NCBI GenBank assembly: GCA_903861205.1 | Contig: CAIOTC010000018.1 | Coordinates: forward strand, 11,800-75,799 | Direction of reading: 5' to 3' | DNA length: 64,000 nucleotides | Origin: an uncultured bacterium | Lineage (GTDB): Bacteria > Patescibacteriota > Minisyncoccia > Phycocordibacterales > DATDWN01 | In this document: in pieces, positions 1-64,000 of the stretch | Position numbering within the stretch: the first letter of the stretch is position 1 | How the letters are laid out: the number at the start of each line of letters is the position of its first letter | The notes under the pieces: model-generated | Seen by the model: only the letters and a program-made list of their open reading frames with translations | What the model was told of the DNA's origin: nothing | Databases searched by the model: none | Made by a program: the position numbers and the translations under genes

Positions 1-111
1 AATAGGATTAATATTCAGGAAAAACTTGGAGAGTTTGTGAAGACTCAAAGCTTGGATGCCCTTATGAAGGCTTTGGATAAAGAAATGACTGCGGATATAA
101 AAAACAAGTAA
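1..111 (+). CDS. 3' end of an upstream gene of unknown function (partial CDS)
   Basis: Frame 1 is open from the window edge to a TAA at 109-111 (…KLGEFVKTQSLDALMKALDKEMTADIKNK*). I recognise no domain. Confidence 0.3.
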   Translation, partial: NRINIQEKLGEFVKTQSLDALMKALDKEMTADIKNK

Positions 112-123
112 TTTGCAAGAAAT

Positions 124-1464
124 ATGATTTTCAGCAAAGAAAACAAAGAATATTTTAGAAAAATCGCTCCCGAACAAGATTTTTGGGTAAATAAAAACAA
201 ATATTATCATCGGTATGTGGAATCGTTTATAAATTTTATTCTTCCTGCCGATAAGCGTGTTTTTAATGTAAGGTACAATACCGACACGTTTTCTGGTTTA
301 GGCAGTTATGACTACATCGTTTTTTCTGATATTTTGGGTCATGTTTCAGATGTAGAAAAAACTCTAATCTCCTCGTCCAATATTTTAGAGTCAGACGGTC
401 ATATAATTATTACGCAATATAATTCTCTTTGGGAACCAGTATTAAAAATTGCTTCCAAGTTAGGTTTCAGGAGACCCATGATCGAACAAAACTGGCTCTC
501 TCTAATTGATCTAAAAAATTTTGCGTATATTTCTGGGTTTGATGTTGTAAGATCTGGGACTAAAATGATAATGCCGAAATATATTCCTCTTCTCTCCTTT
601 TTTTTAAATAAATATATATCAAATATTTTTCCTTTTTCAAAACTGGGTATATTTCATTATCTTGTATTAAGAAAATGTCCGCCAACTGCCGTAGCAGTAG
701 AGGCAGCAAAACCATCTCTGTCAATTATAGTGCCAGCCAGAAATGAAGTAGACACTATTAGAAAAATAATCAAAGAGTTGCCGACAATTGGTTCTTTCAC
801 AGAGATAATTTTTGTTGAAGGAAATTCTACCGATGGTACGTTACAAGAAATTAAAAAAGTTACTTCTGAATACAACAGTATTGATAATAAAAAAAATTCA
901 TCTGTTGTTTCTAAAAATATAATAAAATATTTTGTTCAAGACGGTCGTGGTAAGGGGGATGCTGTGCGTAAAGGTTTTGAAGAGGCACAAGGAGATATAT
1001 TGATGATATATGATGCCGATATGACTGTGCCTGCCAACGAAATTTATAAGTTTTATGACTGTTTGATAAGTAAAAAAGGTGATTTTATAAATGGTTCACG
1101 GTTAGTTTATCCAATGGAGAAGGAGTCAATGAGATTTCTCAATATTTTAGGCAACAAATTTTTCTCTTTTGTTTTTAGCGCCATACTCGGCCAACCGATA
1201 AAAGACACACTTTGCGGTACCAAAGTCTTGTGGAAAAAAGATTATCAGGATATTAAAAGAAACAGATCGTTTTTTGGCGACTTTGATCTGTTTGGCGACT
1301 TTGATCTCTTGTTTGGTGCCGTTAAACTCAATTTGAAAATTGTGGATATGCCAATCCATTACAAAGAGAGAAAATATGGACAGACAAACATGAATCGCTT
1401 TAGGCATGGTTGGCTCTTACTTCAAATGACTTTTTTTGCGGCTAAAAAAATAAAATTTATATGA
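124..1464 (+). CDS. Bifunctional-looking protein with an N-terminal methyltransferase-like domain fused to a GT2 glycosyltransferase (DPM1/GtrB-like)
   Basis: Residues ~195-330 carry a GT2 core (LSIIVPARNE…TDGT…DGRGKGDAVRKG…ILMIYDADMTVP, a DxD-like DAD). The N-terminal ~180 aa resembles a degenerate class-I methyltransferase fold. An internal tandem repeat FGDFDLFGDFDL lies at 1270-1320. Confidence 0.65.
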   Translation: MIFSKENKEYFRKIAPEQDFWVNKNKYYHRYVESFINFILPADKRVFNVRYNTDTFSGLGSYDYIVFSDILGHVSDVEKTLISSSNILESDGHIIITQYNSLWEPVLKIASKLGFRRPMIEQNWLSLIDLKNFAYISGFDVVRSGTKMIMPKYIPLLSFFLNKYISNIFPFSKLGIFHYLVLRKCPPTAVAVEAAKPSLSIIVPARNEVDTIRKIIKELPTIGSFTEIIFVEGNSTDGTLQEIKKVTSEYNSIDNKKNSSVVSKNIIKYFVQDGRGKGDAVRKGFEEAQGDILMIYDADMTVPANEIYKFYDCLISKKGDFINGSRLVYPMEKESMRFLNILGNKFFSFVFSAILGQPIKDTLCGTKVLWKKDYQDIKRNRSFFGDFDLFGDFDLLFGAVKLNLKIVDMPIHYKERKYGQTNMNRFRHGWLLLQMTFFAAKKIKFI

Positions 1465-1473
1465 TATGAAATA

Positions 1474-2838
1474 ATGTATACTTTATATATGTTTAATATA
1501 AAAGAAAAAATACAAAGTTTGTCAAAATGGTTCAAGATTTTTTTGGGTGTTATAGCCATCATATATTTTGCAGTGTGGTGTTTTAGTATTCACTTATCTC
1601 TGGTTCAAAAGAACATGAATATTAAACCAATTTTGCCAGTTATGTCGAAAGATAGTCAGGAATATGCCAATTTGGCGCAATCTCTGAGGTCAGGCTCGGG
1701 TTTTATCCAAAATGGGAAAATAGAAACTCTCAGAGCTCCCGGCTATCCGATCTTTGTATCAATATTCTCATCCCTTGGCGGTTATTTTGTGGCGACATTT
1801 GTCCAGATTATTTTGGTTTTTTTATCAGCGCTTTTAATCAGGGAGATAGGCATAGTTTTTTCATCAAAGAGACTGGGGGAAATAGCTGGGATTATATTTC
1901 TTTTAAACCCGGTTGTTTTGACTCTTTCTGTAATTATTTTAACAGATATTCTTTTTCTGTTTCTTTTTTTGCTTGGTTTCTATTTAACGATATCATTGCC
2001 AAAAGATAGATTTGTTCAAAAGATTATTCTTGTATCTTTCATATATTCTTGCGCAATTTATGTCAGACCAATGGGAGTTTTTGCTCTGCCGATTTTTGTT
2101 GCTCCATTTTTATTTTCAGAACTTTCTTTGCGAGATAAAGTTAAATCAATCATTGCGATGATTTTTATTGTTTTATTGGCAATTTCACCGTGGGTTTTAC
2201 GAAATTATAAATTGACAGGTGTAGCCGATTTTACTTCTTTCAAAGCCATAAACTTGGGCTATTATGCCGCTCCAATGTTTTTAGCCAACAGAAACCACAG
2301 CGATGTTGTTGCGGAGAGAGCGATTATGGAAAAAGAAATAGGTGTTTCCCAAAATCTTTGGAGGGATCTGCGATATTCTCCGGCAGTTTCAGGTTTGGCC
2401 GAGAAGATTATACTAGAACATCCTTTTTCTTATATGGAATATCATATTATTACATCTTTAACTTTTCTTTTATCTTCTTCAGTAGAATATGCTATCAATA
2501 CTTATAAATCGGCTATCGGTATTTCCGTGGGATCTAATAAGGGAGCGATGTATTATTTAGTTTCGGGAAAGTGGAATTTATTTTTTCAAAGCATTACCGC
2601 TGTTTGGTGGAAAATTTTGGAAAAAATAATCTGGGTTTCAGTGTATATTATAGCTTTGTTTGGATTTTGGAAAGAAAGGAAAAAATCTTTGGTTTGGTTG
2701 TTTTTATTCATATCTTTTTACCTGATGATTTTGTCCGGTCCAGTAGCTAACATTCGCTATTCTATTCAAGCTCTTCCATTTATACTATTTTTGTTTGTTT
2801 CTGGAATTTTTGCTATTCAAAAAAAAATTTATGTATAA
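1474..2838 (+). CDS. GT-C fold integral-membrane glycosyltransferase (ArnT/PMT-like, GT39/GT83 family)
   Basis: More than 10 predicted TM helices. An N-terminal periplasmic loop motif RAPGYPIFVS is typical of undecaprenyl/dolichyl-phosphate-sugar-dependent GT-C enzymes. Its stop overlaps the next start (ATGTATAA). Confidence 0.55.
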   Translation: MYTLYMFNIKEKIQSLSKWFKIFLGVIAIIYFAVWCFSIHLSLVQKNMNIKPILPVMSKDSQEYANLAQSLRSGSGFIQNGKIETLRAPGYPIFVSIFSSLGGYFVATFVQIILVFLSALLIREIGIVFSSKRLGEIAGIIFLLNPVVLTLSVIILTDILFLFLFLLGFYLTISLPKDRFVQKIILVSFIYSCAIYVRPMGVFALPIFVAPFLFSELSLRDKVKSIIAMIFIVLLAISPWVLRNYKLTGVADFTSFKAINLGYYAAPMFLANRNHSDVVAERAIMEKEIGVSQNLWRDLRYSPAVSGLAEKIILEHPFSYMEYHIITSLTFLLSSSVEYAINTYKSAIGISVGSNKGAMYYLVSGKWNLFFQSITAVWWKILEKIIWVSVYIIALFGFWKERKKSLVWLFLFISFYLMILSGPVANIRYSIQALPFILFLFVSGIFAIQKKIYV

Positions 2839-3544
2839 ACAGAAAAAAGTTAGCGTTGTCATATCTACATTCAATGAAGAAAAAACTATTAGGGGTGTAA
2901 TAGATAATTTTTTTGCGACCGGTGTGGTTGATGAAGTTATTGCTATAGATAACAATGCGCTTGGAAACACGAAAATTGAAATAGAAAAAACAAAAGCCAA
3001 AAGAGTGGTGGAAACAAAACAGGGCTATGGACACGGTTACATGCGTGGACTTCTGGAAGCCACAGGGGATTTGATTGTCATGACCGAAGCAGACGGGACT
3101 TTTGAGCCGGAGGATATTCACAAATTTTTGATTTACAGCGATGATTTTCCGATCGTGTTTGGTACACGCACGTCGCGAGCGGCCATCTGGTCCGGAGCTT
3201 TCATGCCTTTTTCTGTGCGGTTTGCCAACTGGCTGTGGGCCAAAGCGGTAGAAGTTTTATATAACGGTCCGGTTTTGACGGACGTCGGGTGCACCTACAA
3301 ATTGCTCGATAGACGATCTCTCGAGCACATAAAAAAATATTTTCATTTGTCGAAAGGCGACGGCACATTTTCGCCGGAGTTGATGATTTGGCTTTTGAGC
3401 AAAGAAAAAAGAATTATCGAAATTCCCGTCATGTATAAACCGCGCATCGGCAGATCCGGCTACACCGGAAGTGTCTGGAAAGCGGCACGGCTTGGTTTCA
3501 AAATGTTGCCGGTAATAATAAAATACAAGTTTAAAAAAATATGA
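2831..3544 (+). CDS. GT2 polyprenyl-phosphate sugar synthase (DPM1/GtrB-like)
   Basis: KVSVVISTFNEE…AIDNNALGNT…GYGHGYMRGL…TEADGTF is a classic GT2 N-terminal fold with a DAD/EAD motif. The start ATG at 2831 overlaps the upstream stop, and the ORF-track start at 2795 is probably an over-extension. It is paired with the upstream GT-C enzyme, the usual donor-synthase/transferase arrangement. Confidence 0.7.
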   Translation: MYKQKKVSVVISTFNEEKTIRGVIDNFFATGVVDEVIAIDNNALGNTKIEIEKTKAKRVVETKQGYGHGYMRGLLEATGDLIVMTEADGTFEPEDIHKFLIYSDDFPIVFGTRTSRAAIWSGAFMPFSVRFANWLWAKAVEVLYNGPVLTDVGCTYKLLDRRSLEHIKKYFHLSKGDGTFSPELMIWLLSKEKRIIEIPVMYKPRIGRSGYTGSVWKAARLGFKMLPVIIKYKFKKI

Positions 3545-4194
3545 CTCAAGACACATATTATGCTACCAGGTATGTTTTTGATTCGAACAGAACTGTTGTC
3601 TGGAAAGAGATCGTCAAATTTTTACAAAAGTATGTTCAGGCCGGCGAAACAGTTTTGGACTTGGGTGCCGGATATTGTGATTTTATTAATAACATTGAAG
3701 CGGAAAAAAAATACGCCGTTGATGTTTCTCCGGAATTGGAAAAATATGCTGGTGAAAATGTTAAAAAAATAAATTCTCCGGCTTGGGATTTGTCGCTTGT
3801 CCAAGATGGTTCGGTCGATGTTGTTTTTGCCAGCAACTTGCTCGAGCATTTGGCGGACGACGAATTGCAGAAAACGATGAAAGAAATAACTCGTGTTTTG
3901 AAACCAAAAGGCAAACTTATTTTAATGCAACCGAATTATCGCTTGTCGAAAAAACATTATTTTGACGATCCTACTCACAAGAAAATTTTCGATGACATTT
4001 CTTTGCGGGATTTTCTTTTATTGCATGGTTTTAAAATATTGCTGAAGATGCCTCGCTTTTTACCTCTCTCTATGCGTTCAAATTCTTCGCTTGTTCCGAA
4101 CTTTCTTCTGCCAATTATTGTTCGCTTTTATATTCATTCACCCATAAAACCTTTCGCCGGCCAAATGCTTTTTGTGACGGAAATTAAAAAATAG
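3541..4194 (+). CDS. Class I SAM-dependent methyltransferase (Methyltransf_11/25-like)
   Basis: It has a glycine-rich motif I (VLDLGAGYCDF), an acidic motif II (DVVFASNLLEHL) and a post-II motif (VLKPKGKLIL). Confidence 0.7.
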   Translation: MTQDTYYATRYVFDSNRTVVWKEIVKFLQKYVQAGETVLDLGAGYCDFINNIEAEKKYAVDVSPELEKYAGENVKKINSPAWDLSLVQDGSVDVVFASNLLEHLADDELQKTMKEITRVLKPKGKLILMQPNYRLSKKHYFDDPTHKKIFDDISLRDFLLLHGFKILLKMPRFLPLSMRSNSSLVPNFLLPIIVRFYIHSPIKPFAGQMLFVTEIKK

Positions 4195-4199
4195 AAAAA

Positions 4200-4225
4200 G
4201 ACTCGTCCGTTTGCACGAACGAGTC
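4200..4225. terminator. Bidirectional hairpin between two convergent genes
   Basis: The sequence gactcgtccgtttgcacgaacgagtc forms an inverted repeat between the converging genes at 3541-4194 (+) and 4230-4817 (-). Confidence 0.4.
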
Positions 4226-4229
4226 CTGG

Positions 4230-4817
4230 TTACTTGGCGACCGGCTGGTGAATTTTTGTCGCCCATCGAGCCATGTATTCCGGTCCTCGCCAGGCGAGAT
4301 ACCAGAAAAACGGAGTTGGCGCGGCTTGGAACAGGAGTGCTGTCCAGGCGTGTCGGTATGACCTCATTGGGCTTTCCCAGTCAATTGTAAGTCCCAAAGG
4401 CACTGAGCAAATCCGGATGTCGGATTGTGGAAAGAACGTCCGCCAGACGATTCGACACCGTCTGGAATGGGCTTCGTCCGTGACAACTATGATGGTTGTG
4501 GGAATGAACGAAAGAGAGTTTTTGATTTTGACGCACTCTTCAATCGTTGTCATTACATTACCAACATACCCTGATCTGGGCAGCTTTTCTTTCAGGTAAA
4601 GTTCTGCCGCTGGATTTGGGGAAGCTGTGAAAGTTCCAAACCGACAAATTGCTAATGGATATTTCCCCAATAATCTGCGGGTTTGGTTTGTTGCGGCGTA
4701 TGCGCTAAGCGTAGGATGTGTTTTGGTCGCTCCGTGAGCAACAGGAACAACTAAATCTGCTTCAGCGGGCAAATTGTCATTGACTGCCCACAACTTCGCT
4801 AGCCATTTAATGGGCAT
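4230..4817 (-). CDS. DUF218 (YdcF/ElyC/SanA-like) family protein
   Basis: IIVVTDEAHSRRCRIVW matches the conserved DUF218 core (vvVTs.yHm.Ra). Local GC is higher than in the flanking genes. Confidence 0.55.
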   Translation of the reverse strand: MPIKWLAKLWAVNDNLPAEADLVVPVAHGATKTHPTLSAYAATNQTRRLLGKYPLAICRFGTFTASPNPAAELYLKEKLPRSGYVGNVMTTIEECVKIKNSLSFIPTTIIVVTDEAHSRRCRIVWRTFFPQSDIRICSVPLGLTIDWESPMRSYRHAWTALLFQAAPTPFFWYLAWRGPEYMARWATKIHQPVAK

Positions 4818-4904
4818 TAGACACCTCTCTTTCTATTATGTCATAAGCAGCTGGAAAAAGCAAGTCTATTTAAAATGTGCCTATTTTGCTAATATTTTAA
4901 ACAC

Positions 4905-6593
4905 ATGATTCAAAACAGCATCAAATGGTCTCAAAAGCATGAATGGTTTATCGTTTTGGTTTTGCTTTTGACTTTCATCCTTATACGTTTGCCCGGAGTG
5001 AATTCTCCGCTTCATCAGGACGAATACAAATGGCCGGTTATCGTAAATCCGGCCACTGCAAATGGTGTGGAAATTCCTCATCCACCGATCGGAGAATTTA
5101 TTTACCGGACAGCCGGAGAAATTATCGGATTCAATGTTCACTTTCGCTTCGTCCCACTTTTTTTTGGTGCGATCAATTTGCTTATGCTGTACTATTTTCT
5201 GCGAATGAATTTTGGCAGACTCGTAGCAATAATCGGCGCGACGCTTTTTACCTTGTCGTATTTTTCCATTCTGGCTTCGCTGATGGTTGATACTGACGGA
5301 CAGATAATTCCTTTCTTTTTTCTATTAGCTTTGATTGGTTACGGAAAATCTCAAATTTCATCCGGCAAAAAAAGAATATCTTGGCTCGTGCTTTTGGCAG
5401 TGGCATCAATCCTGGGTTTTTTTGTCAAAGTCAGTTTTGCTCTGGTTATTTGCGCTATTACTGCGGATTGGCTATGGGGTAAAAAATCACAAATGACCAA
5501 AAAAGATGTTTTGGAATATTTAGGGTATGGTTTTGGTGGGATTCTAATTTTAATCATTCTTCTTTTTCTTTCTCAATATGTTTTTAATTTTTTTAATTTA
5601 TCCAAAGCGCTTGCTTACTGGGAACATTTCGCCAATTTAAACAGAAATTGGTTTCAGACGGGCATACAGGTGGTTAAAGCAATTTTATATACCTCGCCAT
5701 TTATCTTGTTTGTTCCATTTTTCTTGTCTAAAGAAGATATAAAAAAAATCAGACCATTCCTACTATATATTATTTTTGGAATGATTTTTTATACGATTCT
5801 TTTTGACTTTTCCATTGGTGCACTTGATAGGTATTTGCAGTTTTTAATTATTCCACTTTGTGCGATATCGGCAGTAGTGATTGTGTCCGTGATGCAATCG
5901 GGTGATAATAAGAGAAATAGAGAATATATTTTTCTTGGTACAATTTTTGCTTTGATTTTATTTATGACAGTTTTTGTTCCTCATTTTGTACCATCACTTC
6001 AACCAAAATCAGCCTGGATTTCTCGGGCATTAAGTTTGAAATGGAATTTTCTTTATCCGTTTTTCGGCGGTTCTGGACCTCTTGGATTTTATGTTTCTTT
6101 TTTGTTCATGGCTTTATCGTGGATTGTATCTGTTATTTTAATTGCAATCGGACTTATAAAACCACATTTGAGAAAAATGGTTATTCTTATTTTAATACCA
6201 ATCGGTTTGGCTTATAACCTGACATTTACCGAGGAATATCTCTTTGGTAAAATAAATGGATCAGCTCCAAAACTTTTGAATGGAGCTGTAGAATTTATTA
6301 AAAATGACCAAGTTATAAAATCTGTCATAGTTTACAATGATAATGGTGGAAATGAAATTCAAAATATTGGCAAATATAAAAGACGTTTGTATCTTGATCC
6401 AATGTTTTTTGGACAGATAGATTATATGAATCAAAATAAAGGATTTTATTTTGTTTTGGATGTTCCTCGAATTGATCCGGAAAGTCTCTATGTTAAATAT
6501 TTCAATTCTTGTAAGATAGTGTATAAAGAGATAGATAAAAAAATGTCGGCAACGATTTACGATTGTAAAAATGTGCCGGATGTAAAAAGTTAA
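4905..6593 (+). CDS. Polytopic membrane protein, probably a GT-C glycosyltransferase (ArnT/PMT-like) with a C-terminal soluble domain
   Basis: It has ~12 TM helices, an early periplasmic loop containing HQDEYKW and a PPIGEF motif. This is the same architecture as the protein at 1474-2838. Confidence 0.45.
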   Translation: MIQNSIKWSQKHEWFIVLVLLLTFILIRLPGVNSPLHQDEYKWPVIVNPATANGVEIPHPPIGEFIYRTAGEIIGFNVHFRFVPLFFGAINLLMLYYFLRMNFGRLVAIIGATLFTLSYFSILASLMVDTDGQIIPFFFLLALIGYGKSQISSGKKRISWLVLLAVASILGFFVKVSFALVICAITADWLWGKKSQMTKKDVLEYLGYGFGGILILIILLFLSQYVFNFFNLSKALAYWEHFANLNRNWFQTGIQVVKAILYTSPFILFVPFFLSKEDIKKIRPFLLYIIFGMIFYTILFDFSIGALDRYLQFLIIPLCAISAVVIVSVMQSGDNKRNREYIFLGTIFALILFMTVFVPHFVPSLQPKSAWISRALSLKWNFLYPFFGGSGPLGFYVSFLFMALSWIVSVILIAIGLIKPHLRKMVILILIPIGLAYNLTFTEEYLFGKINGSAPKLLNGAVEFIKNDQVIKSVIVYNDNGGNEIQNIGKYKRRLYLDPMFFGQIDYMNQNKGFYFVLDVPRIDPESLYVKYFNSCKIVYKEIDKKMSATIYDCKNVPDVKS

Positions 6594-6594
6594 A

Positions 6595-7185
6595 ATGAAA
6601 TACAAACAATTTATAGATCAAAAAATCAGAGACATAAGCAAGGGGAAAGTGATATTGGATGTTGGCGGGGGAGATCCTTTTACCAAATGGTTAGCTTCAT
6701 ATAAAAATTTTTTTGCTGATTGTGATTATCGCACTATGGATTATGACATCTCAACAGGGGCTGACGTTATAGGAGACATTCATAAAATTCCTTTAGCTGA
6801 TAATAGTGTGGATGGAATAATATGCAGTTCGGTATTGGAGCATGTCAGTAATCCTATTCTGGCCACGCAAGAAATAAAAAGGATACTAAAACCAAACGGT
6901 AAACTGTTTGTTTATGTTCCTTCCATTTATCCATATCACGCCAAAAAAGGGCATTATCCCGATATGTGGAGATTTTTTGATGATTCTATCGATATGCTTT
7001 TCCAAGATTTTTCTTCTGTTGAAATATGTAAATTCGGTGGATATTTTAGAGCCATGTTCTTTTTTGTGCCGATGCAACATAAATTACAGTTTATTTTAAA
7101 ACCACTGTCAGGTTTTTTAGATAATCTTTTTAAGACTGAAAAAAGGAGTACTACTGCCGGATATTATATTTATGCTATTAAATAA
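6595..7185 (+). CDS. Class I SAM-dependent methyltransferase (type 11)
   Basis: Motifs ILDVGGGDPF, VDGIICSSVLEHV and ILKPNGKLFVYVP are present. Confidence 0.7.
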   Translation: MKYKQFIDQKIRDISKGKVILDVGGGDPFTKWLASYKNFFADCDYRTMDYDISTGADVIGDIHKIPLADNSVDGIICSSVLEHVSNPILATQEIKRILKPNGKLFVYVPSIYPYHAKKGHYPDMWRFFDDSIDMLFQDFSSVEICKFGGYFRAMFFFVPMQHKLQFILKPLSGFLDNLFKTEKRSTTAGYYIYAIK

Positions 7186-7186
7186 A

Positions 7187-8251
7187 ATGAAAAGAATATT
7201 AATTATAATTAATAATTTTGGTGTAGGTGGGGCCGAAAGACTCATTATAGATGACGCCAATGAATTGTTAAAAAGAAGTGATGTTGATTTTAAAATCATT
7301 ACTTTAAAAAATGAGGGTAAAGATTCTCTCGCTGAACAATTAAATAAAAATGTAAAATGGGAATGTGTGCATTTTAATGATTTTTTTGATATTAAATCTT
7401 GGTTTTTGTTGTGTAGACAAATTAAAAATTTTGATTCGGATATTTTATTTACACACTTATGGTTTTCAAATACAATAGGAAGAATATCGGGTAAATTGGT
7501 CGGCGTCTCCGAAATCATCTCTTTTGAGCATAATGTTTATGATAGTTTAAAAACGAGGAAAATGTTTTTTGTTGATTGGGTTTTGCAATTATTATCTAAT
7601 AAAATTATCGCTGTTTCTAATGCTGTGAAAAAATCATTAGTAAAACATAAAATAAGAGAAAATAAAATAAAAGTTATTTTAAACGGCATTGATGTTTCAA
7701 GATATCAAAATTTGAATATTACTGTCTTAGATGGTGAACAAAAAAAAGATTTCACTTTTGTTTATATTGGTCGTTTAATCTACCAAAAAGGAGTGGACAT
7801 TTTGCTTAGAGCTTTTGCTTCTGTAAAAAATGGAAAGTTGCTTGTCGTGGGTGATGGAGTTGAAAGAGATAGTCTGGTTAAATTATCCAAAGAATTAAAA
7901 ATAACAGACAGAGTAAAATTTTTAGGCATAAGAAAAGACATTCCGGAAATATTATCTTACGCGGATTGCTTTATTTTGCCTTCCAGATACGAGGGCCTTC
8001 CCATGGTCTTATTAGAAGCTGTTGCATCTCATAAAATAATAATTATTTCTGATTTTGAATCGGCAACGGAAGTTATTAATAATGGAGAGAATGGTTTAAT
8101 TGTCATTAAAAATAATGTGGTACAGTTAGCGTCTTCCGCTTCTTTAATCTTAGAAGATGGTGAACTTCGTGATAAACTTCGAATCGGTGTTTTTAATATT
8201 TCTAAATGTATATCAATAGAAAATCATATAAATCGCGTTCTATCACTGTAA
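7187..8251 (+). CDS. GT4 (GT-B fold) glycosyltransferase
   Basis: The N-terminus reads MKRILIIINNFGVGGAERL. The C-terminal half has the EX7E-like region YEGLPMVLLEAVASHKIIIISD. Confidence 0.7.
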   Translation: MKRILIIINNFGVGGAERLIIDDANELLKRSDVDFKIITLKNEGKDSLAEQLNKNVKWECVHFNDFFDIKSWFLLCRQIKNFDSDILFTHLWFSNTIGRISGKLVGVSEIISFEHNVYDSLKTRKMFFVDWVLQLLSNKIIAVSNAVKKSLVKHKIRENKIKVILNGIDVSRYQNLNITVLDGEQKKDFTFVYIGRLIYQKGVDILLRAFASVKNGKLLVVGDGVERDSLVKLSKELKITDRVKFLGIRKDIPEILSYADCFILPSRYEGLPMVLLEAVASHKIIIISDFESATEVINNGENGLIVIKNNVVQLASSASLILEDGELRDKLRIGVFNISKCISIENHINRVLSL

Positions 8252-8254
8252 TTT

Positions 8255-9079
8255 ATGAAAAAATTATCAGAAAAAAATTATTGGGATTCCATATATAAAA
8301 ATATAATAAAAAATGACCAAACAAGAGGTCTGTCATATTTTATTAAATTTAAAGGTTTTATTAAGCATATAAGCAGAGATTATAGCAATCACGTTTTATC
8401 AGAGTTATATTTAAAATATCTTCCAAAATCTCCAGATTTGAAAATAATTGAAATAGGTTGTGCTCCTGGTAAATATCTGATAAATTTTCACAAACAATTT
8501 GGTTACATGCCGTACGGGGTGGAATATTCAGAAGAAGGTTGCTCAATTACAAAGAACAATTTTTTAAAAGCAGGCATAAATCCAGAAAATATTATAAAAG
8601 CAGACTTTTTTGATGATAGCTTCCAGTTACAAAATCAAAAAAAATACGATCTGGTTTTTTCGAGAGGTTTTATAGAACATTTTGATGATGTAGATAAAGT
8701 AATTGATAATCATATAAAACTTTTGAAAGATGGGGGATATTTGATCGTGTCCATTCCAAACATAAGAGGAATAAATTATTCGATATTAAAACTATCAAAT
8801 CGTAATTCACTTATTACTCACAATTTTTCAATTATGGATAAAAAAGTTTTTCGTAAACTATTTGAAAATAGAGACCTAAATTTTATTTATTGTAATTATA
8901 TAGGAACTTTTAGTTTTGGTTTATTTAATACAAATAAAAAATGGAAGTATTATTTATGGAGAATTTCACTTATAATACAAAGACCATTTGATTTTATTTT
9001 GAGGGTGGTTTTTGGTGGTTATCATATAAAAAATAAATACACAAGTCCGTACTTGATTTTCATCGGCAGAAAAAAGTAA
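8255..9079 (+). CDS. SAM-dependent methyltransferase (class I, Methyltransf_12/23-like)
   Basis: Motifs IIEIGCAPGKYL, YDLVFSRGFIEHF and LLKDGGYLIVSIPN are present. Confidence 0.55.
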   Translation: MKKLSEKNYWDSIYKNIIKNDQTRGLSYFIKFKGFIKHISRDYSNHVLSELYLKYLPKSPDLKIIEIGCAPGKYLINFHKQFGYMPYGVEYSEEGCSITKNNFLKAGINPENIIKADFFDDSFQLQNQKKYDLVFSRGFIEHFDDVDKVIDNHIKLLKDGGYLIVSIPNIRGINYSILKLSNRNSLITHNFSIMDKKVFRKLFENRDLNFIYCNYIGTFSFGLFNTNKKWKYYLWRISLIIQRPFDFILRVVFGGYHIKNKYTSPYLIFIGRKK

Positions 9080-9099
9080 CATTATTTTTTAGTAAAAAT

Positions 9100-10236
9100 A
9101 TGCAACTCATCCATTTAACAGCCAAAAGATTTAAAAATTTAACTGCTGACAGCATTTATGTTTCAAATTTGACGAGACAGTTTAATAAATCCTTGCCAAA
9201 TGATTACATGTTAATTGTTGGAAATAAATTGAAAGAACAATTTATTGGAGTTAATGTAATTGATTTACACATTAGTTCTTGGGGTAATGGACTATTATAC
9301 TTTTGGCTTCCATATCTTTTTTATTTTTTTTGGCTTCCATATTTTATATTGAAGAAAAAAATCAATAATTCAGAAAAAATATTTTTTTCCAGCGATGCTA
9401 ATTTATTGGTTTTTATTATTTGGTGGAGGAAAATTTTTCGATTCAAATTTAAAATTTGTTCAGATTGGCATATGATGCACAATAATTTTAAAGACAACTA
9501 TATTGCAAAAAATTCAGAGTACATAATAACCACTTCAGAGAAATTGAAAAAGAACATGGTTAATAAATTAGGAATAAGTCCAACTAAAATTCAGGTTGTC
9601 TACGGCGGAGTGGATTTGAGTGTGTTTGAAAATGATTCAAGACCAGAAGCTTCCTTGCGGAAAGATTTGGGTTTGCCGGAATCTGACATTTTGGTCGGAT
9701 ATGTCGGTTTTTATAAAACTATGGGTATGAGCAAGGGAATAGAGACAATGATCGATGCCCTGCGTTTTATAAGTGATGAAAACATAAAAATGGTCTTTGT
9801 CGGGGGTAGAGGTAGGGAGATAGAGGAATATGGAGATTTTACCTTAAAATTAGGCTTGTCTACTAACAGGACTATCTTTGTCCCAGCCGTGTCCAGTGAG
9901 GCCACAATGGCTTATGAGAGGGCTATGGACATACTTGTGATACCTTACCCCAATAAGCCTCATTTCCGCGATTTTGGCTTTCCCATGAAGGTTTACGAGT
10001 ATATGGCAAGCAGGAGGCCGGTCATATATTCAAAGCTAGACTTAGTTGAAGAAGTAATAGGTGATTGCGCACTCGGTTTTGAGGCTGACAATGCGAAAGA
10101 TTTAGCTCAAAAGATTGTTGAATTAGAAACAAATACGACACTTTCTGCCGATTTGGCGAACAGGGCTTATGAAAAAGTTGAGGAATATAGCTGGCAAAAA
10201 AAGGCAGAAAATATTTTGGAATTCATTAAAAAATAG
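9100..10236 (+). CDS. GT4 (GT-B) glycosyltransferase
   Basis: GYVGFYKTMGMSKGIETMIDA…FVGGRGRE…KVYEYMASRRPVIYSK is the typical GT4 C-terminal domain. Confidence 0.65.
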   Translation: MQLIHLTAKRFKNLTADSIYVSNLTRQFNKSLPNDYMLIVGNKLKEQFIGVNVIDLHISSWGNGLLYFWLPYLFYFFWLPYFILKKKINNSEKIFFSSDANLLVFIIWWRKIFRFKFKICSDWHMMHNNFKDNYIAKNSEYIITTSEKLKKNMVNKLGISPTKIQVVYGGVDLSVFENDSRPEASLRKDLGLPESDILVGYVGFYKTMGMSKGIETMIDALRFISDENIKMVFVGGRGREIEEYGDFTLKLGLSTNRTIFVPAVSSEATMAYERAMDILVIPYPNKPHFRDFGFPMKVYEYMASRRPVIYSKLDLVEEVIGDCALGFEADNAKDLAQKIVELETNTTLSADLANRAYEKVEEYSWQKKAENILEFIKK

Positions 10237-11260
10237 GTTCTCCCGGTGGTTTTTTAAGTGCACATCTAACAATAAATTTAAGGATAAAAATATAATCCGA
10301 TTTGTTTGGAGATTTTCCAAATGAGGAACTTTTATATTTTTTCCACGCAATAAATCCTTGTCCGGATAAGTTGTAGCAAATAAGTAACCAGCGTCTTTCA
10401 AGTATCTTTAATAATGAACCATCATCAAAGAATTTTTTATCTTTGTTTTCATCAATTAATTTATTGAACCACTTGTTTATTTTTTTTAAAAAATATTCCT
10501 GACTAAATCCTTTCGGAATATTTGTTGATTTATGAATAATTATTTCTTGTTCGCTGGGATCTATACTCAGTCTTTTTAATGTTCTGATTATTGTTTTGTC
10601 TCCACTTTTTCTTTGCATTTCGGAATAAACATGACTAATACCAGTACCATGAACTCTGTATTTGAGTAAAAACTTATTTAAATTTGCCATGGGGAAAAAA
10701 GTAGAAGCCCTTTCCCACAGTTCTTTATCCTCGGCATGTATAAAATTTTCATCAAAATATAATTTATTACTTATAATAGATGATTTTCGCATTATAACCG
10801 TAGGATGGATGAACGCTGATTCAAAGAGTAAGTTGGCTTTTATATCTTCCGGATTTGTGTATTTTTTTACAACATTTCCAGAGCGTTCTCCTATTGTTTT
10901 TGCCCAACCTCCAGATATTCCGATATTTTGATTTTTTTCCATAAAATCATATTGCATTTCAAGTCTATTCGGCAAACTGACATCATCTTGATCCATGCGA
11001 GCAATATATTTTCCACCAGATTCATTTATGCCGATGTTCAAAGTACGAATCAATCCTAAATTTGTAGCATTTTTTAGATATCTGATTCTTGGATCATTCA
11101 TATTTTTAATAACATCTTCACTGTTGTCCGTTGAACCGTCATTGATTATCAGTAATTCAAAATCAGTGAAAGTTTGTTTTAATATGCTTTCAATTGCTTC
11201 GGCTATGTATTTTCCACCATTGTAAACGGGCATTAATACCGTTATTTTTACATTACTCAT
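10226..11260 (-). CDS. GT2 glycosyltransferase
   Basis: ITVLMPVYNGGKYIAEAIESILKQTFTDFELLIINDGSTDNS is a canonical GT2 N-terminus. The gene overlaps the convergent GT4 gene by 11 nt. Confidence 0.75.
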   Translation of the reverse strand: MSNVKITVLMPVYNGGKYIAEAIESILKQTFTDFELLIINDGSTDNSEDVIKNMNDPRIRYLKNATNLGLIRTLNIGINESGGKYIARMDQDDVSLPNRLEMQYDFMEKNQNIGISGGWAKTIGERSGNVVKKYTNPEDIKANLLFESAFIHPTVIMRKSSIISNKLYFDENFIHAEDKELWERASTFFPMANLNKFLLKYRVHGTGISHVYSEMQRKSGDKTIIRTLKRLSIDPSEQEIIIHKSTNIPKGFSQEYFLKKINKWFNKLIDENKDKKFFDDGSLLKILERRWLLICYNLSGQGFIAWKKYKSSSFGKSPNKSDYIFILKFIVRCALKKPPGEPIF

Positions 11261-11270
11261 ATTATCTATT

Positions 11271-12197
11271 TTAGATTTTCCAAATTTTTTTTAATTCTTT
11301 TATACCATCTTCCAATTTTATCTTAGGTTGCCAACCAAGAAGTTTTTTTGCTTTTGATATGTCGGCCAATGTATCTGTCGGTCCAAACTTTGACGGCAAA
11401 TGTTTAATTTTATTGCCGCCTATTAATTTGGCTATTTCATTTATCGAATAATTTTTTCCTGTTCCGATATTAATCGCCTCGCCCTTTCCCACTTTTTTAC
11501 TTTTAGCCGCTAAGATATTTGCTCGTACCACGTCTCTGACATTGATAAAATCTCGTGTTCTTTTGCCATTACCCAAAATGTGGAAAACCTTATCGTCCAT
11601 TTTGTTTTTTAAAAATCGGTCAATGACTAAGGTGCGAGGGTAATCCAAATCTGGTCTTGGTCCATAAACACTAAAGTAACGTAGTGAGACTGTTGATAAT
11701 TTATACAATTCACTCCATATTTTGCAATATAACTCGCCTGTGTATTTTTGGATTCCATATGGAGCGGATGGATTTGGAAGCATATCTTCTCTGTGCGGTA
11801 ATTTGCTTTGATTCCCATATATGGCGCTTGAACTGGAATATACTAATCTCTCGACCCCTGCTTCTTGACAGGCCAAAAGAACATTAAGTGTGCCGTTAAT
11901 GTTAACTCTATTTGATAGTGTTGGTTGTTTGACTGAATATTGTTCACCCACTACAGAGGCTAAATGAAATACAAACCTGGCTCCTTTTATAATCGGTCTA
12001 ATTGATTTTAGATTGCATATATTCGCATTATGAAAAACTGCTTTATTATGGAGTGCCTTTTTATTTTTTGATTTACCAATAATGTGAACGGTAAAACCTT
12101 CTTTTACCAAAGCGTCTACCAAATAACTTCCAATAAATCCACATCCTCCAGTGACAACCACCTTACCTTTTTTATTGTTTTTCATATTTTTATCCAT
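11271..12197 (-). CDS. NAD-dependent nucleotide-sugar epimerase/dehydratase (extended SDR)
   Basis: It has the Rossmann motif VVVTGGCGFIGSYLVDAL and a YxxxK region (PYGIQKY). Confidence 0.75.
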   Translation of the reverse strand: MDKNMKNNKKGKVVVTGGCGFIGSYLVDALVKEGFTVHIIGKSKNKKALHNKAVFHNANICNLKSIRPIIKGARFVFHLASVVGEQYSVKQPTLSNRVNINGTLNVLLACQEAGVERLVYSSSSAIYGNQSKLPHREDMLPNPSAPYGIQKYTGELYCKIWSELYKLSTVSLRYFSVYGPRPDLDYPRTLVIDRFLKNKMDDKVFHILGNGKRTRDFINVRDVVRANILAAKSKKVGKGEAINIGTGKNYSINEIAKLIGGNKIKHLPSKFGPTDTLADISKAKKLLGWQPKIKLEDGIKELKKIWKI

Positions 12198-13858
12198 GTT
12201 TCCGGAATAAGATCCCTCGTATTCATTTCTTCAGCATTAAACCATTTTTTCGGTGAAATAACAATTTTATTGGGATTATTATTCAGCCAAGCTGCCCACC
12301 AGCTAAATGTGCTGTTGGCTATTATGTTGTGCTTACATCCGCTCATTATTACCAGTTCCTGAAAATCTGCTAACCCAAAATGAGAGTCTATGTATGTCGT
12401 ATCTTTTGGAAAGGGAAGTGTTTTTGACCATTCCAAATCATCTGAAAAAACAAAAAATCTAGGATTTGATATTTTTTCTTTCATTAAAGAAGCGGCTTTT
12501 TGGTAGTATTCTTTGTCACATACACCAAATATCTTTTGATTTTTAGACACAAGGTAATCACCTCGACGAATGTGAATTGAGACAGAATTACTGGTGCTGA
12601 TATCTTTTACTAACACATCCGAACTTTTTGGTAAAGGCTCTTTTAAAGTGAATTCTTTTCTTATTATATGTTCAATATCTTCAAAATATTTATAGCTTTG
12701 ATAACACCCGTCTCCGTCAAGATAAGTATTTTTGGGCAGGTTTAAGATTTCCGGACAAAAACGATATTCCGGTTCTCTCCAAACATGTTTGTTTAATTTA
12801 TATTTATTTTCAAATCCAAAAACTTTGCCCATAATTTTATTAAAAATATTTTCCGGTTTCAAATGCCTTATTTCATCTGGACTAGCGATTTCTCCGGAAA
12901 TATTAAAATTATTCAGAAGATATTTTCGCCGTGAACTTTTTTCATACCAAGTCGTGTCGCATTTAAGAGGAACTCCTAACTTTTTTGATAAAGCGCGACC
13001 GACGGCATATTGAAAAAACTGATTACCGAGACCGCCTGTCAAATTCGTTATTATCATCCGGATTTGAATTCCATCACTATTTTTAAAAAGATATTTATAT
13101 TTTTCTTTATTATTCAAAATATATTTTGGCAAATTCGATTCGTCAATCGTGTAAGTGAATTTTCTACCCAAGAAATCTTTTCTTTTTTGTATATTAGATT
13201 TCAAATTATTTTTTACTTTATCTGAAAAATAATCTTTTTCACTATAAGAGTCTTGCAGTTTCCTTTTAACTTCTTCATACCCGCCCATTGATGTGAAATG
13301 CCAGCCGCCCACGTATTCTGTCTTTGCGGAATCTCTTCTAAGTACGTTTAGGCAATTTTGTCTGACCAAGTAATAAGGACATTTAATGAGCCCCCAGAAT
13401 TTTTCACTGGATTTGTTGTTCAAGTAATATGAATATACCTCTAACTTTATTTTTATCGGATTCTCCAAATCTTTTAGAGCGTTTTCATTCCATATTTCAT
13501 CCACATCTCCGATAAAACAAATATCATCATCTTTCAAATTGGTAAGAGCTTTTTTTATAGATTCTTTTTGCAAAAATTCATGTTGCCAATGGTATTCACC
13601 AACAGTACCGGGTGAATTTTTGGCCAGGTCGATCTCTTCTTTGGTATAATTTTCATCAATCACAAAATATTTAATCTTATTATGCCACTTCTTATACCTT
13701 TCTTTTTGCAGTTCATAATATAACGGCTTTGGTGAGCCGCTAAATGTGGTTGGAGCTTCTACAATAATAAACTCATCAACAAAATCGTTTAAAATATTAA
13801 GTCTTATTTCTAACACATCGTATTCTCCATTAAATGTAAAAATATCGTAAATTTTCAT
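12182..13858 (-). CDS. Two-domain glycosyltransferase: GT17-like N-domain fused to a GT11 alpha-1,2-fucosyltransferase-like C-domain
   Basis: The N-terminal IYDIFTFNGEYDVLEIRL…FIIVEA resembles the Glyco_transf_17 signature. The C-domain carries GT11 motif I (GGLGNQFFQYA) and the HIRRGDY motif. Confidence 0.6.
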   Translation of the reverse strand: MKIYDIFTFNGEYDVLEIRLNILNDFVDEFIIVEAPTTFSGSPKPLYYELQKERYKKWHNKIKYFVIDENYTKEEIDLAKNSPGTVGEYHWQHEFLQKESIKKALTNLKDDDICFIGDVDEIWNENALKDLENPIKIKLEVYSYYLNNKSSEKFWGLIKCPYYLVRQNCLNVLRRDSAKTEYVGGWHFTSMGGYEEVKRKLQDSYSEKDYFSDKVKNNLKSNIQKRKDFLGRKFTYTIDESNLPKYILNNKEKYKYLFKNSDGIQIRMIITNLTGGLGNQFFQYAVGRALSKKLGVPLKCDTTWYEKSSRRKYLLNNFNISGEIASPDEIRHLKPENIFNKIMGKVFGFENKYKLNKHVWREPEYRFCPEILNLPKNTYLDGDGCYQSYKYFEDIEHIIRKEFTLKEPLPKSSDVLVKDISTSNSVSIHIRRGDYLVSKNQKIFGVCDKEYYQKAASLMKEKISNPRFFVFSDDLEWSKTLPFPKDTTYIDSHFGLADFQELVIMSGCKHNIIANSTFSWWAAWLNNNPNKIVISPKKWFNAEEMNTRDLIPETWIKI

Positions 13859-14613
13859 ATGTTTTTTACTTTATTTCTAATTTTCCAGAAAATTTTTCCT
13901 CCAAATGACAATGCTTTATTGGTCCATAAAATATATGATGGGGAAATCTTTTCATAAAATTTTTCCGCAAACTTATATTTTTTGATAAAAACTATACTCC
14001 TATATAAATGTATTGAATCTATGCTTTTTTCCCACCAATTTAATTCCCCCAATTCTTTTCTCTGATAAAAATTATCTTCTTTTATATTTGAAATATCTGC
14101 TATTCCGCACTTACCTCCGGAGTTAACACAGTCCAAGAGTTCCTTTAATCGATTCATGAATAAAGTATTATCACGTCTAAAATCCGGTCGATAGCAACAG
14201 TTCAAATCTTCAACGACATAAAAACCTCCATTTTTTAAAAATGGGAAGAAAAAGTCAAATGATGTTTTCATGTGGTCGTTGAAATGTGAGCCGTCGTCAA
14301 TTATGATGTCAAATGGTCCATATTTGTCATTAACGGTTTTAAGAAAGACTAAATCATCTTGACTGCCTTTTAAAGTTTTTATTCTGTCTTCATCCATTTT
14401 ACTACAATCTTTTATATCAATACCATAAATTTCAGAGTTTGCAAAATATTCTTTCCAAGTTTTTAACGAGTAGCCGTTTTGTATGCCAATTTCTAAAATT
14501 TTTAGGTTATTGTTTTTAATACTGGAAAAATATACTTCATATTTTCCCGTGTAATTATGAACTTTACTTGATTTGTCCGTTTTATATTTTAATGCTATTT
14601 CGTCCAGTGTCAT
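13855..14613 (-). CDS. SAM-dependent sugar O-methyltransferase (TylF/CmcI-like class I MTase)
   Basis: It has the KYKTDK…HNYT…YE signature followed by LEIGIQNGYSLKTW and IIIDDGSH. Its 4-nt overlap with the upstream gene implies an operon. Confidence 0.55.
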   Translation of the reverse strand: MTLDEIALKYKTDKSSKVHNYTGKYEVYFSSIKNNNLKILEIGIQNGYSLKTWKEYFANSEIYGIDIKDCSKMDEDRIKTLKGSQDDLVFLKTVNDKYGPFDIIIDDGSHFNDHMKTSFDFFFPFLKNGGFYVVEDLNCCYRPDFRRDNTLFMNRLKELLDCVNSGGKCGIADISNIKEDNFYQRKELGELNWWEKSIDSIHLYRSIVFIKKYKFAEKFYEKISPSYILWTNKALSFGGKIFWKIRNKVKNI

Positions 14614-14637
14614 ACTTTTTTATTAATAAAAGCGGTA

Positions 14638-16440
14638 TTAAACCTTTAATAAAACAAGTTTTTTTACTATCTTTTTAAATAATGGAAATGAAGAAGCTAT
14701 TTTATTATAGATTAAAAATGCTTTTGTTTTTATGTTGATGATTACGTGTTTCTTTAATAAATACATGATTTGTTGCAGATTTAGTGTAATATGGTTAAAT
14801 CTAAAATCAGTAACAAATGTATTTTCGTTGTGAAGTTCGTAATTATTTTTTTCAAACCAACATTTTTCGGCTGAAAATATTTTTCCATCTTTATCCAAAT
14901 ATGTGAAGTCGTCCGTTATAATATCTGAAGTGGACCAATATCCATCGGATACATTATGACGTGCCCAGTATTTTGGAGCTATGACAATTTTTGTATTTGT
15001 GTTTAAATAAGCTGCCCACCAGGAGAAACTGGAATTTGGTATGATCAAATATTTAGCATTTAATAGAAGTGAAAAGTCCGTACCAATTGCGCCACCAAAA
15101 TGATGAGAAGCCATGTTCTTATCTTTTGTGTTCAAGGATGATCCTACTATTTCTACATCACTAAGAAATTTTCTTGCAATCTCCGGTTGGTCGGTCACGC
15201 AACAAAATTTTATGTTGGGATTAACGCCCCTCACAACATTCATTGCGTTTTTATAATATGAAATTGGCAGAAAAACATCTTTTTGATTGTAGAAGTCACC
15301 GCATCTTAAGTGTATTAGACAAGTATTATCATCTGTTTTTATTTTTTTAAAATCGTTTTTTATCTTAAACCAACTTATTATTTTTTCTCGGTTATTTGCA
15401 AGATATTTCGTGGATTGAAAATTACCGTCAATTTTGGTTTGTGTCGGAATGTTAAATAATTCTGAATCGGTTCTGGATATGTCAATATTGTAGCCTTTGT
15501 AAACTTCTCTTTTTTCGCGGTAATAATTTTGTATTCCATCAGGCAGTTGGAGTGGAGGTCCTCCTTCCGGAGATAATCCATTTCTCAGTTTTACGCCAAA
15601 ATCAAGTCCCATGAATTTTTTGCCCTTAAACTTCTCTTTTCCCATAACTGAAAAACTGCATTTTTTATGTTCAGCTATAAGTCTGGTTGCTGCGTATGCC
15701 CACAATTGATTGCCTAATCCTTGACCGTCATATATTTCAGTGGCAATTATTTGCTTTAACATGTAGTTTTCTGCAGTGTCGTTAAATTCCGGTGAATCTT
15801 TGAATATTTTAATAATATCGCCGGGAATAACTTTTGGATCTACGTACCAATCTTCAAATATATCTTCTTTATTAATATTTGCTATATTTCCAACTACTAA
15901 TTCATAACCGTGTGAAAGTAATATCCGCCTTGATTCATCTCTATTTTTTTTGGATTCTTCACGACTTATGCTTGAGTCATAATAATCAGTCTCATATGTT
16001 ATGACAGAGAAACGGTATTTATCCAAAGGCAATTTTTTCAGACATTTCAGGGTGTTGCTTTGCGGCTCAATATCAAGTTGCAAATAATCTATTTGATTGC
16101 CAAAACCGTTCTGCTTGAAAACTTTTTCATAGTCTATTTCTAAAGCGTTTTGAAGAATAAAATTATTTTTTCTTCCGGCTTTTTCAAATGATTTTTTTGA
16201 ATTGGGGTCTATATCAACAGACAGACCTCTCCAACCAAATTGTTTTTCCAACAAATATGTATTGTTTATGAAAATCGCTTCAAAAGCGCCTATCTCCACA
16301 TAAGTTCCATTACGTTTTCCGTTTAACATTGAAAGCACAAACATATCCTGGTAAGCCTGAGAAAAATTTCTTCTGATAGATTCTGATGAATTGAATTTGA
16401 ATCTAAGTCTTTCAAATTTACTTTTATCGTATAATCTCAT
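14638..16440 (-). CDS. FkbM-family methyltransferase domain fused to a GT11-like (fucosyltransferase-like) domain
   Basis: The N-terminal AYQDMFVLSMLNGKRNGTYVEIGAFEA is the FkbM signature. The middle and C-terminal region has GT11-like motifs (GQGLGNQLWAYA and HLRCGDF). Confidence 0.55.
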   Translation of the reverse strand: MRLYDKSKFERLRFKFNSSESIRRNFSQAYQDMFVLSMLNGKRNGTYVEIGAFEAIFINNTYLLEKQFGWRGLSVDIDPNSKKSFEKAGRKNNFILQNALEIDYEKVFKQNGFGNQIDYLQLDIEPQSNTLKCLKKLPLDKYRFSVITYETDYYDSSISREESKKNRDESRRILLSHGYELVVGNIANINKEDIFEDWYVDPKVIPGDIIKIFKDSPEFNDTAENYMLKQIIATEIYDGQGLGNQLWAYAATRLIAEHKKCSFSVMGKEKFKGKKFMGLDFGVKLRNGLSPEGGPPLQLPDGIQNYYREKREVYKGYNIDISRTDSELFNIPTQTKIDGNFQSTKYLANNREKIISWFKIKNDFKKIKTDDNTCLIHLRCGDFYNQKDVFLPISYYKNAMNVVRGVNPNIKFCCVTDQPEIARKFLSDVEIVGSSLNTKDKNMASHHFGGAIGTDFSLLLNAKYLIIPNSSFSWWAAYLNTNTKIVIAPKYWARHNVSDGYWSTSDIITDDFTYLDKDGKIFSAEKCWFEKNNYELHNENTFVTDFRFNHITLNLQQIMYLLKKHVIINIKTKAFLIYNKIASSFPLFKKIVKKLVLLKV

Positions 16441-16441
16441 A

Positions 16442-17848
16442 TTATAAATTTTTATTTTTTAATAACACATCTGTCTTGTAGTCTTTAATGACCTCCCAAT
16501 TATTTCCCAAGATTTCCAGTATTTTATTGAGAGTTGGTTCTCCTTCATAATATTCGGTATTGCTGTATTCCGTATAAATGTATTTTATTTTACCTGTCAA
16601 ACTTGTCTCTGCTCCCTTTAATATCAAATCCTCTGCTCCTTGGACATCTGCCCAAATAAAATCAACAATATCAATTTTATTATCTCTAATAAAAGTGTCT
16701 ATTGTTGTGGTTTTTACTTCCAATATTTTATCAAAATTTAAAAATGGCCATGTGGCGTATAAATTTTTTAGATTTGGTTTTTTTAAAGATGAAGAATATA
16801 CGGTTTCCGACTGATGAAATTGCATTTTTCCATCTTTATCTCCGACGGCCATTTCAACGAGCTCGACTCGTTTATCGCGTACTTTTTCTTTGAAAGAGGC
16901 AATATTTCTTGGATCCGGTTCAAAACAATACATCTTAAAATCCGAATTATCAAAAACCTTTATAAATTCCAATGTGTCCAACCCATCAGCGGCCCCTATT
17001 TCAAATATTACAGGCCTATCATTTGAAATTAGTTTTTCTATTTGCATTTTATCCAATGGAATGATTCCATTTTTATCTTGGAAATAATTTATATGCAATG
17101 TGTTTATAATTGACTTAATGAATTTTTTTATCTTACAAATAAATTTTTTTTGCAAACACAAAATTTTCCTAAAGGCTATTCTTAATAAACGATTAACCAT
17201 AATTATTTTTGGAACATTTTTTTTGTATTTATGAAAACCAAAGGGTTCTGACTCCGAATCATCACAATCCATTTCACGACTGAATTTTGAGGCCACAGAA
17301 ACAGGAGCGAGCCGCACACCATATTCCCCCAATTCTTTTTTATAATAATTGGTAATAACCCCATCTTCATTATAATAGCCACTACCATTATCGGTAAAAG
17401 GCAATTTTAACTCATTTAGAGCTTTTAATAACTTCTTACTTCTTAAAGAGAATCCTCCATTTCCAACTCTAATATTAATACCATTTTTATCAAAATGAAG
17501 ATTTTTAGGCCAAGGAGCTCCAACATAGTCATATTTCAAAAATTCATCGCTCCATTTTTCGGGTCTCAAAACATATCCGTCATATTGGACAACCAAGGCA
17601 AATTCAGTGTTTATATATTTAAATAAATCATAAAGCATAAATTTGCTATACTCATTTATATTTTTTATCTGGATGCATGGTTTAAACTTTATTTTATTCG
17701 GAAGACATTCGGGTTTTTGATGTGTAATCAAAATAACCTCATAATAGTTAATTCCATTCATTGATTGTTCCAAAGAGGCGATTGTCTCGTCTATATTTAT
17801 GGAAGAGATGGCAACCAATGTTACATTTTTTAATTCTAAATTAGCCAT
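16442..17848 (-). CDS. Two-domain protein with an N-terminal domain of unknown function (GNGGFSLRS motif, DUF5672-like) and a C-terminal FkbM-family methyltransferase
   Basis: The C-terminal VIFEIGAADGLDTLEFI…CFEPDPRN…GDKDGKMQF is FkbM-like. The N-terminal ~250 aa have no motif I can confidently name. Confidence 0.55.
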   Translation of the reverse strand: MANLELKNVTLVAISSINIDETIASLEQSMNGINYYEVILITHQKPECLPNKIKFKPCIQIKNINEYSKFMLYDLFKYINTEFALVVQYDGYVLRPEKWSDEFLKYDYVGAPWPKNLHFDKNGINIRVGNGGFSLRSKKLLKALNELKLPFTDNGSGYYNEDGVITNYYKKELGEYGVRLAPVSVASKFSREMDCDDSESEPFGFHKYKKNVPKIIMVNRLLRIAFRKILCLQKKFICKIKKFIKSIINTLHINYFQDKNGIIPLDKMQIEKLISNDRPVIFEIGAADGLDTLEFIKVFDNSDFKMYCFEPDPRNIASFKEKVRDKRVELVEMAVGDKDGKMQFHQSETVYSSSLKKPNLKNLYATWPFLNFDKILEVKTTTIDTFIRDNKIDIVDFIWADVQGAEDLILKGAETSLTGKIKYIYTEYSNTEYYEGEPTLNKILEILGNNWEVIKDYKTDVLLKNKNL

Positions 17849-17868
17849 TATTTTTATTCTCGACAGGA

Positions 17869-18636
17869 TTATTGAAATTTTAGCATCAGCAGTATTTTTT
17901 TAAAATACCCCCTCATTTTTTTAGTGAATTGATAATGTCTTTCATACCAATGAGCGTATTTTTTGAAGACTTCAGAGGCCTCACGCATTTGTTTTCCATC
18001 TGCGTCGGTAGAGATGTTGTTGTCAAAAATATGTGTGGTGGCCGGCACCGGAACATATAAGTATTTGTAGTTTTCTTTTGATATTTTTAAATAAAATTCA
18101 TAGTCCAAAGAATATTTATTTTCCTCATCGAATTTGTATTTAAGAAAAACGTGTTTTTTAAAGAACATATCTTGCATTCCCACCATCGTGCCGTATTTCA
18201 GTAGATTTTTACGATTGAATTCCATATTTGGACATTTTCTGAATGTTGTTTTATTTTCAGATGCTATAAAATTATAAGAATCAAAATATATAGCGTCAAA
18301 GTCTGTTTTATTTGCATAGTCGTTTATTGTTCCAAAAATATCCGGTGACAATATGTCATCCGATCCGAGATAACCGATAATATCTCCGGAAACTTTTTCC
18401 AAACCGATATTTAAAGCGCTGGAGATTCCTTTGTCGGGATATTTTAACCAAATAATATTTTTATTTTTTTCAACAAATGATTGAATAATTGCGTGCGACC
18501 TGTCGGTGGATTTTCCGTCCACAATAATTAATTCTTTGTTTGGGTACTCTTGAGACAAGAAGTTATTTATTGATCTGCCGATATATTTTTCGCCGTTGTA
18601 ACTCGGCATAATTATGGAGATTTTGTAATTATGCAT
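17869..18636 (-). CDS. GT2 glycosyltransferase
   Basis: The motifs ISIIMPSYNGEKYIGRSINNFLSQEYPNKELIIVDGKSTDRS and GSDD are present. Confidence 0.75.
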   Translation of the reverse strand: MHNYKISIIMPSYNGEKYIGRSINNFLSQEYPNKELIIVDGKSTDRSHAIIQSFVEKNKNIIWLKYPDKGISSALNIGLEKVSGDIIGYLGSDDILSPDIFGTINDYANKTDFDAIYFDSYNFIASENKTTFRKCPNMEFNRKNLLKYGTMVGMQDMFFKKHVFLKYKFDEENKYSLDYEFYLKISKENYKYLYVPVPATTHIFDNNISTDADGKQMREASEVFKKYAHWYERHYQFTKKMRGYFKKILLMLKFQ

Positions 18637-18637
18637 A

Positions 18638-19711
18638 TTATATAAGTTGTTTTAATTTCAAGACTTCAATTACTCGTTCACAGAAACCAGCAGGCAACCA
18701 TTTTGCATATTTTTCGCTTTTCATATAGCGATCACCGGCAGATAAATATTTATTGTATTCAACTTCTGTCATTTGTGTTATAAACTTGGCTAAATCCGTA
18801 TCATTTTTAAATTTTTTTCGGTCAATAAACGCATCGGGGTCAACATATTTTTTTGCGCTTGGTGATCCCCAATATATCGGTACCACTCTGGCCGCCAATG
18901 AATCAAATATTTTATCTGAAACATATCCATTGCCATCGGAAATATTTTCGTAGCAAATATTAAATTTATATTGTGACAATGTGCCGATTTTGTCTTTGGC
19001 AAAACCGCGATATGTTCCATATTTCTTTACTAATCGAGGAAAAATTAAATCTAATCTGGTAATCGGTTGATTCCATCGCAAACCATACAAATCAAAGTCA
19101 TTGGGGTAGTGAGAATCAAAGTAGGCAATTGCCTCTCTTCTTGCCGAGTATAGCTCATTTTTGTAGTCTGAATATTTGTTGTGTGAGATATTGACTAAAA
19201 GTTTTTTACTGTTAAAAGGACGGGCTTCCGGCAATATTTCTGAGAGAGCTGCCGGAAGATAAAATTTGAAATATTTTTTATTATCTACCAAATCATTATC
19301 CCAAGTAATAATAGTTGAAAATTTATTATGGATGGATTTTGCATAATTGTAAGGTTTTACAGATTTACCCTCCCACATCAACAAAACCATTTTATCTTTC
19401 ATTCCAGCATCAATGCACTCCTTGTAAACATTTCTTTTTGCCGGTTTTTCTTTTTTTAATAAACTTTTTAAAAAAGAGACGATATTTGTTATTGGATATT
19501 CTAATTTTTCACCCAAACTGTTGCTATCAATGAAAAGTATCATGGCGCAATCTTTCAGATCATTTTGATGAACAGTTTTAAGGTTGTATCCGATTTCAGA
19601 TAATTTATGACTAAAAATTTCCCATAATCCACCATCATTATTAATCTCATCATCAGATATTGGTTTATTCCCAAATGCATGACTTTCGAGACTTATCAAC
19701 AGGTTTTTCAT
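18638..19711 (-). CDS. GT10 alpha-1,3/4-fucosyltransferase-like protein
   Basis: KFNICYENISDGNGYVSDKIFDSL matches the GT10 FxxFENS…Y(V/I)(T/S)(E/D)K signature. Confidence 0.5.
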   Translation of the reverse strand: MKNLLISLESHAFGNKPISDDEINNDGGLWEIFSHKLSEIGYNLKTVHQNDLKDCAMILFIDSNSLGEKLEYPITNIVSFLKSLLKKEKPAKRNVYKECIDAGMKDKMVLLMWEGKSVKPYNYAKSIHNKFSTIITWDNDLVDNKKYFKFYLPAALSEILPEARPFNSKKLLVNISHNKYSDYKNELYSARREAIAYFDSHYPNDFDLYGLRWNQPITRLDLIFPRLVKKYGTYRGFAKDKIGTLSQYKFNICYENISDGNGYVSDKIFDSLAARVVPIYWGSPSAKKYVDPDAFIDRKKFKNDTDLAKFITQMTEVEYNKYLSAGDRYMKSEKYAKWLPAGFCERVIEVLKLKQLI

Positions 19712-19714
19712 GTT

Positions 19715-20935
19715 TTATTTTGAGAAAGTTTTTATAAGAATAGCAATTTCTTTTTTTGTCAGATCCGGGTTGTTTCCAAAATAAAAACCAAGCTCGTGTA
19801 TTTTTTCAGCGTTTGGTAAAAAATATTTAGTGGCGATATATTTTTTGTAAAATGCGTGTTTGTTTATACTGCCCGCCACAATAGGTCGTATTTCAATTTC
19901 AGCCTTTTTTGCCAGCTCCATATACTTTTCTTTTATTGATTTTGATTTACAAATAAGAGGAAAGGCAAAATTGGAAACCACATTCAAACCATCAGTTTTC
20001 ATTTTTACAAAATCCTTATTCTGATATATTTTCTCAAATTTTTTATAATTTTCTTGACGCTTTTTAATCATTTCATCCAAGTATTTCAATTGATTCAAAC
20101 CAAGAAAACCGTTTATTTCAGTTGGGCGAAAGTTATACCCTATGTCGTAAAAAGTAAATTTTCCATAGAATTCGTCCACATTGTATTTCAGTCTCAATTT
20201 TTTTTGTTCGTTCTCTGATATGTGACGGTCCCATCCATGAGACCGCACTATCCTAAGCATTGTGTCTATTTCCAAATCATCAGTGCAGACCATGCCACCT
20301 TCTATGGTTGACATATGATGACCGGCATAAAAAGAAAAAGTTGAAGCAAAGCCGAAATTACCCAGTTTTTCTTTTTTGTATTCAGTGCCCAGTGATTCGC
20401 AGTTGTCTTCTATAAGCAGAATATTATTTTTTTTGCAGAATTTTCTAATTTTTCCTATATCGTCGCAATATCCCAAAAGATTTGTAATAAATAAACATTT
20501 AAATTTATGTTTCTTGTGGATTTCAATAATTTTTTTTGAAGAAATATTCAACGTGTCCATTTCTATGTCAATTGGCACCGGATTGAGTTTCAGGGTAATA
20601 AGGGGCATTACATTTGTTGCCCAGGTTACAGCTGAAAATCCAACACTATCTCCTTCTTTTATTTTATTTAAATTTATAAGCACTTGAATCAAAGCCAGGT
20701 TGGCGGAACTTCCACTGTTGAACATAACAGAGTATTTTCTTCCTTGCCAATGAGAAAATTTAGTCTCAAATTCAGAGCACATTTTATCCATGGATAATTG
20801 TTTGGCTTGTTTTATGAATTTGCATAAAGCCTCTTTGGTAGCTTCTTCTTTGTGGAAAGTCGATTTGATTAGTTTGATCATTTTTTTGAATTTTATTTCA
20901 GAGGCCCGGGTTCCTGTCTGCTTAATTTTGTCCAC
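19715..20935 (-). CDS. PLP-dependent DegT/DnrJ/EryC1 family enzyme, probably a sugar 3-dehydratase (ColD/E1-type) rather than an aminotransferase
   Basis: The fold is aspartate-aminotransferase-like (GSSANLALIQ, LIEDNCESLG). The Schiff-base lysine position reads FYAGHHMSTIEGG, with His in place of Lys, as in GDP-4-keto-6-deoxymannose 3-dehydratase ColD and CDP-6-deoxy-L-threo-D-glycero-4-hexulose 3-dehydrase E1. Confidence 0.6.
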   Translation of the reverse strand: MDKIKQTGTRASEIKFKKMIKLIKSTFHKEEATKEALCKFIKQAKQLSMDKMCSEFETKFSHWQGRKYSVMFNSGSSANLALIQVLINLNKIKEGDSVGFSAVTWATNVMPLITLKLNPVPIDIEMDTLNISSKKIIEIHKKHKFKCLFITNLLGYCDDIGKIRKFCKKNNILLIEDNCESLGTEYKKEKLGNFGFASTFSFYAGHHMSTIEGGMVCTDDLEIDTMLRIVRSHGWDRHISENEQKKLRLKYNVDEFYGKFTFYDIGYNFRPTEINGFLGLNQLKYLDEMIKKRQENYKKFEKIYQNKDFVKMKTDGLNVVSNFAFPLICKSKSIKEKYMELAKKAEIEIRPIVAGSINKHAFYKKYIATKYFLPNAEKIHELGFYFGNNPDLTKKEIAILIKTFSK

Positions 20936-21936
20936 AATTCAAGAGACATATTAAGTATTCCCGCAAAATTGTTTCTTTCTATTTCTATCAGATTTTTATT
21001 TAACCATTTCTCCAGAGTTTTAATCGTACTTTCAAGACTGTATTTGGGTTTCCAGTCAAAATCTTTTTCAAAGGATTTTGATGTAATCTGGAGATTTCGC
21101 ATATCACCCACATCACTTTGAGAGACTATCCTGCACTTTACCACTTTCTGCACAGCTTCACCAAATTGTTTTTTTGAGAAGTTGTGTTTACCAATATTAT
21201 ATATCAGACGAGGCCATTTATCTTTTTTCATAATTGCAAAATAGCCACTGGTTATGTCTCGAATATCCACGGCTGCTCTAAATGCATTCAGTTCTGAAAT
21301 TCTGATAAGACCTTGGGACACGGCACAATAGGTAAAATGGTTTGGCAGGAGTTCTATTCGCATTCTGGGGGATATTCCGCAAACAGTTGCGGGACGAAGT
21401 ATGATGATTCTAAATTTTGGATTTTTCTTAACTTTATTTTTGATATAGGATTCCATTTGCAATTTGTATTTGCAGTAGTTATCGGTTGACTTTGGCAGGG
21501 GATCATTTTCACCCATGAGTTTCATTTCTTTTTGATTGCCATAAAGACTGGATGTTGAATTATAAATAATCGGAATTTCCAGCTTTTCTGCCAAGTCAAT
21601 AACCCTTTTTGAGGCCTCATAATTTAAATCTCTTGTATAATTTGGGTTATGATTGCAAGCCCAGACACTGGAAAGTTCGGCAAAATGGAAAAGAAAATCC
21701 GGTTTGAAATCTTCCAACGTTTTTTTGAGCAGTTCAAGATTTCTAGTATCTCCAATGACATATTGCAATTCAGACTTAGAGTTTTTCCCAGTTTCTATTT
21801 CTTTGATTATTTTTTTGTAATCCTGCTCGTATATAAGAGAGTCATATAACATAACAGAAAGACCTTTTGTCAACGCTTCTTTGGCTAGTTGTGAGCCAAT
21901 ATAACCCAATCCTCCGGTAATAAAGATTTTTTGCAT
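20893..21936 (-). CDS. NAD(P)-dependent nucleotide-sugar epimerase/reductase (extended SDR)
   Basis: It has the Rossmann motif IFITGGLGYIGSQLAKE and YxxxK (YCKYK). Confidence 0.7.
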   Translation of the reverse strand: MQKIFITGGLGYIGSQLAKEALTKGLSVMLYDSLIYEQDYKKIIKEIETGKNSKSELQYVIGDTRNLELLKKTLEDFKPDFLFHFAELSSVWACNHNPNYTRDLNYEASKRVIDLAEKLEIPIIYNSTSSLYGNQKEMKLMGENDPLPKSTDNYCKYKLQMESYIKNKVKKNPKFRIIILRPATVCGISPRMRIELLPNHFTYCAVSQGLIRISELNAFRAAVDIRDITSGYFAIMKKDKWPRLIYNIGKHNFSKKQFGEAVQKVVKCRIVSQSDVGDMRNLQITSKSFEKDFDWKPKYSLESTIKTLEKWLNKNLIEIERNNFAGILNMSLELWTKLSRQEPGPLK

Positions 21937-21969
21937 ACACCTAAAACTATCATAATTTTATGGGTATGT

Positions 21970-23001
21970 CTATAATTGTTCTTTTGCCCACTCCATATTA
22001 TTTTTAAGTCCTTTTGAAAATGGCGTAAATTTTAATTTCTTCATTTCTTTTTTTATTTTACTGAGATTTAGTCTGACTATTTTTGGATCTTTTCCTATAT
22101 AAGCCAACTTTGAAATATTTGCCGGAATTTCGTATTTTACATTGCATAATCTGGCAATTTTTTTTGCCAGGTTCAAAATGGAAAGACTGTCTTTTCCCCC
22201 GACGTTGTAGACGAAATCTTTTCCATAAAAAGCGATAAAAAGAATCATGGCTACGCTGTCGGCGATGTATCCATAAGTCCTGGTTGATTTTCCGCCATCA
22301 AGCAACTTGATATTTTTTTCCACCAAGGCTTTTTTTATGAACTCGCTCAAGACCCGTTTGTCGTCAAGCGGAAGTCCTGGTCCATAAGTAACAGAAATCC
22401 TGACAATTTTTATGTTTGATCCTTTATCTCTTTTATAAGCTGCACAAAGAGCTTCTCCCAAACGCTTTGATTCAGCGTAAACGGATCTTGGCAAATGCAG
22501 TGGGGAATTGCCGTTATAGTTTTCTTTGACCGGAATAAACTCCTGCGGTATATCTCCATAAACTTCGGCGGAGCTGAAAAAAATAAAGGTGGCATTTGGA
22601 GACATATCCAAGAGTCTTTGGGTCGCATCAATATTTATTTTTGTTGTTCCGTTATAATCATTGACGAACTTAGCCGGTTGGCTGTATCCGGCAGAATGAA
22701 AAATATAATCGTACCCCTTCAGATCAAAAGATTTAGTCAAGTCAACACGATGATAAAAAATATTTTTGTGTTCTTTCAAAATGGAAGAAAGGATTTCTTT
22801 TGGAGCGTTCAAACCGGTGGCCTCAATCGTATTGCCGAGATTCATTTCATGATTGGCCAGAGAAAGGGCGGCAGTAATGTGCTGACCGAGGAAGCCGTTT
22901 GCTCCGGTAACAAGGATTTTTTTTCCTTTGATTTTTCCGAGATTAACTTGACTTAAAATTTTTCGACAATCATTTTCTATTATTTTGTTCATCATTTTCA
23001 A
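21970..23001 (-). CDS. NAD(P)-dependent nucleotide-sugar epimerase/dehydratase (extended SDR)
   Basis: It has the Rossmann motif ILVTGANGFLGQHI and YAESKRLGE (YxxxK). Confidence 0.7.
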   Translation of the reverse strand: MKMMNKIIENDCRKILSQVNLGKIKGKKILVTGANGFLGQHITAALSLANHEMNLGNTIEATGLNAPKEILSSILKEHKNIFYHRVDLTKSFDLKGYDYIFHSAGYSQPAKFVNDYNGTTKINIDATQRLLDMSPNATFIFFSSAEVYGDIPQEFIPVKENYNGNSPLHLPRSVYAESKRLGEALCAAYKRDKGSNIKIVRISVTYGPGLPLDDKRVLSEFIKKALVEKNIKLLDGGKSTRTYGYIADSVAMILFIAFYGKDFVYNVGGKDSLSILNLAKKIARLCNVKYEIPANISKLAYIGKDPKIVRLNLSKIKKEMKKLKFTPFSKGLKNNMEWAKEQL

Positions 23002-24823
23002 TTATTTTGGTTTTCTCGCCACCCGGCAGAGGCGGATTTTCCCATCCTTCTATGGGGTTTATTGTCATGTTTTTGTAAAATTCATCGCGAGGAAGGTATG
23101 GATACATATCTTCTATCGGGGTGTTCCAACCAAAAACTCTTGGTTCGTACTTGTACCATTCCCCGCAGTTCACATCACAGACGATCGGTCCGTCATGTGC
23201 CAAAACTTCACCCACTATTTTTTTCACATCGTCGATCTTGTCAATTTTTTTGGTGGTAACGCCATAAGCGCCGGAAATTTTGACGAAGTCCGGAGCGACA
23301 TACCCTTTTGGTCCCGATGCTTCGTGACGTCCTTCAACATTCGTGTCTTGGAACGCCTTAATTATTCCATAAACATGATTGTTTAAAATGAACGTTTTCA
23401 CTTTGATGCCGTATGTTATCAATGTTTGCAATTCTTGGATGTTCATATTGAATCCGCCGTCTCCGATTATGCAAACCACCGAACCCTTTTTGTCCGAGGC
23501 AAACCACGCGCCGATGGCTCCGCAAAAAGAAAAACCCATGGGCGAATTGCCGTTGTTTGAAAAATATCTTTGGCCGTTTTTTGTTTCAAAAGCATGGTTG
23601 CTGATGACTATATTTCCTCCGCAATCTGTCACCAGAATATCATCTGGTTTCATCTCTTGCGAAAGCATTCTGACGAAAGCGTAAGGGTTGACATTTTCTT
23701 TCTGGGTAAAATATTCCGGCTTGACGGGATCGTAAATATTTTTCCATTCCAAAACTTGCTTTGTCCATTTAGACACATCCGGCAAGTTTGTTCCAAAAAG
23801 CTTGTTTCCCAAACGTTCCAAGAACATTTTAGCGTCGCAGTATATGCTGACATCAAACGGCACCTGTTGAAGTTTTTTCTGCAAAAGGGCTGGATCCACA
23901 TCAACCACATATTTTTTGGCTTCTCTGGCGAATGTTTTTAAATTTCCTCCGGTGATTCGACCCGATATTCGACTTCCGACCGCAATCAGCAAATCGCTAT
24001 TTTGAATGCCAAAATTTCTTCCTCGCCCGCCGTATGTTCCGACATTTCCGCCGTAAAATTCATAATCAGCCGGAACAATATCAAGGGCGTTCCAAGTCGG
24101 GAAAACCGGAATTCTGAGAAGTCTTCCCACTTTTTGCAACATATCGGTTGCTCCGGCGGTTCTGACACCTCCACCAACAAGCATGACCGGCCGTTTTGCC
24201 GTTTGCAAATCTTTCAGGAGCTGGTTTATTTTGGCATCAACGATTTTTATGTCAAACAACGCGCGTTTTGTTTGGCTGTCAAAACCGACAAGTGTATTCG
24301 GGTCTATTTCAGCTTTCTGCAAGTTTTGGGGAATATCCAAAAGAACCGGTCCGGGCCTGCCGTCAGTGGCCAAAAACCAAGCCTTTTCAATTTCGTATTT
24401 TATATCTTCCGCTTTGGTAATAAGTTTTGAATATTTTGTAATAGGGGAAGTTATAGCCACAATGTCAGTTTCTTGAAAACCAACCTGCCTTATGTCATTG
24501 TCTTGACGCAAGAATTCTGAATTAATCTGTCCGGTTATAAAAATGGCAGGTACAGAGTCATAAAAACAGTTTCCGATAGAAGTGACGAGATTCATACCCC
24601 CGGGCCCGCTGGTGGCTATGGCCACTCCCGGTATGCCTTTTATTTTAGCATATCCTTCAGCTGCAAAACCGGCCGCCTGTTCGTGCATAGTGGCAACATA
24701 CTCAGCTTTGTCCGTTCTTGTAAAAGCGTCAATAATGTAGGCATTGGCGGCTCCCGATACAACAAACATTTTGTCGACCCCTTTATCGGCAAGGAAATTC
24801 ACGACAAAATCAGCTAATTTCAT
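22970..24823 (-). CDS. Thiamine-diphosphate-dependent enzyme of the acetolactate-synthase large-subunit family, a candidate YerE-like sugar C-branching enzyme
   Basis: It has all three TPP-enzyme domains (N-terminal Pyr, central and C-terminal PP with the GDGG motif IIGDGGFNMN). Its genomic context, next to the 3-dehydratase and SDRs, suggests a role in branched-chain deoxysugar synthesis. Confidence 0.7.
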   Translation of the reverse strand: MKLADFVVNFLADKGVDKMFVVSGAANAYIIDAFTRTDKAEYVATMHEQAAGFAAEGYAKIKGIPGVAIATSGPGGMNLVTSIGNCFYDSVPAIFITGQINSEFLRQDNDIRQVGFQETDIVAITSPITKYSKLITKAEDIKYEIEKAWFLATDGRPGPVLLDIPQNLQKAEIDPNTLVGFDSQTKRALFDIKIVDAKINQLLKDLQTAKRPVMLVGGGVRTAGATDMLQKVGRLLRIPVFPTWNALDIVPADYEFYGGNVGTYGGRGRNFGIQNSDLLIAVGSRISGRITGGNLKTFAREAKKYVVDVDPALLQKKLQQVPFDVSIYCDAKMFLERLGNKLFGTNLPDVSKWTKQVLEWKNIYDPVKPEYFTQKENVNPYAFVRMLSQEMKPDDILVTDCGGNIVISNHAFETKNGQRYFSNNGNSPMGFSFCGAIGAWFASDKKGSVVCIIGDGGFNMNIQELQTLITYGIKVKTFILNNHVYGIIKAFQDTNVEGRHEASGPKGYVAPDFVKISGAYGVTTKKIDKIDDVKKIVGEVLAHDGPIVCDVNCGEWYKYEPRVFGWNTPIEDMYPYLPRDEFYKNMTINPIEGWENPPLPGGEKTKIIENDEQNNRK

Positions 24824-24854
24824 GGATTTGAGTGTTATTTTATAACATCAATCA

Positions 24855-26036
24855 TTATGCATTTTCAGTTGCATTATGCAACCTTTGACACCCTTCCAAT
24901 AAATTTTTTGCGGTATTGGCATAACACATGCGAACATAATTTTTTCCTCCTTCGCCGAACCCTGAACCCGGGCAGAGGACAACGCCGTGATTTTCCATGG
25001 CATGTTTTGCAAATCCATCTCCATTCATGCCGGTTTTGGAAACGTCAATCATAATATAAAACGCTCCGTCCGGTTTTGAAAATTCAATCTTTTTGATTTT
25101 TTTAAGTTCAGAACAGACGATCTCGCGTAATTTTTTGTATTCTGTAAAATATCGTTTGACAAATTTTTTTCTATCAGTCAGAGCCGTAATGCAAGCATCT
25201 TGCAAAAAAGGCGGAACACACGAGATTATTGTTTGGGACAGAAGAGCTATTTTATTGATAATATCTTCCGGACCGATTGCGTATCCGACTCGCCACCCAG
25301 TCATGGCAAATGGTTTTGAAAAACCGTTTGTGACAATGACTCTTTCAAGACAATGATCTATTGTTCCGGCCGAAAAATGAGCTCCTTCATATATAAGCTG
25401 TGAATAAATTTCGTCGCTTAAAATGTACAAGTTGTGTTTTTTTGCTATCTTATAGATTTCAACAATATCTTTCTTTGAATAAACCGCTCCGGTTGGATTT
25501 GACGGCGAGTTGATTACTATAAGGCGCGTTTTTGAAGTAATTTTTTTTTCTATTTCTTTCGGATCAAAACGAAAATTATTTTTATGATTTACTTTAACCC
25601 TGACATCTTTGATTTTGAGCATATTCATAACAGCGTTATATGTCACGAATGATGGATCGGTCAGAATCACTTCCTCTCCGGGGTTTACAAGTATGGAAAT
25701 AACATAATAAATAAGCGGATTTGCTCCTGATGTAACAACAATCTGGGGCAGTGAAGGTTTAAAACCAAAATCTTCCTTTACGGCTTTCTGGATTGCCAAA
25801 CGCAAGGAGTGTTCTCCAAATGAACTGCCATAATGAGTATGGTTAGATTTCATCGCCAAAGATGCGCTTTTCTTTACTTCCGGTGGCATTTCCAGATGCG
25901 AGTCGCCTATTTCAAAGTGAATTAAATGTTTGCCGTTGCGCTCCAATTCTTTAGCTTTGTCCAAAATAGCAAACATGGATTGACCAACTATTCTTTCTCC
26001 AAAATCTGAAAATGTATGATGATTTAATTTATTCAT
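24855..26036 (-). CDS. Class I/II PLP-dependent aminotransferase (AspAT-like)
   Basis: The length and motifs fit aminotransferase fold type I (GxxNP…, SKPFAMTGWRVGYA with Lys in the SKxF context, NPTG). Confidence 0.7.
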   Translation of the reverse strand: MNKLNHHTFSDFGERIVGQSMFAILDKAKELERNGKHLIHFEIGDSHLEMPPEVKKSASLAMKSNHTHYGSSFGEHSLRLAIQKAVKEDFGFKPSLPQIVVTSGANPLIYYVISILVNPGEEVILTDPSFVTYNAVMNMLKIKDVRVKVNHKNNFRFDPKEIEKKITSKTRLIVINSPSNPTGAVYSKKDIVEIYKIAKKHNLYILSDEIYSQLIYEGAHFSAGTIDHCLERVIVTNGFSKPFAMTGWRVGYAIGPEDIINKIALLSQTIISCVPPFLQDACITALTDRKKFVKRYFTEYKKLREIVCSELKKIKKIEFSKPDGAFYIMIDVSKTGMNGDGFAKHAMENHGVVLCPGSGFGEGGKNYVRMCYANTAKNLLEGCQRLHNATENA

Positions 26037-26769
26037 ATTTTATGAAAATTACATCTCCATCAGTCGGTTGTCCGGTTTTTTTGTCGATAAGGCCGTAACT
26101 TTTATGCAATCTGTAACCAAATTGTTCCAAAAATTTTTTTATATCACTAAATAATGGCTGATTTTTGTACACTTCCATATACATCACTTCTGTATAGATC
26201 AGGTCAATTTTTTTGTTCGATAGCATTTTTTCGGTTCCTTGCAACACCAAAAGTTCACCACCCTGGACATCCATTTTCAAAATATTTATTCTTTCTATTT
26301 TATTTTTTTCACAATAGCTATCAAGCGTTTCCGTATTGACTTCAATCTTTCCCATTTTTTGAAAAGCATCTTTTCCTTTTGTAAATTCTTCGTTATTTTG
26401 TAGCAGTGAATTGCAACCATGAAAACTGTTGACAAAAAATTCTGCCGTTCCATTTTGATTTGAAAGAGCAATATTGACGCAATGAACCTTCTTGTCTCCA
26501 TGAACGGACTCTACATATTCCCCAAACATTCTGGGAAACGGTTCAAATCCATGAATGGAAGCCTTCGGAAACATTTTTCTGTATTTATGTGTTGTTTGTC
26601 CGGCATTTGCTCCAACGTCAAAAATTATACCGGCCGGCGCGGAAGCGAATAATTTTTTTTGTTCCAAATAATCTTCACTCAATTTTATTTTAAGTACGCT
26701 TAAATCATACCCAAAATATTTTCTTACAATATATTTGACTAGGTTTTTAGCTTTCTGCCAAGATTTCAT
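26029..26769 (-). CDS. FkbM-family SAM methyltransferase
   Basis: IFDVGANAGQTT…GFEPFP…NGTAEF is the FkbM signature. Confidence 0.7.
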   Translation of the reverse strand: MKSWQKAKNLVKYIVRKYFGYDLSVLKIKLSEDYLEQKKLFASAPAGIIFDVGANAGQTTHKYRKMFPKASIHGFEPFPRMFGEYVESVHGDKKVHCVNIALSNQNGTAEFFVNSFHGCNSLLQNNEEFTKGKDAFQKMGKIEVNTETLDSYCEKNKIERINILKMDVQGGELLVLQGTEKMLSNKKIDLIYTEVMYMEVYKNQPLFSDIKKFLEQFGYRLHKSYGLIDKKTGQPTDGDVIFIKYE

Positions 26770-26775
26770 GTAAGT

Positions 26776-28047
26776 TTATTGAAGTTTCTCCGTTTTATAG
26801 TCAAGTATTGTGGATATTTTTCCCCAAAATGACGATCCGAATAATAATTCTCTGGGATTTTTTTCATTAGTTATAACCATACTGATATCATTGATGGTAT
26901 CTATACTTTTTTTACCATCGCTCAAATGCTTTAGCCAAATAGTGATAGATATCATACCAATTTGGAATAGAAAAGCCGGTACTTCCACACGAACTTTGTA
27001 TTTTCCCGGTTCATAATTTCTATATGTTCCGGTACCGTCTCCTTCGGTAGATAATAATATAAATTCACCTTGATAGTAAAAATACAGAAAAATCATTTTA
27101 TTCTCAATATATTTTCTGATATCAAGCTCAATTTCAATAAAAAACTTTTCCCCAACGGGTATCTGAGCTTTTGGGGCATTTTCTTGATTTAATATACTAA
27201 CTTTTGTGATTTGACCGTCAAGTTCATTTTTTATTGGATATTCCGTTACGGCATTCAAAGTTCTGTCAACATTCAAATAATAATTTATTACCTCTGAAGT
27301 TTCTCCAAATTTTACAATTTCTCCTTTTTTCAAAAGAATTGTTTTTGTGCATAATCTTTCCACCGCATCCATGTTATGACTTACGAAAATAATAGTTCGC
27401 CCCTCTTTTCTGGTGATATCTTCCATTTTTCCCAAGCATTTTTTTTGAAACTCCACATCGCCAACCGCGAGCACTTCATCTATTATTAAAATATCCGGTT
27501 CCATATGAGCGGCCACGGAAAAAGCCAAGCGGACGTACATTCCGCTGGAATAATATTTGACCGGAGTGTCCAGAAATTTATCAATTTCGGCAAATTTTAC
27601 AATCTGATCAAATTTTTTGGCAATTTCTTTTTGAGTCATTCCGAGAATTGCGCCGTTTAAAAAAATATTTTCCCGACCGGTCAGCTCCGGATGAAAACCG
27701 GTACCAACTTCAAGCAAACTTCCCACACGGCCCATTATTTTTATTTCACCTGTCGTAGGCGGAGTTATTTGCGAAAGGATTTTCAGCAGAGTCGACTTTC
27801 CGGCCCCATTGCCGCCGATAATGCCGATAATTTCTCCTTTTTTAACTTCAAAATCAATATCTTTTAAGGCCCAAAAATCTTCTCTGGTTTCAAGACCGGC
27901 CACTTGTTTTACTTTTGTTTTTAAAAAGGAAAAAGGAGATTTGATGGCGTTCATTAAAACGTCGCGCAGGGCAACATAACTTCCACGCTGATGGGTGATG
28001 TTATATTTTTTTCCTATCCCTTTGATTGTTATGATTGGTTTTTCCAT
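26776..28047 (-). CDS. wzt: ABC transporter ATP-binding protein of the polysaccharide-export type (Wzt/TagH-like) with a C-terminal extension
   Basis: The N-terminal ABC ATPase has Walker A (GIIGGNGAGKST), the signature YSSGM and Walker B (ILIIDE). An additional ~170-aa C-terminal domain is consistent with a glycan-terminus-binding domain. Confidence 0.8.
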   Translation of the reverse strand: MEKPIITIKGIGKKYNITHQRGSYVALRDVLMNAIKSPFSFLKTKVKQVAGLETREDFWALKDIDFEVKKGEIIGIIGGNGAGKSTLLKILSQITPPTTGEIKIMGRVGSLLEVGTGFHPELTGRENIFLNGAILGMTQKEIAKKFDQIVKFAEIDKFLDTPVKYYSSGMYVRLAFSVAAHMEPDILIIDEVLAVGDVEFQKKCLGKMEDITRKEGRTIIFVSHNMDAVERLCTKTILLKKGEIVKFGETSEVINYYLNVDRTLNAVTEYPIKNELDGQITKVSILNQENAPKAQIPVGEKFFIEIELDIRKYIENKMIFLYFYYQGEFILLSTEGDGTGTYRNYEPGKYKVRVEVPAFLFQIGMISITIWLKHLSDGKKSIDTINDISMVITNEKNPRELLFGSSFWGKISTILDYKTEKLQ

Positions 28048-28053
28048 AATGGT

Positions 28054-28890
28054 TTATACTATATCCGCAAAATATCTTTCTGTTTTTTTGAAAACATAAA
28101 CGCCCAAAATCATAATGATGAATGTGGCGACGAAAGAAATCAAAATCAAGAACCAATTAATCGGCGCTGTTCCTAGCAAGGATGCTCTGGCGTTTTGGAT
28201 TACTCCCATCATTGGATTGAGAGCAAGGATTTTTGAATATTTTCCGGCAATTGAAGCGGGGTAGATAACCGGTGTCAAAAATAACATAATTTGAATAAAA
28301 AAAGGAAGAACATACCTGACATCTCGATATTTAACATTTATAGAAGCCAGAACAAGTCCCATGCCGATAGAAGCCATAAAAGTGATAAGAAGAAGCAGGG
28401 GTAAAATCCAAAGTCCTGAAATATGTGGCATGTATCCATAATAAAACATCAGACCAACTAATATTATGGAGGCAATTAGAAAATCTATAAATTTTGTTGC
28501 CACAGATGATATGGGTAAAATCAATCTGGGAAAATAAACTTTAGTGATTATGGCTTGATTGCTTAACAAAGCGTTGCTGGTGTCTGCCAGGGCACTTGAA
28601 AAAAATTGCCAAAATAAAAGACCAACATAAACAAAAATGGGGTAGGGAACCCCATCTGATGGCATTTTAGCCAATCCGCCAAAAAAAACAGAGAAAACCA
28701 CCATTGTAATAAATGGTTGGAAAATAGCCCAAGCCACACCTATCATCGTCTGTTTATAACGGACTTTGAGGTCACGCCAAACGAAGAAATACATAAGTTC
28801 TTTATATTTCCAAAGCTCGGTAATATCACGAAAAGAAAAAAGCTTTTTGGGCCGTATAATAGTCTCTTTTGTGGCGACAGAAGAATTCAT
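28054..28890 (-). CDS. wzm: ABC-2 type polysaccharide export permease (Wzm-like)
   Basis: It has 6 TM helices, is ABC2-membrane-like, and lies immediately upstream of the ATPase in the same operon. Confidence 0.75.
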   Translation of the reverse strand: MNSSVATKETIIRPKKLFSFRDITELWKYKELMYFFVWRDLKVRYKQTMIGVAWAIFQPFITMVVFSVFFGGLAKMPSDGVPYPIFVYVGLLFWQFFSSALADTSNALLSNQAIITKVYFPRLILPISSVATKFIDFLIASIILVGLMFYYGYMPHISGLWILPLLLLITFMASIGMGLVLASINVKYRDVRYVLPFFIQIMLFLTPVIYPASIAGKYSKILALNPMMGVIQNARASLLGTAPINWFLILISFVATFIIMILGVYVFKKTERYFADIV

Positions 28891-29036
28891 GTAGAGAAAT
28901 CATAGCATATTGCTCGTTTTTTTTCTAGTTTCGAATTCGATATTATTGTTTGATTAATCACTTAGATTGTGCATAATAACTATGGGTCGGAGTTCTTTGT
29001 CAGACCCAAAAAACCAGAAATTCAGAAAAAGGAGGA

Positions 29037-30989
29037 ATGATGAATAAACGCAATGTCCAATTGGTTCAGGTAAATTATCGATATGGGTCAAATGTTTTTG
29101 TCCCATACTCCGTCGGTTCTCTGCAAGCGTACGCAGAAACCATTCCGGAAATTAAGAAAAATTTTCGTTTTCAGGAACCTCTCTTTTTGCGAGAAGATCC
29201 GATCAGTGTTGTTCGTAAAATGAAAAACCCGTCTGTTGTTGGTTTCTCGTGTTATCTCTGGAACTGGGAGTACAACACAGCTCTAGCCAAGGTTATGAGA
29301 GAAGCATTTCCAAAGACACTGATTGTTTTTGGAGGAACACAGGTGCCAACAGAATCGGGTGGATTTTTCAAAAAATATCCGTACGTGGATCTTTTGGTTC
29401 ATCACGAAGGTGAACTGTCGTTCGCGGATATTTTGGAGGAATCGCTTTCGATAAATCCGGATTACACGAATATATCAGGACTTAGTGTCAGAGTCGAAGG
29501 AAATCAAACTCTGAAAACTCCGCCACGTGAGAGGTTAAGTGATCTGTCTCTGCTACCGTCACCTTATCTTGCTGGTATTTTTGACTTCATGTTGGGAAGA
29601 GGATTTTCGCTCAACGTTAGTCAGGAGACCAATCGCGGGTGTCCATACTCATGCACATTTTGTGATTGGGGCGGGGCCACTTATTCCAAAATGTTTTCGA
29701 TAGATCAAGGCCGGATTCTCGATGAGTTCCACTGGTTTGGTAAAAACCAAGCCGAGTATCTGTTCAACTGTGATGCTAATTATGGCATTTTGCCTCGTGA
29801 TTACGACCTTACTCTGAAAATGATTGAGGTTCGTGCGAGGTATGATGGCTATCCGAAAAGATTTCGAATGTGCACCGCTAAAAACAGCAACGACAAAATT
29901 TTTGAAATTGTCAAAATTATTTCGGATGCTGGGATGAACAAGGGTGCCACTTTGTCTTTTCAGTCGATGGATGAGGACACACTCTCCATTGTCAAAAGAA
30001 AGAATATCAAAATTGAGAAGTTTTCTCAATTGATGGACCGGTACGGAGAAGAAGGAATTGCCACCTACACTGAACTTATCCTGGGGATGCCGGGCGAGTC
30101 TTATAAAAGTACAAAGGACGGCATAGACACTTTGATTCCCGGTCAAGACGACAGTATCAACATCTATGTTTATCCATGCACCGCATTACCAAATTCGGAG
30201 ATGAGTGATCCGGTTTATGCTAAGGTACATGGAATAAAGTCGGTGCGAATACCGATACTCCTTTCCCATTCCACTCCGGAGCCGCAATCGTTGACTGAGT
30301 ACAGCTCTGCTATCGTGGAGACATCCTCCATGTCGCGAGAAGATTGGTGTCGCAGCTACATGTTCTACTGGGCGATTCAGTGCTTCCATTGTCTGGGATT
30401 GACTCAACATATCGCTATTCTTTTTCACAAGCACTTTGGTGTAAAGTACAGCGATTTCTATGAAAGATTTGTCGAGTATTTCGCCATGAACAAAGAAAGC
30501 CTCATTGGAGGGGAAGTTGCCTTAACTTGGAAAATTGTTAGGTCGGCCCAAGACGGTGGACGACTTGACAGAATTATTCCAAAGTTCGGTAATATTTATT
30601 GGCCCCTGGAGGAAGCCACGTTTTTAAACTTAGTTTCCGACAAAGAGCGTTTCTACACAGAAGTTCGACATTTTCTCGGGGCGTTGATGCGTGATTTGGG
30701 TCTGGGTTTGGATGAAGTTGATCCTGTTTTGCTGGACGATATTGTTTTGTACGAATCGTCGAGAATTATTGGTCCGAATCTCCCGCCACAATCAATCGTT
30801 CTTCATTACAACCTACATCAGTACTTGAGTAGGTTACGAGATTCATCGGCCAGGCTCGAAAGCCTACCGACGAACCTTGGTTTCAAAGCCGAAACAGATT
30901 TTGACGGAGATCTCGAAAGATATGCCAAGGAAGTTCTTTGGTATGGCAGAAAAGGTGGAAAATTTCACCACAGAATAGAATTAAATTAG
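29037..30989 (+). CDS. B12-binding-domain radical SAM protein (class B radical SAM, function unknown)
   Basis: The N-terminal region is cobalamin-binding-like and the radical SAM core carries a CxxxCxxC triad (NRGCPYSCTFCDWGG). An AGGAGG RBS lies 5 nt upstream. The protein is large (650 aa) with an extra C-terminal domain. Confidence 0.65.
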   Translation: MMNKRNVQLVQVNYRYGSNVFVPYSVGSLQAYAETIPEIKKNFRFQEPLFLREDPISVVRKMKNPSVVGFSCYLWNWEYNTALAKVMREAFPKTLIVFGGTQVPTESGGFFKKYPYVDLLVHHEGELSFADILEESLSINPDYTNISGLSVRVEGNQTLKTPPRERLSDLSLLPSPYLAGIFDFMLGRGFSLNVSQETNRGCPYSCTFCDWGGATYSKMFSIDQGRILDEFHWFGKNQAEYLFNCDANYGILPRDYDLTLKMIEVRARYDGYPKRFRMCTAKNSNDKIFEIVKIISDAGMNKGATLSFQSMDEDTLSIVKRKNIKIEKFSQLMDRYGEEGIATYTELILGMPGESYKSTKDGIDTLIPGQDDSINIYVYPCTALPNSEMSDPVYAKVHGIKSVRIPILLSHSTPEPQSLTEYSSAIVETSSMSREDWCRSYMFYWAIQCFHCLGLTQHIAILFHKHFGVKYSDFYERFVEYFAMNKESLIGGEVALTWKIVRSAQDGGRLDRIIPKFGNIYWPLEEATFLNLVSDKERFYTEVRHFLGALMRDLGLGLDEVDPVLLDDIVLYESSRIIGPNLPPQSIVLHYNLHQYLSRLRDSSARLESLPTNLGFKAETDFDGDLERYAKEVLWYGRKGGKFHHRIELN

Positions 30990-30994
30990 TTTTT

Positions 30995-31032
30995 ACACGC
31001 CTCAGTTGGTTCAACCAGCTGGGCGTTTTTTT
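30995..31032. terminator. Bidirectional terminator hairpin between the radical SAM gene and fcl
   Basis: The sequence acgcctcagttggttcaaccagctgggcgt is an imperfect inverted repeat followed by a T-run and lies between convergent genes. Confidence 0.4.
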
Positions 31033-31035
31033 AAA

Positions 31036-31989
31036 TTATTTTTTGTCTTTAGGGCGATTTTTTAGAAACCAATCAATAGTTTTTTTCAATCCTGTTTTTA
31101 AATCTACTTCTGAAACAAATCCGAGTTCTCTTTTGGCAAGACTTACATCCAACTTTCTTCTTGGTTGTCCGTCCGGTTTGGTTTTATCCCAGACGATTTT
31201 TCCTTTGTAATCAATTATTTCCGCAATAATTTTAATTACATCTTTTATTTTGATTTCAAAACTACTACCTATATTTATAGGATTAACGTTGTTGTATTTC
31301 AGTGTTGCCAAAACTATTGCTCTGGCCGCATCTTCTACAAATAAAAATTCACGACTGGCCCGTCCCGTACCCCAGACAACCACTTCCGGTTTGTTTTGCT
31401 CTTTAGCCTCAACAAATCGTCGTATAAGAGCGGGAATAACATGTGAATGGGTGGGATTAAAATTATCTCTGGGGCCGTATAGATTTACCAAAATGAGGTT
31501 GATTCCGTTAAAATCATACTGATCCTTATAAGCTTCCAGTTGAACTATGAGCATTTTTTTCGATAATCCATACGGAGCATTTGTTTCTTCGGGGTAACCT
31601 ATCCAGAGATCTTCTTCCATAAAGGGGATTCGAATGGGGATTTTAGGATATGCGCAGACGGTTCCGATTTGAACAAATTTTTTTACTTTGGCTTTGCGAG
31701 CTTCTTCTATAAGATGTATTCCCATTACAGCATTATCGTAAAATAAAATTCCCGGAAATTCTTTGTTGAAACCTATACCTCCGACTGTTGCGGCCAAGTG
31801 AATAACCACGTCCATATTTTTTACTGCCTTCTCGCAATTTTTTTGTATTCGCAAATCCAACTTTTTACTTCTTGGGCGAAAAATATTTTTTTCTTGAGCG
31901 CCGTTTTTCAAAAGTCCTTCAAACACAGCCTGTCCCAAAAAACCGTAACCCCCGGTAAGCAAAATTTTTTTGTTTTTTATATCAATCAT
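31036..31989 (-). CDS. fcl: GDP-L-fucose synthase (GDP-4-keto-6-deoxy-D-mannose 3,5-epimerase/4-reductase)
   Basis: It has the SDR Rossmann motif KILLTGGYGFLGQAV, is ~317 aa, and sits immediately downstream of gmd in the same orientation. Confidence 0.7.
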   Translation of the reverse strand: MIDIKNKKILLTGGYGFLGQAVFEGLLKNGAQEKNIFRPRSKKLDLRIQKNCEKAVKNMDVVIHLAATVGGIGFNKEFPGILFYDNAVMGIHLIEEARKAKVKKFVQIGTVCAYPKIPIRIPFMEEDLWIGYPEETNAPYGLSKKMLIVQLEAYKDQYDFNGINLILVNLYGPRDNFNPTHSHVIPALIRRFVEAKEQNKPEVVVWGTGRASREFLFVEDAARAIVLATLKYNNVNPINIGSSFEIKIKDVIKIIAEIIDYKGKIVWDKTKPDGQPRRKLDVSLAKRELGFVSEVDLKTGLKKTIDWFLKNRPKDKK

Positions 31990-32007
31990 AATTTTGGTCT
32001 TAATAAT

Positions 32008-33036
32008 TTATTTATTTTTTTCGTAATCATACTCGGTCATGATTTTGACCAGCTCTTTGAATTTCACTTTTGGTTTCCAACCCAGTTTTTTCTTGGCTTT
32101 GGAATAGTCGCCGAGGAGTATTTCCACTTCGGCCGGACGAAAATAAACCGGGTCGATTTCAATTATAACTTTCCCTGTTTTTTTATCAACACCTTTCTCT
32201 TTCAAACCTTTTCCTTTCCAGACGATGTCCATTCCCAGTGTCTTGGCCGCCTCTTCGACGAATTCCCGGACCGTGTGAGTTTCGTTCGTGGCCAATATAT
32301 AGTCGTCCGGAGTTTTTTGCTGAAGCATCAGCCACATTCCCGCCACGTAATCTTTGGCGTAACCCCAGTCTCTTTTGGCGTCAAGATTTCCGAGATATAT
32401 TTTGTCTTGAGTCCCTAGTTTTATTTTGGAAAGACCTTTTGTTATTTTTCTGGTCACGAAAGTTTCTCCGCGACGCTCCGATTCGTGATTAAAAAGTATC
32501 CCATTCACCGCAAACAATCCATAGCTCTCTCGGTAATTTTTTGTAATCCAATACGAATACACTTTGGCGCAACCGTAAGGCGAGCGGGGATGGAAAGGGC
32601 TCGTTTCGCGAAGCGGTATCTCGCTGGCCAGACCGAACATTTCGGAAGACGACGCCTGGTAAAATTTTGTTTTTATGCCACTTGACCTGATGACGTCGAG
32701 TATGCGCGTGGTGGAGAGTCCCGTCACGTCGCCGGTGTATTCGGGCAAATCGAAACTGACCCGGACGTGGCTTTGGGCGCCAAGATGGTAAATTTCATCC
32801 GGTTTTACTTGTTCCAATATTCTATTTATATTGCTGGAATCGGAAAGATCGCCAAAGTGTAAATGGAGATTGACATTTTTCGTATGCGGATCGTTGTAAA
32901 GATGGTCTATCCGGCCGGTATTAAAAGAGCTTGATCGTCGAATAATGCCGTGCACTTCGTACCCTTTTTCCAAAAGCAACTCGGCCAAGTACGAGCCGTC
33001 CTGGCCGGTGATGCCGGTAATCAAAGCTTTTTTCAT
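32008..33036 (-). CDS. gmd: GDP-mannose 4,6-dehydratase
   Basis: [47 protein letters not shown] is the canonical Gmd N-terminus. The ORF-track start at 33072 adds 12 aa, and the internal ATG at 33036 is the likely start. Confidence 0.85.
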
Positions 33037-33096
33037 ATGCAAGTTATACCATAATGGTATTTTCTTTTCCAATTTGGATTTGCTATACTTTCAAAC

Positions 33097-35268
33097 ATGA
33101 AAACAAAAAAAATACTCGAGTGGATAATTATGGGCGGTTTGTTTCTGACTCCGTTCATCGCTTTTATTGTTTTGGGAAACACTTTTTTCCCTTTTATCAC
33201 CGGTAAAGGATTCGCTTTCAGGATTCTGATTGAAATTCTGTTCGGCCTGTATGTCGTGCTCTCTGCCATGGCGCCGGAGTATCGACCAAAAATGTCCTGG
33301 GTCACAAAAGCGGTCGGCGCTTTCGTCCTGGTCACTCTGGTGGCCGATCTTTTTTCCGCCAACGTCTACAAAAGCCTTTGGAGCAACTACGAGCGTATGG
33401 AAGGTTTCGTTTTGATTTTTCACCTCGCACTATATTATATAGTGGCGACCGGCATGTTTCGAACGATGTCGCGTTGGATAGAGTGGATTAATGTCACGTT
33501 AGGCGCCAGCGTCATCATGTCCATTTATGGCGTTCTTCAGCTTCTCGGCAAAGCGACTATCAACCAAGGCGGCGTTCGTCTCGACGGCAAGTTTGGCAAC
33601 GCATCGTATTTCGCCATCTACCTCGTCTTCCATATTTTCCTGGCTCTATATATGTTGTCGCGCCATTACCGATTTGCTTGGCAGAAATGGATTTACGGCG
33701 TGGTGGCCTTGTTTGAAATTTGGATTTTGTACTTTACCGCCACGCGCGGCGCCATTCTCGGTTTTATCGGCGGACTTTTGCTCGCGGCCATTCTCATTGC
33801 TTGGCGGGAAAAAGAAAATAAAATTATACGCAAAGTCGCTCTCGGCACTTTGGCCGGTATTATAATTCTTGGCGCCGGTTTTGTGGCGATCCGCAATGTG
33901 TCATTTGTCAGAAACAGTTCTGTTTTGTCGCGTTTTTCTTCGCTTAGTCCGAGCGAATTTCAAACACAGGGAAGATATTATGTTTGGCCGATGGCCATCA
34001 AAGGTTTTCTCGACCGACCGGTTTTCGGCTGGGGACAGGAGAGCTTCAATTTCGTTTTCAACAAATATTATGATCCGCGAATGTACGGACAGGAGCAGTG
34101 GTTTGACCGCACGCACGACGTCGTTTTGGATTGGCTCATTAACGGCGGAATTGTCGGACTTTTGGCCTACGCTTCGATGTTTGCCGCGGTCATGTATTGC
34201 CTGTGGCGCAAGAAAAGCGAATTTTCCGTTATCGAAAAAAGTTTGTTCACTGGCATGATTGCCGCTTACGTATTCCACAATTTATTCGTTTTTGATAATC
34301 TGGTCAGTTACATTTTGTTTTTCTCCATTTTGGCTTTTGTTCACACAAAAAGTACGTTGCATGATGCTCCGACCGGCAAATTTTACACTTACACTTTTTC
34401 CAAAGATACTTTGCGATACGCGATCGTGCCTGTTGTCGGTGTGGTTGCGATCGGTGCGGTTTACTTTGTCAATGTGCCGGCTATAAAGGAAAATCTCACT
34501 TTGATTCAAGCCATCACGCCTCAACAGACAGGCGGCGCGGAAGCCAATCTGGCGCTCTTCAAAAAAGCTTTCGCCTACAATTCATTCGGTAACAGCGAAG
34601 CTCTCGAACAACTCATTTCGGTCAGTTCGCAAGTGGCCCAATCCCAAACTCCGGATTCGGTCAAGCAGGAATTTTACAATTTCGCCAAGGAACAGTTGGA
34701 AAAGAAAATAGCTTCCACGCCTCACGACGCGCGCTACTTGGCTTTCGCCGGCAGTTTCTTAAACCAGTTCGGTCAATACGATTTGGCCATTCCGTACTTG
34801 CAACGCGCTGTTGTGGAATCTCCGGGAAAACAGGCCATGTACTTTGAACTCGGCACTTCTTATGTCGGGAAAAGAGATTACGCCGGCGCTTTTGATTTGT
34901 TCAAAAAAGCTTACGACCTCGAGCCGAATTCTCCGGAATCGAAAATCATTTACGCAGTTGGCGCCATTTACACCAAGAACGCCGACGTTCTAAAGCAAAT
35001 CGGTCCGCAGATTGACGCCAAAACCATCGTGAGCGACAATCGCTTTTTGCAGGCCTACGCCACCATCGGGGATTACCAAAGCGTCATTGCCATTCTGACC
35101 GAAAGATTGAAAGCCGATCCGACAAACATGCAGTTTGAGATCTCGCTCGCTTCGGCCTATTTACAAATCGGCCAGAAACAGAAAGCGATTGATATCCTAA
35201 ATCAGATGATCAAACAAGACCCAACCTTCAAAGATCAGGGTGAAGCGTATATCAAGCAAGTCCAGTAA
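33097..35268 (+). CDS. O-antigen ligase/polymerase-like (Wzy_C) polytopic membrane domain with C-terminal TPR repeats
   Basis: The first ~430 aa have about 10-12 TM helices with a large periplasmic loop. The C-terminal ~280 aa contain TPR-like helical repeats (…YLQRAVVESPGKQAMYFELGTSYVGKRDYAGAFDLFKKAYDLEPNS…). Confidence 0.5.
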   Translation: MKTKKILEWIIMGGLFLTPFIAFIVLGNTFFPFITGKGFAFRILIEILFGLYVVLSAMAPEYRPKMSWVTKAVGAFVLVTLVADLFSANVYKSLWSNYERMEGFVLIFHLALYYIVATGMFRTMSRWIEWINVTLGASVIMSIYGVLQLLGKATINQGGVRLDGKFGNASYFAIYLVFHIFLALYMLSRHYRFAWQKWIYGVVALFEIWILYFTATRGAILGFIGGLLLAAILIAWREKENKIIRKVALGTLAGIIILGAGFVAIRNVSFVRNSSVLSRFSSLSPSEFQTQGRYYVWPMAIKGFLDRPVFGWGQESFNFVFNKYYDPRMYGQEQWFDRTHDVVLDWLINGGIVGLLAYASMFAAVMYCLWRKKSEFSVIEKSLFTGMIAAYVFHNLFVFDNLVSYILFFSILAFVHTKSTLHDAPTGKFYTYTFSKDTLRYAIVPVVGVVAIGAVYFVNVPAIKENLTLIQAITPQQTGGAEANLALFKKAFAYNSFGNSEALEQLISVSSQVAQSQTPDSVKQEFYNFAKEQLEKKIASTPHDARYLAFAGSFLNQFGQYDLAIPYLQRAVVESPGKQAMYFELGTSYVGKRDYAGAFDLFKKAYDLEPNSPESKIIYAVGAIYTKNADVLKQIGPQIDAKTIVSDNRFLQAYATIGDYQSVIAILTERLKADPTNMQFEISLASAYLQIGQKQKAIDILNQMIKQDPTFKDQGEAYIKQVQ

Positions 35269-35270
35269 AT

Positions 35271-35360
35271 GTAACAATTTACAATTTTCAATTTCCAATG
35301 AATTTTTCAATGAACCAATTGATCAATTGATTCATTCATTGGAAATTGTAAATTGTTACT
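35271..35360. repeat. Roughly 90-bp AT-rich imperfect palindrome (MITE-like), family 'ttccaatttccaatgaa / ttgatcaattgattcattcattg'
   Basis: The sequence gtaacaatttacaattttcaatttccaatgaatttttcaatgaaccaattgatcaattgattcattcattggaaattgtaaattgttac has matching ends (gtaacaattt…aaattgttac). It lies immediately after the stop of the upstream gene. Confidence 0.6.
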
Positions 35361-35379
35361 TGAAAATTGTTCGCCGAGC

Positions 35380-35408
35380 TTGCATTGTCGGCGAACCTGT
35401 AGTATACT
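35380..35408 (+). promoter_or_regulatory. Candidate sigma70-type promoter (TTGCAT-N17-TATACT) overlapped by a 9-bp-arm inverted repeat
   Basis: The -35 element ttgcat lies at 35380-35385 and the -10 element tatact at 35403-35408, with an exact 17-bp spacer. The inverted repeat gttcgccga…tcggcgaac (35369-35396) overlaps the -35 element. No protein-coding gene lies downstream for ~650 bp. Confidence 0.4.
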
Positions 35409-35476
35409 GTTCCTGTGGGTGTCAATACAAAATTGCGCAAGCGATAATGTACGAACATCAACAACGAATGTCACAT

Positions 35477-35499
35477 AAAGCCCGCTTCTGGCGGGCTTT
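35477..35499 (+). terminator. Perfect 9-bp hairpin (aaagcccgc-ttctg-gcgggcttt), a candidate terminator of a short transcript
   Basis: The hairpin is read directly from the sequence. It lies ~70 nt downstream of the candidate promoter and is followed by TTT. Confidence 0.4.
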
Positions 35500-35596
35500 A
35501 TGCTATACTTATTTTAGTTGCTCCTATGCACAGCTAGTGGATAACACTCACAAACTTTGACATTTGTTGGAGGTTCGTCTCCACTGGCGTTGCATC

Positions 35597-35638
35597 GGAG
35601 TAACAAAAAAATCGCTTCTGCGATTTTTTTGTTACTCC
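35597..35638 (+). terminator. Perfect 19-bp hairpin (ggagtaacaaaaaaatcgc-ttct-gcgatttttttgttactcc)
   Basis: The hairpin is read directly from the sequence. It has the same TTCT(G) loop as the hairpin at 35477-35499. Confidence 0.4.
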
Positions 35639-35647
35639 GAAATTTTC

Positions 35648-35760
35648 AAGTATCAATTTCCAATTTCCAATGAATTTTTCAATGTTTTAATTAATCAAAC
35701 AGGGCATTTGTGTTTTTGAAAATTGATCAATTGATTCATTCATTGAAAATTGAAAATTCT
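35648..35760. repeat. Second copy of the 'ttccaatttccaatgaa…ttgatcaattgattcattcattg' MITE-like element
   Basis: The sequence caatttccaatttccaatgaatttttcaatg … ttgatcaattgattcattcattgaaaattgaaaatt matches both arms of the element at 35271-35360. Confidence 0.55.
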
Positions 35761-35939
35761 TTTTTCTAAAATAATTTTAAAAAAATATTTTAGAAAAAAG
35801 TTATCCACACTTTTCCGCAAAAAAAAGTTTGTATTAAATTCATAAATGTATGATAATTATTGTAGGTCGTAAACAACAAAAAATATTTTTCGAAATAAAT
35901 TTTGTTGCGAACTTAAAAAAATAATTTTTTCTAAATACT

Positions 35940-35993
35940 ATGGCAAAGAAGAAAAAAGTAGCAAAGAAGAAAGCTACAAAGAAGCGAGCATAA
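35940..35993 (+). CDS. Tiny lysine-rich ORF (MAKKKKVAKKKATKKRA, 17 aa) of unknown function
   Basis: The ORF runs from ATG to TAA and is followed 20 nt later by a perfect hairpin terminator. It could be a leader peptide or small protein, or spurious. Confidence 0.2.
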   Translation: MAKKKKVAKKKATKKRA

Positions 35994-36012
35994 TCTCAAT
36001 TCTTTCCTACTT

Positions 36013-36051
36013 GTGAAAACCGCACCGTCAAAAGTGCGGTTTTCACTTTTT
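36013..36051 (+). terminator. Rho-independent terminator-like hairpin (13-bp perfect stem, gtgaaaaccgcac…gtgcggttttcac) followed by TTTTT
   Basis: The hairpin is read directly from the sequence. It lies inside the N-terminal extension of the ORF-track secA call, which argues that secA starts downstream at 36061. Confidence 0.5.
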
Positions 36052-36060
36052 CGTGCTATA

Positions 36061-38553
36061 ATGACCGACATAATGCTTAATTTTTTGCAAAAAATCATCG
36101 GTTCCGAGACGGATCGCGCCATAAAGCAAATGTGGCCGATTGTCGAGCAAATAAACGCTTTTGAGCCGGAAATGCAAGCGCTTTCTGACGAGCTTTTGCG
36201 CGCCAAAACGGCCGAATTCAAGAAAAGAATTGCCGGAGGAGAAACTTTGGACAATATTTTGCCGGAGGCTTTTGCCACGGTGCGCGAAGCATCGCGTCGA
36301 ACACTCGGCCAGCGTCATTTTGACGTTCAACTGATTGGTGGAATCATTTTGCACCGTGGCGCCATCGCCGAGATGCGCACCGGAGAAGGCAAGACGTTGG
36401 TGGCCACTTTGCCGGCTTATCTGAATTCACTTTCCGGAGAGGGCGTGCACATTGTCACGGTCAACGACTATCTTTCTCGTCGTGATGCTGTTTGGATGGG
36501 ACAAATTTATGATTTTCTTGGTGTTTCCGTCGGTGTCATCAATCACGAAGAATCTTTTATTTACGACAGAACTCACAAAGAGCTCGACAAAGAACGCGAC
36601 ACACTAGGTTCTTTCAAAGTGGTTAATGAATTTTTGCGACCAGTTACACGCGGAGAAAGTTATCGTGCCGACATCACGTACGGAACAAACAACGAATTCG
36701 GTTTCGATTATTTGCGCGACAACATCGAGCACGAGTCCGGCCGTTTGCGACAACCGACGCACAATTTTGCCATTGTTGACGAAATCGATTCCATTTTGAT
36801 CGACGAAGCGCGCACTCCGCTCATTATTTCCGCGCCATCTGGAGATTCCGACGAGTTTTACGTTCGTTTTGCCGACATCGCCAAGAAATTGGAGAAAGGC
36901 GAGCATTACAGCGTCGACGAAAAGTTCAGATCGATATCGCTGACCGACTCCGGCATTAGCCGGGCCGAGGAACTTTTGGGTATTGAAAATATTTATACCG
37001 AAAAAGGCATCAAATATGTTCACCATCTGGAAACAGCCGTGCGGGCGCAAGCACTCTTTACTCTCGACAAGGACTACGTGGTCAAGGATGGCGAGGTTGT
37101 CATCGTCGACGAGTTTACCGGGCGTCTCCAGCCGGGCCGAAGGTGGTCGGAGGGTTTGCATCAGGCGATCGAGGCCAAGGAACACGTGGCTATCCAAAAA
37201 GAATCGCGCACGTTCGCTTCCATCACTTTCCAAAATTATTTCAGATTATACAAAAAGCTTTCCGGTATGACCGGAACAGCCGTGACTTCCGGCGAAGAAT
37301 TTTATAAAGTCTACGGACTTTCTGTTTATGTGGTGCCGACGAACAAACCGACTGTCCGCGATGACAAGAACGATTTGATTTTCCAAACCGAGGCCGGCAA
37401 GTTCAAAGCGATCGCCAAAGAAGTTTCTGTTCGCCACAAAGCGGGCCAGCCGGTTCTTATTGGTACGGCTTCGATTGAAAAAAACGAACTGCTTTCCGAA
37501 TACCTGAAAGCTGAAGGAATTCCGCACGAAGTTTTGAATGCCAAAAATCACACGCGCGAGGGAGAAATCATCGCTCAAGCCGGCAAAAAAGGCGCGGTGA
37601 CCATCGCTACCAACATGGCCGGTCGCGGAGTTGACGTCAAACTCGGCGGAAATCCGGGAAGCGCCGAGGCGCACGAAGAAGTCAAATCTTTTGGCGGACT
37701 TTTTGTACTTGGCACGGAGCGTCACGATGCGCGCCGAATCGACAACCAGCTGCGCGGGCGATCCGGCAGACAGGGCGATCCGGGGGAGACGCAATTTTTT
37801 GTTTCGCTCGACGATCACCTCATGCGCGTTTTTGGCGGCGACGGTTTCAAAAATTTGCTCGGCAAAATCGGCTTGCGCGATGACGAGCCGATTGAAAACA
37901 GAATGATTACCAAGTCGCTGGAAAACGCTCAGGAAAAAATCGAAGGCTTCAACTTTGACGCTCGCAAACACGTTTTGGAATACGACGACGTTTTGAATTT
38001 TCAGAGAAAAATAGTGTACGCCGAACGCCGCGAAGTTTTGCTCGGTGATGAAAATGCGGTCAAGGAATACCTCCGAAAAAATATCGCGGAAAAACTTCCA
38101 GAAAGTTTGGAACAAATCGAGGAAATAATTTCGAAGGCCGATTCGGAAAAAATGAAAGTTATTCGCGGTGTGATTTTGCAAACCATCGATATGTTTTGGG
38201 TTGATCACCTGGAAATGATGGATTACATGCGCTCGTCGGTTAATCTGCGCGCCTACGGCCAGCGTGACCCTTTAGTGGAATACAAACGTGAAGGACTGAA
38301 ACTTTTCAAAGATATGGAATTTTCAATCGTGGCTGAAATCGTCAAACTTTTACCGCAGATTCAAATGCAATCGCGAGTGGCTTTTGACGCGCCTGTCAAT
38401 TTGCAAGAGGTCCGCGCCGGCGCCGAGGAATTGACCAAAAACGGCCCGAAAGTGGCCGACACCCCCAAAACCCTCGACGGTCAGAAAATCGGAAGGAACG
38501 ATCCATGCTGGTGTGGCTCAAATAAAAAATTTAAACACTGTCACGGGAAGTAA
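36061..38553 (+). CDS. secA: Preprotein translocase subunit SecA
   Basis: The gene carries the DEAD-motor motifs …LGQRHFDVQLIGGIILHRGAIAEMRTGEGKTLVATLPAYLN…. The C-terminus has the zinc-binding motif CWCGSNKKFKHCHG. The start is taken at 36061 (MTDIMLNFLQKI) rather than 36013 because of the upstream hairpin. Confidence 0.9.
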   Translation: MTDIMLNFLQKIIGSETDRAIKQMWPIVEQINAFEPEMQALSDELLRAKTAEFKKRIAGGETLDNILPEAFATVREASRRTLGQRHFDVQLIGGIILHRGAIAEMRTGEGKTLVATLPAYLNSLSGEGVHIVTVNDYLSRRDAVWMGQIYDFLGVSVGVINHEESFIYDRTHKELDKERDTLGSFKVVNEFLRPVTRGESYRADITYGTNNEFGFDYLRDNIEHESGRLRQPTHNFAIVDEIDSILIDEARTPLIISAPSGDSDEFYVRFADIAKKLEKGEHYSVDEKFRSISLTDSGISRAEELLGIENIYTEKGIKYVHHLETAVRAQALFTLDKDYVVKDGEVVIVDEFTGRLQPGRRWSEGLHQAIEAKEHVAIQKESRTFASITFQNYFRLYKKLSGMTGTAVTSGEEFYKVYGLSVYVVPTNKPTVRDDKNDLIFQTEAGKFKAIAKEVSVRHKAGQPVLIGTASIEKNELLSEYLKAEGIPHEVLNAKNHTREGEIIAQAGKKGAVTIATNMAGRGVDVKLGGNPGSAEAHEEVKSFGGLFVLGTERHDARRIDNQLRGRSGRQGDPGETQFFVSLDDHLMRVFGGDGFKNLLGKIGLRDDEPIENRMITKSLENAQEKIEGFNFDARKHVLEYDDVLNFQRKIVYAERREVLLGDENAVKEYLRKNIAEKLPESLEQIEEIISKADSEKMKVIRGVILQTIDMFWVDHLEMMDYMRSSVNLRAYGQRDPLVEYKREGLKLFKDMEFSIVAEIVKLLPQIQMQSRVAFDAPVNLQEVRAGAEELTKNGPKVADTPKTLDGQKIGRNDPCWCGSNKKFKHCHGK

Positions 38554-38623
38554 AAAGCAAGCGAAGCGCAGTCCCGTAGTGAACGAGCGAAGCGAGTTTT
38601 ACTACTGGTGTACAAAAATTTTC

Positions 38624-38833
38624 ATGACAAATAAAATTCTCAAAAAAGAAACTTTTGAAAAAGAAATTGCAATGTGTCAAAAATTGTCAAAAAAGAACGG
38701 CGGTAAATGTAATTGGGGCGAGTGTAAAAAATGCGGTGTTATTCCATTATTGTATAAACTGGGCAAAGGTGAATTGCTAGAAGACCAAGATAAAATTAAA
38801 AAAATAAAGAACATATTGAAAAATCCCAGGTGA
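38624..38833 (+). CDS. Small Cys-containing hypothetical protein (69 aa; CxxxxxC…CxxC)
   Basis: The protein reads MTNKILKKETFEKEIAMCQKLSKKNGGKCNWGECKKCGVIPLLYKLGKGELLEDQDKIKKIKNILKNPR. It is AT-rich and ends inside a palindromic REP-like element. The ORF-track N-terminus (38513-38623) overlaps the secA 3' end and was discarded. Confidence 0.3.
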   Translation: MTNKILKKETFEKEIAMCQKLSKKNGGKCNWGECKKCGVIPLLYKLGKGELLEDQDKIKKIKNILKNPR

Positions 38834-38842
38834 CACCTGGGA
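38824..38842. repeat. REP-like palindrome tcccaggtgacacctggga (family P1), copy 1, 5' of the RAYT gene
   Basis: It is a perfect palindrome in the sequence and the same core recurs at 39137-39158 and 39558-39582. Confidence 0.7.
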
Positions 38843-38848
38843 CGGGCG

Positions 38849-39559
38849 GTGGTACACTTATATCATATGGTCAATAGAAAAATATCTTTTGTTGAAGGTG
38901 AGTATTATCATGTTTACAATAGGGGGAATAGCAAGCAGAAAATTTTTTTAAATTATGAAGATTATGATAGATTTACAAAACTTTTATTTCTATGCAACTC
39001 GGAGATAAATTTCAAATTTCGGGATGATATTGTAGAACAAAAGATTGATGCTTGGGAATTTGATCGAGGCGAACCAATTGTTTCAATTGGTGCGTGGGTA
39101 TTAATACCAAATCATTTTCATTTATATGTAACTATCAGTCCCAGGTGTCACCTGGGGCCAGAAGAAGATGCAATTGCATACTTTATGCAGAAGTTGTGCA
39201 CCGCTTATTCGATGTATTTTAATAAAAAATATGAGAGAACTGGCAAATTGTTTGAGGGTGTTTTTAAGTCAGTGCATATTGAAAACGATGAATATGCAAA
39301 ATATAACTTTTCTTATATTCACTTAAATCCGGTCAAATTGATTGATTCAAAATGGAAAGAAAATGGGATAAAAGATATCAAAAAAACCTTGAAATTTTTG
39401 GACAAGTATAAATGGAGCAGTTATCTTGATTATAAAGGTATCAAAAGACCAGAAAATAAAATAATTACTCGGAAAGATTTTCCGGATTATTTTAGTAATC
39501 CAAAAATTTTCAAGGAAGAAATTTTTGATTGGTTGAAATTCAATGAAGAGGAAAACTAG
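38849..39559 (+). CDS. REP-associated tyrosine transposase (RAYT) / IS200-like Y1 transposase
   Basis: GEYYHVYNRG… is typical of the RAYT/TnpA_REP N-terminus. The HuH motif is PNHFHLYV and the catalytic Tyr region is YIHLNPVK. The gene is flanked on both sides by the same palindrome and carries an internal copy encoding …ISPRCHLGPEE…. Confidence 0.7.
   Translation: MVHLYHMVNRKISFVEGEYYHVYNRGNSKQKIFLNYEDYDRFTKLLFLCNSEINFKFRDDIVEQKIDAWEFDRGEPIVSIGAWVLIPNHFHLYVTISPRCHLGPEEDAIAYFMQKLCTAYSMYFNKKYERTGKLFEGVFKSVHIENDEYAKYNFSYIHLNPVKLIDSKWKENGIKDIKKTLKFLDKYKWSSYLDYKGIKRPENKIITRKDFPDYFSNPKIFKEEIFDWLKFNEEEN
39137..39158. repeat. REP-like palindrome agtcccaggtgtcacctggggc (family P1) inserted in frame inside the RAYT coding sequence
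   Basis: It lies immediately after the HuH motif and is translated as SPRCHLGP. Confidence 0.65.
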
Positions 39560-39596
39560 TCCCAGGTGTCACCTGGGGCTACCTTGGACTAGTTTG
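39556..39596. repeat. REP-like palindrome (family P1), copy 3, overlapping the RAYT stop codon
   Basis: The sequence aactagtcccaggtgtcacctggggctaccttggactagtt has outer arms ctagtcc/ggactag, which extend the palindrome. Confidence 0.65.
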
Positions 39597-39660
39597 ATTA
39601 GGTTTGAATGATAATTTTATATGGAGTAATATATTGATATAAAATAATCTATATTTAAAA

Positions 39661-41952
39661 ATGACAAGGTCAATTACATCTGAAGTTTTTGATAGGGTCG
39701 TGAAAGATCAAGAAGTTTGGGATTTTAAAGTTGAAAAAAATGGAGTGTATGCTATTTCAGTTTCTGCAAAATGCAAAAATTGGAGCCAAAATTTCAGACG
39801 ATTGTTTAATGATGACGATTTAGCTGTGCAAATTGATGATTATTTGTTTGCTGAAATGAAGGGTAAAAAGCGGGAATTTGCCAGCCCCGGTTCGTGGAAC
39901 GGAAATGAAATTAAAAATAATTCAAAAACGGTTTTGTTTATTTTACCTTTAAGAAGCGGTTCTCACAAGATCACATTTTGGGTTGGCGGACAGCCTTTTG
40001 TTGAAGAAATTAAGATTTACAAGATGGAGGAAAGCGAGATTGATTTGGTTGGTGATGGTATTTTTGTATTTGAAAAATTTTCAGATATTATCATAAAAAA
40101 TCTCACAGTCGAGGAATTGAAAATATCAGCGAATGCTGGTGTTGGTTCCAATTTAGAAATGAAAGTTGATGGTGCGGTAGAAGAAAATTCAAAATATAAA
40201 AGATACAAAAAGTGGTATTGGTATGGGCGGGAGTTGAAAGGGGATTCCAGGGAATATCAAATAGCGAATGCTATGGATAATAGCCAGCACTCGTTTGAAT
40301 TTGATTGCCAAGGTAAACCAAACATTACTTCTTTCAAGTTAAAAATAGATACGGAAAATGTGGAGTATGAAGTAGGATACATAAAAATTTATAGAGATAT
40401 TATTTCAGGACATTCCTCAACGGTGTATCTTAGGTCAACATATTCAGATAAAAGTCAGATTTTAGCCGAAATAAAAGATGGCGAAAGAGTGGGAATTCAC
40501 AAAATAATTATTCCGGGCGATTATTTAGAGAATTTGTCAGAGATTTGGCACGAAGTTATTTATAAAGGAATAAAAGGTTACATTTTGTCTTCGTTTATTG
40601 AAATTGAGGGACAGGAAAGAGAAAGAATTATTGATTTGATAAAGGAAAAGTGCAATCAGTATAGCGTCGACCAAAGTCTAGTGCTTTCAATTGCAAGCGT
40701 TGAATCTCATTTCAAACCCTACGCTCGTTCCTACAGTAAAAGAAAAGGAATTTTTCAGTTGGGAGACAAAGCTTTAGAAGATGTAAGAGTTACAGACCCA
40801 TATGATTTCTACCAAAATATAGACGGCGGAGTAAGATACTATAAATCAATAGAAACACGAATTACCGATCGTGGTGATGTATTGATAAAAAGATTAGTTG
40901 CATGGCATGACGGTCCCAGTACGACTATAGATAAAATCAAAAATAAATCATTTGATTACAATAAACTTTCCGATGAGACCAAAAGTTTTATCAAATCAGT
41001 TTTGGCAAATATTCAGAAAAAGGATTGGTATCATATCATTTCAATTCCAACCACCGCACTTGTAATCTTGTTTATTTTTTCCTCAGTTTTTCTGAGTCAG
41101 AATTATTTTAACAACAAAAATGACAATATTTCAGAAACAGCTAACACAATATATAGTAGTGAACAAATTGATAAAAAATATAATTCGACAGATCTGGTCA
41201 CGTATTTTCCGGTATCGAATGAAAATAAAAATGTAGATACATCAAGATTTTTTTCTGTAATTGGTGAAAAGGAAGATATAAAAGACGAGTCATCATACTA
41301 TCCAAATGTTTTTCTTGATAAAAACGATAATGTTATATTTTTGAATTCTCAAAGAAAAATAGTTAAAAGTTTTGACGCAAAATCATTAAAATTGGAAAAA
41401 TTGCTTGGGGAATCAGATATCATGAATGATTTATATGATCCAAATTATCCAAACAACTCCTACATTGATTCGGTGGTTTTAGAAAATCCAAGCGGGGTAT
41501 TTTATTTCTCTGCGACAAACAGTTATGCTTGTGGGGCAAGTAATTGTACATATGTTTTTTATCGTTTTGATTCGAACAGTGGAAAGTTGGAGGTGTTGGA
41601 TACAGATATTTTTGGTGGAATACAAGGGCTGTATTTATCTCCAGATTTACAGAATATTATATGGGTAGCGAGTAGCTCTGGGGGCTACTGTTTAGAAGGT
41701 ACTAGTATGGGCGTAATTAATCTTTTTGATTTGAAAAAAAATATAATTAAGGATCCACTCGAAGATCATTACAGTGTCTCAAATTTGGAAAATATGTTTT
41801 GGAAAAATAATACTGAATTTCAGTTTACGATGAGTTACCAAAGTAATAATGATTGTGGTTATCTTAGATCGACAAAAGTTGATTGGTTATATAATATAAA
41901 TAATAGTATTTTAATAAAGTTAGATAGTCATTCTGAACAGAGTCATCCATAG
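39661..41952 (+). CDS. Membrane-anchored lytic transglycosylase (SLT domain) with an SH3b-like domain and a large C-terminal extracytoplasmic region
   Basis: The SLT catalytic motif is LSIASVESHF…GIFQLGD…Y (E-S…GLMQ-like). One TM helix (IISIPTTALVILFIFSSVFL) is present. An SH3b-like stretch (GYILSSFIE) lies upstream of the SLT domain. Confidence 0.55.
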   Translation: MTRSITSEVFDRVVKDQEVWDFKVEKNGVYAISVSAKCKNWSQNFRRLFNDDDLAVQIDDYLFAEMKGKKREFASPGSWNGNEIKNNSKTVLFILPLRSGSHKITFWVGGQPFVEEIKIYKMEESEIDLVGDGIFVFEKFSDIIIKNLTVEELKISANAGVGSNLEMKVDGAVEENSKYKRYKKWYWYGRELKGDSREYQIANAMDNSQHSFEFDCQGKPNITSFKLKIDTENVEYEVGYIKIYRDIISGHSSTVYLRSTYSDKSQILAEIKDGERVGIHKIIIPGDYLENLSEIWHEVIYKGIKGYILSSFIEIEGQERERIIDLIKEKCNQYSVDQSLVLSIASVESHFKPYARSYSKRKGIFQLGDKALEDVRVTDPYDFYQNIDGGVRYYKSIETRITDRGDVLIKRLVAWHDGPSTTIDKIKNKSFDYNKLSDETKSFIKSVLANIQKKDWYHIISIPTTALVILFIFSSVFLSQNYFNNKNDNISETANTIYSSEQIDKKYNSTDLVTYFPVSNENKNVDTSRFFSVIGEKEDIKDESSYYPNVFLDKNDNVIFLNSQRKIVKSFDAKSLKLEKLLGESDIMNDLYDPNYPNNSYIDSVVLENPSGVFYFSATNSYACGASNCTYVFYRFDSNSGKLEVLDTDIFGGIQGLYLSPDLQNIIWVASSSGGYCLEGTSMGVINLFDLKKNIIKDPLEDHYSVSNLENMFWKNNTEFQFTMSYQSNNDCGYLRSTKVDWLYNINNSILIKLDSHSEQSHP

Positions 41953-42056
41953 CCTTGATTCAATGCAGCCCTAGGTTAAACCTAGTGATGGGGAGGAATA
42001 GAAATTTTAGGGTGTTTGTGGTATTGTGTTAGGACTTACAATTTAAATATACAATC

Positions 42057-42437
42057 ATGAAAAAAATTATTTACTTACTAATCGCCTTGCTGTTTGTCGG
42101 GGGAGTGGTATTTGTTATTGTTTCTCCGGGCAAAACTGTGACTGGCAAATATGACGCCTTCGCCAAATGTATAAAAGACAGTGGAGCCAAGCTTTATGGG
42201 GCGTTCTGGTGTCCGCATTGCCAGGCTCAAAAAGCGCGATTTGGCACATCCGAAAAATATTTGCCGTACATCGAATGCTCCACACCGGACGGTCAAGGCC
42301 AAACCCAGGCTTGCAAGGACGCCGGCATCACCACATACCCGACATGGCAATTCGCAAACTCCACCACGACAGAAGTTGGTGAAAAAGAACTGGCAGAATT
42401 AGCCAGCTCCACCGGCTGTATACTTCCACCACAATAA
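42057..42437 (+). CDS. Secreted/anchored thioredoxin-like thiol-disulfide oxidoreductase (BdbD/VKOR-partner-like)
   Basis: It has an N-terminal signal-anchor and the active site GAFWCPHCQAQK (CxxC). Confidence 0.6.
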   Translation: MKKIIYLLIALLFVGGVVFVIVSPGKTVTGKYDAFAKCIKDSGAKLYGAFWCPHCQAQKARFGTSEKYLPYIECSTPDGQGQTQACKDAGITTYPTWQFANSTTTEVGEKELAELASSTGCILPPQ

Positions 42438-42561
42438 TCATAATAATCCTCCTTTTCTAAAGGAGGTGCCCGCAGGGCGGAGGATTTTAAAATTTAAAAA
42501 ATCCCTCGGCCTACAGCCACTCCCTTTAAAAAAGGGAGAATCAAGAATAATTTACATCTTT

Positions 42562-43116
42562 ATGATTCACTTCATCCAATCAAACGCCAGCACCATCGTC
42601 GGAGTTTTGACCCTCATGTCAAATATTGTTTTCGTCGGCGTTATTGTAACCATCATTTTACATGCCGGCAGTCGAGCCAAACTGTACGCTTTCGTCCACA
42701 AATATATTTTGGAACTTCTTTTCTGGGGCGTCATGTCGGCGGTTGTCGGCTCGCTTATTTACTCAAACATTATCGGTTTTCCACCGTGCGATTTGTGCTG
42801 GTATCAGAGAATTTTCATGTATCCTCAAGCCATTATTTTGTTCGTGGCCATGCGACGGAAAGATAAAGGTATCATCGACTATCTCGTACCACTTTCTATC
42901 ATCGGCGCAATTATTGCTTTGTATCAATCTTTTGCTCAATGGGGTTTTTCCGTTGGCTCTATTGCCGGCTGTGCGGCCGTCGGAGCTGAATGCGCCAAAG
43001 TTTATGTCAGGGAATTTTCGTACATCACTATTCCATTTATGTCGTTTTGCGTTTTCATATATATAATTGTATTGAAGTTCATCTATTACAGCCACAATAA
43101 AAAATTAACCCTGTGA
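42562..43116 (+). CDS. Disulfide bond formation protein B (DsbB/BdbC-like)
   Basis: It has 4 TM helices, a first-loop PCDLCWYQR (BdbC-type CxxC) and a second Cys pair (GCAAVGAEC). The start is taken at the internal ATG at 42562, because the ORF-track N-terminal extension spans REP-like hairpins. Confidence 0.55.
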   Translation: MIHFIQSNASTIVGVLTLMSNIVFVGVIVTIILHAGSRAKLYAFVHKYILELLFWGVMSAVVGSLIYSNIIGFPPCDLCWYQRIFMYPQAIILFVAMRRKDKGIIDYLVPLSIIGAIIALYQSFAQWGFSVGSIAGCAAVGAECAKVYVREFSYITIPFMSFCVFIYIIVLKFIYYSHNKKLTL

Positions 43117-43147
43117 TATTGCCCGGAGGGCACCTATATCACAGGGT
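43108..43147. terminator. Hairpin (12-bp arms, accctgtgatat…atatcacagggt) overlapping the DsbB stop
   Basis: The inverted repeat is read directly from the sequence. Confidence 0.4.
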
Positions 43148-43153
43148 AAAAAT

Positions 43154-44056
43154 ATGAAAATAATTGCAACTCACAGCTCGAAATTTCACACGGATGATAT
43201 TTTTGCCGTGGCCACGCTTTTGCTTGTGTTAGAGACAGATAAGGCGTCAGCTACGATAGTTCGCACGCGCGATCCTGAAATAATCAAAACAGCCGATTAC
43301 GTGGTGGATGTTGGAGGAATCTATGATCCGGAAAATAATCGTTTTGATCATCATCAAATTGGTGGAGCAGGAGTTGGGTTAAACAATATACCGTATTCAT
43401 CATTTGGTTTAGTTTGGAAAAAATACGGGGGAAAATTGTGCGGAAATGAAGAAGTTTCATTCGTTATAAATAATTTTCTGGTTCAGCCGGTTGATGCGCA
43501 TGACAACGGCATTGAAATAGTGAAGGATTCGATTTCCGGTTTGTACCCGTATGATCTCGATCAATTGAAATACATTTTGCTTCCGACATGGAAAGAAGAT
43601 GATGATTCAGACAACGTGTTTATGAAAGCGGTTGAATATGCAAAATTTATTTTGTCTCGCCAAATAAAAGTTGCATCGGATGAGGCAGAAGGGAAGGAAC
43701 TAGTGTTAAAAACATATCAAGAAGCAAAAGACAAACGATTGGTTATTCTGGATGAGAGATGGCCGTGGAAAGAAGTACTGGCAAAATTTTCTGAGCCACT
43801 TTATGTAATCTACCCGAAAAGAGTCGACGATACATGGTCATTAAAAACGGTCAGTGCAGATCCAACTGGTCTAGGGCTTTTGGAATTTGTTTCGCGCAAA
43901 GAACTTCCAAAAGAATGGGCTGGAAAAAGAGATGATGAATTGGAAAAAATAACCGGAGTTTCCGGAGCCGTATTTTGTCACCGTAACCGTTTTCTGGCTG
44001 TTGCCAAAACAAAAGAAGCGATTTTGAAATTGGCGGAAATTGCATTGAACTCGTAA
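43154..44056 (+). CDS. MYG1/UPF0160 family metal-dependent hydrolase
   Basis: The N-terminal MKIIATHSSKFHTDDIFAVATL…DVGG…FDHHQ is the characteristic MYG1 His/Asp metal-binding signature. Confidence 0.65.
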   Translation: MKIIATHSSKFHTDDIFAVATLLLVLETDKASATIVRTRDPEIIKTADYVVDVGGIYDPENNRFDHHQIGGAGVGLNNIPYSSFGLVWKKYGGKLCGNEEVSFVINNFLVQPVDAHDNGIEIVKDSISGLYPYDLDQLKYILLPTWKEDDDSDNVFMKAVEYAKFILSRQIKVASDEAEGKELVLKTYQEAKDKRLVILDERWPWKEVLAKFSEPLYVIYPKRVDDTWSLKTVSADPTGLGLLEFVSRKELPKEWAGKRDDELEKITGVSGAVFCHRNRFLAVAKTKEAILKLAEIALNS

Positions 44057-44057
44057 A

Positions 44058-44174
44058 GAAAACCGACAGAACACTTTTCCGGCGCATTGCGGAATGCGTG
44101 AAGACACGAGCAGGAAGAAATTTTCCAGCAGGAAAATATTCTGGCGACGGAAAAGTGTTTTGTCGGTTTTCTTT
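44058..44174. repeat. Long-range inverted repeat (24-bp arms, 1 mismatch) enclosing two small hairpins
   Basis: The arms are agaaaaccgacagaacacttttccg and cggaaaagtgttttgtcggttttcttt. The internal hairpins are cgcattgcggaatgcg and ttttccagcaggaaaa. It lies between the MYG1-family gene and obg. Confidence 0.45.
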
Positions 44175-44201
44175 CTCTAGATTTTCTGCTACAGTGTTCG
44201 T

Positions 44202-45170
44202 ATGGCTTTCATAGATGAAATAACACTCAACATTTATTCCGGCAAAGGCGGGGATGGTATTGTTTCGTGGATGCACGAAAAGGGAATTGACCACGCCGGT
44301 CCGGGCGGAGGCGACGGCGGACGCGGAGGCGATGTTTACCTAAAAGGCGTGCGTGATATTGCCCGACTTTCCGCCTACAAATTCGTCAAAGACTTCAAAG
44401 CCGAAGACGGCGAAAATGGCAAGGGTGGCTGTATGCATGGCAAGAAAGGCAATGACCTCATTTTGGAACTTCCGCTTGGCTGTGTTCTTCGCAATACCGA
44501 AACAGGCGAGGAAGTGGAAGTCATGTCAGAAGAGCCTTTCTTTTTTCTGAAAGGCGGCAATGGCGGATATGGCAATGAACATTTCAAAGGATCAAAGAAC
44601 AGAAGGCCAAAAGAGTTCACAAAAGGCAAAAGTGCAGTTGGCGGTTCATATTTTATTGAATTAAAGCTTATAGTTGATATAGGTTTAGTAGGGTTTCCAA
44701 ACACAGGCAAGTCGAGTTTATTAAACTCTATTACACATTCTAAAGCTAAAGTCGGTGATTATCAGTTCACAACCCTAGAGCCAAACCTCGGTAGTTTGTA
44801 TGGATTTGTCATAGCGGATATTCCGGGATTGATAGAGGGTGCCAGTGAAGGGAGAGGACTTGGACACAAATTCTTGCGTCATATAGCCCGCACAAAGGTC
44901 CTTTTGCATTGCATATCATGCGAATCTGATGATCCCATGGCTTTGTATGACACTATACGGGCAGAACTCTCTGAATACGACCCGGAACTCATCAAAAAAA
45001 CGGAGATTATCTTGTTTACAAAAACGGATATGGTTGACGGTAAGACCTTGGAAGCCAGAAAAAAGCTTTTCAAAAAACTGAAAAAAGAAGTTCTGGATGT
45101 CTCGATAATCGATGATGAGTCTGTCAAAAAACTCTCCCAGAGCCTGGTAAAAATATTGGAAAAATTGTAA
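44202..45170 (+). CDS. obg: GTPase Obg/CgtA
   Basis: The Obg fold with its glycine-rich N-terminus reads FIDEITLNIYSGKGGDGIVSW…GGDGGRGGDVYL. The G domain reads GLVGFPNTGKSSLLN…DIPGLIEGA…. Confidence 0.85.
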   Translation: MAFIDEITLNIYSGKGGDGIVSWMHEKGIDHAGPGGGDGGRGGDVYLKGVRDIARLSAYKFVKDFKAEDGENGKGGCMHGKKGNDLILELPLGCVLRNTETGEEVEVMSEEPFFFLKGGNGGYGNEHFKGSKNRRPKEFTKGKSAVGGSYFIELKLIVDIGLVGFPNTGKSSLLNSITHSKAKVGDYQFTTLEPNLGSLYGFVIADIPGLIEGASEGRGLGHKFLRHIARTKVLLHCISCESDDPMALYDTIRAELSEYDPELIKKTEIILFTKTDMVDGKTLEARKKLFKKLKKEVLDVSIIDDESVKKLSQSLVKILEKL

Positions 45171-45299
45171 AATTGAAGTGATCCAAGAGATTGTCATTCC
45201 CGTGTATACGGGAATCCAGTTTCTCAAGGACCTCTGGATCCCCGTCCCCGATCAGGTCGAGGACAGGCTCTGCGCGGGGATGACATAATACTTTCAATT

Positions 45300-46871
45300 A
45301 TGAGTGACTACAAAACAACTATCGGTTTGGAAATACACGCCGAGTTGAAGACCAAAACCAAAATGTTTTGCGGGTGTTTGAATGTGCCGGATGACAAAAA
45401 TCCGAACATTTATGTTTGTCCGATTTGCATGGGGCATCCGGGAACTTTGCCTGTTATAAACAAAGAGGCTGTAAAAAAAGTTTTGCTTGTCGGCGCGGCC
45501 ATTGGCTCGCAACTGGCGGACTTTACCGAGTTTGATCGCAAGAATTATTTTTATCCTGATATTCCAAAAGGATATCAAATCACTCAATACAAATATCCTC
45601 TGGTTTCCGGCGGAACTCTGGCGGGCGTGCAATTGACTCGCATTCATTTGGAGGAGGACACGGCGAGATCCCTCCACAGTAGTGGAGGAAATTTCCAATT
45701 TCCAATTTCCAATTTCCAATCAAATCCCAATGAATCAATTCTCAATAAAAATTCAAAAAACGAAAATTATAGTCTGGTTGATTTCAATCGCGCCGGTGTG
45801 CCACTCATGGAACTAGTGACCGAGCCCGTAATGCACTCAGCTGGCGAGGTCATGAAATTTGCGCGTGAGCTCCAACTTCTTTTGAATTATTTAGATGTCT
45901 CTGACGCAAACATGGAGAAGGGGGAAATGCGTGTCGAAGTGAATATTTCGGTGGCGAAGGATTTTTCCACACCAGGGTGTAACGTTGCTGCGCCGTTGAC
46001 ACCAGGTGAGAAAAAATCCTCAACACCGAGTGAGCTCAAACTAGGGACGAAAGTGGAGGTGAAAAATATAAATTCATTTCGCGCGGCGGGCAAAGCGGTG
46101 GAGTATGAATACGAGAGGCAAACAGCTCTCCTTGAGAGGGGAGAGAAAGTGGTTCAGGAAACTCGCGGGTGGGATGAGAATAAAGGTGTGACATTTTCCC
46201 AGAGGTCAAAAGAGAACGCGCACGATTACAGATATTTTCCCGATCCTGATTTGCCGAAACTTTTGATTAGTGAAATACCGGAATTATCTCTGGAAAATTT
46301 GAAAAAAAGTTTGCCGGAATTGCCGTGGGAAAAGAGAGAAAGATATGCGAAGGATTTTGGATTGAAAGGGGAGGATATAGAGACTTATGTGAATAATCCT
46401 GATGTGGCAAAGTTCTTTGAATTAGTCGCTGACAAACTTATAAAATGGGGTAGGGATGTTGTGCAAATGGCAAGCAACTATATTTCTTCGGATTTATTGG
46501 GATTAGCAAAGAATTTACTTACAGATAAATTCGGAAAGGTGACGCCGGAGGGTTTTTCGGGAATGATTGTTATGATAAAAAACGGAGATATTTCTTCGCG
46601 CGGAGCTAAAGATATTTTGAAAGTTATGTTCGAAAATGGGGGAAGTCCGGAAGAGATTGCCAAAGAAAAAGGATTGATCCAAAAAAATGACAGTGATGAA
46701 TTGAAAACAATTATGCAAAAAATAATTTCTGACAATCCGAAAGTGGTGGAGGATTTCAAATCTGGAAAAGAATCAGTCCTGCAGTTCTTTGTGGGGCAGG
46801 GAATGAAGGCGACAAAAGGAGCGGGCAATCCGGAAGTGTTGAAATCAATTGTTTTAGAATTACTAAAATAA
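45300..46871 (+). CDS. gatB: Asp/Glu-tRNA(Asn/Gln) amidotransferase subunit B, carrying two in-frame repeat-element insertions
   Basis: MSDYKTTIGLEIHAELKTKTKMFCGC…YFYPDIPKGYQITQ is the canonical GatB N-terminus. At 523 aa it is about 45 aa longer than typical GatB. The extra segments map to repeat elements at 45688-45750 and 45968-46010. Confidence 0.85.
   Translation: MSDYKTTIGLEIHAELKTKTKMFCGCLNVPDDKNPNIYVCPICMGHPGTLPVINKEAVKKVLLVGAAIGSQLADFTEFDRKNYFYPDIPKGYQITQYKYPLVSGGTLAGVQLTRIHLEEDTARSLHSSGGNFQFPISNFQSNPNESILNKNSKNENYSLVDFNRAGVPLMELVTEPVMHSAGEVMKFARELQLLLNYLDVSDANMEKGEMRVEVNISVAKDFSTPGCNVAAPLTPGEKKSSTPSELKLGTKVEVKNINSFRAAGKAVEYEYERQTALLERGEKVVQETRGWDENKGVTFSQRSKENAHDYRYFPDPDLPKLLISEIPELSLENLKKSLPELPWEKRERYAKDFGLKGEDIETYVNNPDVAKFFELVADKLIKWGRDVVQMASNYISSDLLGLAKNLLTDKFGKVTPEGFSGMIVMIKNGDISSRGAKDILKVMFENGGSPEEIAKEKGLIQKNDSDELKTIMQKIISDNPKVVEDFKSGKESVLQFFVGQGMKATKGAGNPEVLKSIVLELLK
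45688..45750. repeat. 'ttccaatttccaat' element (same family as 35271-35360 and 35648-35760) inserted in frame in gatB
   Basis: The sequence ggaaatttccaatttccaatttccaatttccaatcaaatcccaatgaatcaattctcaat is translated as GNFQFPISNFQSNPNESILN. Confidence 0.6.
45968..46010. repeat. Palindromic element family P3 (cacaccNggtgt-aacgttgc-gcgccgttgacaccaggtgag) in frame in gatB
   Basis: The sequence ccacaccagggtgtaacgttgctgcgccgttgacaccaggtgag is translated as STPGCNVAAPLTPGE. A nearly identical copy, including 8 flanking nt, lies at 48968-49010 in the giant ORF. Confidence 0.65.
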
Positions 46872-46922
46872 TTGATTTGAGAATAAAGATTCAAGAGACA
46901 AGATTCAAGAATAAAACAAATC

Positions 46923-46948
46923 AAAACACCGCCAAGGCGGTGTTTTGA
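46923..46948. terminator. Bidirectional rho-independent terminator (caaaacaccgcc-aa-ggcggtgttttg)
   Basis: It is a perfect 12-bp stem flanked by A/T runs and lies between convergent gatB and the HTH gene. Confidence 0.6.
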
Positions 46949-46981
46949 TTATTCCTGAATCATACATCTTGAATCATGATT

Positions 46982-47224
46982 CTACTCCTCGATGTGTCTG
47001 ATGATTAACTTCTTTATCTGACCTTTGGTGCTTTTGCGCAAACCGGCGTTTGTCTCAATTTCGTGGATAACCTTCTCCAGATCTCCGACGCTATAAACCC
47101 TGTAGTTATTCATTGGGTGACGATGAGCTTTGAGCTTACCGTTCTTGTCCCAGTTGCGTAGGGTGAGCGGCGACACTCCTAAAATCTTCGACGCTTGTTT
47201 TATGGTTATGTATAAGTTAGCCAT
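46982..47224 (-). CDS. Small helix-turn-helix DNA-binding protein (MerR/excisionase HTH_17-like)
   Basis: ITIKQASKILGVSPLTLRNWDKNGKLKAHRH…YRVYSVGDL reads as a MerR-type HTH. It is similar to the N-terminal 60 aa of the giant ORF. Confidence 0.55.
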   Translation of the reverse strand: MANLYITIKQASKILGVSPLTLRNWDKNGKLKAHRHPMNNYRVYSVGDLEKVIHEIETNAGLRKSTKGQIKKLIIRHIEE

Positions 47225-47569
47225 ATTTTTAGTTTATTACATTAATAATGATTACTAAAGCTATATAAATAATGATACTAACAATGGTAATGTATATCAA
47301 GCTATGGATAATAAAAACTGTGGATAAGTGGTAAAAGAAGGGGGATACAAAATAATTTAAAATTTAGAATTTAAAATTTAAAATGAATTTTAAATTATTT
47401 AATTTGAAAATTATAAATTCAATAAAAATTAAAAATTTTAAATTGAAAATTTCACCATTTTGACCTCGTATAATCGCTTTAAACGAGACTTTTTTGTAAA
47501 AGTGATCTAATGGCTGTGTGAATGGGTGAAAAGTTGATGGGGACTTGACAGGAATTTGAAGAATTTTTA

Positions 47570-47612
47570 GACACTCGGTGATCACGTTGCTACGCCGTGG
47601 ACACCGAGTGTC
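47570..47612. repeat. Palindromic element family P3, intergenic copy
   Basis: gacactcggtgatcacgttgctacgccgtggacaccgagtgtc. Confidence 0.55.
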
Positions 47613-47686
47613 TTACATGCGAGTGCAAGTTTAGCCAGACTAATCTTAGCTTATTTTCCAAAATCTCGGATTGAAGAAAAAACTTT

Positions 47687-47735
47687 CCGAGGACTGACCT
47701 CCGGTGCCCAATTTTTTGAGGTCAGACCTCCGAAA
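47687..47735. repeat. Palindromic element family P5 (ccgaggactgacctcc…gaggtcagacctcc), intergenic copy
   Basis: ccgaggactgacctccggtgcccaattttttgaggtcagacctccg. A second copy lies at 48125-48175 in frame in the giant ORF, where it is translated as PRTDLQCPISRGQTSG. Confidence 0.55.
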
Positions 47736-47858
47736 TTTTTTGTGAAAAATGATCCGAGAATTTGAGAAAGTCCAAAATCTCTGATTGCCGAGAAAGCCTT
47801 ATTTATCCACAGTTTTTTGCTGTAATTACACTCTGCGAACATATATAATATAGAGGTA

Positions 47859-50800
47859 ATGAGTTCCGATTTATTCTTTCAAAATAAAAAATATATTTCC
47901 GCTAAAGAAGCGGCGGAACTAACTTCGTATTCCAGAGATTACATCGGACAACTTTGCCGCGATAAAAAAATTGATTCGAAAAGAATCGGACACACTTGGT
48001 ACGTTTGCGAGGAATCAATTTTAAATTATAAAAACACTCCTACTGATTTTGATTTTGCGAAGAATTTTAAAGGTGCGCTCACACCGGGTGTTGGGGATCA
48101 AACACCCGGTGAGAGCTCCACAAATTTGTTCCCGAGGACTGACCTCCAATGCCCAATTTCCCGAGGTCAGACCTCCGGAACAAAATTTGTCAAATCGACA
48201 CACAAAATTCTTTTTGCAAAGAATTTTCACTTCTCGAAAGTTTTTGCTTCTGTTGCGGCAATTGTCATTTTCTTCCTTGGGACGATTTCATTGGCGCAAG
48301 GTTTTGCGAATCTTGTTCCGATGACTTCAAAATTTGCCGGCGATGTTTCGAAAATTTCTCTTTCACAAATTGCAAAGTCCGCGCAAAATATTTCAGATGA
48401 AATTTCCGCAGCGCCGGAAAATTCTTACAACGCGCTAAAAGATATTGCAGTTTTTTATTCATCGGAGTTTACCGATGGTCTGATCAATTTTGGAAATAAA
48501 ATTCAAAACGCCACTTTTGCATTTTTGAATCAAACGAAAAAATTGGCCAAAAATCCCCCGCTTTACATCGTCCAATCTTTGACCGGGCTAGCCGGTGGCG
48601 AAACAAAAATTGTCGACAGTGGAATTTCCATTTCCGGCAACGCCATCGCCACGGCGCACGAAAAAACTTTTGCTTTTATTTCCGACTCGATTGGCGGTTT
48701 ACCTTTTGTTGCGAACTACACCACCTCGACAACAAAAAATATGACTTCGTCGGTGGCGATGGCGGTGCAAGAAAAAGCATTGACGCCGGTTGATCATGCC
48801 GGCATTTCGATTTATGACTCGGTCAACAATTTCTTCCGAACGAATTTGTATTCTCCGCTCCTAGCATTTCTCGGTAAAAGTCCGAACATTGTGGTGCCGG
48901 AGAAAAAGTCGGCAGGACCGATGATTGCGAAAAATCAGGGTGTGCTCACACCAAAGTCAGATTTGTCCACACCTGGTGATAACGTTGCTTCGCCGTTGAC
49001 ACCAGGTGAGTACAAATCTGCGGGCATAACCAGCGCGGAGCTTGATTTGCGTTTACAGGAACTCGACAACAAAATCGCGGCCAAGTTTGCCCAACTTTCG
49101 ACTGGCAACGGCGGAAGCGTGCAAAATATTTACAACATGATTGCTCAGAGCCAAGTCGGCGCGGGCGTCTCGAACGGCGGATCGGCCAGCTCGGCAACGG
49201 TAGCCAACGGACTTGTGGCCGGCACGGACATCAGCGTCAACTCCATCACGGTTACCGGCTCGGCCACATCGACATTCGCCGGCGGAATTGCGATTAGCGG
49301 CGGCTGTATTTCGGTGAACGGCGTTTGCCTCGGTTCCGGTTCCGGCAACACAACTGGCGGTTTGGCCGGACAATTTCCGTATTACCAAAATGACGGTTCG
49401 ACACTTTATGCAACTTCATCAATCTTTATCACCCCGAACGGAAATGTCGGCATTGGCACGACGACGCCCGCCAAAAAATTCTCGGTTGACGGCGATGTCA
49501 TTGTTAGCGGAAATATTTTCACCACGCTTTTCAATGCCATCAGCTTGAGCGCGACGAATGCCACGACATCAAACTTCGCCATTACCAACATCAAATCATC
49601 TCTCCTCAAAACAAACGCCGACGGCACGGTTGTCGCCGCGATTGCCGGCACCGACTACGAATCCAGCACAACGGTCAATTCGCTGATCAACGCTTCGACC
49701 ACCATCGCCAAACTTTACACCAACAACAATTTCACCGGACTGCAAACATTCAACTACTCATCCTCCACCATTTACTCATCGTTTGTCACCGCCTCGACCA
49801 CCAATCTTTTGGCCGGTACCATCTCACTCAACGGCACAGATTTGCAAACGACACTCAACGGCAAGCAATCCACCATCTCCGCTAACTGGCCGTTCACACT
49901 CACCGGCAGCACACTTGGTTGGAATGGTCTTTCCACTTCATCGGCCGCCACCATCGGCAACATTCCGTACTTCACCTCCGCAAACACATTCGGCAATGTT
50001 GGAACCACCACACCGACATTTAACCTCGGTCTGACAGCCGGAGGAACATGGTCTGTTCTCGGTTCCGCGCCGACACTTACCATCGCTACATCTTCTCTCT
50101 ACACCGGTACCACCGGACAATTCCCGTACTTCAGTGGGACAAACACCATCACTGCCACTTCGTCACTCTTCCTCGCGACGAGTGGGAATGTGGGCATTGG
50201 AACGGCGATTCCGGGCGTGAAATTGCAAGTTGTAGGACAATCAGGAACTGGAAACATAGGAGTGATAAATATCACCGGTTATGACTCGTTCGGTCAAAGT
50301 TTGGTTATGCAACTGCCAAGTACCGGATATACCGGTAATCTGATTGCATTGATGAAAGCCGCCGGTGGCTCAGGCCAGGCCATGGGTTTTTCAACTCATT
50401 TTACTTCCGACGCGGTTGACAGGTTTTCCATAATGAATCATCTTGGCGTTGAAAATCTTTCTGTTTTAGACAGCGGCAACGTTGGCATTGGCAGTACTTC
50501 TCCAACATACAAACTATCGGTCGAAGGAACATCATCTCTAGGCAATCAAGCCATCGCCGGATATTTCACCGCCACCTCGACCATGGCCACTTCCACATTC
50601 GCCGGCGGTCTCGACATCACCAAAGGTTTGCAACTGAACAGCGGCTACATTTTCGGCGCGGGACTTTCCTCTTGCAACGGCACTACGGCCAAACTTTTAT
50701 GGAACGCGACCACCGGCCAATTCGAGTGCGGCACTGATGCCGGCTCGTCCGGTCTCGGCATCTCATCGATCAACGGTCTGGCTGTCGGTGTGCAAAAATT

Positions 50801-53800
50801 AGCCACATCGTCCACTAACGGCGGCTGGGGATTTTTGTCATCGGTTGACACGCACACGCTCAACATTCCGACGGCCTCGGCGACAAATCCGCTCGGTTTA
50901 CTTTCGTCATCGGACTGGACAACGTTCAACAACAAGGACAGTTTCGCTTTTCCATTCATCGCCCAATCGTACGGAATGTCCACCACGTCAACTCTCGGTT
51001 TGCTCGGCGGATTTTTCACACCGGCTTCGGCCTCATCCACCATCGCCGGCACGTTCAACTTGCCGTCACTTTCAAACGGCGCGCTGGCCGTCTACAACGG
51101 ACTGGTCGGAAGCTATGCCACCACCACGGCCGGATCTTCTCTGACATATTCCGGCAATGCGTTTAATCTGAACATGGCCAACGCCAACTCGTGGACGGCC
51201 AACCAAACATTTGCATTCTCGTCGACCACGTATGCATCGCTGACCACCGCGTCGACAACCAATCTCACCATCGGCGGAAACACTTTCAACACACTTGTCG
51301 GCGCAGGACTGATCAACAACTCCGGCGCGCTTGGTCTGACCAACACTTCGCTTACAGTCAACGCCGGCACCGGACTTTCCGGCGGTGGCACAGTCGCTTT
51401 AGGCGGAACAATCACACTTTCAAATCAGCTGGCCACCTCGTCCGGCGAATCAGCGGGCAACTTGGCATACTGGACCACGACCAACGGAGTGCCGGCCAAA
51501 CTCGGCTCGGTGGCCACCACCACCCTGACTGCTTCCGGCGCGCTGTCACTCGACCACGCCATTTCCGTGCTTGGCTCGACACCATCGATCCTGACATGCG
51601 CCACCGCCAACTCCTCGACGTTCGGATGTTTAGCCGCCGCTGACTTCTCCAAATTTAATTCCGCCACCACTACTTTTGGCGGAGGATTGTCATATTCAAA
51701 CGCATCAAATCAAGCGACACTGAACATGGCCAATGCAAACACTTGGACAGCGTTGCAATCATTCAACTACTCATCGTCAACGATTTACTCATCATTCGTC
51801 ACAGCATCGACCACAAATCTTTTGGCCGGAACAATTTCACTGGGCGGCGCCGATTTGCAGACGACACTGAATTCGAAACTTGGCACATCCCTCGCCAAAG
51901 GAAAATTCCTCGTAGGCGATGATAATGGCGTGGCGCAGGCGACATCGACAATTTTCATTTCTTCGACAGGCAACGTGGGGATTGGGACAGCAGTACCGGG
52001 AGCGTTAGTTCACATATTGTCTTCTGCAACAAAAAATGTAAATGGCCAAGAAGTTTTGAGACTTTCAGGTACAGCTGCAGCTGACACTATTGGAAGCGGG
52101 CCCAAAATATTATTTACTCATTCCGACAACACAGTAACCGCATCGATTCGCTCTTATACTTTTGGGGCTAGTGATACTGGTCTGGCATTTAGCACTGGTT
52201 ATGGAGCTTTGACAGATAAGATGTTTATTAATAACGCGGGCTCCGTCGGCATCGGCTCGACATCTCCGACGTACAAACTCTCCGTCGAAGGAACATCATC
52301 TCTCGGCAATCAAGCCATCGCCGGATATTTCACTGCCACTTCTACCATGGCTACTTCGACATTCGCCGGCGGACTCGATATCACCAAAGGTTTGCAACTG
52401 AACTCCGGTTACATTTTTGGCGCGGGATTGGGAACATGCTCGTCTGTTACCGGAAAAATAACTTGGAATTCAGCAACCGGACAATTTGGTTGCGGGACTG
52501 ACGCGGGTTCGTCCGGTGTTGGCATCACCTCTCTCGGCGCGCAATATTCCATCGCTCAAACCAACGCTATCCAAACTCTGGCTACCTCGACATCGCTCGA
52601 CGCCAATCTCCGACTGACCATCACCTCGGCCGGCGACACGCACACATTCACACCGTCCTGGTTTGGCACGCTCGACGACAGTCGCATCACTTCGGCCGCC
52701 AATTGGAACACCGCGTACTCGAGCAGAATCACCTCCGCCTCACTGCCGCTTTCATTCTCCGGCAACGTTCTCTCAATCTCGCAAGCCAACGGCACGACCA
52801 ACGGCTACTTGTCCGCTGCTGACTTCTCCAAATTTAATTCTGCGACAACAACATTCGGCGGAGGATTGACATACACCGCGGGCACAAACCAAGCTACGCT
52901 GAATCTTGGAAATGCCAACACCTGGACTGCACTGCAATCTTTCAACTACTCCTCATCAACCATTTACTCGTCATTTGTCACAGCTTCGACCACCAATCTT
53001 TTGGCCGGCACCATTTCACTGGGCGGCACCGATTTGCAAACAACACTCAATGGCAAACAATCCACTATCTCTGCATCATGGCCGATTACACTAAACGGTG
53101 CGACAGTTGGCTTCAACGGACTCTCCACTTCCTCTGCAGCTGTCACCGGCAACATTCCATACTTCACCGGAGCGAACACATTCGGCAATGTGGCTACCAC
53201 TACACCAACATTCAATCTCGGACTGACAGCTGGAGGAACATGGTCTGTTCTAGGCTCCGCACCGACACTTTCCATCGCCACTTCTTCTCTCTACACCGGT
53301 ACTGCTGGACAATTCCCATATTTTAGTGACACCAACACCATCACCGCCACTTCATCGCTCTTCTTAGCGACGAGTGGGAATGTAGGCATCGGGACGGCAT
53401 CTCCTGTAACTCCTCTAGATATCTACAGAAACGGCAGTTACTACAATTATTTAAATCTCAGAAACGGGCAAATGAGTAATAACGTCGGCTTGCCTTCCGT
53501 AGACACTGTGTTCAGCGTTAGCCAAGAAACTCCAACATATGGGAAAGCGATAGTCACCGGAGTTTATTCAAATGGAGACAGCTACGCATTAAAATTGAAG
53601 GGAGTTAGCGGAGCAACCAGTTTGACCGCGGCCCCTCTTGTTTTGACCGGCGCAAAAAGAAATAGCAGCAGTCAAGTTAACGTTGCTGATACAGAACAGT
53701 TGTTGCAAGTACAAAAAAATGATGGCACTGCTTTGATGACTATGTTGGGTGGTGGAAATTTGGGCATTGGCACCACCTCGCCATCGTACAAATTGGATGT

Positions 53801-56800
53801 GATGGGTGGTATTGCTTCGTACGGTTCTTCGTTCTTTGGCGGAGCCATCACCGCCACATCGACACTGAACGTCAGCGGACTTGCGACATTCGCGTATTCC
53901 ACCACCACCTACGGATCTTTCACCACCGCTTCAACAACAAATTTTGTTTTGAACGGACAAACATTCAACAATCTTGTTGGTTCCGGTCTGTCGCTAAACA
54001 ACGGCGTGCTTTCCGCGACGGGTGGAGCCGGCAATGTTTCTACCTCATCAGGTGAGGTAATGGGACAACTTTCATACTGGACTACCACTAATGGCACCCC
54101 GGCAAAATTGGGAAGCGTCGCCACCACCACCTTGACCGCTTCCGGCGCGCTCTCACTCGATCACGCCATTTCCGTTCTCGGCGGAACTCCGGCGATCCTC
54201 ACATGCACCACGGCCAACGCCACCACTTTCGGTTGTTTGGCCGCCGCTGACTTCTCCCGCTTCAATTCCGCCACGACGACATTCAGCGGAGGACTATCCT
54301 ACACAGCCGGCACAAATCAAGCATCGCTTAACATGGCAAATGCAAATACATGGACAGTCAACCAATCTTTCAATTATTCCTCATCAACCATTTACTCGTC
54401 ATTTGTCACCGCCAGCACCACCAATCTTTTGGCTGGCACAATCTCACTCAATGGCACGGATTTGCAAACAACATTGAACTCAAAACTCGGAACGACACTG
54501 GCCAAAGGAAAATTCATTGTCGGTGATGACAACGGTGTGGCGCAGGCGACATCGACACTATATATATCATCCCTCGGCCAAATCGGCATCGGCGATACCT
54601 CGCCGTCCGCTTTACTTTCCGTTGGCACCACTACCAGCACCAACGCCGTTGGCGGAATGTATTTTGGCAAGGACACCACGGCGAATTTGTACAGGAGTGG
54701 AGCGGGATGGTTGAAGACTGATGGAAATTTGGAAGTGGCCGGCGGAACAGGTTTGAAAATCAGCAGTGGAGCTTTAAATATGAATGGTGGCGCAATTAGT
54801 AGTATCAGACAATTAGTTGGAGCTACAACTGATGATGGAACAGGTGTAATTAATTTCTCTAATGCAAATCTTACATCCGCTCAATATATTAACCTTACCC
54901 AAAATACTTCCGCTTTTACCGGCGACGGTTTGAAGTTTAATTTCGCTGCAGGCTCCGGTTCCTTCACCGGCAACTTTGCTGAGTTCCAAAATAACAGCGT
55001 AACAAAGTTTGTTGTCAAATCAGATGGTTCAACCGGCATCGGCTCATCCACTCCCGGTTCGCTCCTCTCCATTGGTGGCAATGGCACAGGTTGGAATTTC
55101 TTTGACAACGGCACGACGACCAGCTACGCAAAAGGAATTGATCTGAAAAACGGCGGTTGCTTCGCTGTCAACGGCACGTGCTTGTCGAGTGGCGGATTGT
55201 CGGCGGCCATCACTTCGCTCAACGGACTAACCGGCGCGATCCAAACATTCGCCACCACATCGATCGCCGGCGGTTGGGGCTGGAGCTCGGTTGGCACCAC
55301 ACACACACTCAACATTCCGACGGCTTCGGCCACCAACCCACTCGGCCTGCTTTCCGGCGCGGACTTCACCACCTTCTCCAACAAGCTCGGCAACACGCTG
55401 GCCAAAGGTAATTTCTTTGTCGGCTCGGATGGCAATGTGGCGCAAGCGACAAGTTCCATTTTCATTTCATCGACCGGCTCGATCGGCATCGGCACGCAAA
55501 ATCCATCATCGCTTCTGTCGATCCTCGGCACCACCGGCGGACCGTCACTTTTCAACGTCGCCTCCACATCGGGCAATTCCATTTTCAGCATTCTCAATAA
55601 CGGCTCGATCGGCATCGGCACATCATCACCGCTCGCCACGCTGGACATTCAAAATAATCCGACCAGTTTCCAAAATTTGCTGAACTTCTCAAACTCCTCC
55701 GGCACATCGCTCATGAATGTCGGCTGGTACGGCGACTTGACCCAAAATATTTCCTCGACCTCGGCGGTCAATATCCAGGACGGCGCGGGCAACTCGGTCT
55801 TCTCGATCGACACCACGCAGTCGTCGTCCAACGCCGGTCTCGACATCACCGCGGGTGGCGCGCAGTCGGGTAATTTGCTGAACGTCTACTCGTCCGGCGG
55901 CGACTTGCTCTCCGGCATCACCTCCGAGGGCGGCTGGTTCTCCAACATCGGCTCGACCAACGCGCTGTCCCTGCAAAACGGCAGTGGCTTGCCGGCCTTC
56001 ACATTTGACACCATCGGCAACCAGCTGACCGTCGGCTCGTCGACCGTGCCGACCACTTCGCTTCTCAATGTCATTGCCGTCGACCAATCGACTGATTTGT
56101 TTGACATCGCGTCAACCTCAGGCACGACATCATATTTGCACGTGACCAACACCGGCCAAACCGGCATTGGTACCAGCACCATAAACGGCACATCGCTTGC
56201 TTCCACTTTGACCGTGGCCGGTGACGCCAACTTCCCGACATATCCGCTTTTGACCATCGCCTCGTCCACCGGCACAAATCTGTTGACACTGGGTGTCAAC
56301 GGATATCTGGGACTTGGCTCGACCACTCCGGGCTCGCTGTTGTCGGTGGGTGGCGATGCAGTGGGCATCAACTTCTCGCTCGCGACAACGACGTACTCGA
56401 CCACCGGTGGAATTAACCTAACCAAAGGTGGTTGCTTTGCGGTCAACGGCACATGCCTATCTGGTGGAGGAATTTCCGGATTGACCGGTTCAACATTGGC
56501 TAAAGGCAGTTTCCTCGTTGGCGGCGACAACAATCAATCGCAGGCGACATCGACACTATATATATCATCCCTCGGACAAATCGGCATCGGATCAACCACT
56601 CCATGGGGTCTCCTCTCCGTCAACGCCAACGCTCTCACCTCCGACACACCGCAATTCGTTGTCGGCTCATCGACCGCCACCAACTTCATCGTGGCGAATA
56701 ATGGCAACGTCGGCATCGGGACAACGAGTCCACAGGCAACCTTGAATGTTTGGGGAACTTCCGGAACAAATCCGTTTTTGGTTTCTTCATCAACGGGAAG

Positions 56801-59800
56801 TGGGCTGATGGTTGTTCAACAGAACGGCAATGTCGGGATTGGGACGACGGGGCCCAATGCTGACTTGGATATATCTAATGCTAATCTGACACAAACAATC
56901 AGGCTGGGTTATTCGGGAACTCCGGCGGGACAGTATGCGCAATTTCAATTTAATAAAGCCTCGGATAATAGTTTAAATATTCTCACAAATTATTCCGGAG
57001 GTACAAATAATGTAATAACGTTCTCTCCAGGCGGAACCGAAAAGGTGCGATTTCAACAGAACGGCAACGTCGGCATCGGGACGACGACTGTGGGTAGTAG
57101 ATTAGTCGTGCAAGGTTCGGGAGCTACATCAGCTACGACAGCTTTAACGGTACAGAACAGTGCGGGAAGTGTGGCAATGTCAATATTAAATAACGGCAAC
57201 GTCGGCATCGGGACGACGAGTCCGAGTCAGTTGTTGACTGTGGGGAATAATAATCAGTTTACGGTTTCTTCAGTCGGAGCACTGGTGTCTCAAACGGCAA
57301 CAATTGGAGCAACGGCTGTGGTGCCTGTTGTGGTGAGTGGTACCGGAATATTCGGTGGCGCTTCTCCTAATGGGACATACAGTTATATTGGTAAGGATGG
57401 CTTTGGTGCAAATGAGTATCAATTTGGTACTTGGTATATATGGTGGGATAATGCGGTGCCTTGCTGGATTATTAATCATAGCCTTGGAACATGGAGTTCA
57501 AACGGGTTTTATAGTAGCGGAGGTTCAGGAACACCGCCATATGGTTTGGCCTGGAACAATGGGTCGTCAGGAACTGTGACTACTGCCGCTGGAGTGGCAA
57601 GTAATTTGACGGTAGATGGAGGTGGCAGCATTATTACCGGTGGTACTTTAAGTGTAAATGGAACAGGGAATAGTTATATACTCGGCAACGTCGGCATCGG
57701 GACAACGAGTCCACAGGCAACCTTGAATGTTTGGGGAACTTCCGGAACAAATCCGTTTTTGGTTTCTTCATCAACGGGAAGTGGGCTGATGGTTGTTCAA
57801 CAGAACGGCAATGTCGGCATCGGCACCACCACTCCAACCAACAAACTGACCATCACCGACACGGCCAATCCGCAGTTGACCCTGTCGGCTGACGCGGGTG
57901 TCTCGCAATGGGCCTTCCGCAACGCCGGTGGGAATTTGTATTTTGCCACGACCACGGTGGCGGGAACAGCGACAACATCGACTTCTGCGCTCTCCATTTT
58001 TAACAACGGCAACGTCAGCATTGGCAATTCCGCCACAGCCAACACTCTGACGGTTGGTGGCGGTTCGAACCTTGCCAGTATCAGCAACACCGCCACTTCC
58101 ACATTCTCACACAGCATCAGCTTGTCTGACGGATGTTTTGCCATCGGTAACACTTGCATCGGCTCGTCAAACGGCTCGGGCACGGTTGGTGTGGGAACGC
58201 AGGGTTATGTTCCGTTCTACAACACCGCCACCGATGTTCTCCAGGCCACATCGACACTATATATAGCGCAGTCTGGCTACGTCGGCATCGGCGGAGTGAC
58301 CAGTCCGACAAATCCGCTGGACGTCAGAGTCGGTGGCAGTGTTGCTTCGCCGAAACTGATTTCCTTTGACTTACTCGGTTCGGTCGAGCGCATCAAGACA
58401 ACATCGACCGCTTTGGATTTGCCAAACTTTATATATCTCGACTCGTCATCCGGCGACGCCACTTTGTCCAACACGGCCAACACCCAGAGCCAGATATTGC
58501 TCGGCGCTAATACCACTGTCGAAGGTCAGGGCAGTTTGTACCTCGACACATTCTCCGGCGGTGGCGGCAGCATTTTCTTCCGACCGCTCGGCACGCAGAA
58601 AATGGTTTTGACCAGTGATGGCAAACTGGGCGTGAATACCACAGCTCCGGCAGGGAATTTGCAAGTCAACGATGGCGCGAACGCTTTCCTGGTCAACGCC
58701 TCCGGCCAAGTCGGCATCGGCACGACCACACTGACATCGAAACTTTCCGTCGAGGGTAGCGTGACCTCATCGGGCGCCAGCGCGGTGGCGGGATTGTTCG
58801 CTTCGTCAACATTGAGCAACTCGAATGGTAGCGGATTCCAGTTCGGCAACAGGCTGATCAACAACGTCATCGGTGGAACGGCCGGGACCGAGGACGGGTT
58901 GTTCGTGCGCATGATCGATTCGTCCAGCGCAGCCAACACGGTGCGTGGTCTCGAAGTTCAGGCTTACTCGGGCAACAACACGGCCGGCGTCAACACCGGT
59001 ATCGCCACCTACGGCAAGACATTCGGTTTGCAAGCTTACACCACCGCGCTGGCCGGCGGAGTGTCGCAACCGGCGGCGGTGTTTGCGCAACTCGACAACG
59101 GCGGCGCACCGACCATCGGCAATGCTATTCGCGCATATTCCAACTCGCTGACATCGGCCACGCTGGTCAGTTTGTACCACGAGACATCGGCCTTCACCGG
59201 CACAGGTTTGGCCATGAACTTCGGCAACAACTCCGGCAGCTTCAGCGGTAACTTCCTCGATTTGCAAAACGCGGGTGTGAGCAAGTTCCGAGTCAACAGT
59301 GTTGGCCAAACGATAATCGGTTCTGCCGGTTCGTTCAACAGCTCGATGCTCGATGTCGCTTCGTCGACCGCCACCTCGAACGTCGACATGTTCCGCATCA
59401 TCTCCGACGTCGGTGGCGCGGCCAACGTCAAATTCCGCATCGACTCCGACGGAGATGTCTTCACTGACGGTGGCACGACAATCGGCTCACCGGCCGACAT
59501 CGCCGAGAATTATCCGGTCGCCGAGGACGGCCTCGAAGCCGGCGACGTGGTGGCATTGTCAACATCAACAAGGGTCCCCCTTGTGGATTCTGGATTACAA
59601 GGGGGACCCTTGTTGGGAGATTCTGCAACCACCACCATCTCCGGTCTTGTCAAAGCTTCTCGCACCGAGCGCAACATTCTCGGTATCGTCTCAACCAAGC
59701 CAGGCGTTCTGCTTTCCGGCAACACCGAAAATGCCGTGCCTGTCGCGTTGGCCGGACGCGTGCCAGTCAAAGTGTCTGACGAAAACGGCGCCATTGTGGT

Positions 59801-60992
59801 CGGTGACTACTTGACCGTTTCGAAACTGCATCCGGGCTACGCCGCCAAAGCGCTGTACTCCGGCACCGTCATCGGCCAGGCGTTGGAGAGCACACCTGGT
59901 GTCAACGGCGAAGCAACGTTATCACCGGGTGTTAGCTCGAACCCAAACCCAGCCACTTCAACCATCCTCGCCTTCGTTCACGTCGGCTGGCAAAACGTCG
60001 ACAACCAATTCGTTCTCGGCGATAATGGCGACCAATTGACCGGCGATGTCGGCGACGGTGCGCCAAAAGATGCGGCTGACGGCGGATTCCTGATCAACCA
60101 AAAAGGCAGCGGTTCGATCTTGCAACTGCAATCGAACGACCAAAACCGATTCATGGTGGCGACATCCGGCGCAGTGACGATTTTGGCTGACACTTCGTGC
60201 GATGTTGGCGGAGAACTCTCACCTGGTGTCAACGGCGCAGCAACGTTATCACCGGGTGTGAGTTCGAACTCTTGCGCCAATCTCTTCACCGTCAAAAATA
60301 ATTCGAACGAAATCTTTAGCGTCAACGTTCGCGGAGATGTCGCGATCAAAGGCGTCTTGGTTGCTACCGACGATAGCTTTGCCGGATCGATTGCCACCAA
60401 AGCCGACGGTACCGCTGACATCGACTTCTCGTACAACCTCGGCACAGGCAAACCGGTCGTCGAGTTGACACCGGAGAGCGACTCGCCGGTCTTCGCGCAA
60501 GTCATGTCGTGGAAGAAAGACAGCGACGGCAACTACACCGGACTGGTCGTCAAAACATTTGGCTTGAGCGGCACAGCAATTTCCTCAACCGTGCACTACG
60601 TGGTGGTGGGGAAGAAAAGCGGCTACTCCACCAACGGAACAGTCATGAATGTGATGTCCTCACCGGGTGTCGGCGGCGCAGGAGCCGGAGGTGTTTCCTC
60701 GGGTAGCGAAGCGGACGGAGGTGACTCCTCGGGCGTACCGAGTGTGAGTTCAAACCCTGCTTCAACTACCCCTGACACTTCCGCCACAACCACGCCCGCA
60801 ACCGGAGAACTCTCACCTGGTGGAGCCGGAGGTGTTTCCTCGGGTGCCGACAGCCAGTCGGACACCGGAGGTGACTCCTCGGGCGCACCCGTTTCCACTC
60901 CCACCACCCCCGACACCCAACCAACCGCCTCCGCTTCAGTTGACATTCCAGCCTCAGTCCCAGCTTCCGTCGACACAAATCAAACACAATAA
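47859..60992 (+). CDS. Giant (4377 aa) cell-surface repetitive protein with an N-terminal HTH_17-like segment, a single TM helix, a huge Gly/Ser/Thr/Ala-rich repeat region (tail-fibre-like NVGIGTT/S-P repeats) and a C-terminal S74-like intramolecular-chaperone-like segment
   Basis: It is one uninterrupted 13.1-kb ORF. The first 55 aa resemble an excisionase/MerR HTH (ISAKEAAELTSYSRDYIGQLCRDKKIDSKRIGHTWYV), and a TM helix follows at about aa 130-150. The remainder consists of reiterated ~150-aa modules (…TWTALQSFNYSSSTIYSSFVTASTTNLLAGTISL(N/G)GTDLQTTLN… and …GNVGIGTTSP…). The C-terminus (…GGTTIGSPADIAENYPVAEDGLEAGDVVAL…ILGIVSTKPGVLLSG…) resembles tail-spike/fibre chaperone domains. GC is ~55%, against ~30-45% elsewhere. 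The exact start and domain homologies are uncertain. Confidence 0.6.
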   Translation: MSSDLFFQNKKYISAKEAAELTSYSRDYIGQLCRDKKIDSKRIGHTWYVCEESILNYKNTPTDFDFAKNFKGALTPGVGDQTPGESSTNLFPRTDLQCPISRGQTSGTKFVKSTHKILFAKNFHFSKVFASVAAIVIFFLGTISLAQGFANLVPMTSKFAGDVSKISLSQIAKSAQNISDEISAAPENSYNALKDIAVFYSSEFTDGLINFGNKIQNATFAFLNQTKKLAKNPPLYIVQSLTGLAGGETKIVDSGISISGNAIATAHEKTFAFISDSIGGLPFVANYTTSTTKNMTSSVAMAVQEKALTPVDHAGISIYDSVNNFFRTNLYSPLLAFLGKSPNIVVPEKKSAGPMIAKNQGVLTPKSDLSTPGDNVASPLTPGEYKSAGITSAELDLRLQELDNKIAAKFAQLSTGNGGSVQNIYNMIAQSQVGAGVSNGGSASSATVANGLVAGTDISVNSITVTGSATSTFAGGIAISGGCISVNGVCLGSGSGNTTGGLAGQFPYYQNDGSTLYATSSIFITPNGNVGIGTTTPAKKFSVDGDVIVSGNIFTTLFNAISLSATNATTSNFAITNIKSSLLKTNADGTVVAAIAGTDYESSTTVNSLINASTTIAKLYTNNNFTGLQTFNYSSSTIYSSFVTASTTNLLAGTISLNGTDLQTTLNGKQSTISANWPFTLTGSTLGWNGLSTSSAATIGNIPYFTSANTFGNVGTTTPTFNLGLTAGGTWSVLGSAPTLTIATSSLYTGTTGQFPYFSGTNTITATSSLFLATSGNVGIGTAIPGVKLQVVGQSGTGNIGVINITGYDSFGQSLVMQLPSTGYTGNLIALMKAAGGSGQAMGFSTHFTSDAVDRFSIMNHLGVENLSVLDSGNVGIGSTSPTYKLSVEGTSSLGNQAIAGYFTATSTMATSTFAGGLDITKGLQLNSGYIFGAGLSSCNGTTAKLLWNATTGQFECGTDAGSSGLGISSINGLAVGVQKLATSSTNGGWGFLSSVDTHTLNIPTASATNPLGLLSSSDWTTFNNKDSFAFPFIAQSYGMSTTSTLGLLGGFFTPASASSTIAGTFNLPSLSNGALAVYNGLVGSYATTTAGSSLTYSGNAFNLNMANANSWTANQTFAFSSTTYASLTTASTTNLTIGGNTFNTLVGAGLINNSGALGLTNTSLTVNAGTGLSGGGTVALGGTITLSNQLATSSGESAGNLAYWTTTNGVPAKLGSVATTTLTASGALSLDHAISVLGSTPSILTCATANSSTFGCLAAADFSKFNSATTTFGGGLSYSNASNQATLNMANANTWTALQSFNYSSSTIYSSFVTASTTNLLAGTISLGGADLQTTLNSKLGTSLAKGKFLVGDDNGVAQATSTIFISSTGNVGIGTAVPGALVHILSSATKNVNGQEVLRLSGTAAADTIGSGPKILFTHSDNTVTASIRSYTFGASDTGLAFSTGYGALTDKMFINNAGSVGIGSTSPTYKLSVEGTSSLGNQAIAGYFTATSTMATSTFAGGLDITKGLQLNSGYIFGAGLGTCSSVTGKITWNSATGQFGCGTDAGSSGVGITSLGAQYSIAQTNAIQTLATSTSLDANLRLTITSAGDTHTFTPSWFGTLDDSRITSAANWNTAYSSRITSASLPLSFSGNVLSISQANGTTNGYLSAADFSKFNSATTTFGGGLTYTAGTNQATLNLGNANTWTALQSFNYSSSTIYSSFVTASTTNLLAGTISLGGTDLQTTLNGKQSTISASWPITLNGATVGFNGLSTSSAAVTGNIPYFTGANTFGNVATTTPTFNLGLTAGGTWSVLGSAPTLSIATSSLYTGTAGQFPYFSDTNTITATSSLFLATSGNVGIGTASPVTPLDIYRNGSYYNYLNLRNGQMSNNVGLPSVDTVFSVSQETPTYGKAIVTGVYSNGDSYALKLKGVSGATSLTAAPLVLTGAKRNSSSQVNVADTEQLLQVQKNDGTALMTMLGGGNLGIGTTSPSYKLDVMGGIASYGSSFFGGAITATSTLNVSGLATFAYSTTTYGSFTTASTTNFVLNGQTFNNLVGSGLSLNNGVLSATGGAGNVSTSSGEVMGQLSYWTTTNGTPAKLGSVATTTLTASGALSLDHAISVLGGTPAILTCTTANATTFGCLAAADFSRFNSATTTFSGGLSYTAGTNQASLNMANANTWTVNQSFNYSSSTIYSSFVTASTTNLLAGTISLNGTDLQTTLNSKLGTTLAKGKFIVGDDNGVAQATSTLYISSLGQIGIGDTSPSALLSVGTTTSTNAVGGMYFGKDTTANLYRSGAGWLKTDGNLEVAGGTGLKISSGALNMNGGAISSIRQLVGATTDDGTGVINFSNANLTSAQYINLTQNTSAFTGDGLKFNFAAGSGSFTGNFAEFQNNSVTKFVVKSDGSTGIGSSTPGSLLSIGGNGTGWNFFDNGTTTSYAKGIDLKNGGCFAVNGTCLSSGGLSAAITSLNGLTGAIQTFATTSIAGGWGWSSVGTTHTLNIPTASATNPLGLLSGADFTTFSNKLGNTLAKGNFFVGSDGNVAQATSSIFISSTGSIGIGTQNPSSLLSILGTTGGPSLFNVASTSGNSIFSILNNGSIGIGTSSPLATLDIQNNPTSFQNLLNFSNSSGTSLMNVGWYGDLTQNISSTSAVNIQDGAGNSVFSIDTTQSSSNAGLDITAGGAQSGNLLNVYSSGGDLLSGITSEGGWFSNIGSTNALSLQNGSGLPAFTFDTIGNQLTVGSSTVPTTSLLNVIAVDQSTDLFDIASTSGTTSYLHVTNTGQTGIGTSTINGTSLASTLTVAGDANFPTYPLLTIASSTGTNLLTLGVNGYLGLGSTTPGSLLSVGGDAVGINFSLATTTYSTTGGINLTKGGCFAVNGTCLSGGGISGLTGSTLAKGSFLVGGDNNQSQATSTLYISSLGQIGIGSTTPWGLLSVNANALTSDTPQFVVGSSTATNFIVANNGNVGIGTTSPQATLNVWGTSGTNPFLVSSSTGSGLMVVQQNGNVGIGTTGPNADLDISNANLTQTIRLGYSGTPAGQYAQFQFNKASDNSLNILTNYSGGTNNVITFSPGGTEKVRFQQNGNVGIGTTTVGSRLVVQGSGATSATTALTVQNSAGSVAMSILNNGNVGIGTTSPSQLLTVGNNNQFTVSSVGALVSQTATIGATAVVPVVVSGTGIFGGASPNGTYSYIGKDGFGANEYQFGTWYIWWDNAVPCWIINHSLGTWSSNGFYSSGGSGTPPYGLAWNNGSSGTVTTAAGVASNLTVDGGGSIITGGTLSVNGTGNSYILGNVGIGTTSPQATLNVWGTSGTNPFLVSSSTGSGLMVVQQNGNVGIGTTTPTNKLTITDTANPQLTLSADAGVSQWAFRNAGGNLYFATTTVAGTATTSTSALSIFNNGNVSIGNSATANTLTVGGGSNLASISNTATSTFSHSISLSDGCFAIGNTCIGSSNGSGTVGVGTQGYVPFYNTATDVLQATSTLYIAQSGYVGIGGVTSPTNPLDVRVGGSVASPKLISFDLLGSVERIKTTSTALDLPNFIYLDSSSGDATLSNTANTQSQILLGANTTVEGQGSLYLDTFSGGGGSIFFRPLGTQKMVLTSDGKLGVNTTAPAGNLQVNDGANAFLVNASGQVGIGTTTLTSKLSVEGSVTSSGASAVAGLFASSTLSNSNGSGFQFGNRLINNVIGGTAGTEDGLFVRMIDSSSAANTVRGLEVQAYSGNNTAGVNTGIATYGKTFGLQAYTTALAGGVSQPAAVFAQLDNGGAPTIGNAIRAYSNSLTSATLVSLYHETSAFTGTGLAMNFGNNSGSFSGNFLDLQNAGVSKFRVNSVGQTIIGSAGSFNSSMLDVASSTATSNVDMFRIISDVGGAANVKFRIDSDGDVFTDGGTTIGSPADIAENYPVAEDGLEAGDVVALSTSTRVPLVDSGLQGGPLLGDSATTTISGLVKASRTERNILGIVSTKPGVLLSGNTENAVPVALAGRVPVKVSDENGAIVVGDYLTVSKLHPGYAAKALYSGTVIGQALESTPGVNGEATLSPGVSSNPNPATSTILAFVHVGWQNVDNQFVLGDNGDQLTGDVGDGAPKDAADGGFLINQKGSGSILQLQSNDQNRFMVATSGAVTILADTSCDVGGELSPGVNGAATLSPGVSSNSCANLFTVKNNSNEIFSVNVRGDVAIKGVLVATDDSFAGSIATKADGTADIDFSYNLGTGKPVVELTPESDSPVFAQVMSWKKDSDGNYTGLVVKTFGLSGTAISSTVHYVVVGKKSGYSTNGTVMNVMSSPGVGGAGAGGVSSGSEADGGDSSGVPSVSSNPASTTPDTSATTTPATGELSPGGAGGVSSGADSQSDTGGDSSGAPVSTPTTPDTQPTASASVDIPASVPASVDTNQTQ
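48968..49010. repeat. Palindromic element family P3, in-frame copy in the giant ORF (forward orientation)
   Basis: The sequence ccacacctggtgataacgttgcttcgccgttgacaccaggtgag is translated as STPGDNVASPLTPGE. Confidence 0.6.
59569..59615. repeat. Palindromic element family P2 variant (aagggtccccctt…aagggggaccctt), in frame in the giant ORF
   Basis: It is translated as RVPLVDSGLQGGPLL. Compare the P2 copy inside RAYT-2, which is translated as RVPLLGSDSEKGAPFL. Confidence 0.55.
59891..59934. repeat. Palindromic element family P3, reverse-orientation in-frame copy
   Basis: The sequence cacacctggtgtcaacggcgaagcaacgttatcaccgggtgt is translated as TPGVNGEATLSPGV. Confidence 0.55.
60217..60262. repeat. 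Palindromic element family P3, reverse-orientation in-frame copy
   Basis: The sequence ctctcacctggtgtcaacggcgcagcaacgttatcaccgggtgtgag is the exact reverse complement of the gatB copy apart from a few substitutions. Confidence 0.6.
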
Positions 60993-61003
60993 TTTTAAAA
61001 AAC

Positions 61004-61666
61004 ATGAAAAATCGCGACTATAAAGAGTTTGCAGAAGGTGAGTATTATCACATTTTTAACCGCGGTGTCGGCAAGATGGATATTTTTTTGGATGACCAAG
61101 ACTACCTAAACTTTCTCAAGCGCCTGAAAATCGTTCTGAACTTGACTCCAAAAAGGGTGCCCCTTTTGGGTTCGGATTCAGAAAAAGGGGCACCCTTTTT
61201 GCACCTGTCTCCGTTGCCTGAAAATTCCTTTGAAATCATCTGTTATTGTCTGATGCCTAACCACTTCCATTTTATTATTAAACAACTCGGCGACATTTCA
61301 ATAAGCGATTTGATTTCAAAAATCTGCATTAGTTACTCAATGTATTTCAATAAAAAAAATGATCGAGTTGGTTCCTTGTATCAAGATCAGTTCAAAGCCA
61401 TCAACATTGCTACCGACCAGTATCTCCTCTGGCTTTCCGCCTACATCCACCAAAATCCGCATGTGGCCGGGTTGGTCAAAAATTTGGCGGACTGGAAATG
61501 GTCCAGCTACCCCGACTACATCGGCGCGCGGCAGGGAACTTTGTGCAAAAAGGACGTGGTGCTAGAGCGATTCAAAAACGCGCGCGAGTACGCCGACTTT
61601 GTGGATAGCGGTTTTGATATAATAAAAAATAAGGCGGAGTTGAAAGATTTATTGTTGGATTTTTAA
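61004..61666 (+). CDS. Second RAYT / IS200-like Y1 transposase paralog
   Basis: It has the GEYYHIFNRG N-terminus, the HuH motif PNHFHFII and the Tyr region YIHQNPHVAGL. It contains an in-frame P2 palindrome at 61150-61200. Confidence 0.65.
   Translation: MKNRDYKEFAEGEYYHIFNRGVGKMDIFLDDQDYLNFLKRLKIVLNLTPKRVPLLGSDSEKGAPFLHLSPLPENSFEIICYCLMPNHFHFIIKQLGDISISDLISKICISYSMYFNKKNDRVGSLYQDQFKAINIATDQYLLWLSAYIHQNPHVAGLVKNLADWKWSSYPDYIGARQGTLCKKDVVLERFKNAREYADFVDSGFDIIKNKAELKDLLLDF
61150..61200. repeat. Palindromic element family P2 (aaaaagggtgcccctttt…aaaaaggggcacccttttt) in frame inside RAYT-2
   Basis: The inverted repeat is read directly from the sequence. It encodes KRVPLLGSDSEKGAPFL between the RAYT N-terminal motif and the HuH motif. 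Confidence 0.6.
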
Positions 61667-61704
61667 AACGATGAAAATGCTCACATTTTTTCAAAAAAAA
61701 ACAT

Positions 61705-61725
61705 CAGAGAGGGACACCCTCTCTG
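61705..61725. repeat. P2-family palindrome (cagagagggacaccctctctg) 3' of RAYT-2
   Basis: It is a perfect palindrome apart from the central base. Confidence 0.55.
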
Positions 61726-61940
61726 CGGCTCATTTGTTTTTCTTGGCCAAAATAATCAAGAGAATAAAAGCGATGGCGAGCAACGCTCCGAGGATATAGA
61801 TGTTTATCATAGAATTGTAAATAGGGGACATAATAATTATGACTTGGTTAATATTAAAATAATAATACAGCGAGTATGAATATTTTGTCAACGAAAATCA
61901 AGAAGTTGTGGATAGGTTCGGTGTGTTAAAATGAAAAGAA

Positions 61941-62165
61941 ATGTTCAAAATTTTTAGAAAAACAAATATCGGAGAGGGAGAGGGTGCCCCTCTCAACCCA
62001 AAAAGGAGAGGGGCACCCTCTCTGTGGTCCAAAGGTTACATTAAAACCAAGAAAATAATTACCATCGCCGTTATTCTAGTCCTCATTGCCACCTCGATTA
62101 TTGTTCTGCCGTTGCTCACCCAGGCGTCGTGGTTTGGGGCGGGCAAGGCGGGTGTGTTAAAATAA
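61941..62165 (+). pseudogene. Truncated duplicate of the 5' end (signal-anchor region) of the LamG/DUF2341-like gene at 62929
   Basis: …KGYIKTKKIITIAVILVLIATSIIVLPLLTQASWFGAGKAGVLK* aligns with MSQRGFVKTKKVITVAVLTVLVAASIVILPTLTQASWFSNGKGTW… of the downstream gene. The 5' part (GEGEGAPLNPKRRGAPSL) is encoded by a P2 palindrome at 61971-62024. Confidence 0.35.
61971..62024. repeat. P2-family palindromic element pair (agagggtgcccctct…agaggggcaccctct)
   Basis: The inverted repeat is read directly from the sequence. Confidence 0.55.
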
Positions 62166-62169
62166 AAAC

Positions 62170-62646
62170 ATGCTTGAATTTACAAATAAACAATTTGAGG
62201 AAGTAAAAATTAAAAGTGAAGCTTTTTACAAAAATATCGGTGAGATTTATTGTCCATATTTAAAAGAAAAAGTTTCTTTTAATACCAAAGGCCTTGAACA
62301 TCTAAGATTTAAACATAGATGGAAATCTCGTCCTGAAAAAGACCAATACATGAGATTAAAACTCATTCATCTTGCTCCGGAAGTTTTAAAATTATCACAT
62401 ACAGTGCAGGGTATTTTAGAAACCAAAAAATTTGAGAGAATAAGAATGAAAGCTAGGACAGACACAATTTTGAAACCGGTCACTTATTTTGAATTCATCT
62501 CAGTTTTAAAGAGAAACAGAGTTAGAATTGTTGTAAAGCAAATTGAAAATGGTCAAAAATTTTTCTGGAGCATTATTCCATTCTGGAAAATGAATAGAGA
62601 AACAATGACAAGGATATTGCACGATGGCGATCCGGAGGAGGATTAA
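62170..62646 (+). CDS. Hypothetical protein (158 aa) in a low-GC insert
   Basis: The ORF is clean, and its ~32% GC contrasts with flanking DNA. I recognise no domain. It sits between a duplicated gene fragment and its full-length paralog. Confidence 0.35.
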   Translation: MLEFTNKQFEEVKIKSEAFYKNIGEIYCPYLKEKVSFNTKGLEHLRFKHRWKSRPEKDQYMRLKLIHLAPEVLKLSHTVQGILETKKFERIRMKARTDTILKPVTYFEFISVLKRNRVRIVVKQIENGQKFFWSIIPFWKMNRETMTRILHDGDPEED

Positions 62647-62808
62647 ACAACAAAAAATCCGCCAAAACAGCGGGTCCTTTGTTAGCGTTTGGCTACAGCG
62701 TATATAGCCGTGAGAGGGCGAACCCTTCCAAACGCCACAACCAGTATATCACCCCCAAATGAAAAGTCAATGAAAAACCAACTGACAAAAAAGAATAAAA
62801 AAATTAGA

Positions 62809-62925
62809 TCTCACCGAGTGTCATCTGCGAAGCAAAGGGTCACTCGGTGTGAGCTAATTTTTCCAATCAGAACTCATGAACCACACTCGGTGACTGCGTT
62901 ACTGCGTCGCCGACACCAAGTGAGC
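62809..62925. repeat. Two tandem P3-family palindromic elements (tcaccgagtgtcatctgcgaagcaaagggtcactcggtgtgag and cacactcggtgactgcgttactgcgtcgccgacaccaagtgag)
   Basis: The copies lie at 62809-62854 and 62881-62925. They are read directly from the sequence, immediately upstream of the ATG at 62929. Confidence 0.5.
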
Positions 62926-62928
62926 TTC

Positions 62929-64000
62929 ATGAGCCAGCGGGGGTTTGTCAAAACCAAAAAGGTGATCACGGTGGCGGTGCTCACGGTCCTCGTGGCCGCG
63001 TCGATTGTCATTCTGCCGACCTTAACGCAGGCGAGTTGGTTTTCGAACGGCAAAGGCACCTGGAACTACCGCCAGAAAATTACACTCAATCACAAGCAGG
63101 TCAACCAAGCGACGAAAAGCAAAACGCCGCTCGCCAATTTTCCCGTCCTCATCAGCACGACAAACGTCCAGTTCAAATCGCTCACAAACGGCGGGCATGT
63201 CGGGCTGGACACCGGTTACGACATTGTCTTTACCACCGGCGATGGCAAAACCAAACTGGCGCACGAAATTGAAAAGTACGACGCCACGACCGGCCAAATA
63301 ATCGCCTGGGTCAAAGTTCCGTCGCTCAGCCCGACCACCGACACCACTATATATATGTACTACGGCAACGCCGCGGAAACCGGCAACGAGCAGAATGCGA
63401 CGGGGGTTTGGGATAGTAATTATCAATCCATCTACCATTTAGGCAACGGCACATCGCTTTCTGTCAGCGATTCCAAAAATGCTCACAATGCGACGAATAA
63501 CGGACCGGTAACTGCCACCACAGGACGAATTGACGGCGCGGCGAATGGCTTCAATTCTACCGGAACAAAATATATAGATACAGGCTATCCAATGCTTTCC
63601 ACTACCGATACAGCGGCTCCGTATACCGTGAGTTTGTGGTTTTCCAATGTGACTAATACCGTAGATTTAATTGGTCAGTTTGTTTCAGGTGATGCCGGAA
63701 GAACCACTCTTAATAAGGCGGGAAGTGTATTAATTTTTACTACAAATGGAGGCGCAAGGATTACAGGAACAAAAACAGTTAATGATGGCAGTATGCATTA
63801 TGTGACTCTAATAAAAGATAGTTCTAAAATTGTGACTATGTATGTTGATGGAGTACAAGATGGCAATACTTACACTAACAATGCGACTGCTTCAAACGTA
63901 AATACTTGGATCGGAAGAGGTTTTTATTATTTTACTGGTGGAATAATTGATGAAGTTCGTTTTTCCTCCACCGCCCGCACAGCCGACTGGATAAAAACCG
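62929..64000 (+). CDS. Signal-anchored LamG/concanavalin-A-like jellyroll (DUF2341-type) surface protein, 5' partial that continues beyond the window
   Basis: It is not in the ORF track, but frame +1 is open from the ATG at 62929 to the window end. It has an N-terminal TM anchor (ITVAVLTVLVAASIVILP) and the motif …GGIIDEVRFSSTARTADWIKT, the typical C-terminal signature of DUF2341/LamG-like domains. Confidence 0.5.
   Translation, partial: MSQRGFVKTKKVITVAVLTVLVAASIVILPTLTQASWFSNGKGTWNYRQKITLNHKQVNQATKSKTPLANFPVLISTTNVQFKSLTNGGHVGLDTGYDIVFTTGDGKTKLAHEIEKYDATTGQIIAWVKVPSLSPTTDTTIYMYYGNAAETGNEQNATGVWDSNYQSIYHLGNGTSLSVSDSKNAHNATNNGPVTATTGRIDGAANGFNSTGTKYIDTGYPMLSTTDTAAPYTVSLWFSNVTNTVDLIGQFVSGDAGRTTLNKAGSVLIFTTNGGARITGTKTVNDGSMHYVTLIKDSSKIVTMYVDGVQDGNTYTNNATASNVNTWIGRGFYYFTGGIIDEVRFSSTARTADWIKT

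Follow-up and report, generated by a model that had tools for sequence, protein, structure and literature searches.

In-frame insertions of palindromic repeat elements in the gatB gene of a CPR/Patescibacteria genome

Introduction

Small palindromic elements inserted in frame within protein-coding genes have been described in several settings. The Rickettsia palindromic elements, RPE-1 to RPE-10, were reported by Ogata et al. (2000, Science 290:347; 2002, Genome Res 12:808) and are given here as summarised in a later review (PMC10969869), which also covers bacterial MITEs that make in-frame fusions, namely ERIC, BOX, Correia, QMITE1, and the Anabaena MITEs. A second group comprises the REP and REPIN sequences, which together with RAYT genes constitute REPtrons, and which include intragenic REPs (Bertels & Rainey 2011, PMC3116915; Messing et al. 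2012, PMC3479197; Di Nocera et al. 2013, PMC3733652; Bertels et al. 2017, PMC5581495). Some REPs lie in frame and encode 20–30 aa within genes, tRNA synthetases included (PMC3733652). Finally, mobile palindromic or GC-cluster elements occur in mitochondrial protein genes, for example those of placozoans and algae (PMC7813641, PMC4524435). We found no relevant paper in the literature on REP/RAYT or palindromic insertions in CPR. In-frame palindromes such as RPEs and intragenic REPs are thus already known, and what is new here is the phylum, CPR/Patescibacteria.

Results

The window is the whole 64-kb stretch of DNA that we analyzed, and coordinates refer to it unless another locus is named. Its host was taken as CPR/Patescibacteria (Paceibacteria-type) from the names on its GatB homologues. 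The ORF at 45300..46871 (+), which a preliminary description had identified as gatB, encodes an intact protein of 523 aa. This identity was borne out by Pfam (GatB_N, 3e-99; GatB_Yqey, 1e-35) and by the best PDB match (3AL0_B, 4e-109, full length). With its catalytic cradle (GatB_N), its tail (GatB_Yqey), and the conserved catalytic residues, the protein belongs to the GatB family (Asp/Glu-tRNA amidotransferase subunit B). It is indeed longer than normal, 523 aa versus a median of 476 aa among 120 close homologues, but the total excess of ~50 aa is slightly above the ~45 aa originally estimated.

We consider gatB an intact gene and not a pseudogene, the alternative that the same description had set against its own reading: every column invariant in a 72-sequence alignment is kept, and the remainder of the protein models confidently. 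The AlphaFold model has a mean pLDDT of 81.6 and is confident apart from the inserts, with values below 50 only at residues 124-158 and 223-243. Both inserts are placed between strands in this model; as the sole segments with pLDDT below 50, they occupy positions predicted to be compatible with the fold, as RPEs do. The core is intact in sequence and model, and the enzyme would be expected to stay functional with both inserts. ENA and NCBI records place the identical 523-aa protein on two contigs. The alignment with the 120 homologues further showed that the two receiving loops vary in length and that they are short in most proteins (loop 1 in 101/120, loop 2 in 98/120); the extra segments are the lineage-specific indels they had been taken for.

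Insertion 1 (45690..45767, +) starts ~10 residues past the invariant EED motif and adds 26 in-frame codons relative to GatB homologues, encoding NFQFPISNFQSNPNESILNKNSKNEN; the heptad CAATTTC is found in it four times. We assigned it to an element termed E1, an AT-rich palindrome of ~90-130 nt with long inverted arms that has one coding and three non-coding copies in the window. The sequence TTCCAATTTCCAAT, at no more than one mismatch, occurs six times in the window versus 0.16 expected. One intergenic copy, a near-perfect palindrome (35272..35365), lies directly downstream of a Wzy/TPR ORF (33097..35268), and its orthologous site is empty in the syntenic relative L006. Another (35641..35772; profile E=3e-33) has extra internal sequence. 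An AT-rich E1-like palindrome (47350..47452) is also present upstream of a giant ORF, and the equivalent spacer in L002 gives an E1-like match at 11941-12117 (E=0.008). Insertion 1 had been attributed to a dispersed element with two intergenic copies, and this attribution held: an nhmmer profile built from those two copies only reached the gatB insert at E=0.003, as well as a same-site insert in another GatB (L001) at E=6e-6. The palindromic nature claimed for both inserts, however, stood for insertion 2 (z=-4.6) and not for insertion 1. Palindromic folding is retained by the intergenic copy at 35272..35365 (z=-5.1) but has been lost from the E1 copy in gatB (z=-0.7), whose right arm is truncated and which lacks 30 nt of one arm. 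Insertion 1 therefore appears to be a decayed, truncated remnant of E1, and its repeat nature is less well supported than that of insertion 2.

Insertion 2 comprises 27 codons (45960-46040) versus three in the nearest relatives, a net gain of 24 aa, and encodes DFSTPGCNVAAPLTPGEKKSSTPSELK, which no other of the 120 GatB homologues has. Its main part (45960..46018, +) is a complete 59-nt element, termed E2, read as DFSTPGCNVAAPLTPGEKK. This copy consists of a 40-nt GC-rich core hairpin (ACACC.GGTG..AACGTTGCTGCGCCGTTGACACCAGGTG) and AT-rich outer arms (GATTTTT/AAAAATC), and it folds with -15.8 kcal/mol (z=-4.55). The tail (46019..46040, +) carries a solo E2-type arm, ACACCGAGTGAG, at 46023-46034, inside the extra codons SSTPSELK; the arm is of the type present in the E2 copies at 47562 and 62802. 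The peptides encoded by the inserts include FSTPGCNVAAPLTPGEK and NFQFPISNFQSNPNESILNK.

Overall, E2 has eight copies in the 64 kb, four of them in frame (one in gatB and three in the giant ORF, of 4377 aa) and four outside the listed ORFs, such that the in-frame copies are found in two unrelated genes and in both orientations. A 29-nt pattern of the core was found four times versus none expected, and a profile search of the window recovered a single diverged copy besides six strong ones (E 1e-14 to 3e-18). The copy at 48960..49018 (+; z=-6.9) is in frame in the giant ORF as DLSTPGDNVASPLTPGEYK, in the same frame as in gatB. The two are 86% identical across 59 nt with their flanks, in agreement with the near-identity, flanking bases included, noted earlier; at this site E2 substitutes for a segment of similar length and adds none. 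The other two copies of this ORF, in reverse orientation, are in frame as STPGVNGEATLSPGV (59883..59941, -) and LSPGVNGAATLSPGV (60209..60268, -). A short E2-like palindrome near the N-terminus of the giant ORF (48077..48116, +), in frame as ALTPGVGDQTPGE, falls within a 14-19-aa segment, FAKNFKGALTPGVGDQTPG, that is missing from orthologues of this ORF. Outside the ORFs, an intergenic copy (47562..47620, +; z=-5.95) carries a compensatory arm variant, ACACTCGGTG/CACCGAGTGT, and two diverged copies form an inverted, REPIN-like doublet at 62802..62932 (62802-62859 minus, z=-7.7; 62874-62932 plus, z=-3.9). By eye, the second E2 of this doublet overlaps an apparent ATG (~62930) of a putative downstream reading frame.

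The folding z of the E2 copies ranges from -1.9 to -7.7, and where the arms differ between copies, the changes compensate each other (ACACCWGGTG/CACCWGGTGT versus the ACACTCGGTG/CACCGAGTGT pair; AACG/CGTT versus CACG/CGTG). Because the outer arms were out of register in the MAFFT alignment, they were assessed by a flank-complementarity permutation test. In four copies, the outer arms are complementary within the copy over 6-9 bp; 6 bp is reached at 0.6% of random sites. An origin of CACCWGGTG as a restriction or Dcm site was rejected, as the CTCGG arm variant does not fit it, and so was a role of the dispersed copies as terminators, since T-runs are absent and many copies lie within ORFs. Rfam at gathering thresholds and ARAGORN gave no match on the window, and the hairpins are therefore explained by no described RNA family. 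Two exact E2 patterns had no match in 185,579 representative genomes, nor had one such pattern in JGI metagenomes, and among 5.8 billion proteins none shared three 5-mers with the E2-encoded peptides. These searches indicate that the family is very narrow and our sample of it small.

Every coding copy has a length divisible by three and contains no stop. Forward E2 has one open frame only, which all three forward coding copies use, and one frame is common to both reverse coding copies. This accords with the earlier proposal that both gatB insertions are in frame under a constraint for translatability. Judging from frame and stop-codon statistics only, we infer that the inserts are translated.

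The relatives of this GatB revealed both empty sites, as had been anticipated, and repeated hits. P0003, which is the closest relative (80.6% core identity) and groups as the sister of this GatB in the NJ tree, has neither insertion, but its gatB carries an E2 copy at a different site of the gene (nhmmer 5e-11). In P0073, short E2-like palindromes are found at loop 2 and at one further site, and loop 1 contains RAYT-form hairpins in frame. Loops 1 and 2 hold unrelated inserts in other lineages, and net insert lengths vary (39-42, 72, 78, and 108 nt). In the E2 copy of L005, part of an outer arm coincides with conserved KNL codons. At the empty site of the window gatB, a 7-bp inverted repeat, GAATTTA/TAAATTC, is already in place. 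No transposition event or target-site signature was definable, nor was a target-site duplication from filled versus empty sites.

The GatB of P0004 has a fuller E1 copy at a codon position identical to that of the window insert. The insertion reading was to be abandoned, by a condition named in advance, if GatB proteins of unrelated lineages carried homologous peptides at these positions, and formally P0004 provides such a case. However, P0004 ranks 50th of 120 by core identity and belongs to another clade of the NJ tree, and in DNA the two genes share 88% identity over the left arm of E1 versus ~67% overall. As the clades differ and high DNA identity does not extend beyond the element, we rejected common descent of the two inserts (P0001 and P0004) and read the insert in P0004 as a second hit. 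The E1 site in gatB was probably hit twice, independently; given the tree and the local DNA identity, the insert in P0004 strengthens the mobile-element reading of the gatB inserts and does not refute it.

The window encodes two RAYT-like genes. RAYT-1 (61004..61666, +), an HUH/Y1 transposase gene, is a candidate for the mobilising enzyme (Pfam Y1_Tnp 2e-9; 38 bits, above the cut-off of 23). RAYT-2 (38849..39559, +; true start probably 38867) scores 16.9 bits, below that cut-off. Against NCBIfam NF047646 (REP_Tyr_transpos), the two reach 57.5 bits (E 1e-15) and 35.3 bits, respectively, versus a cut-off of 80. The sole PDB match of RAYT-1 is 4ER8, TnpA-REP of E. coli, whereas RAYT-2 gave a chance match only. 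The hallmarks of RAYTs, HUH and the catalytic Tyr in YI..NP, are present: PNHFH and YIH.NP are invariant in the alignment and match the corresponding positions of 4ER8.

Both genes are accompanied by hairpins. RAYT-1 is followed by GAGAGG-GACAC-CCTCTC, and the RAYT-2 hairpin, TCCCAGGTG.CACCTGGGA, is found upstream (38824-38842), in frame within the gene (~39139-39157, 'SPRCHLG'), and downstream (39557-39581), with GTAG adjoining only the downstream one, on the minus strand. The RAYT-2 orthologue of L006 (74% identity) has the same synteny and hairpins in the same three places, and L002 has the same hairpin-gene layout. Across the RAYT-2 family, one and the same hairpin flanks the gene on both sides in 24/62 metagenome loci versus 1/132 control intervals, and 16/80 loci have an internal in-frame copy. 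As in described RAYTs, these genes thus combine cognate flanking hairpins with vertical inheritance in conserved synteny. A comparison of the window with L006 shows concerted change in the three RAYT-2 hairpins. Other hairpin families in the window also occur as doublets.

E1 and E2 flank neither RAYT-like gene of the window, the arrangement that defines a REPtron, and they are without the ...AGG-N5-CCT... form common in the flanking hairpins of the RAYT-2 family. Reading the aligned copies and their flanks, we found no GTAG or CGTC tag of the kind that marks REPs (PMC3733652). The only sequence common to the E2 arms and the RAYT-2 hairpin is the 7-mer CACCTGG/CCAGGTG, and there is a parallel between the alternative type of E2 arm and the hairpin at the RAYT-2 orthologue in L006. 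That E1 and E2 are moved by the RAYT-like enzymes of this window is a tentative proposal, to which we give somewhat less than an even chance.

Discussion

We are highly confident that the two gatB inserts are insertions of repeat elements. We favor, with only moderate assurance once the mechanism is included, a scenario in which GatB was hit twice by small non-autonomous palindromic repeats. E1 and E2 would circulate within genomes of the host lineage and, non-coding DNA being scarce in these compact genomes, would land both in spacers and in genes. The only insertions to survive in an indispensable gene would be those that are a multiple of three, stop-free, and placed in a tolerant loop. Two loops of GatB would qualify, the first following the HLEEDTARS strand and the second forming the tip of the NISV/GTKVEVKN beta-hairpin, and both appear to have taken repeated, independent hits across lineages. 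The inserts would be translated as short, disordered loops rich in Pro, Gly, Ser, and Asn, and the elements themselves may move as single-stranded hairpins by means of RAYT-like HUH tyrosine transposases.

There is a small but appreciable chance that the palindromes spread without a transposase, through microhomology-mediated template switching or gene conversion in replication or repair, and that the RAYT-like genes are unrelated neighbors. The overlap of the L005 outer arm with pre-existing KNL codons, the inverted repeat already present at the empty gatB site, the giant-ORF copy that replaces a segment without adding one, and the variable net insert lengths would all fit such a process. So would the dissimilarity of E1 and E2 to RAYT-flanking hairpins and the concerted change of the three RAYT-2 hairpins, which resembles conversion. 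However, the whole 59-nt E2, outer arms included, is common to unrelated sites and to two genomes, the recurrence of E1 at one gatB position in distant lineages points to targeting, and HUH enzymes of the hairpin-processing kind are encoded nearby. We regard it as quite improbable that the inserts are kept because they are useful, either as mRNA hairpins that tune how gatB is translated or how stable its message is, or as peptide loops through which GatB or the giant surface protein gains a new interaction. The closest relatives have neither insert, the gatB copy of E1 has lost its palindrome and 30 nt of an arm, the loops are modeled as disordered, and unrelated inserts occupy them in other lineages. 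These points outweigh, in our view, the compensatory changes that preserve the hairpin, the better conservation of the E1 left arm than of the surrounding gene between two lineages, the by-eye overlap of one E2 copy with an apparent start codon (~62930), and the RNA roles considered for REPs elsewhere (PMC3733652).

The segments might also be intervening sequences that are excised from the RNA or skipped, leaving a mature GatB of normal length. Insertions in CPR rRNA genes were reportedly found by Brown and colleagues in 2015, and the hairpins are plausible RNase III substrates. This reading is nevertheless very unlikely, as an excised sequence has no need of what we observed, namely coding copies that are all a multiple of three and stop-free, with the three forward copies in the sole open frame. 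Moreover, Rfam gave no match, and the decayed E1 copy retains no structure to direct processing. We give almost no credence to a pseudogene or an assembly artefact. The source is indeed a metagenome assembly, in which repeats can misjoin contigs into a chimera, but the ORF is uninterrupted with all invariant residues retained, its model is confident, the identical protein appears on two contigs, and relatives carry equivalent inserts.

In-frame palindromic elements in essential genes were seen first in Rickettsia and later for some REPs, and they now extend to CPR/Patescibacteria, suggesting that small symbiotic-type genomes of an unrelated phylum tolerate selfish hairpin DNA alike. Such insertions would account for some of the unusual additional loops and differences in length seen among CPR proteins, which bears on annotation, structure prediction, and phylogenies built from such genes, and they may serve as natural presence/absence markers. 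Together with RAYT-like genes and cognate hairpins, the locus is a tractable case for studying REP-type movement and landing sites where intergenic space is near nil. A broader reading, which is speculative and which we think rather unlikely, is that hairpin repeats tied to a widespread, vertically inherited RAYT-like family are a main source of protein length variation in Paceibacteria-type CPR, through recurrent and sometimes site-specific insertion into loops (at least three sites in GatB, an aminoacyl-tRNA synthetase, giant surface proteins). If true, this would represent a REP/RAYT system that has adapted to a near-total lack of non-coding DNA, and the in-frame hairpins in transposase genes would suggest that the enzyme senses its cognate hairpin within the gene or mRNA encoding it.

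Among known systems, mitochondrial elements resemble ours as small hairpin repeats tolerated in frame in essential genes of compact genomes, but they reside in organellar genomes and are unrelated in sequence. E1 recalls MITEs in being AT-rich, ~90-130 nt long, with long terminal inverted repeats and a variable interior, and in its presence/absence polymorphism between related genomes; unlike MITEs, it has no definable target-site duplication. The REP/RAYT systems share several features with this locus. E2, with its 40-nt core, eight copies, and z down to -7.7, is a short (20-40 nt), repeated imperfect palindrome that also forms an inverted doublet, as REPINs do (62802-62932), and the HUH/Y1 RAYT-like genes are vertically kept in synteny with their own hairpins at both sides. 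In contrast to REPs, E1 and E2 have no GTAG/CGTC tag, do not flank the RAYT-like genes, and appear low in copy number in this 64-kb window, while the RAYT-like proteins fall below the NCBIfam equivalog cut-off and their genes carry the cognate hairpin in frame.

The analogy to RPEs, drawn in the preliminary description, proved apt as a description of behavior. Like RPEs, E1 and E2 are palindromic families with some copies in spacers and others lying in frame within unrelated housekeeping genes (E2 with four coding and four non-coding copies, E1 with one and three), with coding copies in both orientations, extra translated loops compatible with the fold, and a reduced genome as host. RPEs, to which no relation in sequence is expected, differ in their alphaproteobacterial hosts, as opposed to CPR/Patescibacteria here, and in their length of ~100-150 bp versus 59 nt for E2. 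To our knowledge, no transposase has been assigned to RPEs, whereas the window studied here also contains RAYT-like genes with cognate hairpins. E1 and E2 are thus best viewed as analogues of RPEs rather than as members of the RPE families.

Two in-frame insertions in an intact gatB

The gatB gene (45300..46871, + strand) encodes 523 amino acids and matches Pfam GatB_N (3e-99) and GatB_Yqey (1e-35); its top solved relative is the Thermotoga GatB 3AL0_B, aligned over its whole length (4e-109). Source names on its closest homologues place the host within the CPR/Patescibacteria (Paceibacteria, Zambryskibacteria, Minisyncoccia). We compared the protein with 120 homologues (BLASTP identity 61-71%, median 476 aa), and the alignment revealed two additional segments. 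In loop 1, past the invariant HLEEDTARS strand, the query has 61 residues in the compared stretch, against 35 in 101/120 homologues; in loop 2, from NISV to GTKVEVKN, it has 58 against 34 in 98/120. At the codon level, insertion 1 covers about 45690-45767 (26 codons) and insertion 2 covers 45960-46040 (27 codons, where the nearest relatives carry 3), both on the + strand. The preliminary description had proposed an overlong GatB with two lineage-specific segments, and the alignment agrees with it, as the three closest relatives carry neither.

All invariant columns of a 72-sequence alignment are kept by the query, including E11, H13, E118-E119-D120, N163-R164, and E171. In an AlphaFold2 model with this alignment as input (mean pLDDT 81.6, pTM 0.78), pLDDT drops below 50 only within the two insertions (residues 124-158 and 223-243). 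These are modelled as coil between confidently predicted strands, and insertion 1 follows the invariant EED motif by only about 10 residues. Because the invariant columns are kept and low pLDDT is confined to the inserts, gatB is not a pseudogene, an alternative that finds no support in the confidently modelled remainder of the protein, and the inserts are predicted to act as disordered loops.

Gene order around this locus is partly conserved. A divergent MerR-family gene (46982-47224) precedes a giant 4377-aa ORF (47859..60992) that has a helix-turn-helix-like segment conserved at its N-terminus and numerous internal repeats with the GNVGIGT motif, and the gatB-MerR-giant ORF order is kept in three related loci (L002, L003, and L005). 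The distance from gatB to dnaA-dnaN is a few genes in related contigs.

The insertions derive from two repeat families

Most of insertion 2 (45960-46018) belongs to a clear family of 59-nt hairpin elements, termed E2. Its 29-nt core pattern occurs 4 times, compared with 0 in shuffles, and six copies score strongly against the E2 profile (E 1e-14 to 3e-18), those at 45960 (+, in gatB), 47562, 48960 (in the giant ORF), 59883 (-), 60209 (-), and 62874, plus a diverged one at 62802 (-). A short variant is found at 48077-48116, and a solo E2-type arm of the CCGAG type (46023-46034) lies within the last 22 nt of insertion 2. The element consists of a GC-rich 40-nt core (ACACCNGGTGAYAACGTTGCTNCGCCGTTGACACCNGGTG) framed by outer arms rich in AT (GATTTKT.../...AMAAATC). 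When folded as single-stranded DNA, the gatB copy forms a long hairpin (-15.8 kcal/mol, z=-4.6), as do the other copies (z from -1.9 to -7.7). Pairing is kept despite arm differences, with CCTGG/CCAGG in some copies and CTCGG/CCGAG in others, and likewise AACG/CGTT versus CACG/CGTG near the loop. In a strict test of the 14 nt flanking the core on each side, 6-9 bp were complementary in 4/8 copies and at most 4 bp in the others; 6 bp is attained at just 0.6% of random window positions. Insertion 2 had been described as a palindrome nearly identical to a copy in the giant ORF, and the 86% identity between the gatB and 48960 copies across 59 nt, together with the stable hairpin, confirms this.

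Four E2 copies lie in frame within gatB and the giant ORF, two genes that are unrelated. Forward E2 has a single open frame out of three, and each of the three forward coding copies (gatB, L005, and giant ORF) is read in it (...TPG.NVA.PLTPGE...); both reverse copies are likewise read in one frame (...SPGVNG.ATLSPGV...). These frame statistics are the basis on which we consider the E2 inserts to be probably translated. The family is narrow, since neither DNA scans of representative genomes and JGI metagenomes nor a peptide search of the protein collection found E2; the sample is small, comprising 64 kb of genome.

Insertion 1 is related to E1, an AT-rich palindrome of about 90-130 nt. Two intergenic copies, at 35272-35365 (z=-5.1) and 35641-35772, are strong palindromes or near-palindromes, and a more AT-rich relative is located at 47350-47452. 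A profile built from the two intergenic copies only matched the gatB insert (E=0.003) and, on both strands, an insert in the GatB homologue P0004 (L001 1416-1531, 6e-6). The window's gatB copy retains the left arm, with four CAATTTC heptads, is 30 nt shorter in the right arm than the P0004 copy, and has lost its folding (z=-0.7). It is a decayed remnant rather than a present-day palindrome; the initial view of insertion 1 as a mobile palindromic element thus stands with respect to family membership but not to palindromic structure.

The intergenic stretch between the two E1 copies (35366-35645, lying between a Wzy/TPR gene and secA) is 81% identical to L006 2470-2800. It comprises two sub-blocks with identities above 90%, both of which close with a terminator-like hairpin (35474-35502 and 35595-35640). 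These are candidate small RNAs, with no Rfam, tRNA, or tmRNA match. DnaA-box-like 9-mers (TTATCCACA / TGTGGATAA) at ~35803, ~47321, ~47808, and ~61905 occupy spacers adjoining AT-rich E1-type palindromes.

Empty sites and a probable recurrent hit in related GatB proteins

The closest GatB, P0003 (L005; 80.6% identity over 464 core columns), is the query's sister in a neighbor-joining tree, followed in closeness by P0005 and P0002 (L006). All three have empty sites at both insertions, in keeping with mobility of the elements. L006 shares its gene order with window 33-47 kb and lacks the E1 copy past the Wzy/TPR gene. In the P0003 gene, E2 occupies another site, following LSKNL in the helical portion (nhmmer 5e-11), and its translation (PAPGDRVATPLTPGE) uses the query's frame. 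The called start of P0003 (L005 226-270) adds 13 residues (MGLICPISPIRPM) 5' of the conserved start, probably a miscalled start or a further small insertion. In P0073 (L002), loop 2 carries an E2-like palindrome of reduced length (ACACTCGGTGAGCG...CGCTCACACCGAGTGT), which is present again at a third site, and loop 1 carries hairpins of the CCCCTAGGGG type; loop 1 of P0051 contains a TTCCCCTA...TAGGGGAA hairpin.

E1 is also present in P0004, inserted at the codon position seen in the query, although P0004 ranks only 50/120 in closeness. An ancient insertion common to both would account for the shared position; their most recent common ancestor spans the whole GatB tree, so this would need many precise losses. 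P0004 belongs to a different clade, whose other members lack the insert, and DNA identity between the two genes peaks at 88% in the E1 left arm, against about 67% gene-wide, returning to 65-77% just outside the element. A far more parsimonious account is that closely related elements inserted independently at a single preferred site, and we therefore read this match in a distant lineage as a separate hit that leaves lineage specificity intact. At least four extra residues are present in 17/120 homologues at loop 1 and 18/120 at loop 2, mostly with sequences unrelated among themselves, and both loops are general hot spots. No target-site signature could be defined for the elements, and at two sites, those of the 48960 copy in the giant ORF and of the E2 copy in L005, the data also fit microhomology-driven acquisition.

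In P0028, P0039, and P0087 (640-651 aa, three CPR lineages), loop 2 holds a whole GxxExxY / PD-(D/E)XK domain (PF13366, about 165 aa) in frame, flanked by LTSAE...LRESA-type linkers, and P0012 seems left with the linkers alone. This is possibly a mobile nuclease nested in an essential enzyme.

RAYT-like transposases and their hairpins

The window encodes two RAYT-like HUH/Y1 transposases. RAYT-1 (61004..61666, +) matches Pfam Y1_Tnp (2e-9) and, under the curated cut-off, the NCBIfam REP-associated tyrosine transposase (1e-15); its sole PDB match, E. coli TnpA-REP (4ER8), aligns with it at the HUH and YI..NP..G.V...DW.(W/F)S motifs. RAYT-2 (38849..39559, +) scores more weakly and has the same motifs. 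The hairpin TCCCAGGTG.CACCTGGGA occurs directly upstream of RAYT-2, directly downstream, and in frame within it. The orthologue in L006, which is 74% identical and in the same synteny, carries hairpins at each of these three positions, with arms altered in concert such that the palindrome is preserved (CACCGAGGTG/CACCTCGGTG), and L002 has the same hairpin-gene-hairpin layout. The family is widespread in metagenomes, where a scan yielded at least 560 relatives; among the 62 loci with sufficient flank, 24 had the gene bracketed by identical hairpin arms, compared with 1/132 shifted control intervals. An internal copy, in frame within the transposase gene, was also found in 16/80 loci (L007-L086). 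The layout is REPtron-like.

Further hairpin families in the window have the ...AGG-N5-CCT... form common among these RAYT-flanking hairpins and occur as inverted doublets, partly in frame. The GAGG-ACTGA-CCTC family (GAGGACTGACCTC...GAGGTCAGACCTC) is found intergenically at 47689-47730 and in frame in the giant ORF at 48134-48175 ('PRTDLQCPISRGQTSG'). AAAAGG-GTGCC-CCTTTT doublets lie in frame inside RAYT-1 (61147-61203) and intergenically (61978-62022), with a related doublet in frame in the giant ORF (59566-59615) and a singlet of this type directly past RAYT-1 (61706-61727); the doublets are REPIN-like. Overall, the window contains 44 hairpins of at least 11 bp, compared with 2-12 in shuffles. 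Perfect short palindromes were also seen within long ORFs of related CPR contigs, in a class Ib aminoacyl-tRNA synthetase gene (L002 5481-5510), in gatB (L003 6088-6110), and at L068 3173-3205 and L070 6266-6292; two of these four are copies of the hairpin flanking the local RAYT-like gene.

Neither E1 nor E2 takes the RAYT-hairpin form or flanks a RAYT gene. The heptamer CACCTGG/CCAGGTG occurs 15 times against 4.3 expected, mainly in E2 copies and RAYT-2 hairpins, and the two E2 arm types run parallel to the two RAYT-2 hairpin types. Since this shared heptamer is the sole link, we infer rather than observe that RAYT-like enzymes mobilise E1 and E2.

Relation to known palindromic elements

The behaviour of E1 and E2 matches that of Rickettsia palindromic elements (Ogata 2000, 2002; summarised in PMC10969869), in a different host, and that of intragenic REPs reported to encode 20-30 aa in genes including tRNA synthetases (Di Nocera et al., PMC3733652). 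Membership in either group is not supported, because the host differs from Rickettsia, the GTAG/CGTC tag of canonical REPs is lacking, and the elements are not RAYT-flanking repeats; the RAYT/REPIN framework follows Bertels & Rainey (PMC3116915, PMC5581495). A literature search within a searchable library found no paper on such insertions in CPR. Three features are less ordinary: one site was hit recurrently, a single essential gene has been hit several times in different relatives, and RAYT-like genes contain their own hairpin within the reading frame.

Follow-up and report, generated by a model that had tools for sequence, protein, structure and literature searches.

Palindromic hairpin repeats inserted in frame into genes of a Patescibacteria lineage

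In a 64-kb window (the whole stretch of DNA that we analysed, 64,000 nucleotides) we found eight copies of a palindromic hairpin, P3, most of them genic. We consider it probable that the P3 copies are non-autonomous mobile hairpin repeats, similar to REP and RPE elements and native to one Paceibacteria-type lineage of Patescibacteria; the best reading is that they are a known kind of element in a new phylum. Sequence comparisons show that the insertions were independent events, at separate sites and in either orientation, and that among the sites are loops and linkers of GatB, an essential enzyme, and of a giant surface protein. Palindromes of two other families, P5 and P7, are apparently of this kind too.

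A covariance model trained on 10 copies, with its filters switched off, recovered eight P3 elements in the window and no more, at positions within 1-3 nt of those listed in an earlier note that was made from the sequence alone. One short-loop variant (48079-48114) lay outside the training set of the model, yet was recovered at E = 9e-6. All eight copies are contained in 17 kb, with none in the remaining 46 kb. The arm motif CACYNRGTG occurs 19 times in the window compared to 1.47 +/- 1.42 times in shuffles; 18 of these 19 fall in the 45.9-62.9 kb interval, and the first 45 kb has none. The 39-nt P3 core recurs with at most two mismatches at 48970, 59893(-) and 60220(-), compared to 0 expected recurrences. 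A repeat finder placed P3 copies in common groups. The P3 and P5 features of the window are as follows:

45967-46011, + strand: P3 with A-type arms CACCNGGTG, in frame in gatB (45300-46871); peptide STPGCNVAAPLTPGE
45958-46020: copy-specific outer stem GGATTTTT/AAAAATCC that lengthens the gatB hairpin to these bounds
46024-46032: solo P3 arm CACCGAGTG, 3' of the gatB copy
47569-47613, + strand: P3 with B-type arms CACTCGGTG/CACCGAGTG, non-coding, about 250 nt 5' of the start of the giant ORF
47687-47732, + strand: P5, non-coding, two self-palindromic arms GAGGWCWGACCTC and a 16-nt spacer
48079-48114, + strand: P3 short-loop variant, in frame in the N-terminal linker of the giant ORF; LTPGVGDQTPGE
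48132-48177, + strand: P5, in frame in the giant ORF; PRTDLQCPISRGQTSG; outer stem ACAAATTTGTTC/GAACAAAATTTGT particular to this copy
48967-49011, + strand: P3, in frame in the giant ORF; STPGDNVASPLTPGE
59890-59934, - strand: P3 in reverse, in frame in the giant ORF; STPGVNGEATLSPGV; clean gap here in 10 homologues
60217-60261, - strand: P3 in reverse, in frame in the giant ORF; LSPGVNGAATLSPGV; clean gap here in 10 homologues
60655-60885, + strand: low-complexity C-terminal tail of the giant ORF, with solo P3 arms (60661, 60814) and P5-like arms
62809-62852, - strand: P3 with B-type arms, in reverse, in an ORF open from ATG 62770; would read HRVSSAKQRVTR
62881-62925, + strand: P3 with B-type arms, in the same ORF from ATG 62770; would read HSVTALLRRRHQV

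The P3 copies are thus distributed as one in gatB, four in the giant ORF, two in a DUF2341 gene or its leader, and one in a leader; five of the eight are certainly inside ORFs and two more are probably so. Only the P3 copy at 47570 and the P5 copy at 47687 are clearly non-coding. The dual location that had been proposed for P5, intergenic and in frame, is real, the two copies being identical at about 41 of 46 positions by eye. The non-coding P5 copy has a TGA in the frame that is translated in the genic one, where this stop is replaced (TTTTGA to TCCCGA). The three solo P3 arms are at 46024, 60661 and 60814. The last two lie in the tail of the giant ORF, which also has four P5-like arms, GGAGGTG(TT/AC)TCCTC, at 60687, 60717, 60828 and 60867, the arms sitting in a tandem duplication of about 150 nt.

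Each P3 copy folds into one long hairpin (z-scores -3.3 to -7.8). The core is conserved and GC-rich, with two mutually pairing 9-nt arms, a 4-bp inner stem and a 9-nt loop, and the arms are themselves palindromic, with a start-to-start spacing of 30 nt. The outer stem is AT-rich and differs from copy to copy, and it brings the hairpin to about 60 nt. Taken over all copies, the paired share of stem cells is 91%, compared to 80% in shuffles and 29-42% in slid controls; 7 of the 14 stem pairs show double (compensatory) changes, and G-U accounts for 1 in 139 cells. Because there are compensatory changes with almost no G-T pairs, pairing seems to have been kept on both strands, which points to a constraint at the DNA level and not at the RNA level only. 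The outer stem of the copy at 48967-49011 (GATTTGT/ACAAATC) differs from that of the gatB copy by one compensatory T-A to G-C change. Overall, a copy's own outer flanks are complementary at 7.5 of 13 positions, compared to 4.0 +/- 2.0 for cross-paired flanks, a signal that is inflated by A-run and T-run composition. Cut-and-paste of a fixed unit, in its simple form, fails to explain these complementary, copy-specific flanks.

Comparison with homologues identifies three P3 copies, the GatB one and two of those in the giant ORF, as clean lineage-specific insertions. GatB orthologues with 71% identity are without the P3 insert, and in the C-terminal domain of the giant protein 10 homologues have clean gaps at both of the reverse copies. 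The sister locus L002 has one P3 copy, in GatB, at a site other than the one used in the source genome, and a third relative, L003, has two more copies at two further sites. The left outer stem of the L002 copy consists of conserved host codons (SKNL), and on its right the flank is unlike the empty site, the change raising the pairing. The gatB genes of other Patescibacteria contain other GC-rich palindromic inserts, in frame. In the predicted structure of GatB the insert (segment 224-245) is a coil with pLDDT<50 between strands 210-220 and 251-257. Surface or disordered placement, a kept reading frame and insertion relative to orthologues are what mark RPE-like coding palindromes, and all three were found here. 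We found no consistent direct repeat, target-site duplication or conserved target around the P3 copies; GAACTCT repeats around the copy at 60217 would imply a 53-nt insertion, which is frame-breaking. The sister-genome comparison that the earlier note called for gave other P3 sites in L002 and L003. We saw no presence/absence polymorphism: nine contigs, drawn from several further samples, match at 100% identity where aligned (one between-repeat assembly deletion aside). Apart from chance matches, the P3 core was not found in the genome, metagenome and viral collections scanned.

The peptides that had been read from forward and from reverse copies were confirmed, as was the presence of P3 in both orientations and in frame in genes. 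The proposal that both reading directions are stop-free stands for the reverse direction, in which all three frames are open; in the forward direction two of the three frames carry stops, and the 'linker' frame (TPG) is forced because it is the single open one. All eight securely genic copies in the window and its sisters use the two Pro/Gly frames of the four stop-free options. By simple arithmetic the chance of this is about 0.004 if the copies are independent, or 0.02-0.03 for 5-6 independent events, which gives modest support for filtering of frames at the peptide level.

The pair at 62809-62925 is more ambiguous. Its two P3 copies are oppositely oriented and fall within one ORF, which is open from a conserved ATG at 62770. 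This ATG and the DNA upstream of it share about 90% identity with the sister locus L090, and in public gene calls it is the start of the gene. The stop found in this frame of A-type copies is missing from the copy at 62881-62925, whose outer stem TCATGAA/TTCATGA takes in an alternative start codon at 62929. The pair, which had been described as intergenic along with the copy at 47570 (where the description holds), may therefore form the N-terminal tail of the DUF2341 gene, or else lie in its 5' UTR. If translated, the two copies would give an Arg/His-rich peptide (RSHRVSSAKQRVTRCE and HSVTALLRRRHQVS), so the linker-like character that had been ascribed to every copy is seen in the securely genic ones, whose peptides are rich in Pro, Gly, Ser and Thr, but would not extend to this pair.

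The window also contains two RAYT-like genes of the Y1 (HUH) transposase type, each with a palindrome of its own:

38867-39556 (region 38825-39577), + strand: RAYT-like Y1 transposase gene 2 (RAYT2)
38825-38841, 39140-39156 and 39561-39577: RAYT2 palindrome (G)TCCCAGGTG[T/A]CACCTGGG(GC), respectively upstream, internal and downstream
59568-59613, + strand: in-frame P7-type palindrome of the giant ORF; TRVPLVDSGLQGGPLLG; loop similar to that of the copy inside RAYT1
61004-61666, + strand: RAYT-like Y1 transposase gene 1 (RAYT1), HUH and Tyr motifs present
61150-61200: P7 palindrome inside RAYT1, in frame
61706-61724, + strand: P7 half copy, 40 nt past the RAYT1 stop
61978-62022, + strand: P7 full copy, in frame in a 74-aa ORF (61941-62165)

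The Pfam model Y1_Tnp matches RAYT1 with 38 bits and RAYT2 with 16.9 bits, the latter below cutoff, and the sole or best NCBIfam match is REP_Tyr_transpos with 57.5 bits, under its curated cutoff of 80. PNHFH and YIHxNP motifs are present in these proteins. The RAYT-like protein has 3,826 homologues at E<=1e-10, some of them named RayT by JGI, and those with source names given come from Patescibacteria-type lineages. RAYT2 has its palindrome on both sides and inside (in frame, 3' of the HUH motif), RAYT1 inside and downstream only, and the RAYT genes of L003, L004, L090, L093 and L095 are similarly associated with palindromes of their own. In L090, L093/L094 and L095 the palindrome within the RAYT gene is of the genome-specific type of the copies outside it, a concerted change. 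There are at least two RAYT paralogues per genome, and three within 12 kb in L095. Orthologues of RAYT2 keep the obg-gatB neighbourhood in L003 and L004, and RAYT1 is syntenic in L090. Like the RAYT genes of REPtrons, these genes thus appear to be vertically inherited at a syntenic position and not to be multi-copy IS elements. The half-sites of the RAYT2 palindrome, CCAGGTG/CACCTGG, are the heptamers of the A-type P3 arms; the CACCTGG/CCAGGTG heptamer occurs 10 times compared to 1.9 expected, and 7 of the 10 are within P3 arms or the RAYT2 palindrome. With a further partial likeness, CCWGGTGTCAMC, at 10 of 12 positions by eye, the link between P3 and RAYT2 amounts to 7-12 nt of similarity.

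Spread without a transposase, by template switching during replication (snap-back synthesis) followed by local gene conversion among nearby GC-rich palindromes, is an unlikely alternative to mobile repeats, though it accounts for several features. Template-switch (quasi-palindrome correction) mutagenesis, reportedly treated by Ripley in 1982 and by Loytynoja and Goldman in 2017, would explain perfected stems and the growth of palindromes into their flanks: arms would be corrected and adjacent host sequence copied inverted, giving each copy an outer stem of its own. This fits the copy-specific complementary flanks of P3 and also of P5, the compensatory changes with so few G-T pairs, the clustering of copies within 17 kb, the lack of target-site duplications and the SKNL-derived stem of L002 with its altered right flank. 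However, the process is local and yields inverted copies in place; it does not transfer a fixed core to new loci. It leaves unaccounted for the same 39-nt core at many loci in several genomes, with near-identical cores at sites separated by 11-14 kb, in either orientation and in genes that are unrelated, and related copies at different GatB sites in three genomes, and part of the flank complementarity is compositional. A role of P3 and P5 as cis-elements of the host is, in our view, distinctly improbable. They would act as DNA operators bound by the adjacent MerR/HTH proteins, or as RNA hairpins governing the stability or translation of transcripts, and the coding copies would be recruited or incidental. 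The leader of the giant ORF, which lies in a divergent intergenic region adjoining a MerR-family gene, does contain one P3 and one P5, the giant protein begins with an HTH_17 domain, two P3 copies precede the body of the DUF2341 gene, the P3 arms are self-palindromic at a regular 30 nt, and the second P5 arm with its following T-run scores as terminator-like. But five P3 copies are deep within coding sequence, three of them clean lineage-specific insertions, they run both along and against the direction of transcription, a scan for hairpins upstream of the L003 giant ORF gave none, orthologous leaders are without the elements, L090 has a different palindrome at its DUF2341 site, and no Rfam family matches.

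That P3 is a module selected at the protein level, a Pro/Gly-rich linker copied by recombination whose DNA palindromy is secondary, is very improbable. The securely genic copies all encode P/G/S/T-rich peptides in loops or linkers, but the same DNA in reverse orientation gives a different peptide, one P3 copy is non-coding, compensatory changes keep the stem paired while altering the peptide, and the P3 peptides, used as queries in a word-indexed search over 5.8 billion proteins, gave only 42 candidates and no scoring match. We give almost no credence to an artefact, either a single segmental duplication or mis-assembly of repeats. A P3 with a P5 downstream of it, in matching order and orientation, occurs both at 47569-47732 and at 48079-48177, but only the element cores of the two pairs are alike, with the 56-nt spacer and the flanks dissimilar, so this is not a segmental duplication. 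The differing P3 sites in the source, L002 and L003 likewise rule out a single such duplication, which the earlier note had named as the result that would overturn its interpretation. Over 52.0-64.0 kb the sequence is the same in independent assemblies from several samples, and the host ORFs remain intact.

We therefore favor mobile hairpin repeats, and the earlier proposal of a palindromic DNA element tolerated in frame is supported by the gaps in GatB and giant ORF alignments, the L002 and L003 sites and the disordered GatB coil. From the palindromes in and around the RAYT genes, we infer that the RAYT-like transposases have a role in P3 spread: they would recognise the single-strand P3 hairpin in trans and give rise to new copies. 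Because the genome is roughly 94% coding (by a greedy ORF estimate), most P3 insertions must land in genes, and the surviving ones have a length divisible by three, a stop-free frame and a position in a disordered loop. A bolder version, possible but doubtful, is that Patescibacteria have a distinct REP/RAYT-type system, in which (1) each Y1 transposase gene carries an in-frame cognate palindrome that co-evolves with the dispersed copies, (2) insertion or later growth of the hairpin produces copy-specific inverted duplications of the flanks and no direct target-site duplications, and (3) essential and surface-protein genes are routinely colonised, the elements being translated as loops. If true, it would be an undescribed source of protein length variation in minimal genomes.

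Among known systems, bacterial MITEs such as Correia, ERIC, BOX and RUP (PMC10969869, PMC2229807) resemble P3 in being small, non-autonomous and occasionally intragenic, with in-frame fusions possible. They have terminal inverted repeats from a parent IS and direct target-site duplications, whereas P3 is one continuous hairpin. We rejected P3 as a MITE, since there is no consistent direct repeat around its copies and no parent IS is present in the window.

The comparison with REP/REPIN repeats and their RAYTs (REPtrons), and with TIRtrons and their TIRYT transposases (PMC3733652, PMC3116915, PMC5581495), is closer. REPs are short (20-40 nt) imperfect stem-loop palindromes with a GTAG or CGTC tag at one end (PMC3733652), and like P3 they form species-specific families and sometimes inverted pairs (62809-62925 in P3). 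The P3 core is a stem-loop of this kind, slightly longer at 39-45 nt, and its feet read yCA-CACC...GGTG-AG with no GTAG or CGTC tag. REPs are mostly extragenic and P3 is mostly genic. REPs number tens to hundreds of copies spread over a genome; in the 64 kb analysed here, the eight P3 copies form a single 17-kb cluster. RAYT2, a syntenic Y1 HUH transposase gene flanked by its own palindrome, is REPtron-like, although no P3 copy directly flanks RAYT1 or RAYT2 in the 64-kb window. Some TIR repeats are self-complementary, as are the arms of P3-A, P5 and P7. Here a palindrome also sits in frame inside each RAYT-like gene; in the cited REP/RAYT papers we did not find this, and REPs there flank or overlap the gene ends.

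Intragenic REPs are known in Opitutus terrae, Thauera, Xanthomonas and R. conorii (Di Nocera et al. 2013, PMC3733652). Like P3, they are units or dimers within known genes that add about 20-30 residues at species-dependent sites, and those at ORF N-termini may be extragenic, an ambiguity shared by the P3 pair at 62770-62929. Within their families, which are of the GTAG/CGTC superfamilies, these intragenic elements are the minority, whereas most detected P3 copies are genic. Together with intragenic REPs, the Rickettsia palindromic elements (RPEs; Ogata et al. 2000, 2002) are the precedents for P3, to the extent that the cited accounts describe them (PMC10969869, PMC3733652). In those accounts, RPEs, like P3, are repeated palindromic DNA found in frame in unrelated and often essential genes as well as in non-coding DNA, adding a peptide compatible with the fold, in a small gene-dense genome with several coexisting families. 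Length and host set them apart, RPE-1 type elements being of about 100-150 bp in Alphaproteobacteria (PMC10969869) and P3 of 45-60 bp in Patescibacteria. Unlike RPEs as described there, P3 has RAYT-like genes with cognate palindromes nearby and outer stems that are specific to each copy.

P3, a family of hairpin repeats 45-60 bp long, occurs in both orientations in the window, as the earlier note had proposed; a repeat finder groups copies of either orientation together. A 39-nt core recurs three times at ≤2 mismatches (none expected), and the arm motif CACYNRGTG occurs 19 times, compared to 1.47 ± 1.42 in shuffled sequences, with no occurrence in the first 45 kb. A covariance model trained on ten copies and run, filters off, on the full window found exactly eight elements, comprising the seven window copies used in training and a short-loop variant at 48079-48114 that was outside the training set; nothing else in the 64 kb came below E = 0.6. 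The P5 family is likewise real at both of its proposed locations, one non-coding and one in frame. Searches of the P3/P5 region against Rfam (gathering thresholds) and with ARAGORN gave no match.

Each P3 copy forms one long hairpin, with z-scores of –3.3 to –7.8 under DNA parameters. Its parts are the arm pair (9 bp), an internal loop of 2 nt, an inner stem of 4 bp and a loop of 9 nt. The arms come in two kinds: A-type arms, seen in the copies in gatB and the giant ORF, have the sequence CACCNGGTG, which is itself palindromic, and B-type arms, seen at 47570, at 62809-62925 and in the related locus L003, consist of CACTCGGTG pairing with CACCGAGTG. Among the ten copies, 91% of stem cells hold standard pairs, compared to 80% in shuffles and 29-42% when the partners are slid. 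Two-sided changes are seen in 7 of the 14 pairs and G-U in only 1 of 139 cells, so pairing is kept on both strands, and a DNA-level constraint fits better than an RNA-only one. Outside the core is an AT-rich outer stem whose sequence is specific to each copy, but whose two sides are complementary within it: Watson-Crick matches between a copy's own flanks average 7.5 of 13, compared to 4.0 ± 2.0 when flanks of unrelated copies are cross-paired. The outer stems of the gatB and 48967 copies differ by one compensatory change, T-A to G-C. P5 is built similarly, with a conserved core of two self-palindromic arms and copy-specific complementary flanks.

The copies lie among these genes, in genomic order:

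obg: first in the order, before gatB
45300-46871: gatB
46982-47224, minus strand: MerR-family gene
47859-60992: giant ORF, 4,377 aa, with an HTH_17 domain at the N-terminus
61004-61666: Y1_Tnp gene (RAYT-like; RAYT1 below), directly after the giant ORF
158-aa ORF: between the Y1_Tnp gene and the DUF2341/LamG gene
DUF2341/LamG gene: last in the order, continuing past the window end

Gene boundaries in this analysis are ORF-based, the relatives are metagenomic fragments, and our view of the source genome is 64 kb. In a greedy ORF map about 94% of the window is coding, and its G+C content is 40%. There is a sharp contrast between the giant ORF (48-58% G+C across 47859-60992) and the first 45 kb (30-40% across 1-45000), and the GC-rich palindrome families all cluster in or near the GC-rich part. 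The giant ORF also holds two 146-nt direct repeats (56703-56848 and 57684-57829, 97% identical). In contigs of this strain from other samples the two repeats are joined and the 848-981 nt between them are missing, which reflects either assembly collapse or a real deletion variant.

Comparison with relatives shows that P3 has been inserted into genes. The window belongs to a bacterium of the Patescibacteria (Paceibacteria/Zambryskibacteria-like), and the closest homologues of its GatB are all from this group. At 523 aa this GatB exceeds the length usual in relatives, about 474 aa. The segment encoded by P3 occupies a loop that in the nearest orthologues, at 71% identity, comprises four residues; in the AlphaFold model, residues 224-245 are a coil with pLDDT<50 between strands 210-220 and 251-257. 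Peptides spanning a P3 insert, in GatB or in the giant protein, would include STPGCNVAAPLTPGEK. Sister locus L002 shares the gatB-MerR synteny of the window and 71% GatB identity but does not have the window's insert. Its own P3 copy (PAPGDRVATPLTPGE) is at another site in GatB, which is empty in both the window and L004, and in L003 B-type copies occupy two further sites in GatB. For the giant ORF, we used the C-terminal 517 aa as a query against 1.8 billion representative proteins and found many homologues, whose alignments break at the P3 positions. In a multiple alignment, both of the reverse-orientation copies fall at clean gaps in 10 of 10 homologues. The L003 homologue of the giant ORF (32% identity) has no clean gap at 48079 or 48967, and an L090 ORF upstream of RAYT1 was rejected as an empty site for the giant-ORF copies because its domain is not orthologous (24% identity). 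Judged from these alignments, the P3 copies in GatB of the window, L002 and L003, and the two reverse copies in the giant ORF, are insertions at independent sites.

A single segmental duplication, which the earlier note had named as a possible refutation, is excluded because the upstream and in-gene P3-P5 pairs align only over the element cores. An assembly artefact is ruled out because several independent assemblies reproduce the sequence. No presence/absence alleles were found among nine contigs from other samples, which are 100% identical to the window wherever they align (the 146-nt-repeat deletion aside), and there is no consistent target-site duplication at P3 copies; the GAACTCT that repeats around the 60217 copy makes better sense as one component of a nested palindrome, GAGTTCGAACTC. 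The leader (47569-47732) and the N-terminal linker of the giant ORF (48079-48177) have the two elements in identical order and orientation, P3 first and P5 second, with spacers of 76 nt and 20 nt; spacers and flanks are unrelated, and the two families may insert side by side.

P3 had been described as stop-free in both reading directions. In the reverse direction all three frames of A-type copies are open. In the forward direction two of the three contain stops, so TPG...PLTPGE is the only forward frame able to survive in a gene. Both reverse copies use the SPGVNG...LSPGV frame despite having three open frames. Over the window and its sister loci, all eight securely genic copies are in the two Pro/Gly frames out of the four that are stop-free. 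We calculate a chance of about 0.004 for eight independent copies, or 0.02-0.03 for five or six independent events, the copies being few and partly non-independent. This is modest evidence of peptide-level filtering beyond stop avoidance. In P5, the genic and non-coding copies differ exactly at a TGA that the non-coding copy has in the frame used by the genic one.

The copies at 47570 and 62809-62925 had both been called intergenic. The first is indeed non-coding, as is the P5 copy at 47687: they are overlapped only by ORFs of ≤73 aa, and the start of the giant ORF can be aligned to its L003 homologue from residue 1. The pair at 62809-62925, however, is inside an open ORF that begins at ATG 62770 and runs through both copies into the DUF2341 gene. 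This ATG and the preceding 170 nt are about 90% identical to L090, the proteins of both begin MK(D/N)QLTK, and public gene calls on contigs of the same strain place the gene start at 62770. In the 62881 copy that frame is free of the stop found in A-type copies. If translated, the pair would encode an Arg/His-rich peptide within the cytoplasmic tail before the membrane anchor, and the proposal that P3 always encodes a Pro/Gly linker, which holds for the securely genic copies, would then fail here. A start at ATG 62929 instead is possible. At the same place in its DUF2341 gene, L090 has a palindrome of another kind.

A 74-aa ORF nearby (61941-62165) contains a palindrome of a further family, P7, in frame, followed by WSKGYIKTKKIITIAVIL...TQASWF, and is a truncated paralogue of the N-terminal membrane anchor of the DUF2341 protein. 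A palindrome precedes a membrane-anchor motif in three cases: this ORF, 62770-62929 and the L090 DUF2341 gene. The non-coding interval between the 158-aa ORF and the DUF2341 gene (62647-62770) is about 90% identical to L090 3818-3942, as conserved between these sisters as the flanking coding DNA. Its plus strand folds into a terminator-like hairpin and a branched hairpin (RNA z = –2.9). It has no match in Rfam, and could be a small RNA or leader.

RAYT1 is a Y1 HUH transposase whose sole NCBIfam match, 'REP-associated tyrosine transposase', is below the curated cutoff. At E ≤ 1e-10 its homologues number 3,826, and where source names are given they are Patescibacteria-type lineages. The family has a hypervariable segment between the first conserved block and the HUH motif, which in many homologues is the translation of a P7-type palindrome (GGGTGCCCC...GGGGCACCC) and is missing from the shortest ones. 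Genes of this type and their palindromes are at:

window, 61004-62022
L090, 1720-3233
L093, 8072-9368
L095, 1846-2403

In the window, L090, L093/L094 and L095, the palindromes inside the gene and those nearby or downstream are of one type, specific to each genome; the window's P7 copies share a core but differ in their outer stems. Because the type changes among genomes while inside and outside copies match, the transposase-internal palindrome evolves in concert with the dispersed copies. P7 does not strictly fit the GGGGWSAS motif of TIRtrons (PMC3733652), since GGGGCACC has C at the W position. L095 has three Y1_Tnp genes within 12 kb (987-1643, 1702-2364 and 7312-7950), two of them adjacent, and these genomes carry RAYT-like genes in several paralogous copies.

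A second RAYT-like gene, RAYT2 (38867-39556), is 74% identical to an L004 gene and syntenic with genes in L003 and L004. Its palindrome, TCCCAGGTG(T/A)CACCTGGG (17-21 nt), is found immediately upstream, internally and immediately downstream (38825-39577), in a REPtron-like arrangement; the internal copy is in frame after the HUH motif and encodes ISPRCHLG. The half-sites CCAGGTG/CACCTGG are heptamers of P3 A-type arms, and occur 10 times in the window compared to 1.9 expected, 7 of the 10 being inside RAYT2 palindromes or P3 elements. Compared by eye, the 12-mer CCAGGTGTCACC and CCTGGTGTCAAC of reverse P3 agree at 10 of 12 positions; in L003, 10 of 11 positions agree between the palindrome of the RAYT2-type gene (AACACTCCGTG) and the P3 arm of the same genome (AACACTCGGTG). 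From these matches we infer that P3 may be a loop-expanded derivative of the RAYT2-associated palindrome, which would be mobilised in trans as a single-stranded hairpin. No P3 copy is beside RAYT1 or RAYT2 in the window. The outer stems have three possible origins. P3 could have inserted where AT-rich inverted repeats already stood, and the empty L004 site that corresponds to the L002 copy is itself an imperfect palindrome (AAATCT..AGAATTT). Alternatively, template switching could have lengthened the hairpin, or the chemistry of insertion could leave the flank duplicated as an inverted copy. Terminator-like hairpins at gene ends bear arm motifs of the repeat families (L002 1754-1792, for example, which has CCCCAGGTCTGACCTGGGG with A/T-run flanks, and window 39553-39595 and 46919-46950), which suggests that some repeat copies double as terminators.

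Among the loci compared, P3 was found only in the window, L002 and L003. A search of a genome contig collection with a 21-nt specified core gave one match, in a Nitrospira MAG, which has no arms and is therefore attributed to chance; metagenome contigs gave no match to a 22-nt specified pattern, and viral contigs gave one chance match to P3 and none to P5. Concatenated P3 peptides searched against 5.8 billion proteins yielded 42 word candidates, none of which scored, the query probably being too short or biased. L020 and L030 have P5-type arms (GAGGTCNGACCTC), and L093 has a near-match variant; loci in which GatB is more distant (599 kb in all) have none. In a survey of gatB at 71 loci, the lineage-specific insertions of other Patescibacteria often proved to be palindromic and GC-rich, with strongly negative folding z-scores:

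L012, aa 246-255
L014, aa 27-36 and 139-165
L021, aa 219-238 (folding z = –7.6)
L003, aa 130-139 (P7-like)

These are in frame and unrelated to P3, with z-scores down to –7.6, and L012 and L014 have one palindrome family (CCGCCAAGGGCGGATCCGCCTCTGGCGG-type) at two different sites. Palindromic in-frame inserts seem to be widespread in the phylum. The window's gatB also carries, in frame at 45696-45747, a member of an AT-rich repeat family (CAATTTCCAATTT...; peptide GNFQFPISNFQSNPNESIL). This insert is shared with a Zambryskibacteria GatB (P0004), the segment has pLDDT<50, and the family forms large inverted repeats in two intergenic regions (35275-35770 and 47350-47450).

Few known genomes are as small or as densely packed with genes as those of Patescibacteria (CPR), for which 'streamlined' is the usual description. 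Mobile hairpin families would persist in them through translation inside essential genes such as gatB, and high coding density may itself push hairpin elements into proteins. Such inserts lengthen proteins, blur orthologue alignments and start-codon calls (62770 or 62929), and may account for some of the loops inserted in CPR proteins of particular lineages. RAYT-like genes with their own palindrome offer a concrete handle on how such repeats move.

Rickettsia RPEs are characterised by in-frame coding palindromes; catalogues from other phyla include intragenic REPs, REPtrons, and TIRtrons whose repeats are self-complementary (PMC10969869, PMC3733652). P3 works like these, but it is too short for RPE-1, lacks the GTAG/CGTC tag of REPs and the hallmarks of MITEs, and, unlike REPs, is mostly genic, on a copy count from 64 kb of genome. 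In the literature searched we found no description of P3-like elements or RAYT-palindrome systems in Patescibacteria. P3 would extend the RPE-type phenomenon, whose best-known host is Rickettsia, to another lineage of reduced genomes that is not related to it; two features worth follow-up are the cognate palindromes inside RAYT-like genes and the copy-specific outer stems.

What the first reader, a model, noticed from the sequence alone, without database searches (positions are those of the whole stretch)
47859..60992. A 4377-aa giant ORF with an unusual architecture: excisionase-type HTH, TM anchor, ~4000 aa of tail-fibre-like repeats and a chaperone-like C-terminus, in GC-rich DNA
The N-terminal 55 aa resemble an HTH_17/MerR DNA-binding fold, are followed by a single TM helix, and then an enormous extracytoplasmic low-complexity repeat region. 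That topology would put a DNA-binding module in the cytoplasm tethered to a surface fibre. Either this is a mis-fused start or it is a membrane-tethered regulator/surface protein. The C-terminal ~250 aa (…ADIAENYPVAEDGLEAGDVVAL…) look like the auto-processing chaperone domain of phage tail spikes/fibres. GC is ~55%, far above that of the neighbouring genes (~30-45%). Giant surface proteins are known in episymbiotic CPR bacteria, where they are speculated to mediate host attachment.
Basis: partly seen in the sequence, partly recalled or inferred. Interest (0 to 1): 0.65.

Follow-up and report, generated by a model that had tools for sequence, protein, structure and literature searches.

The report
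Giant HTH-anchored trimeric surface fibre
A 4,377-residue protein of a Patescibacteria (CPR) bacterium is a phage-tail-fibre-like surface fibre, held in the membrane by one helix, with a small DNA-binding-type domain on the cytoplasmic side; the layout is real, recurs in about 160 related genomes, and I found no description of it.

Summary

- **HTH:** aa 5-59 are an HTH_17/excisionase-type winged helix. The isolated domain scores 28.8 bits against a cutoff of 27, pLDDT is above 95, and it superposes on Xis, BldC and RacA.
- **Membrane anchor and stalk:** aa 128-146 are the only strong hydrophobic segment. A helical stalk follows.
- **Fibre:** aa 431-3879 carry 21 'GNVGIGTTsPxxKLxV' units. A profile of these units matches only the crystal structures of Bdellovibrio MAT trimeric beta-helix fibres (E = 4e-19).
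- **Chaperone-like domain:** it lies at aa 3880-4050, not in the last 250 aa. It resembles the phi29 gp12 / Peptidase_G2 autochaperone, not Peptidase_S74. A beta-sandwich and a Ser/Thr/Pro-rich tail follow it.

The HTH is not a mis-fusion. In total 164 genome loci, nearly all Patescibacteria, and about 6,000 cluster representatives share the HTH-TM module. Many sit at the same obg-gatB-merR locus behind a conserved promoter that ends about 9 nt before the HTH's ATG.

Complete relatives end in S74 or G2-type chaperone domains.

The most likely role is a type II membrane-anchored homotrimeric adhesin. The role of the cytoplasmic HTH is unknown. I rate it a new variant of a known kind.

The parts
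46982..47224 (-). Small (80 aa) MerR-type HTH gene, divergent partner of the giant gene
   Evidence: PF00376 MerR 45.4 bits and PF13411; translation. It lies adjacent and divergent in 42 homologous loci. Median identity is 74% (maximum 87%), higher than GatB (61%) or Obg (66%).
47803..47811 (+). Conserved upstream promoter element TTATCCACA (DnaA-box consensus)
   Evidence: Exact match. It holds the same position, 30-32 nt upstream of TATAAT, in 38 of 81 loci; background frequency is 0.14 per kb. A second exact box (47319-47327, -) and a one-mismatch box (47303-47311, -) face the MerR gene.
47844..47849 (+). TATAAT (-10-like) hexamer, 9 nt before the ATG; implies a leaderless or very short-leader mRNA
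   Evidence: Read from the sequence. A TATAAT lies within 130 nt upstream of the start in 69 of 81 loci, and in the printed alignments it sits a few nucleotides before the ATG.
47859..60992 (+). Giant ORF, 4377 aa
47871..48035 (+). Cytoplasmic winged-helix HTH_17 / excisionase-type domain (aa 5-59)
   Evidence: PF12728 scores 28.8 bits on the isolated domain, and 37 of 39 family members match. The AF2 model has pLDDT 95-97 with beta-beta-H-H-beta-beta-H topology. It superposes on Pukovnik Xis, BldC, RacA and RdfS at TM 0.5-0.75 and rmsd 1.4-2.2 A, although the Foldseek E-values are not significant. This is the most conserved part of the protein.
48082..48180 (+). Two short palindromic repeat elements inserted in frame in the cytoplasmic linker (30-nt CACCGGGTG...CACCCGGTG at 48082-48111; 52-nt GAGGACTGACCTC...GAGGTCAGACCTC at 48129-48180)
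   Evidence: A copy of the 52-nt element lies intergenically at 47684-47735. The linker is not conserved in homologues and is disordered in the model.
48240..48296 (+). Single transmembrane helix (aa 128-146), signal-anchor
   Evidence: Kyte-Doolittle maximum 2.45. Nearly all homologues have a comparable peak (most KD 1.5-2.6) within about 350 aa of the N-terminus, most at 100-230 aa. It is helical in the model.
48309..48878 (+). Conserved all-alpha juxtamembrane stalk (aa 151-340, includes the PVDHAG motif at aa 310-315)
   Evidence: Alignments A3 and A6. The model shows long helices at pLDDT 55-76. No PDB or Pfam match was found.
48970..49008 (+). 39-nt palindromic element inserted in frame (encodes TPGDNVASPLTPGE)
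   Evidence: It falls in a disordered stretch of the model.
49026..49100 (+). Helical neck (aa 390-414, ITSAELDLRLQELDNKIAAKFAQLS), probable coiled coil
   Evidence: Helix at pLDDT about 85, conserved in P0003 and P0005. The coiled-coil assignment is an inference.
49149..59495 (+). Fibre shaft (aa 431-3879): 21 'GNVGIGTTsPxxKLxV' units plus larger diverged modules; Gly+Ser+Thr 42%; 9 close Cys pairs across the whole ectodomain, 8 of them in the shaft
   Evidence: Motif list. Profile A4 hits only MAT fibre structures: 8ond 4e-19, 8oml 6e-11, 8ol4 9e-10, 8on4 2e-6, 8ojn 1e-5. Nucleotide repeats are, composition and Cys pairs.
59496..60008 (+). phi29 gp12 / Peptidase_G2-like intramolecular-chaperone-like domain (aa 3880-4050), starting DIAENY
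   Evidence: The family profile matches 3gqh_A from chain residue 1 at E = 0.001. BFVD Foldseek gives 'Preneck appendage protein' at 1.2e-9, TM(target) 0.63, 163 columns. Two homologues have PF11962. phrog_19602 'tail fiber' scores 6e-4. Core pLDDT is 86-96.
59893..59931 (+). 39-nt palindromic element, opposite orientation, in frame (TPGVNGEATLSPGV) in a low-confidence loop of the chaperone-like domain; second copy at 60220-60258
   Evidence: pLDDT dips at model residues 131-150.
60279..60614 (+). C-terminal beta-sandwich (aa 4141-4252)
   Evidence: pLDDT 91-97, all beta. Only weak fold matches were found, to H-type lectins and to pyocin or phage fibre tips (E >= 0.018); I did not check which part of the model those matches cover. 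The region is conserved in the closest homologues, at 98-100% query coverage.
60624..60989 (+). Ser/Thr/Pro/Gly-rich low-complexity tail (aa 4256-4377)
   Evidence: Composition, sequence. No LPxTG motif is visible near the C-terminus.

Best explanation
The gene encodes a type II (N-in, C-out) single-pass membrane protein of a Paceibacteria-type Patescibacteria bacterium. Its roughly 4,230-residue ectodomain is a homotrimeric fibre built like a phage tail fibre.

**Proposed assembly and role**
- The mRNA starts at or just before the ATG.
- The 60-residue HTH_17 domain and a variable linker stay in the cytoplasm.
- The single TM helix acts as a signal-anchor, and the rest is exported.
- A conserved alpha-helical stalk and a coiled-coil neck carry the chain away from the membrane.
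- About 3,450 residues of MAT-type triple beta-helix and other fibre modules follow.
- Three chains are registered from the C-terminal end by a phi29-gp12-like (Peptidase_G2-like) intramolecular chaperone domain. That domain may cut itself off in front of Asp3880 (DIAENY).
- Scaling from the Bdellovibrio MAT fibre Bd3182 (922 aa, about 550 A) gives a fibre of roughly 0.2 micrometres.
- The most likely role is attachment to a host or partner cell.
- The cytoplasmic HTH is the best-conserved part. It most likely binds DNA or a conserved cytoplasmic partner, so it couples the fibre's membrane anchor to the nucleoid or to gene regulation.

**Shown here:** the domain order, homology of the fibre units to MAT fibres, the chaperone-like fold, and conservation of the architecture, the locus and the promoter.

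**Inferred:** trimer formation, autocleavage, length, adhesion, DNA binding.
For: **Architecture:**

**Conservation of HTH-TM-ectodomain:**
- All five word-index homologues have it.
- 164 genome loci were found, of which 80 were fetched. All are Patescibacteria except one 2.6-kb contig. Nearly all have a hydrophobic peak within about 350 aa of the N-terminus, most at 100-230 aa.
- 5,999 of 1.84 billion cluster representatives match at E <= 1e-3. They include proteins of 3760, 3878, 4336 and 4388 aa.

**Fibre shaft:**
- The profile of 21 internal units hits only five Bdellovibrio MAT crystal structures (E = 4e-19 to 1e-5).
- Their paper describes this motif as the capping loop of a trimeric beta-helix (PMC10769870).

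**C-terminal chaperone:**
- PDB 3gqh is aligned from its residue 1, DFAEYF.
- BFVD preneck appendage proteins match at 1.2e-9.
- PF11962 is present in two homologues.
- The phi29 gp12 C-terminal domain is an autochaperone that is cleaved off after folding (PMC3357383).
- Complete relatives with the same N-terminal module end in PF13884 Peptidase_S74 with the SDxxxK motif: L018 26.8 bits, L039 52.6 bits. The family therefore swaps two kinds of phage fibre chaperone.

**Extracytoplasmic location:**
- 18 of the 19 ectodomain Cys form nine close pairs.
- DsbB and thioredoxin genes lie 5 kb upstream.

**Genuine start and chromosomal gene:**
- The obg-gatB-merR(-)-gene synteny is conserved.
- The promoter is conserved.
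- The N-terminal module has no relative in 2.9 million viral contigs, whereas the C-terminal domain has four.
Against: - No Pfam, NCBIfam or PDB model hits the C-terminal domain of this protein directly. The link to gp12 rests on a profile E-value of 0.001 and on a predicted fold.
- About 330 residues follow the chaperone-like domain, unlike in gp12. Cleavage would release a well-folded beta-sandwich, so the domain may be retained rather than cut.
- From memory, gp12 cleavage needs ATP, which is absent outside the cell.
- Trimerisation and the fold of the shaft were not modelled.
- Topology rests on hydropathy, a weak positive-inside bias and the Cys pairs. No dedicated predictor was run.
- Nothing shows what the fibre binds.
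- Short relatives (300-420 aa, two HTH domains plus a TM) occupy the same locus. The conserved function of the N-terminal module therefore does not need a fibre.
- Foldseek E-values for the HTH against the PDB are not significant (0.2-1). Only the superposition quality supports the fold match.
Confidence: 0.68

Rival explanations
1. It is primarily a membrane-tethered transcription regulator or signal transducer. The fibre is the sensor, for host contact or tension. The HTH is the output, acting either while tethered (ToxR/CadC-like) or after proteolytic release (anti-sigma or MYRF-like logic). This is compatible with the fibre also being an adhesin.
For: - The HTH is the most conserved part of the protein: about 60% mean column identity, with an invariant recognition-helix motif DY(I/V)GQLxR, against about 30-39% over the N-terminal 430 aa.
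- Its best fold matches are all dsDNA binders: Xis, BldC, RacA, RdfS, TraN.
- The gene's own promoter carries conserved repeats (CCGAGA/TCTCGG in 53 of 81 loci) and a fixed TTATCCACA box.
- A highly conserved MerR-type gene is its divergent neighbour.
Against:
- No site-1 or site-2 protease motif was looked for, and no protease gene stood out among the neighbours scanned against Pfam.
- Short relatives with almost no ectodomain keep the HTH-TM module, so sensing through a fibre cannot be its general function.
- HTH folds are also used for protein-protein contacts, for example in RodZ (from memory).
Confidence: 0.2
2. It is a structural envelope component, such as a spacer, a surface coat or an S-layer-associated fibre, rather than a host-specific adhesin. 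The HTH serves only as a cytoplasmic anchoring or oligomerisation plug.
For: - The gene sits at a conserved housekeeping locus and is inherited vertically.
- The shaft is Ser/Thr-rich and probably glycosylated.
- A 35-kb glycan and glycosyltransferase cluster, including a PMT_2 protein-mannosyltransferase-like gene, lies in the same window.
Against: - Fibre length and C-terminal domains vary greatly between relatives: 300 to about 4,400 aa, with S74, G2-like, FG-GAP and Ig-like domains. That is the pattern expected of a fast-evolving recognition protein.
- The structurally characterised homologues (MAT fibres) are prey-recognition adhesins.
Confidence: 0.1
3. It is an artefact: a small HTH gene wrongly fused to a fibre gene, or a repeat-driven misassembly that inflates the ORF.
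For: - One 146-nt repeat pair is 97% identical (56703-56848 and 57684-57829).
- Five short mobile palindromic elements lie inside the ORF.
- Most homologous contigs break inside the gene.
- The exact protein is not in the public protein index.
Against: - The same fusion is seen in the 80 fetched loci from independent assemblies and in complete genes of 1,689-3,051 aa. Proteins of 3,760-4,388 aa also exist.
- The other repeats are only 60-87% identical.
- The frame stays open for 13 kb.
- The inserted elements are multiples of 3 nt, lie in frame and fall in disordered loops.
Confidence: 0.03
4. It is a prophage or phage-derived tail-fibre gene carried in an integrated element.
For: - Phage-type fibre units and a phage-type C-terminal chaperone domain are present.
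- GC3 is higher than in many neighbours.
- An IS200/Y1-transposase-like gene lies immediately downstream.
Against: - No phage structural, terminase or integrase genes were found among the ORFs scanned across the window.
- The flanks are housekeeping genes in conserved order across many genomes.
- The N-terminal HTH-TM module is absent from 2.9 million viral contigs.
- A membrane anchor is not a virion-attachment domain.
Confidence: 0.02

Closest known systems
Bdellovibrio bacteriovorus MAT (mosaic adhesive trimer) fibres, e.g. Bd2133 (PDB 8ond) and Bd3182 (Caulton et al. 2024, PMC10769870)
   Same: - They share the repeated shaft unit, the capping-loop motif (G-N-V/L-G-I/L-G-T-x-x-P-x-x-x-L); the profile E-value is 4e-19.
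- Both are cellular, not viral, fibres with interchangeable tips.
- Both families have an S74 chaperone in some members and other C-termini in others.
- Both belong to a bacterium that lives on other bacteria.
   Different: - MATs are about 1,000 aa and start with a signal peptide and a conserved 130-aa beta-rich domain. This protein is more than four times longer and starts with a cytoplasmic HTH, a TM anchor and a helical stalk.
- The organism is presumably monoderm.
- The C-terminal domain here is gp12-like, a type not reported for MATs.
Phage phi29 gp12 preneck appendage (tail spike), C-terminal autochaperone domain (PDB 3gqh; MEROPS/Pfam Peptidase_G2, PF11962)
   Same: - The domain starts with the same D-x-A-E-x-(Y/F) motif, aligned to residue 1 of the cleaved gp12 fragment.
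- The predicted fold is the same.
- It sits at the distal end of a trimeric beta-helical protein. In gp12 it drives trimer folding and is then cut off.
   Different: - PF11962 does not score on this protein.
- gp12 has an insertion of about 40 residues that is absent here.
- Here about 330 further residues follow the domain.
- The protein is exported by a cell, not assembled in a cytoplasm.
- Cleavage is untested.
Endosialidase / T5 pb1-type C-terminal intramolecular chaperone (Peptidase_S74, PF13884)
   Same: It has the same functional slot, and it is present above the Pfam cutoff in complete relatives that share this protein's N-terminal module.
   Different: It is absent from this protein: there is no HMM hit and no SD.R.K match in the translated sequence (read; not regex-scanned).
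MYRF (myelin regulatory factor), the eukaryotic membrane-bound transcription factor with a phage-type ICA/S74 domain
   Same: It is the only well-known protein that combines a DNA-binding domain, a TM helix and a phage fibre trimerisation/chaperone module in one chain (PMC8326128 abstract).
   Different: [quoted passage not shown]
- Here the TM separates the HTH from the fibre and chaperone domain, so self-cleavage could not release the HTH.
- The DNA-binding folds are unrelated.
Membrane-anchored HTH proteins (RodZ, ToxR/CadC) and the chromosome anchor RacA (comparisons from memory, except the RacA fold match)
   Same: - They have an N-terminal cytoplasmic HTH followed by one TM and an extracytoplasmic part.
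- The RacA MerR-like winged helix superposes on this HTH (TM 0.55, rmsd 2.1 A).
   Different: - The HTH classes differ: XRE in RodZ, OmpR-type in ToxR.
- RacA has no TM.
- None of them carries a fibre.
Trimeric autotransporter adhesins (the NCBI label on homologue P0001)
   Same: They are long, repetitive, trimeric surface fibres.
   Different: - TAAs are anchored by a C-terminal outer-membrane beta-barrel and start with a signal peptide.
- Here there is no YadA-anchor hit, and the anchor is an N-terminal TM helix.

Membership tests
HTH_17 (PF12728) / excisionase-type winged helix | Pfam HMM score at or above the gathering cutoff (27 bits) | tested here: met
   The isolated domain scores 28.8 bits, and 37 of 39 family members match (best 2.3e-8). 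The score falls below the cutoff when embedded: 26.3 bits on 150 aa and 20.1 bits on the full length.
HTH_17 (PF12728) / excisionase-type winged helix | Fold: strand, helix-turn-helix, beta-hairpin wing, C-terminal helix | tested here: met
   The AF2 model has pLDDT 95-97 with elements E5-7, E10-14, H15-22, H26-34, E40-43, E46-50, H51-59. It superposes on Xis 4j2n (TM 0.69-0.71, rmsd 1.6 A) and BldC 6ama (0.72, 1.4 A). Foldseek E-values are not significant, at 0.2-1.
HTH_17 (PF12728) / excisionase-type winged helix | Binds double-stranded DNA | not testable with these tools
   This is inferred only from the fold and the invariant recognition helix.
Peptidase_S74 (PF13884) intramolecular chaperone | HMM hit and the Ser-Lys dyad motif SDxxxK | tested here: not met
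   This protein has no hit at E <= 1 and no SD.R.K match in the translated sequence (read; no regex scan was run on this protein). The feature is met in relatives L018 (26.8 bits), L039 (52.6 bits) and others.
Peptidase_G2 (PF11962) / phi29 gp12 autochaperone | Pfam HMM hit | tested here: not met
   This protein has no hit. Two of 24 aligned homologues hit, the best at 3.8e-6.
Peptidase_G2 (PF11962) / phi29 gp12 autochaperone | Homology to, or the fold of, the cleaved C-terminal fragment of gp12, beginning at the D-F-A-E-Y-F cleavage-site motif | tested here: met
   The family profile matches 3gqh_A residues 1-118 at E = 0.001, with DIAENY aligned to DFAEYF. Foldseek against BFVD gives 'Preneck appendage protein' at E = 1.2e-9, TM(target) 0.63. 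Foldseek against the PDB did not recover 3gqh.
Peptidase_G2 (PF11962) / phi29 gp12 autochaperone | Autocatalytic cleavage and chaperone-dependent trimerisation | not testable with these tools
   This needs expression of the C-terminal fragment, SDS-PAGE or mass spectrometry, and a D3880/E3883 mutant.
MAT fibres (Caulton 2024) | Trimeric beta-helix shaft with capping-loop motif V-G-G/N-pi-x-x-P-x-x-x-L | tested here: met
   There are 21 motif copies. Profile A4 hits only five MAT structures, at 4e-19 to 1e-5. The motif definition is quoted. The trimeric state itself was not modelled.
MAT fibres (Caulton 2024) | [quoted passage not shown] | tested here: not met
   The N-terminus is HTH, a 60-aa linker, a TM and an all-alpha stalk.
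Trimeric autotransporter adhesin | C-terminal YadA-type beta-barrel membrane anchor | tested here: not met
   Pfam and NCBIfam give no such hit on the whole protein or on its last 498-567 aa. The C-terminus is a beta-sandwich plus a low-complexity tail.
MYRF-like self-releasing membrane transcription factor | [quoted passage not shown] | tested here: not met
   The order here is HTH (aa 5-59), TM (128-146), fibre, chaperone-like domain (3880-4050).
Type II single-pass membrane protein (N-in, C-out) | One TM segment; N-terminal side cytoplasmic, C-terminal side outside | tested here: inconclusive
   There is one strong hydrophobic segment. Four Lys precede it and two follow it. Eighteen of 19 downstream Cys are paired, whereas the three upstream Cys are not. 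No dedicated topology predictor was available.

The most novel reading that the evidence does not exclude
The family is a fibre-coupled, membrane-tethered DNA-binding system specific to Patescibacteria. The invariant HTH would bind a conserved DNA site. Candidates are the CCGAGA repeats and the TTATCCACA box in its own promoter, which is shared with the divergent, highly conserved MerR-type gene, or origin-proximal DNA. The surface fibre's contact with a host cell would then be linked directly to transcription, or to positioning of the chromosome at the attachment site, in cells only about 0.2-0.3 micrometres across. The giant fibre would be a lineage-specific elaboration of an ancestral, near-universal '2xHTH-TM' membrane protein of unknown housekeeping function.
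Probability: 0.15. Interest if true: 0.85.

Novelty: new variant of a known kind. Interest (0 to 1): 0.62.

Why it matters
How ultrasmall CPR/Patescibacteria recognise and hold on to their hosts is largely unknown beyond type IV pili.

This analysis defines a large Patescibacteria-restricted family by concrete features:
- about 6,000 cluster representatives and 164 species-level genome loci;
- phage-fibre-like surface proteins with swappable chaperone and tip domains;
- a fixed chromosomal address;
- a conserved promoter;
- an unprecedented cytoplasmic HTH on the membrane anchor.

These features yield testable candidates for host-range determinants in Paceibacteria. They explain why many CPR contigs break at this locus. 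They also raise a specific question: what does a DNA-binding fold do at the foot of a surface fibre?

The analysis shows as well that phage-type intramolecular chaperones (S74 and gp12-like) are used by cellular, Sec-exported fibres outside Bdellovibrio.

Tried and rejected

- Direct Pfam, NCBIfam and PDB sequence searches of the last 498-567 aa gave nothing. Only a family profile reached gp12.
- Foldseek of the C-terminal model against the PDB gave only non-significant hits (H-type lectins, pyocin fibre tips; E >= 0.018) and did not find 3gqh.
- A PDB search with the HTH profile gave only weak AM32/TraN hits (E = 0.025).
- Foldseek E-values for the HTH were not significant because the domain is small within a 430-aa query.
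- The stalk (aa 151-340) matched nothing.
- An exact look-up of the giant protein found no record. The GatB look-up found only a 3-kb contig without DNA.
- Rfam and tRNA scans of the window were empty.
- A self-BLAST of the protein returned no off-diagonal hits at 1e-10, so module boundaries rest on the nucleotide repeat table.
- The N-terminal module was not found in viral contigs.
- Seven literature searches and several paper look-ups found no description of an HTH-anchored fibre in Patescibacteria.

**Readings considered and dropped**
- *The 634-bp upstream region is oriC.* It has two exact and one near DnaA boxes plus AT-rich repeats. However, the boxes sit at fixed promoter distances in each gene's own orientation, and the GC-skew turn at 48 kb has the wrong sign and coincides with the start of the compositionally unusual ORF.
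- *The high GC marks horizontal transfer.* GC2 explains much of it, and GC3 is in the range of SecA and Wzy.

Full report
**Observation**

The ORF runs exactly from 47859 to 60992 on the + strand and encodes 4377 aa. GC inside it is 0.48-0.58 per 2-kb window, against 0.30-0.50 elsewhere.

Codon-position analysis shows two contributions.
- GC2 is 0.54, against 0.24-0.37 in all other genes. This reflects composition: Gly, Ser and Thr together make up 42% of the shaft.
- There is also a real synonymous shift to C-ending codons. AAC is 0.56 against 0.30, ATC 0.48 against 0.19, and TTC 0.61 against 0.24.
- GC3 is 0.58. That is no higher than expected from SecA (0.54) or the Wzy-TPR gene (0.56).
- The first 160 codons have GC 0.40, like the neighbours.

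The window itself is heterogeneous. Its left 35 kb is a low-GC glycan-synthesis cluster. High GC is therefore not evidence of foreign origin.

**N-terminus**

PF12728 HTH_17 matches aa 12-58. It scores 20.1 bits on the whole protein, 26.3 bits on the first 150 aa and 28.8 bits on the isolated domain; the cutoff is 27. Of 39 family members, 37 match.

An AlphaFold model built on 28 sequences gives pLDDT 95-97 for aa 1-60, with a strand, helix-turn-helix, wing, helix topology. The best superpositions are Pukovnik Xis, BldC, RacA, RdfS and TraN, at TM 0.5-0.75 and rmsd 1.4-2.5 A. All of these bind double-stranded DNA. The Foldseek E-values are not significant for so small a domain.

The rest of the N-terminal region is laid out as follows.
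- The linker (aa 60-123) is disordered and unconserved.
- The only strong hydrophobic segment is aa 128-146.
- Long helices of moderate confidence follow (aa 151-340). They include the conserved PVDHAG motif.
- A disordered stretch comes next, then a confident helix at aa 390-414.

**Is the HTH fused by mistake? No.**

- All five word-index homologues begin with the same HTH followed by a TM.
- A scan of one genome per species found 164 related loci. The 80 fetched are all Patescibacteria (Zambryskibacteria, Nomurabacteria, Taylorbacteria, Kaiserbacteria, Paceibacterota, Minisyncoccia) except one 2.6-kb contig labelled Nitrospira.
- Nearly all have a hydrophobic peak within about 350 aa of the N-terminus, most at 100-230 aa. 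Most ORFs run off the contig, up to more than 3,781 aa.
- An exhaustive profile search found 5,999 cluster representatives at E <= 1e-3 and 366 at E <= 1e-30. They include proteins of 3760, 3878, 4336 and 4388 aa.
- Inside the ORF there is no start codon between codon 2 and the TM other than a TTG at codon 90.
- The upstream region is conserved across the family. A perfect TTATCCACA lies at 47803-47811, followed by a 32-nt gap, TATAAT at 47844-47849, and then 9 nt to the ATG. Of 81 loci, 38 have TTWTCCACA and TATAAT separated by 30-32 nt; the background frequency of the box is 0.14 per kb.

This geometry implies a leaderless or near-leaderless mRNA that begins at the HTH's ATG.

**Locus**

In most fetched loci the gene follows obg, gatB and a divergent 80-aa MerR-type gene. 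Further upstream lie tyrS, a class A PBP and dnaN. The window has the same obg-gatB-merR arrangement.

The small MerR-type protein has a median identity of 74% to the window's copy. GatB has 61% and Obg 66%.

Both long forms and short forms (300-420 aa: two HTH domains, a TM and a few tens of extracellular residues) occupy this address. The gene is therefore chromosomal and vertically inherited, and its ectodomain is highly variable. The N-terminal module has no relative in 2.9 million viral contigs.

**Shaft**

The motif G-x-(V/I/L)-G-(I/L)-G occurs 21 times in the context 'xxGNVGIGTTsPxxKLxV'. A profile of these 62-residue units matched only five PDB sequences, all Bdellovibrio MAT fibres: 8ond Bd2133 at 4e-19, 8oml 6e-11, 8ol4 9e-10, 8on4 2e-6 and 8ojn 1e-5.

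The MAT paper describes this motif as the capping loop on the edges of a trimeric beta-helix. It is shared with S74 phage spikes and MYRF, in fibres that recognise prey and end either in an S74 chaperone or in other tips (PMC10769870).

The nucleotide repeats behind the larger modules are 60-87% identical, with one 146-nt pair at 97%. Wholesale collapse is therefore unlikely, but it cannot be excluded without reads.

Eighteen of the 19 Cys in the ectodomain form nine close pairs (C-x6-C, C-x9-C, C-x17-C, C-x24-C). That fits an exported protein. DsbB and a thioredoxin gene lie 5 kb upstream.

**C-terminal region**

DIAENY is at aa 3880. The 391-aa segment from there has 56 homologues, and a few of them carry PF11962, PF13884, collagen or H-lectin domains.

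Three lines of evidence link the segment to the phi29 gp12 autochaperone.
- A 24-sequence profile matched PDB 3gqh, the cleaved C-terminal fragment of the phi29 gp12 appendage. The match starts at chain residue 1 (DFAEYF) with E = 0.001.
- The AlphaFold model has mean pLDDT 77.7, with 86-96 in the domain core.
- That model matched BFVD 'Preneck appendage protein' models at E = 1.2e-9, TM(target) 0.63, over 163 columns.

The phi29 domain is an autochaperone removed after trimer folding (PMC3357383).

After the domain come a disordered stretch and then a confident beta-sandwich (aa 4141-4252). It has only weak lectin-like or fibre-tip-like fold matches, and I did not check which part of the model those matches cover. 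A Ser/Thr/Pro-rich tail ends the protein.

Complete relatives with the same N-terminal module end instead in a Peptidase_S74 domain with SDxxxK: L018 26.8 bits and L039 52.6 bits, against a cutoff of 22. More residues, often an Ig-like domain, follow it there. L006 and L070 carry the gp12-like type.

The family thus uses two unrelated phage fibre chaperones in the same slot. I regard this as the strongest indirect evidence that the ectodomain is a trimeric fibre folded from its C-terminal end.

**Mechanism proposed**

The proposed mechanism is signal-anchor insertion (N-in), export of the ectodomain, C-terminal registration of three chains by the chaperone-like domain, and zipping of the triple beta-helix back toward the membrane. 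The chaperone segment may then be removed by autocleavage in front of Asp3880.

Scaling from Bd3182 (922 aa, about 550 A) gives a fibre of roughly 0.2 micrometres. This is an extrapolation.

Adhesion to a host or partner cell is inferred from the MAT precedent and from the extreme variability of length and tip.

The role of the HTH is open. Its invariant recognition helix (DY[IV]GQLxR) and its DNA-binding fold relatives favour DNA binding. The existence of short fibre-less orthologues says that the module's core function is independent of the fibre.

**What weakens the account**

- The gp12 link is indirect.
- Residues downstream of the chaperone-like domain argue that it may be retained rather than cleaved.
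- Trimer state, topology, cleavage, ligand and DNA binding are all untested.

**Novelty**

Fibre shafts of this kind and their chaperones are known in phages, in Bdellovibrio MATs and in MYRF. A cytoplasmic HTH plus TM anchor at the base of such a fibre, conserved across a phylum at a fixed locus with a conserved promoter and a conserved MerR-type neighbour, was not found in seven literature searches. Public annotations call these proteins only 'helix-turn-helix domain-containing protein' or, wrongly, 'trimeric autotransporter adhesin'. I rate it a new variant of a known kind.

Noticed in passing
window 48970-49008, 59893-59931, 60220-60258, 48082-48111 (30-nt form), ~45970-46008 (inside gatB), 62812-62849 (intergenic relative): A 39-nt palindromic element (CACCWGGTG-N21-CACCNGGTG) is inserted in frame in coding genes, in both orientations. 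It encodes TPG(D/C)NVA(S/A)PLTPGE in one orientation and (T/S)PGVNGxATLSPGV in the other. One copy sits inside the GatB_N catalytic domain of the housekeeping gene gatB. In the giant protein all copies fall in disordered or low-pLDDT loops. It is absent from the 80 related loci. It resembles the Rickettsia palindromic elements that colonise ORFs (comparison from memory).
   Followed up: partly
window 47684-47735 and 48129-48180: A second repeat of about 52 nt (GAGGACTGACCTC-N16-GAGGTCAGACCTC, 87% identical copies) occurs once in the intergenic region and once in frame in the cytoplasmic linker of the giant protein, where it encodes FPRTDLQCPISRGQTSG. Two IS200/Y1-transposase-like genes (38849-39559, weak; 61004-61666, E = 2e-9) could be the cognate REP-associated transposases. 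This was not tested.
   Followed up: partly
window 46982-47224 (-) and homologous loci: An 80-aa MerR-type HTH protein without an effector domain lies divergent from the giant gene. It is conserved next to the HTH-TM gene in 42 loci and is more conserved than GatB or Obg (median 74%, up to 87% identity). It is a candidate regulator or partner of the family.
   Followed up: partly
window 47303-47327 (-), 47803-47811 (+); loci L001-L072 about 52-64 nt before the start codon: Perfect DnaA-box consensus TTATCCACA lies at a fixed distance (30-32 nt) upstream of TATAAT in 38 of 81 promoters of this gene family. CCGAGA/TCTCGG repeats lie just upstream in 53 of 81. Exact boxes also recur at conserved positions further upstream, a few kb before the gene and near the 5' end of many loci (their gene context was checked only in single loci). 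This may reflect DnaA-dependent transcription, another factor's site, or a lineage-specific promoter element. AT-rich tandem repeats at 47340-47460 lie between the two divergent promoters.
   Followed up: partly
window 1-35300: A large low-GC (GC3 0.22-0.35) glycan cluster is present. It contains GT2-methyltransferase, two GT11 fucosyltransferase-like genes, GT17, a PMT_2 protein-mannosyltransferase-like gene, GDP-mannose 4,6-dehydratase, an ABC transporter ATPase, a radical SAM/B12 protein, a TPP enzyme and a Wzy_C O-antigen-ligase-TPR fusion. It could glycosylate the Ser/Thr-rich fibre; this is speculative.
   Followed up: no
window 42057-43116; giant protein Cys positions: Thioredoxin-like and DsbB genes lie 5 kb upstream and are syntenic in 7 loci. 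The fibre has nine closely spaced Cys pairs (for example GGCFAVNGTCL four times). This suggests disulfide-stapled loops in a CPR surface protein.
   Followed up: partly
P0004, P0091, P0097, L039, and about 300-aa proteins P0112, P0116, P0126, P0143: Many family members have two tandem copies of the HTH. A very large subfamily (most of the top 150 profile hits) consists only of 2xHTH, a long linker, a TM near the C-terminus and a tail of about 40 aa. It is an apparently near-universal small membrane protein of Patescibacteria with unknown function.
   Followed up: partly
L018 (aa ~1160-1230 and repeats): One complete relative (2788 aa) carries seven FG-GAP/FG-GAP_3 repeats (an integrin-like beta-propeller) in the middle of the fibre and a Bact_surface_Ig-like domain after its S74 domain. 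This shows modular insertion of binding domains along the shaft.
   Followed up: no
L027 (JBEBJM010000080.1): This is the only non-Patescibacteria locus, a 2.6-kb contig binned as Nitrospira sp. It carries the same MerR-small gene (81% identical) and the HTH-TM gene, so it is most likely a mis-binned Patescibacteria contig.
   Followed up: no
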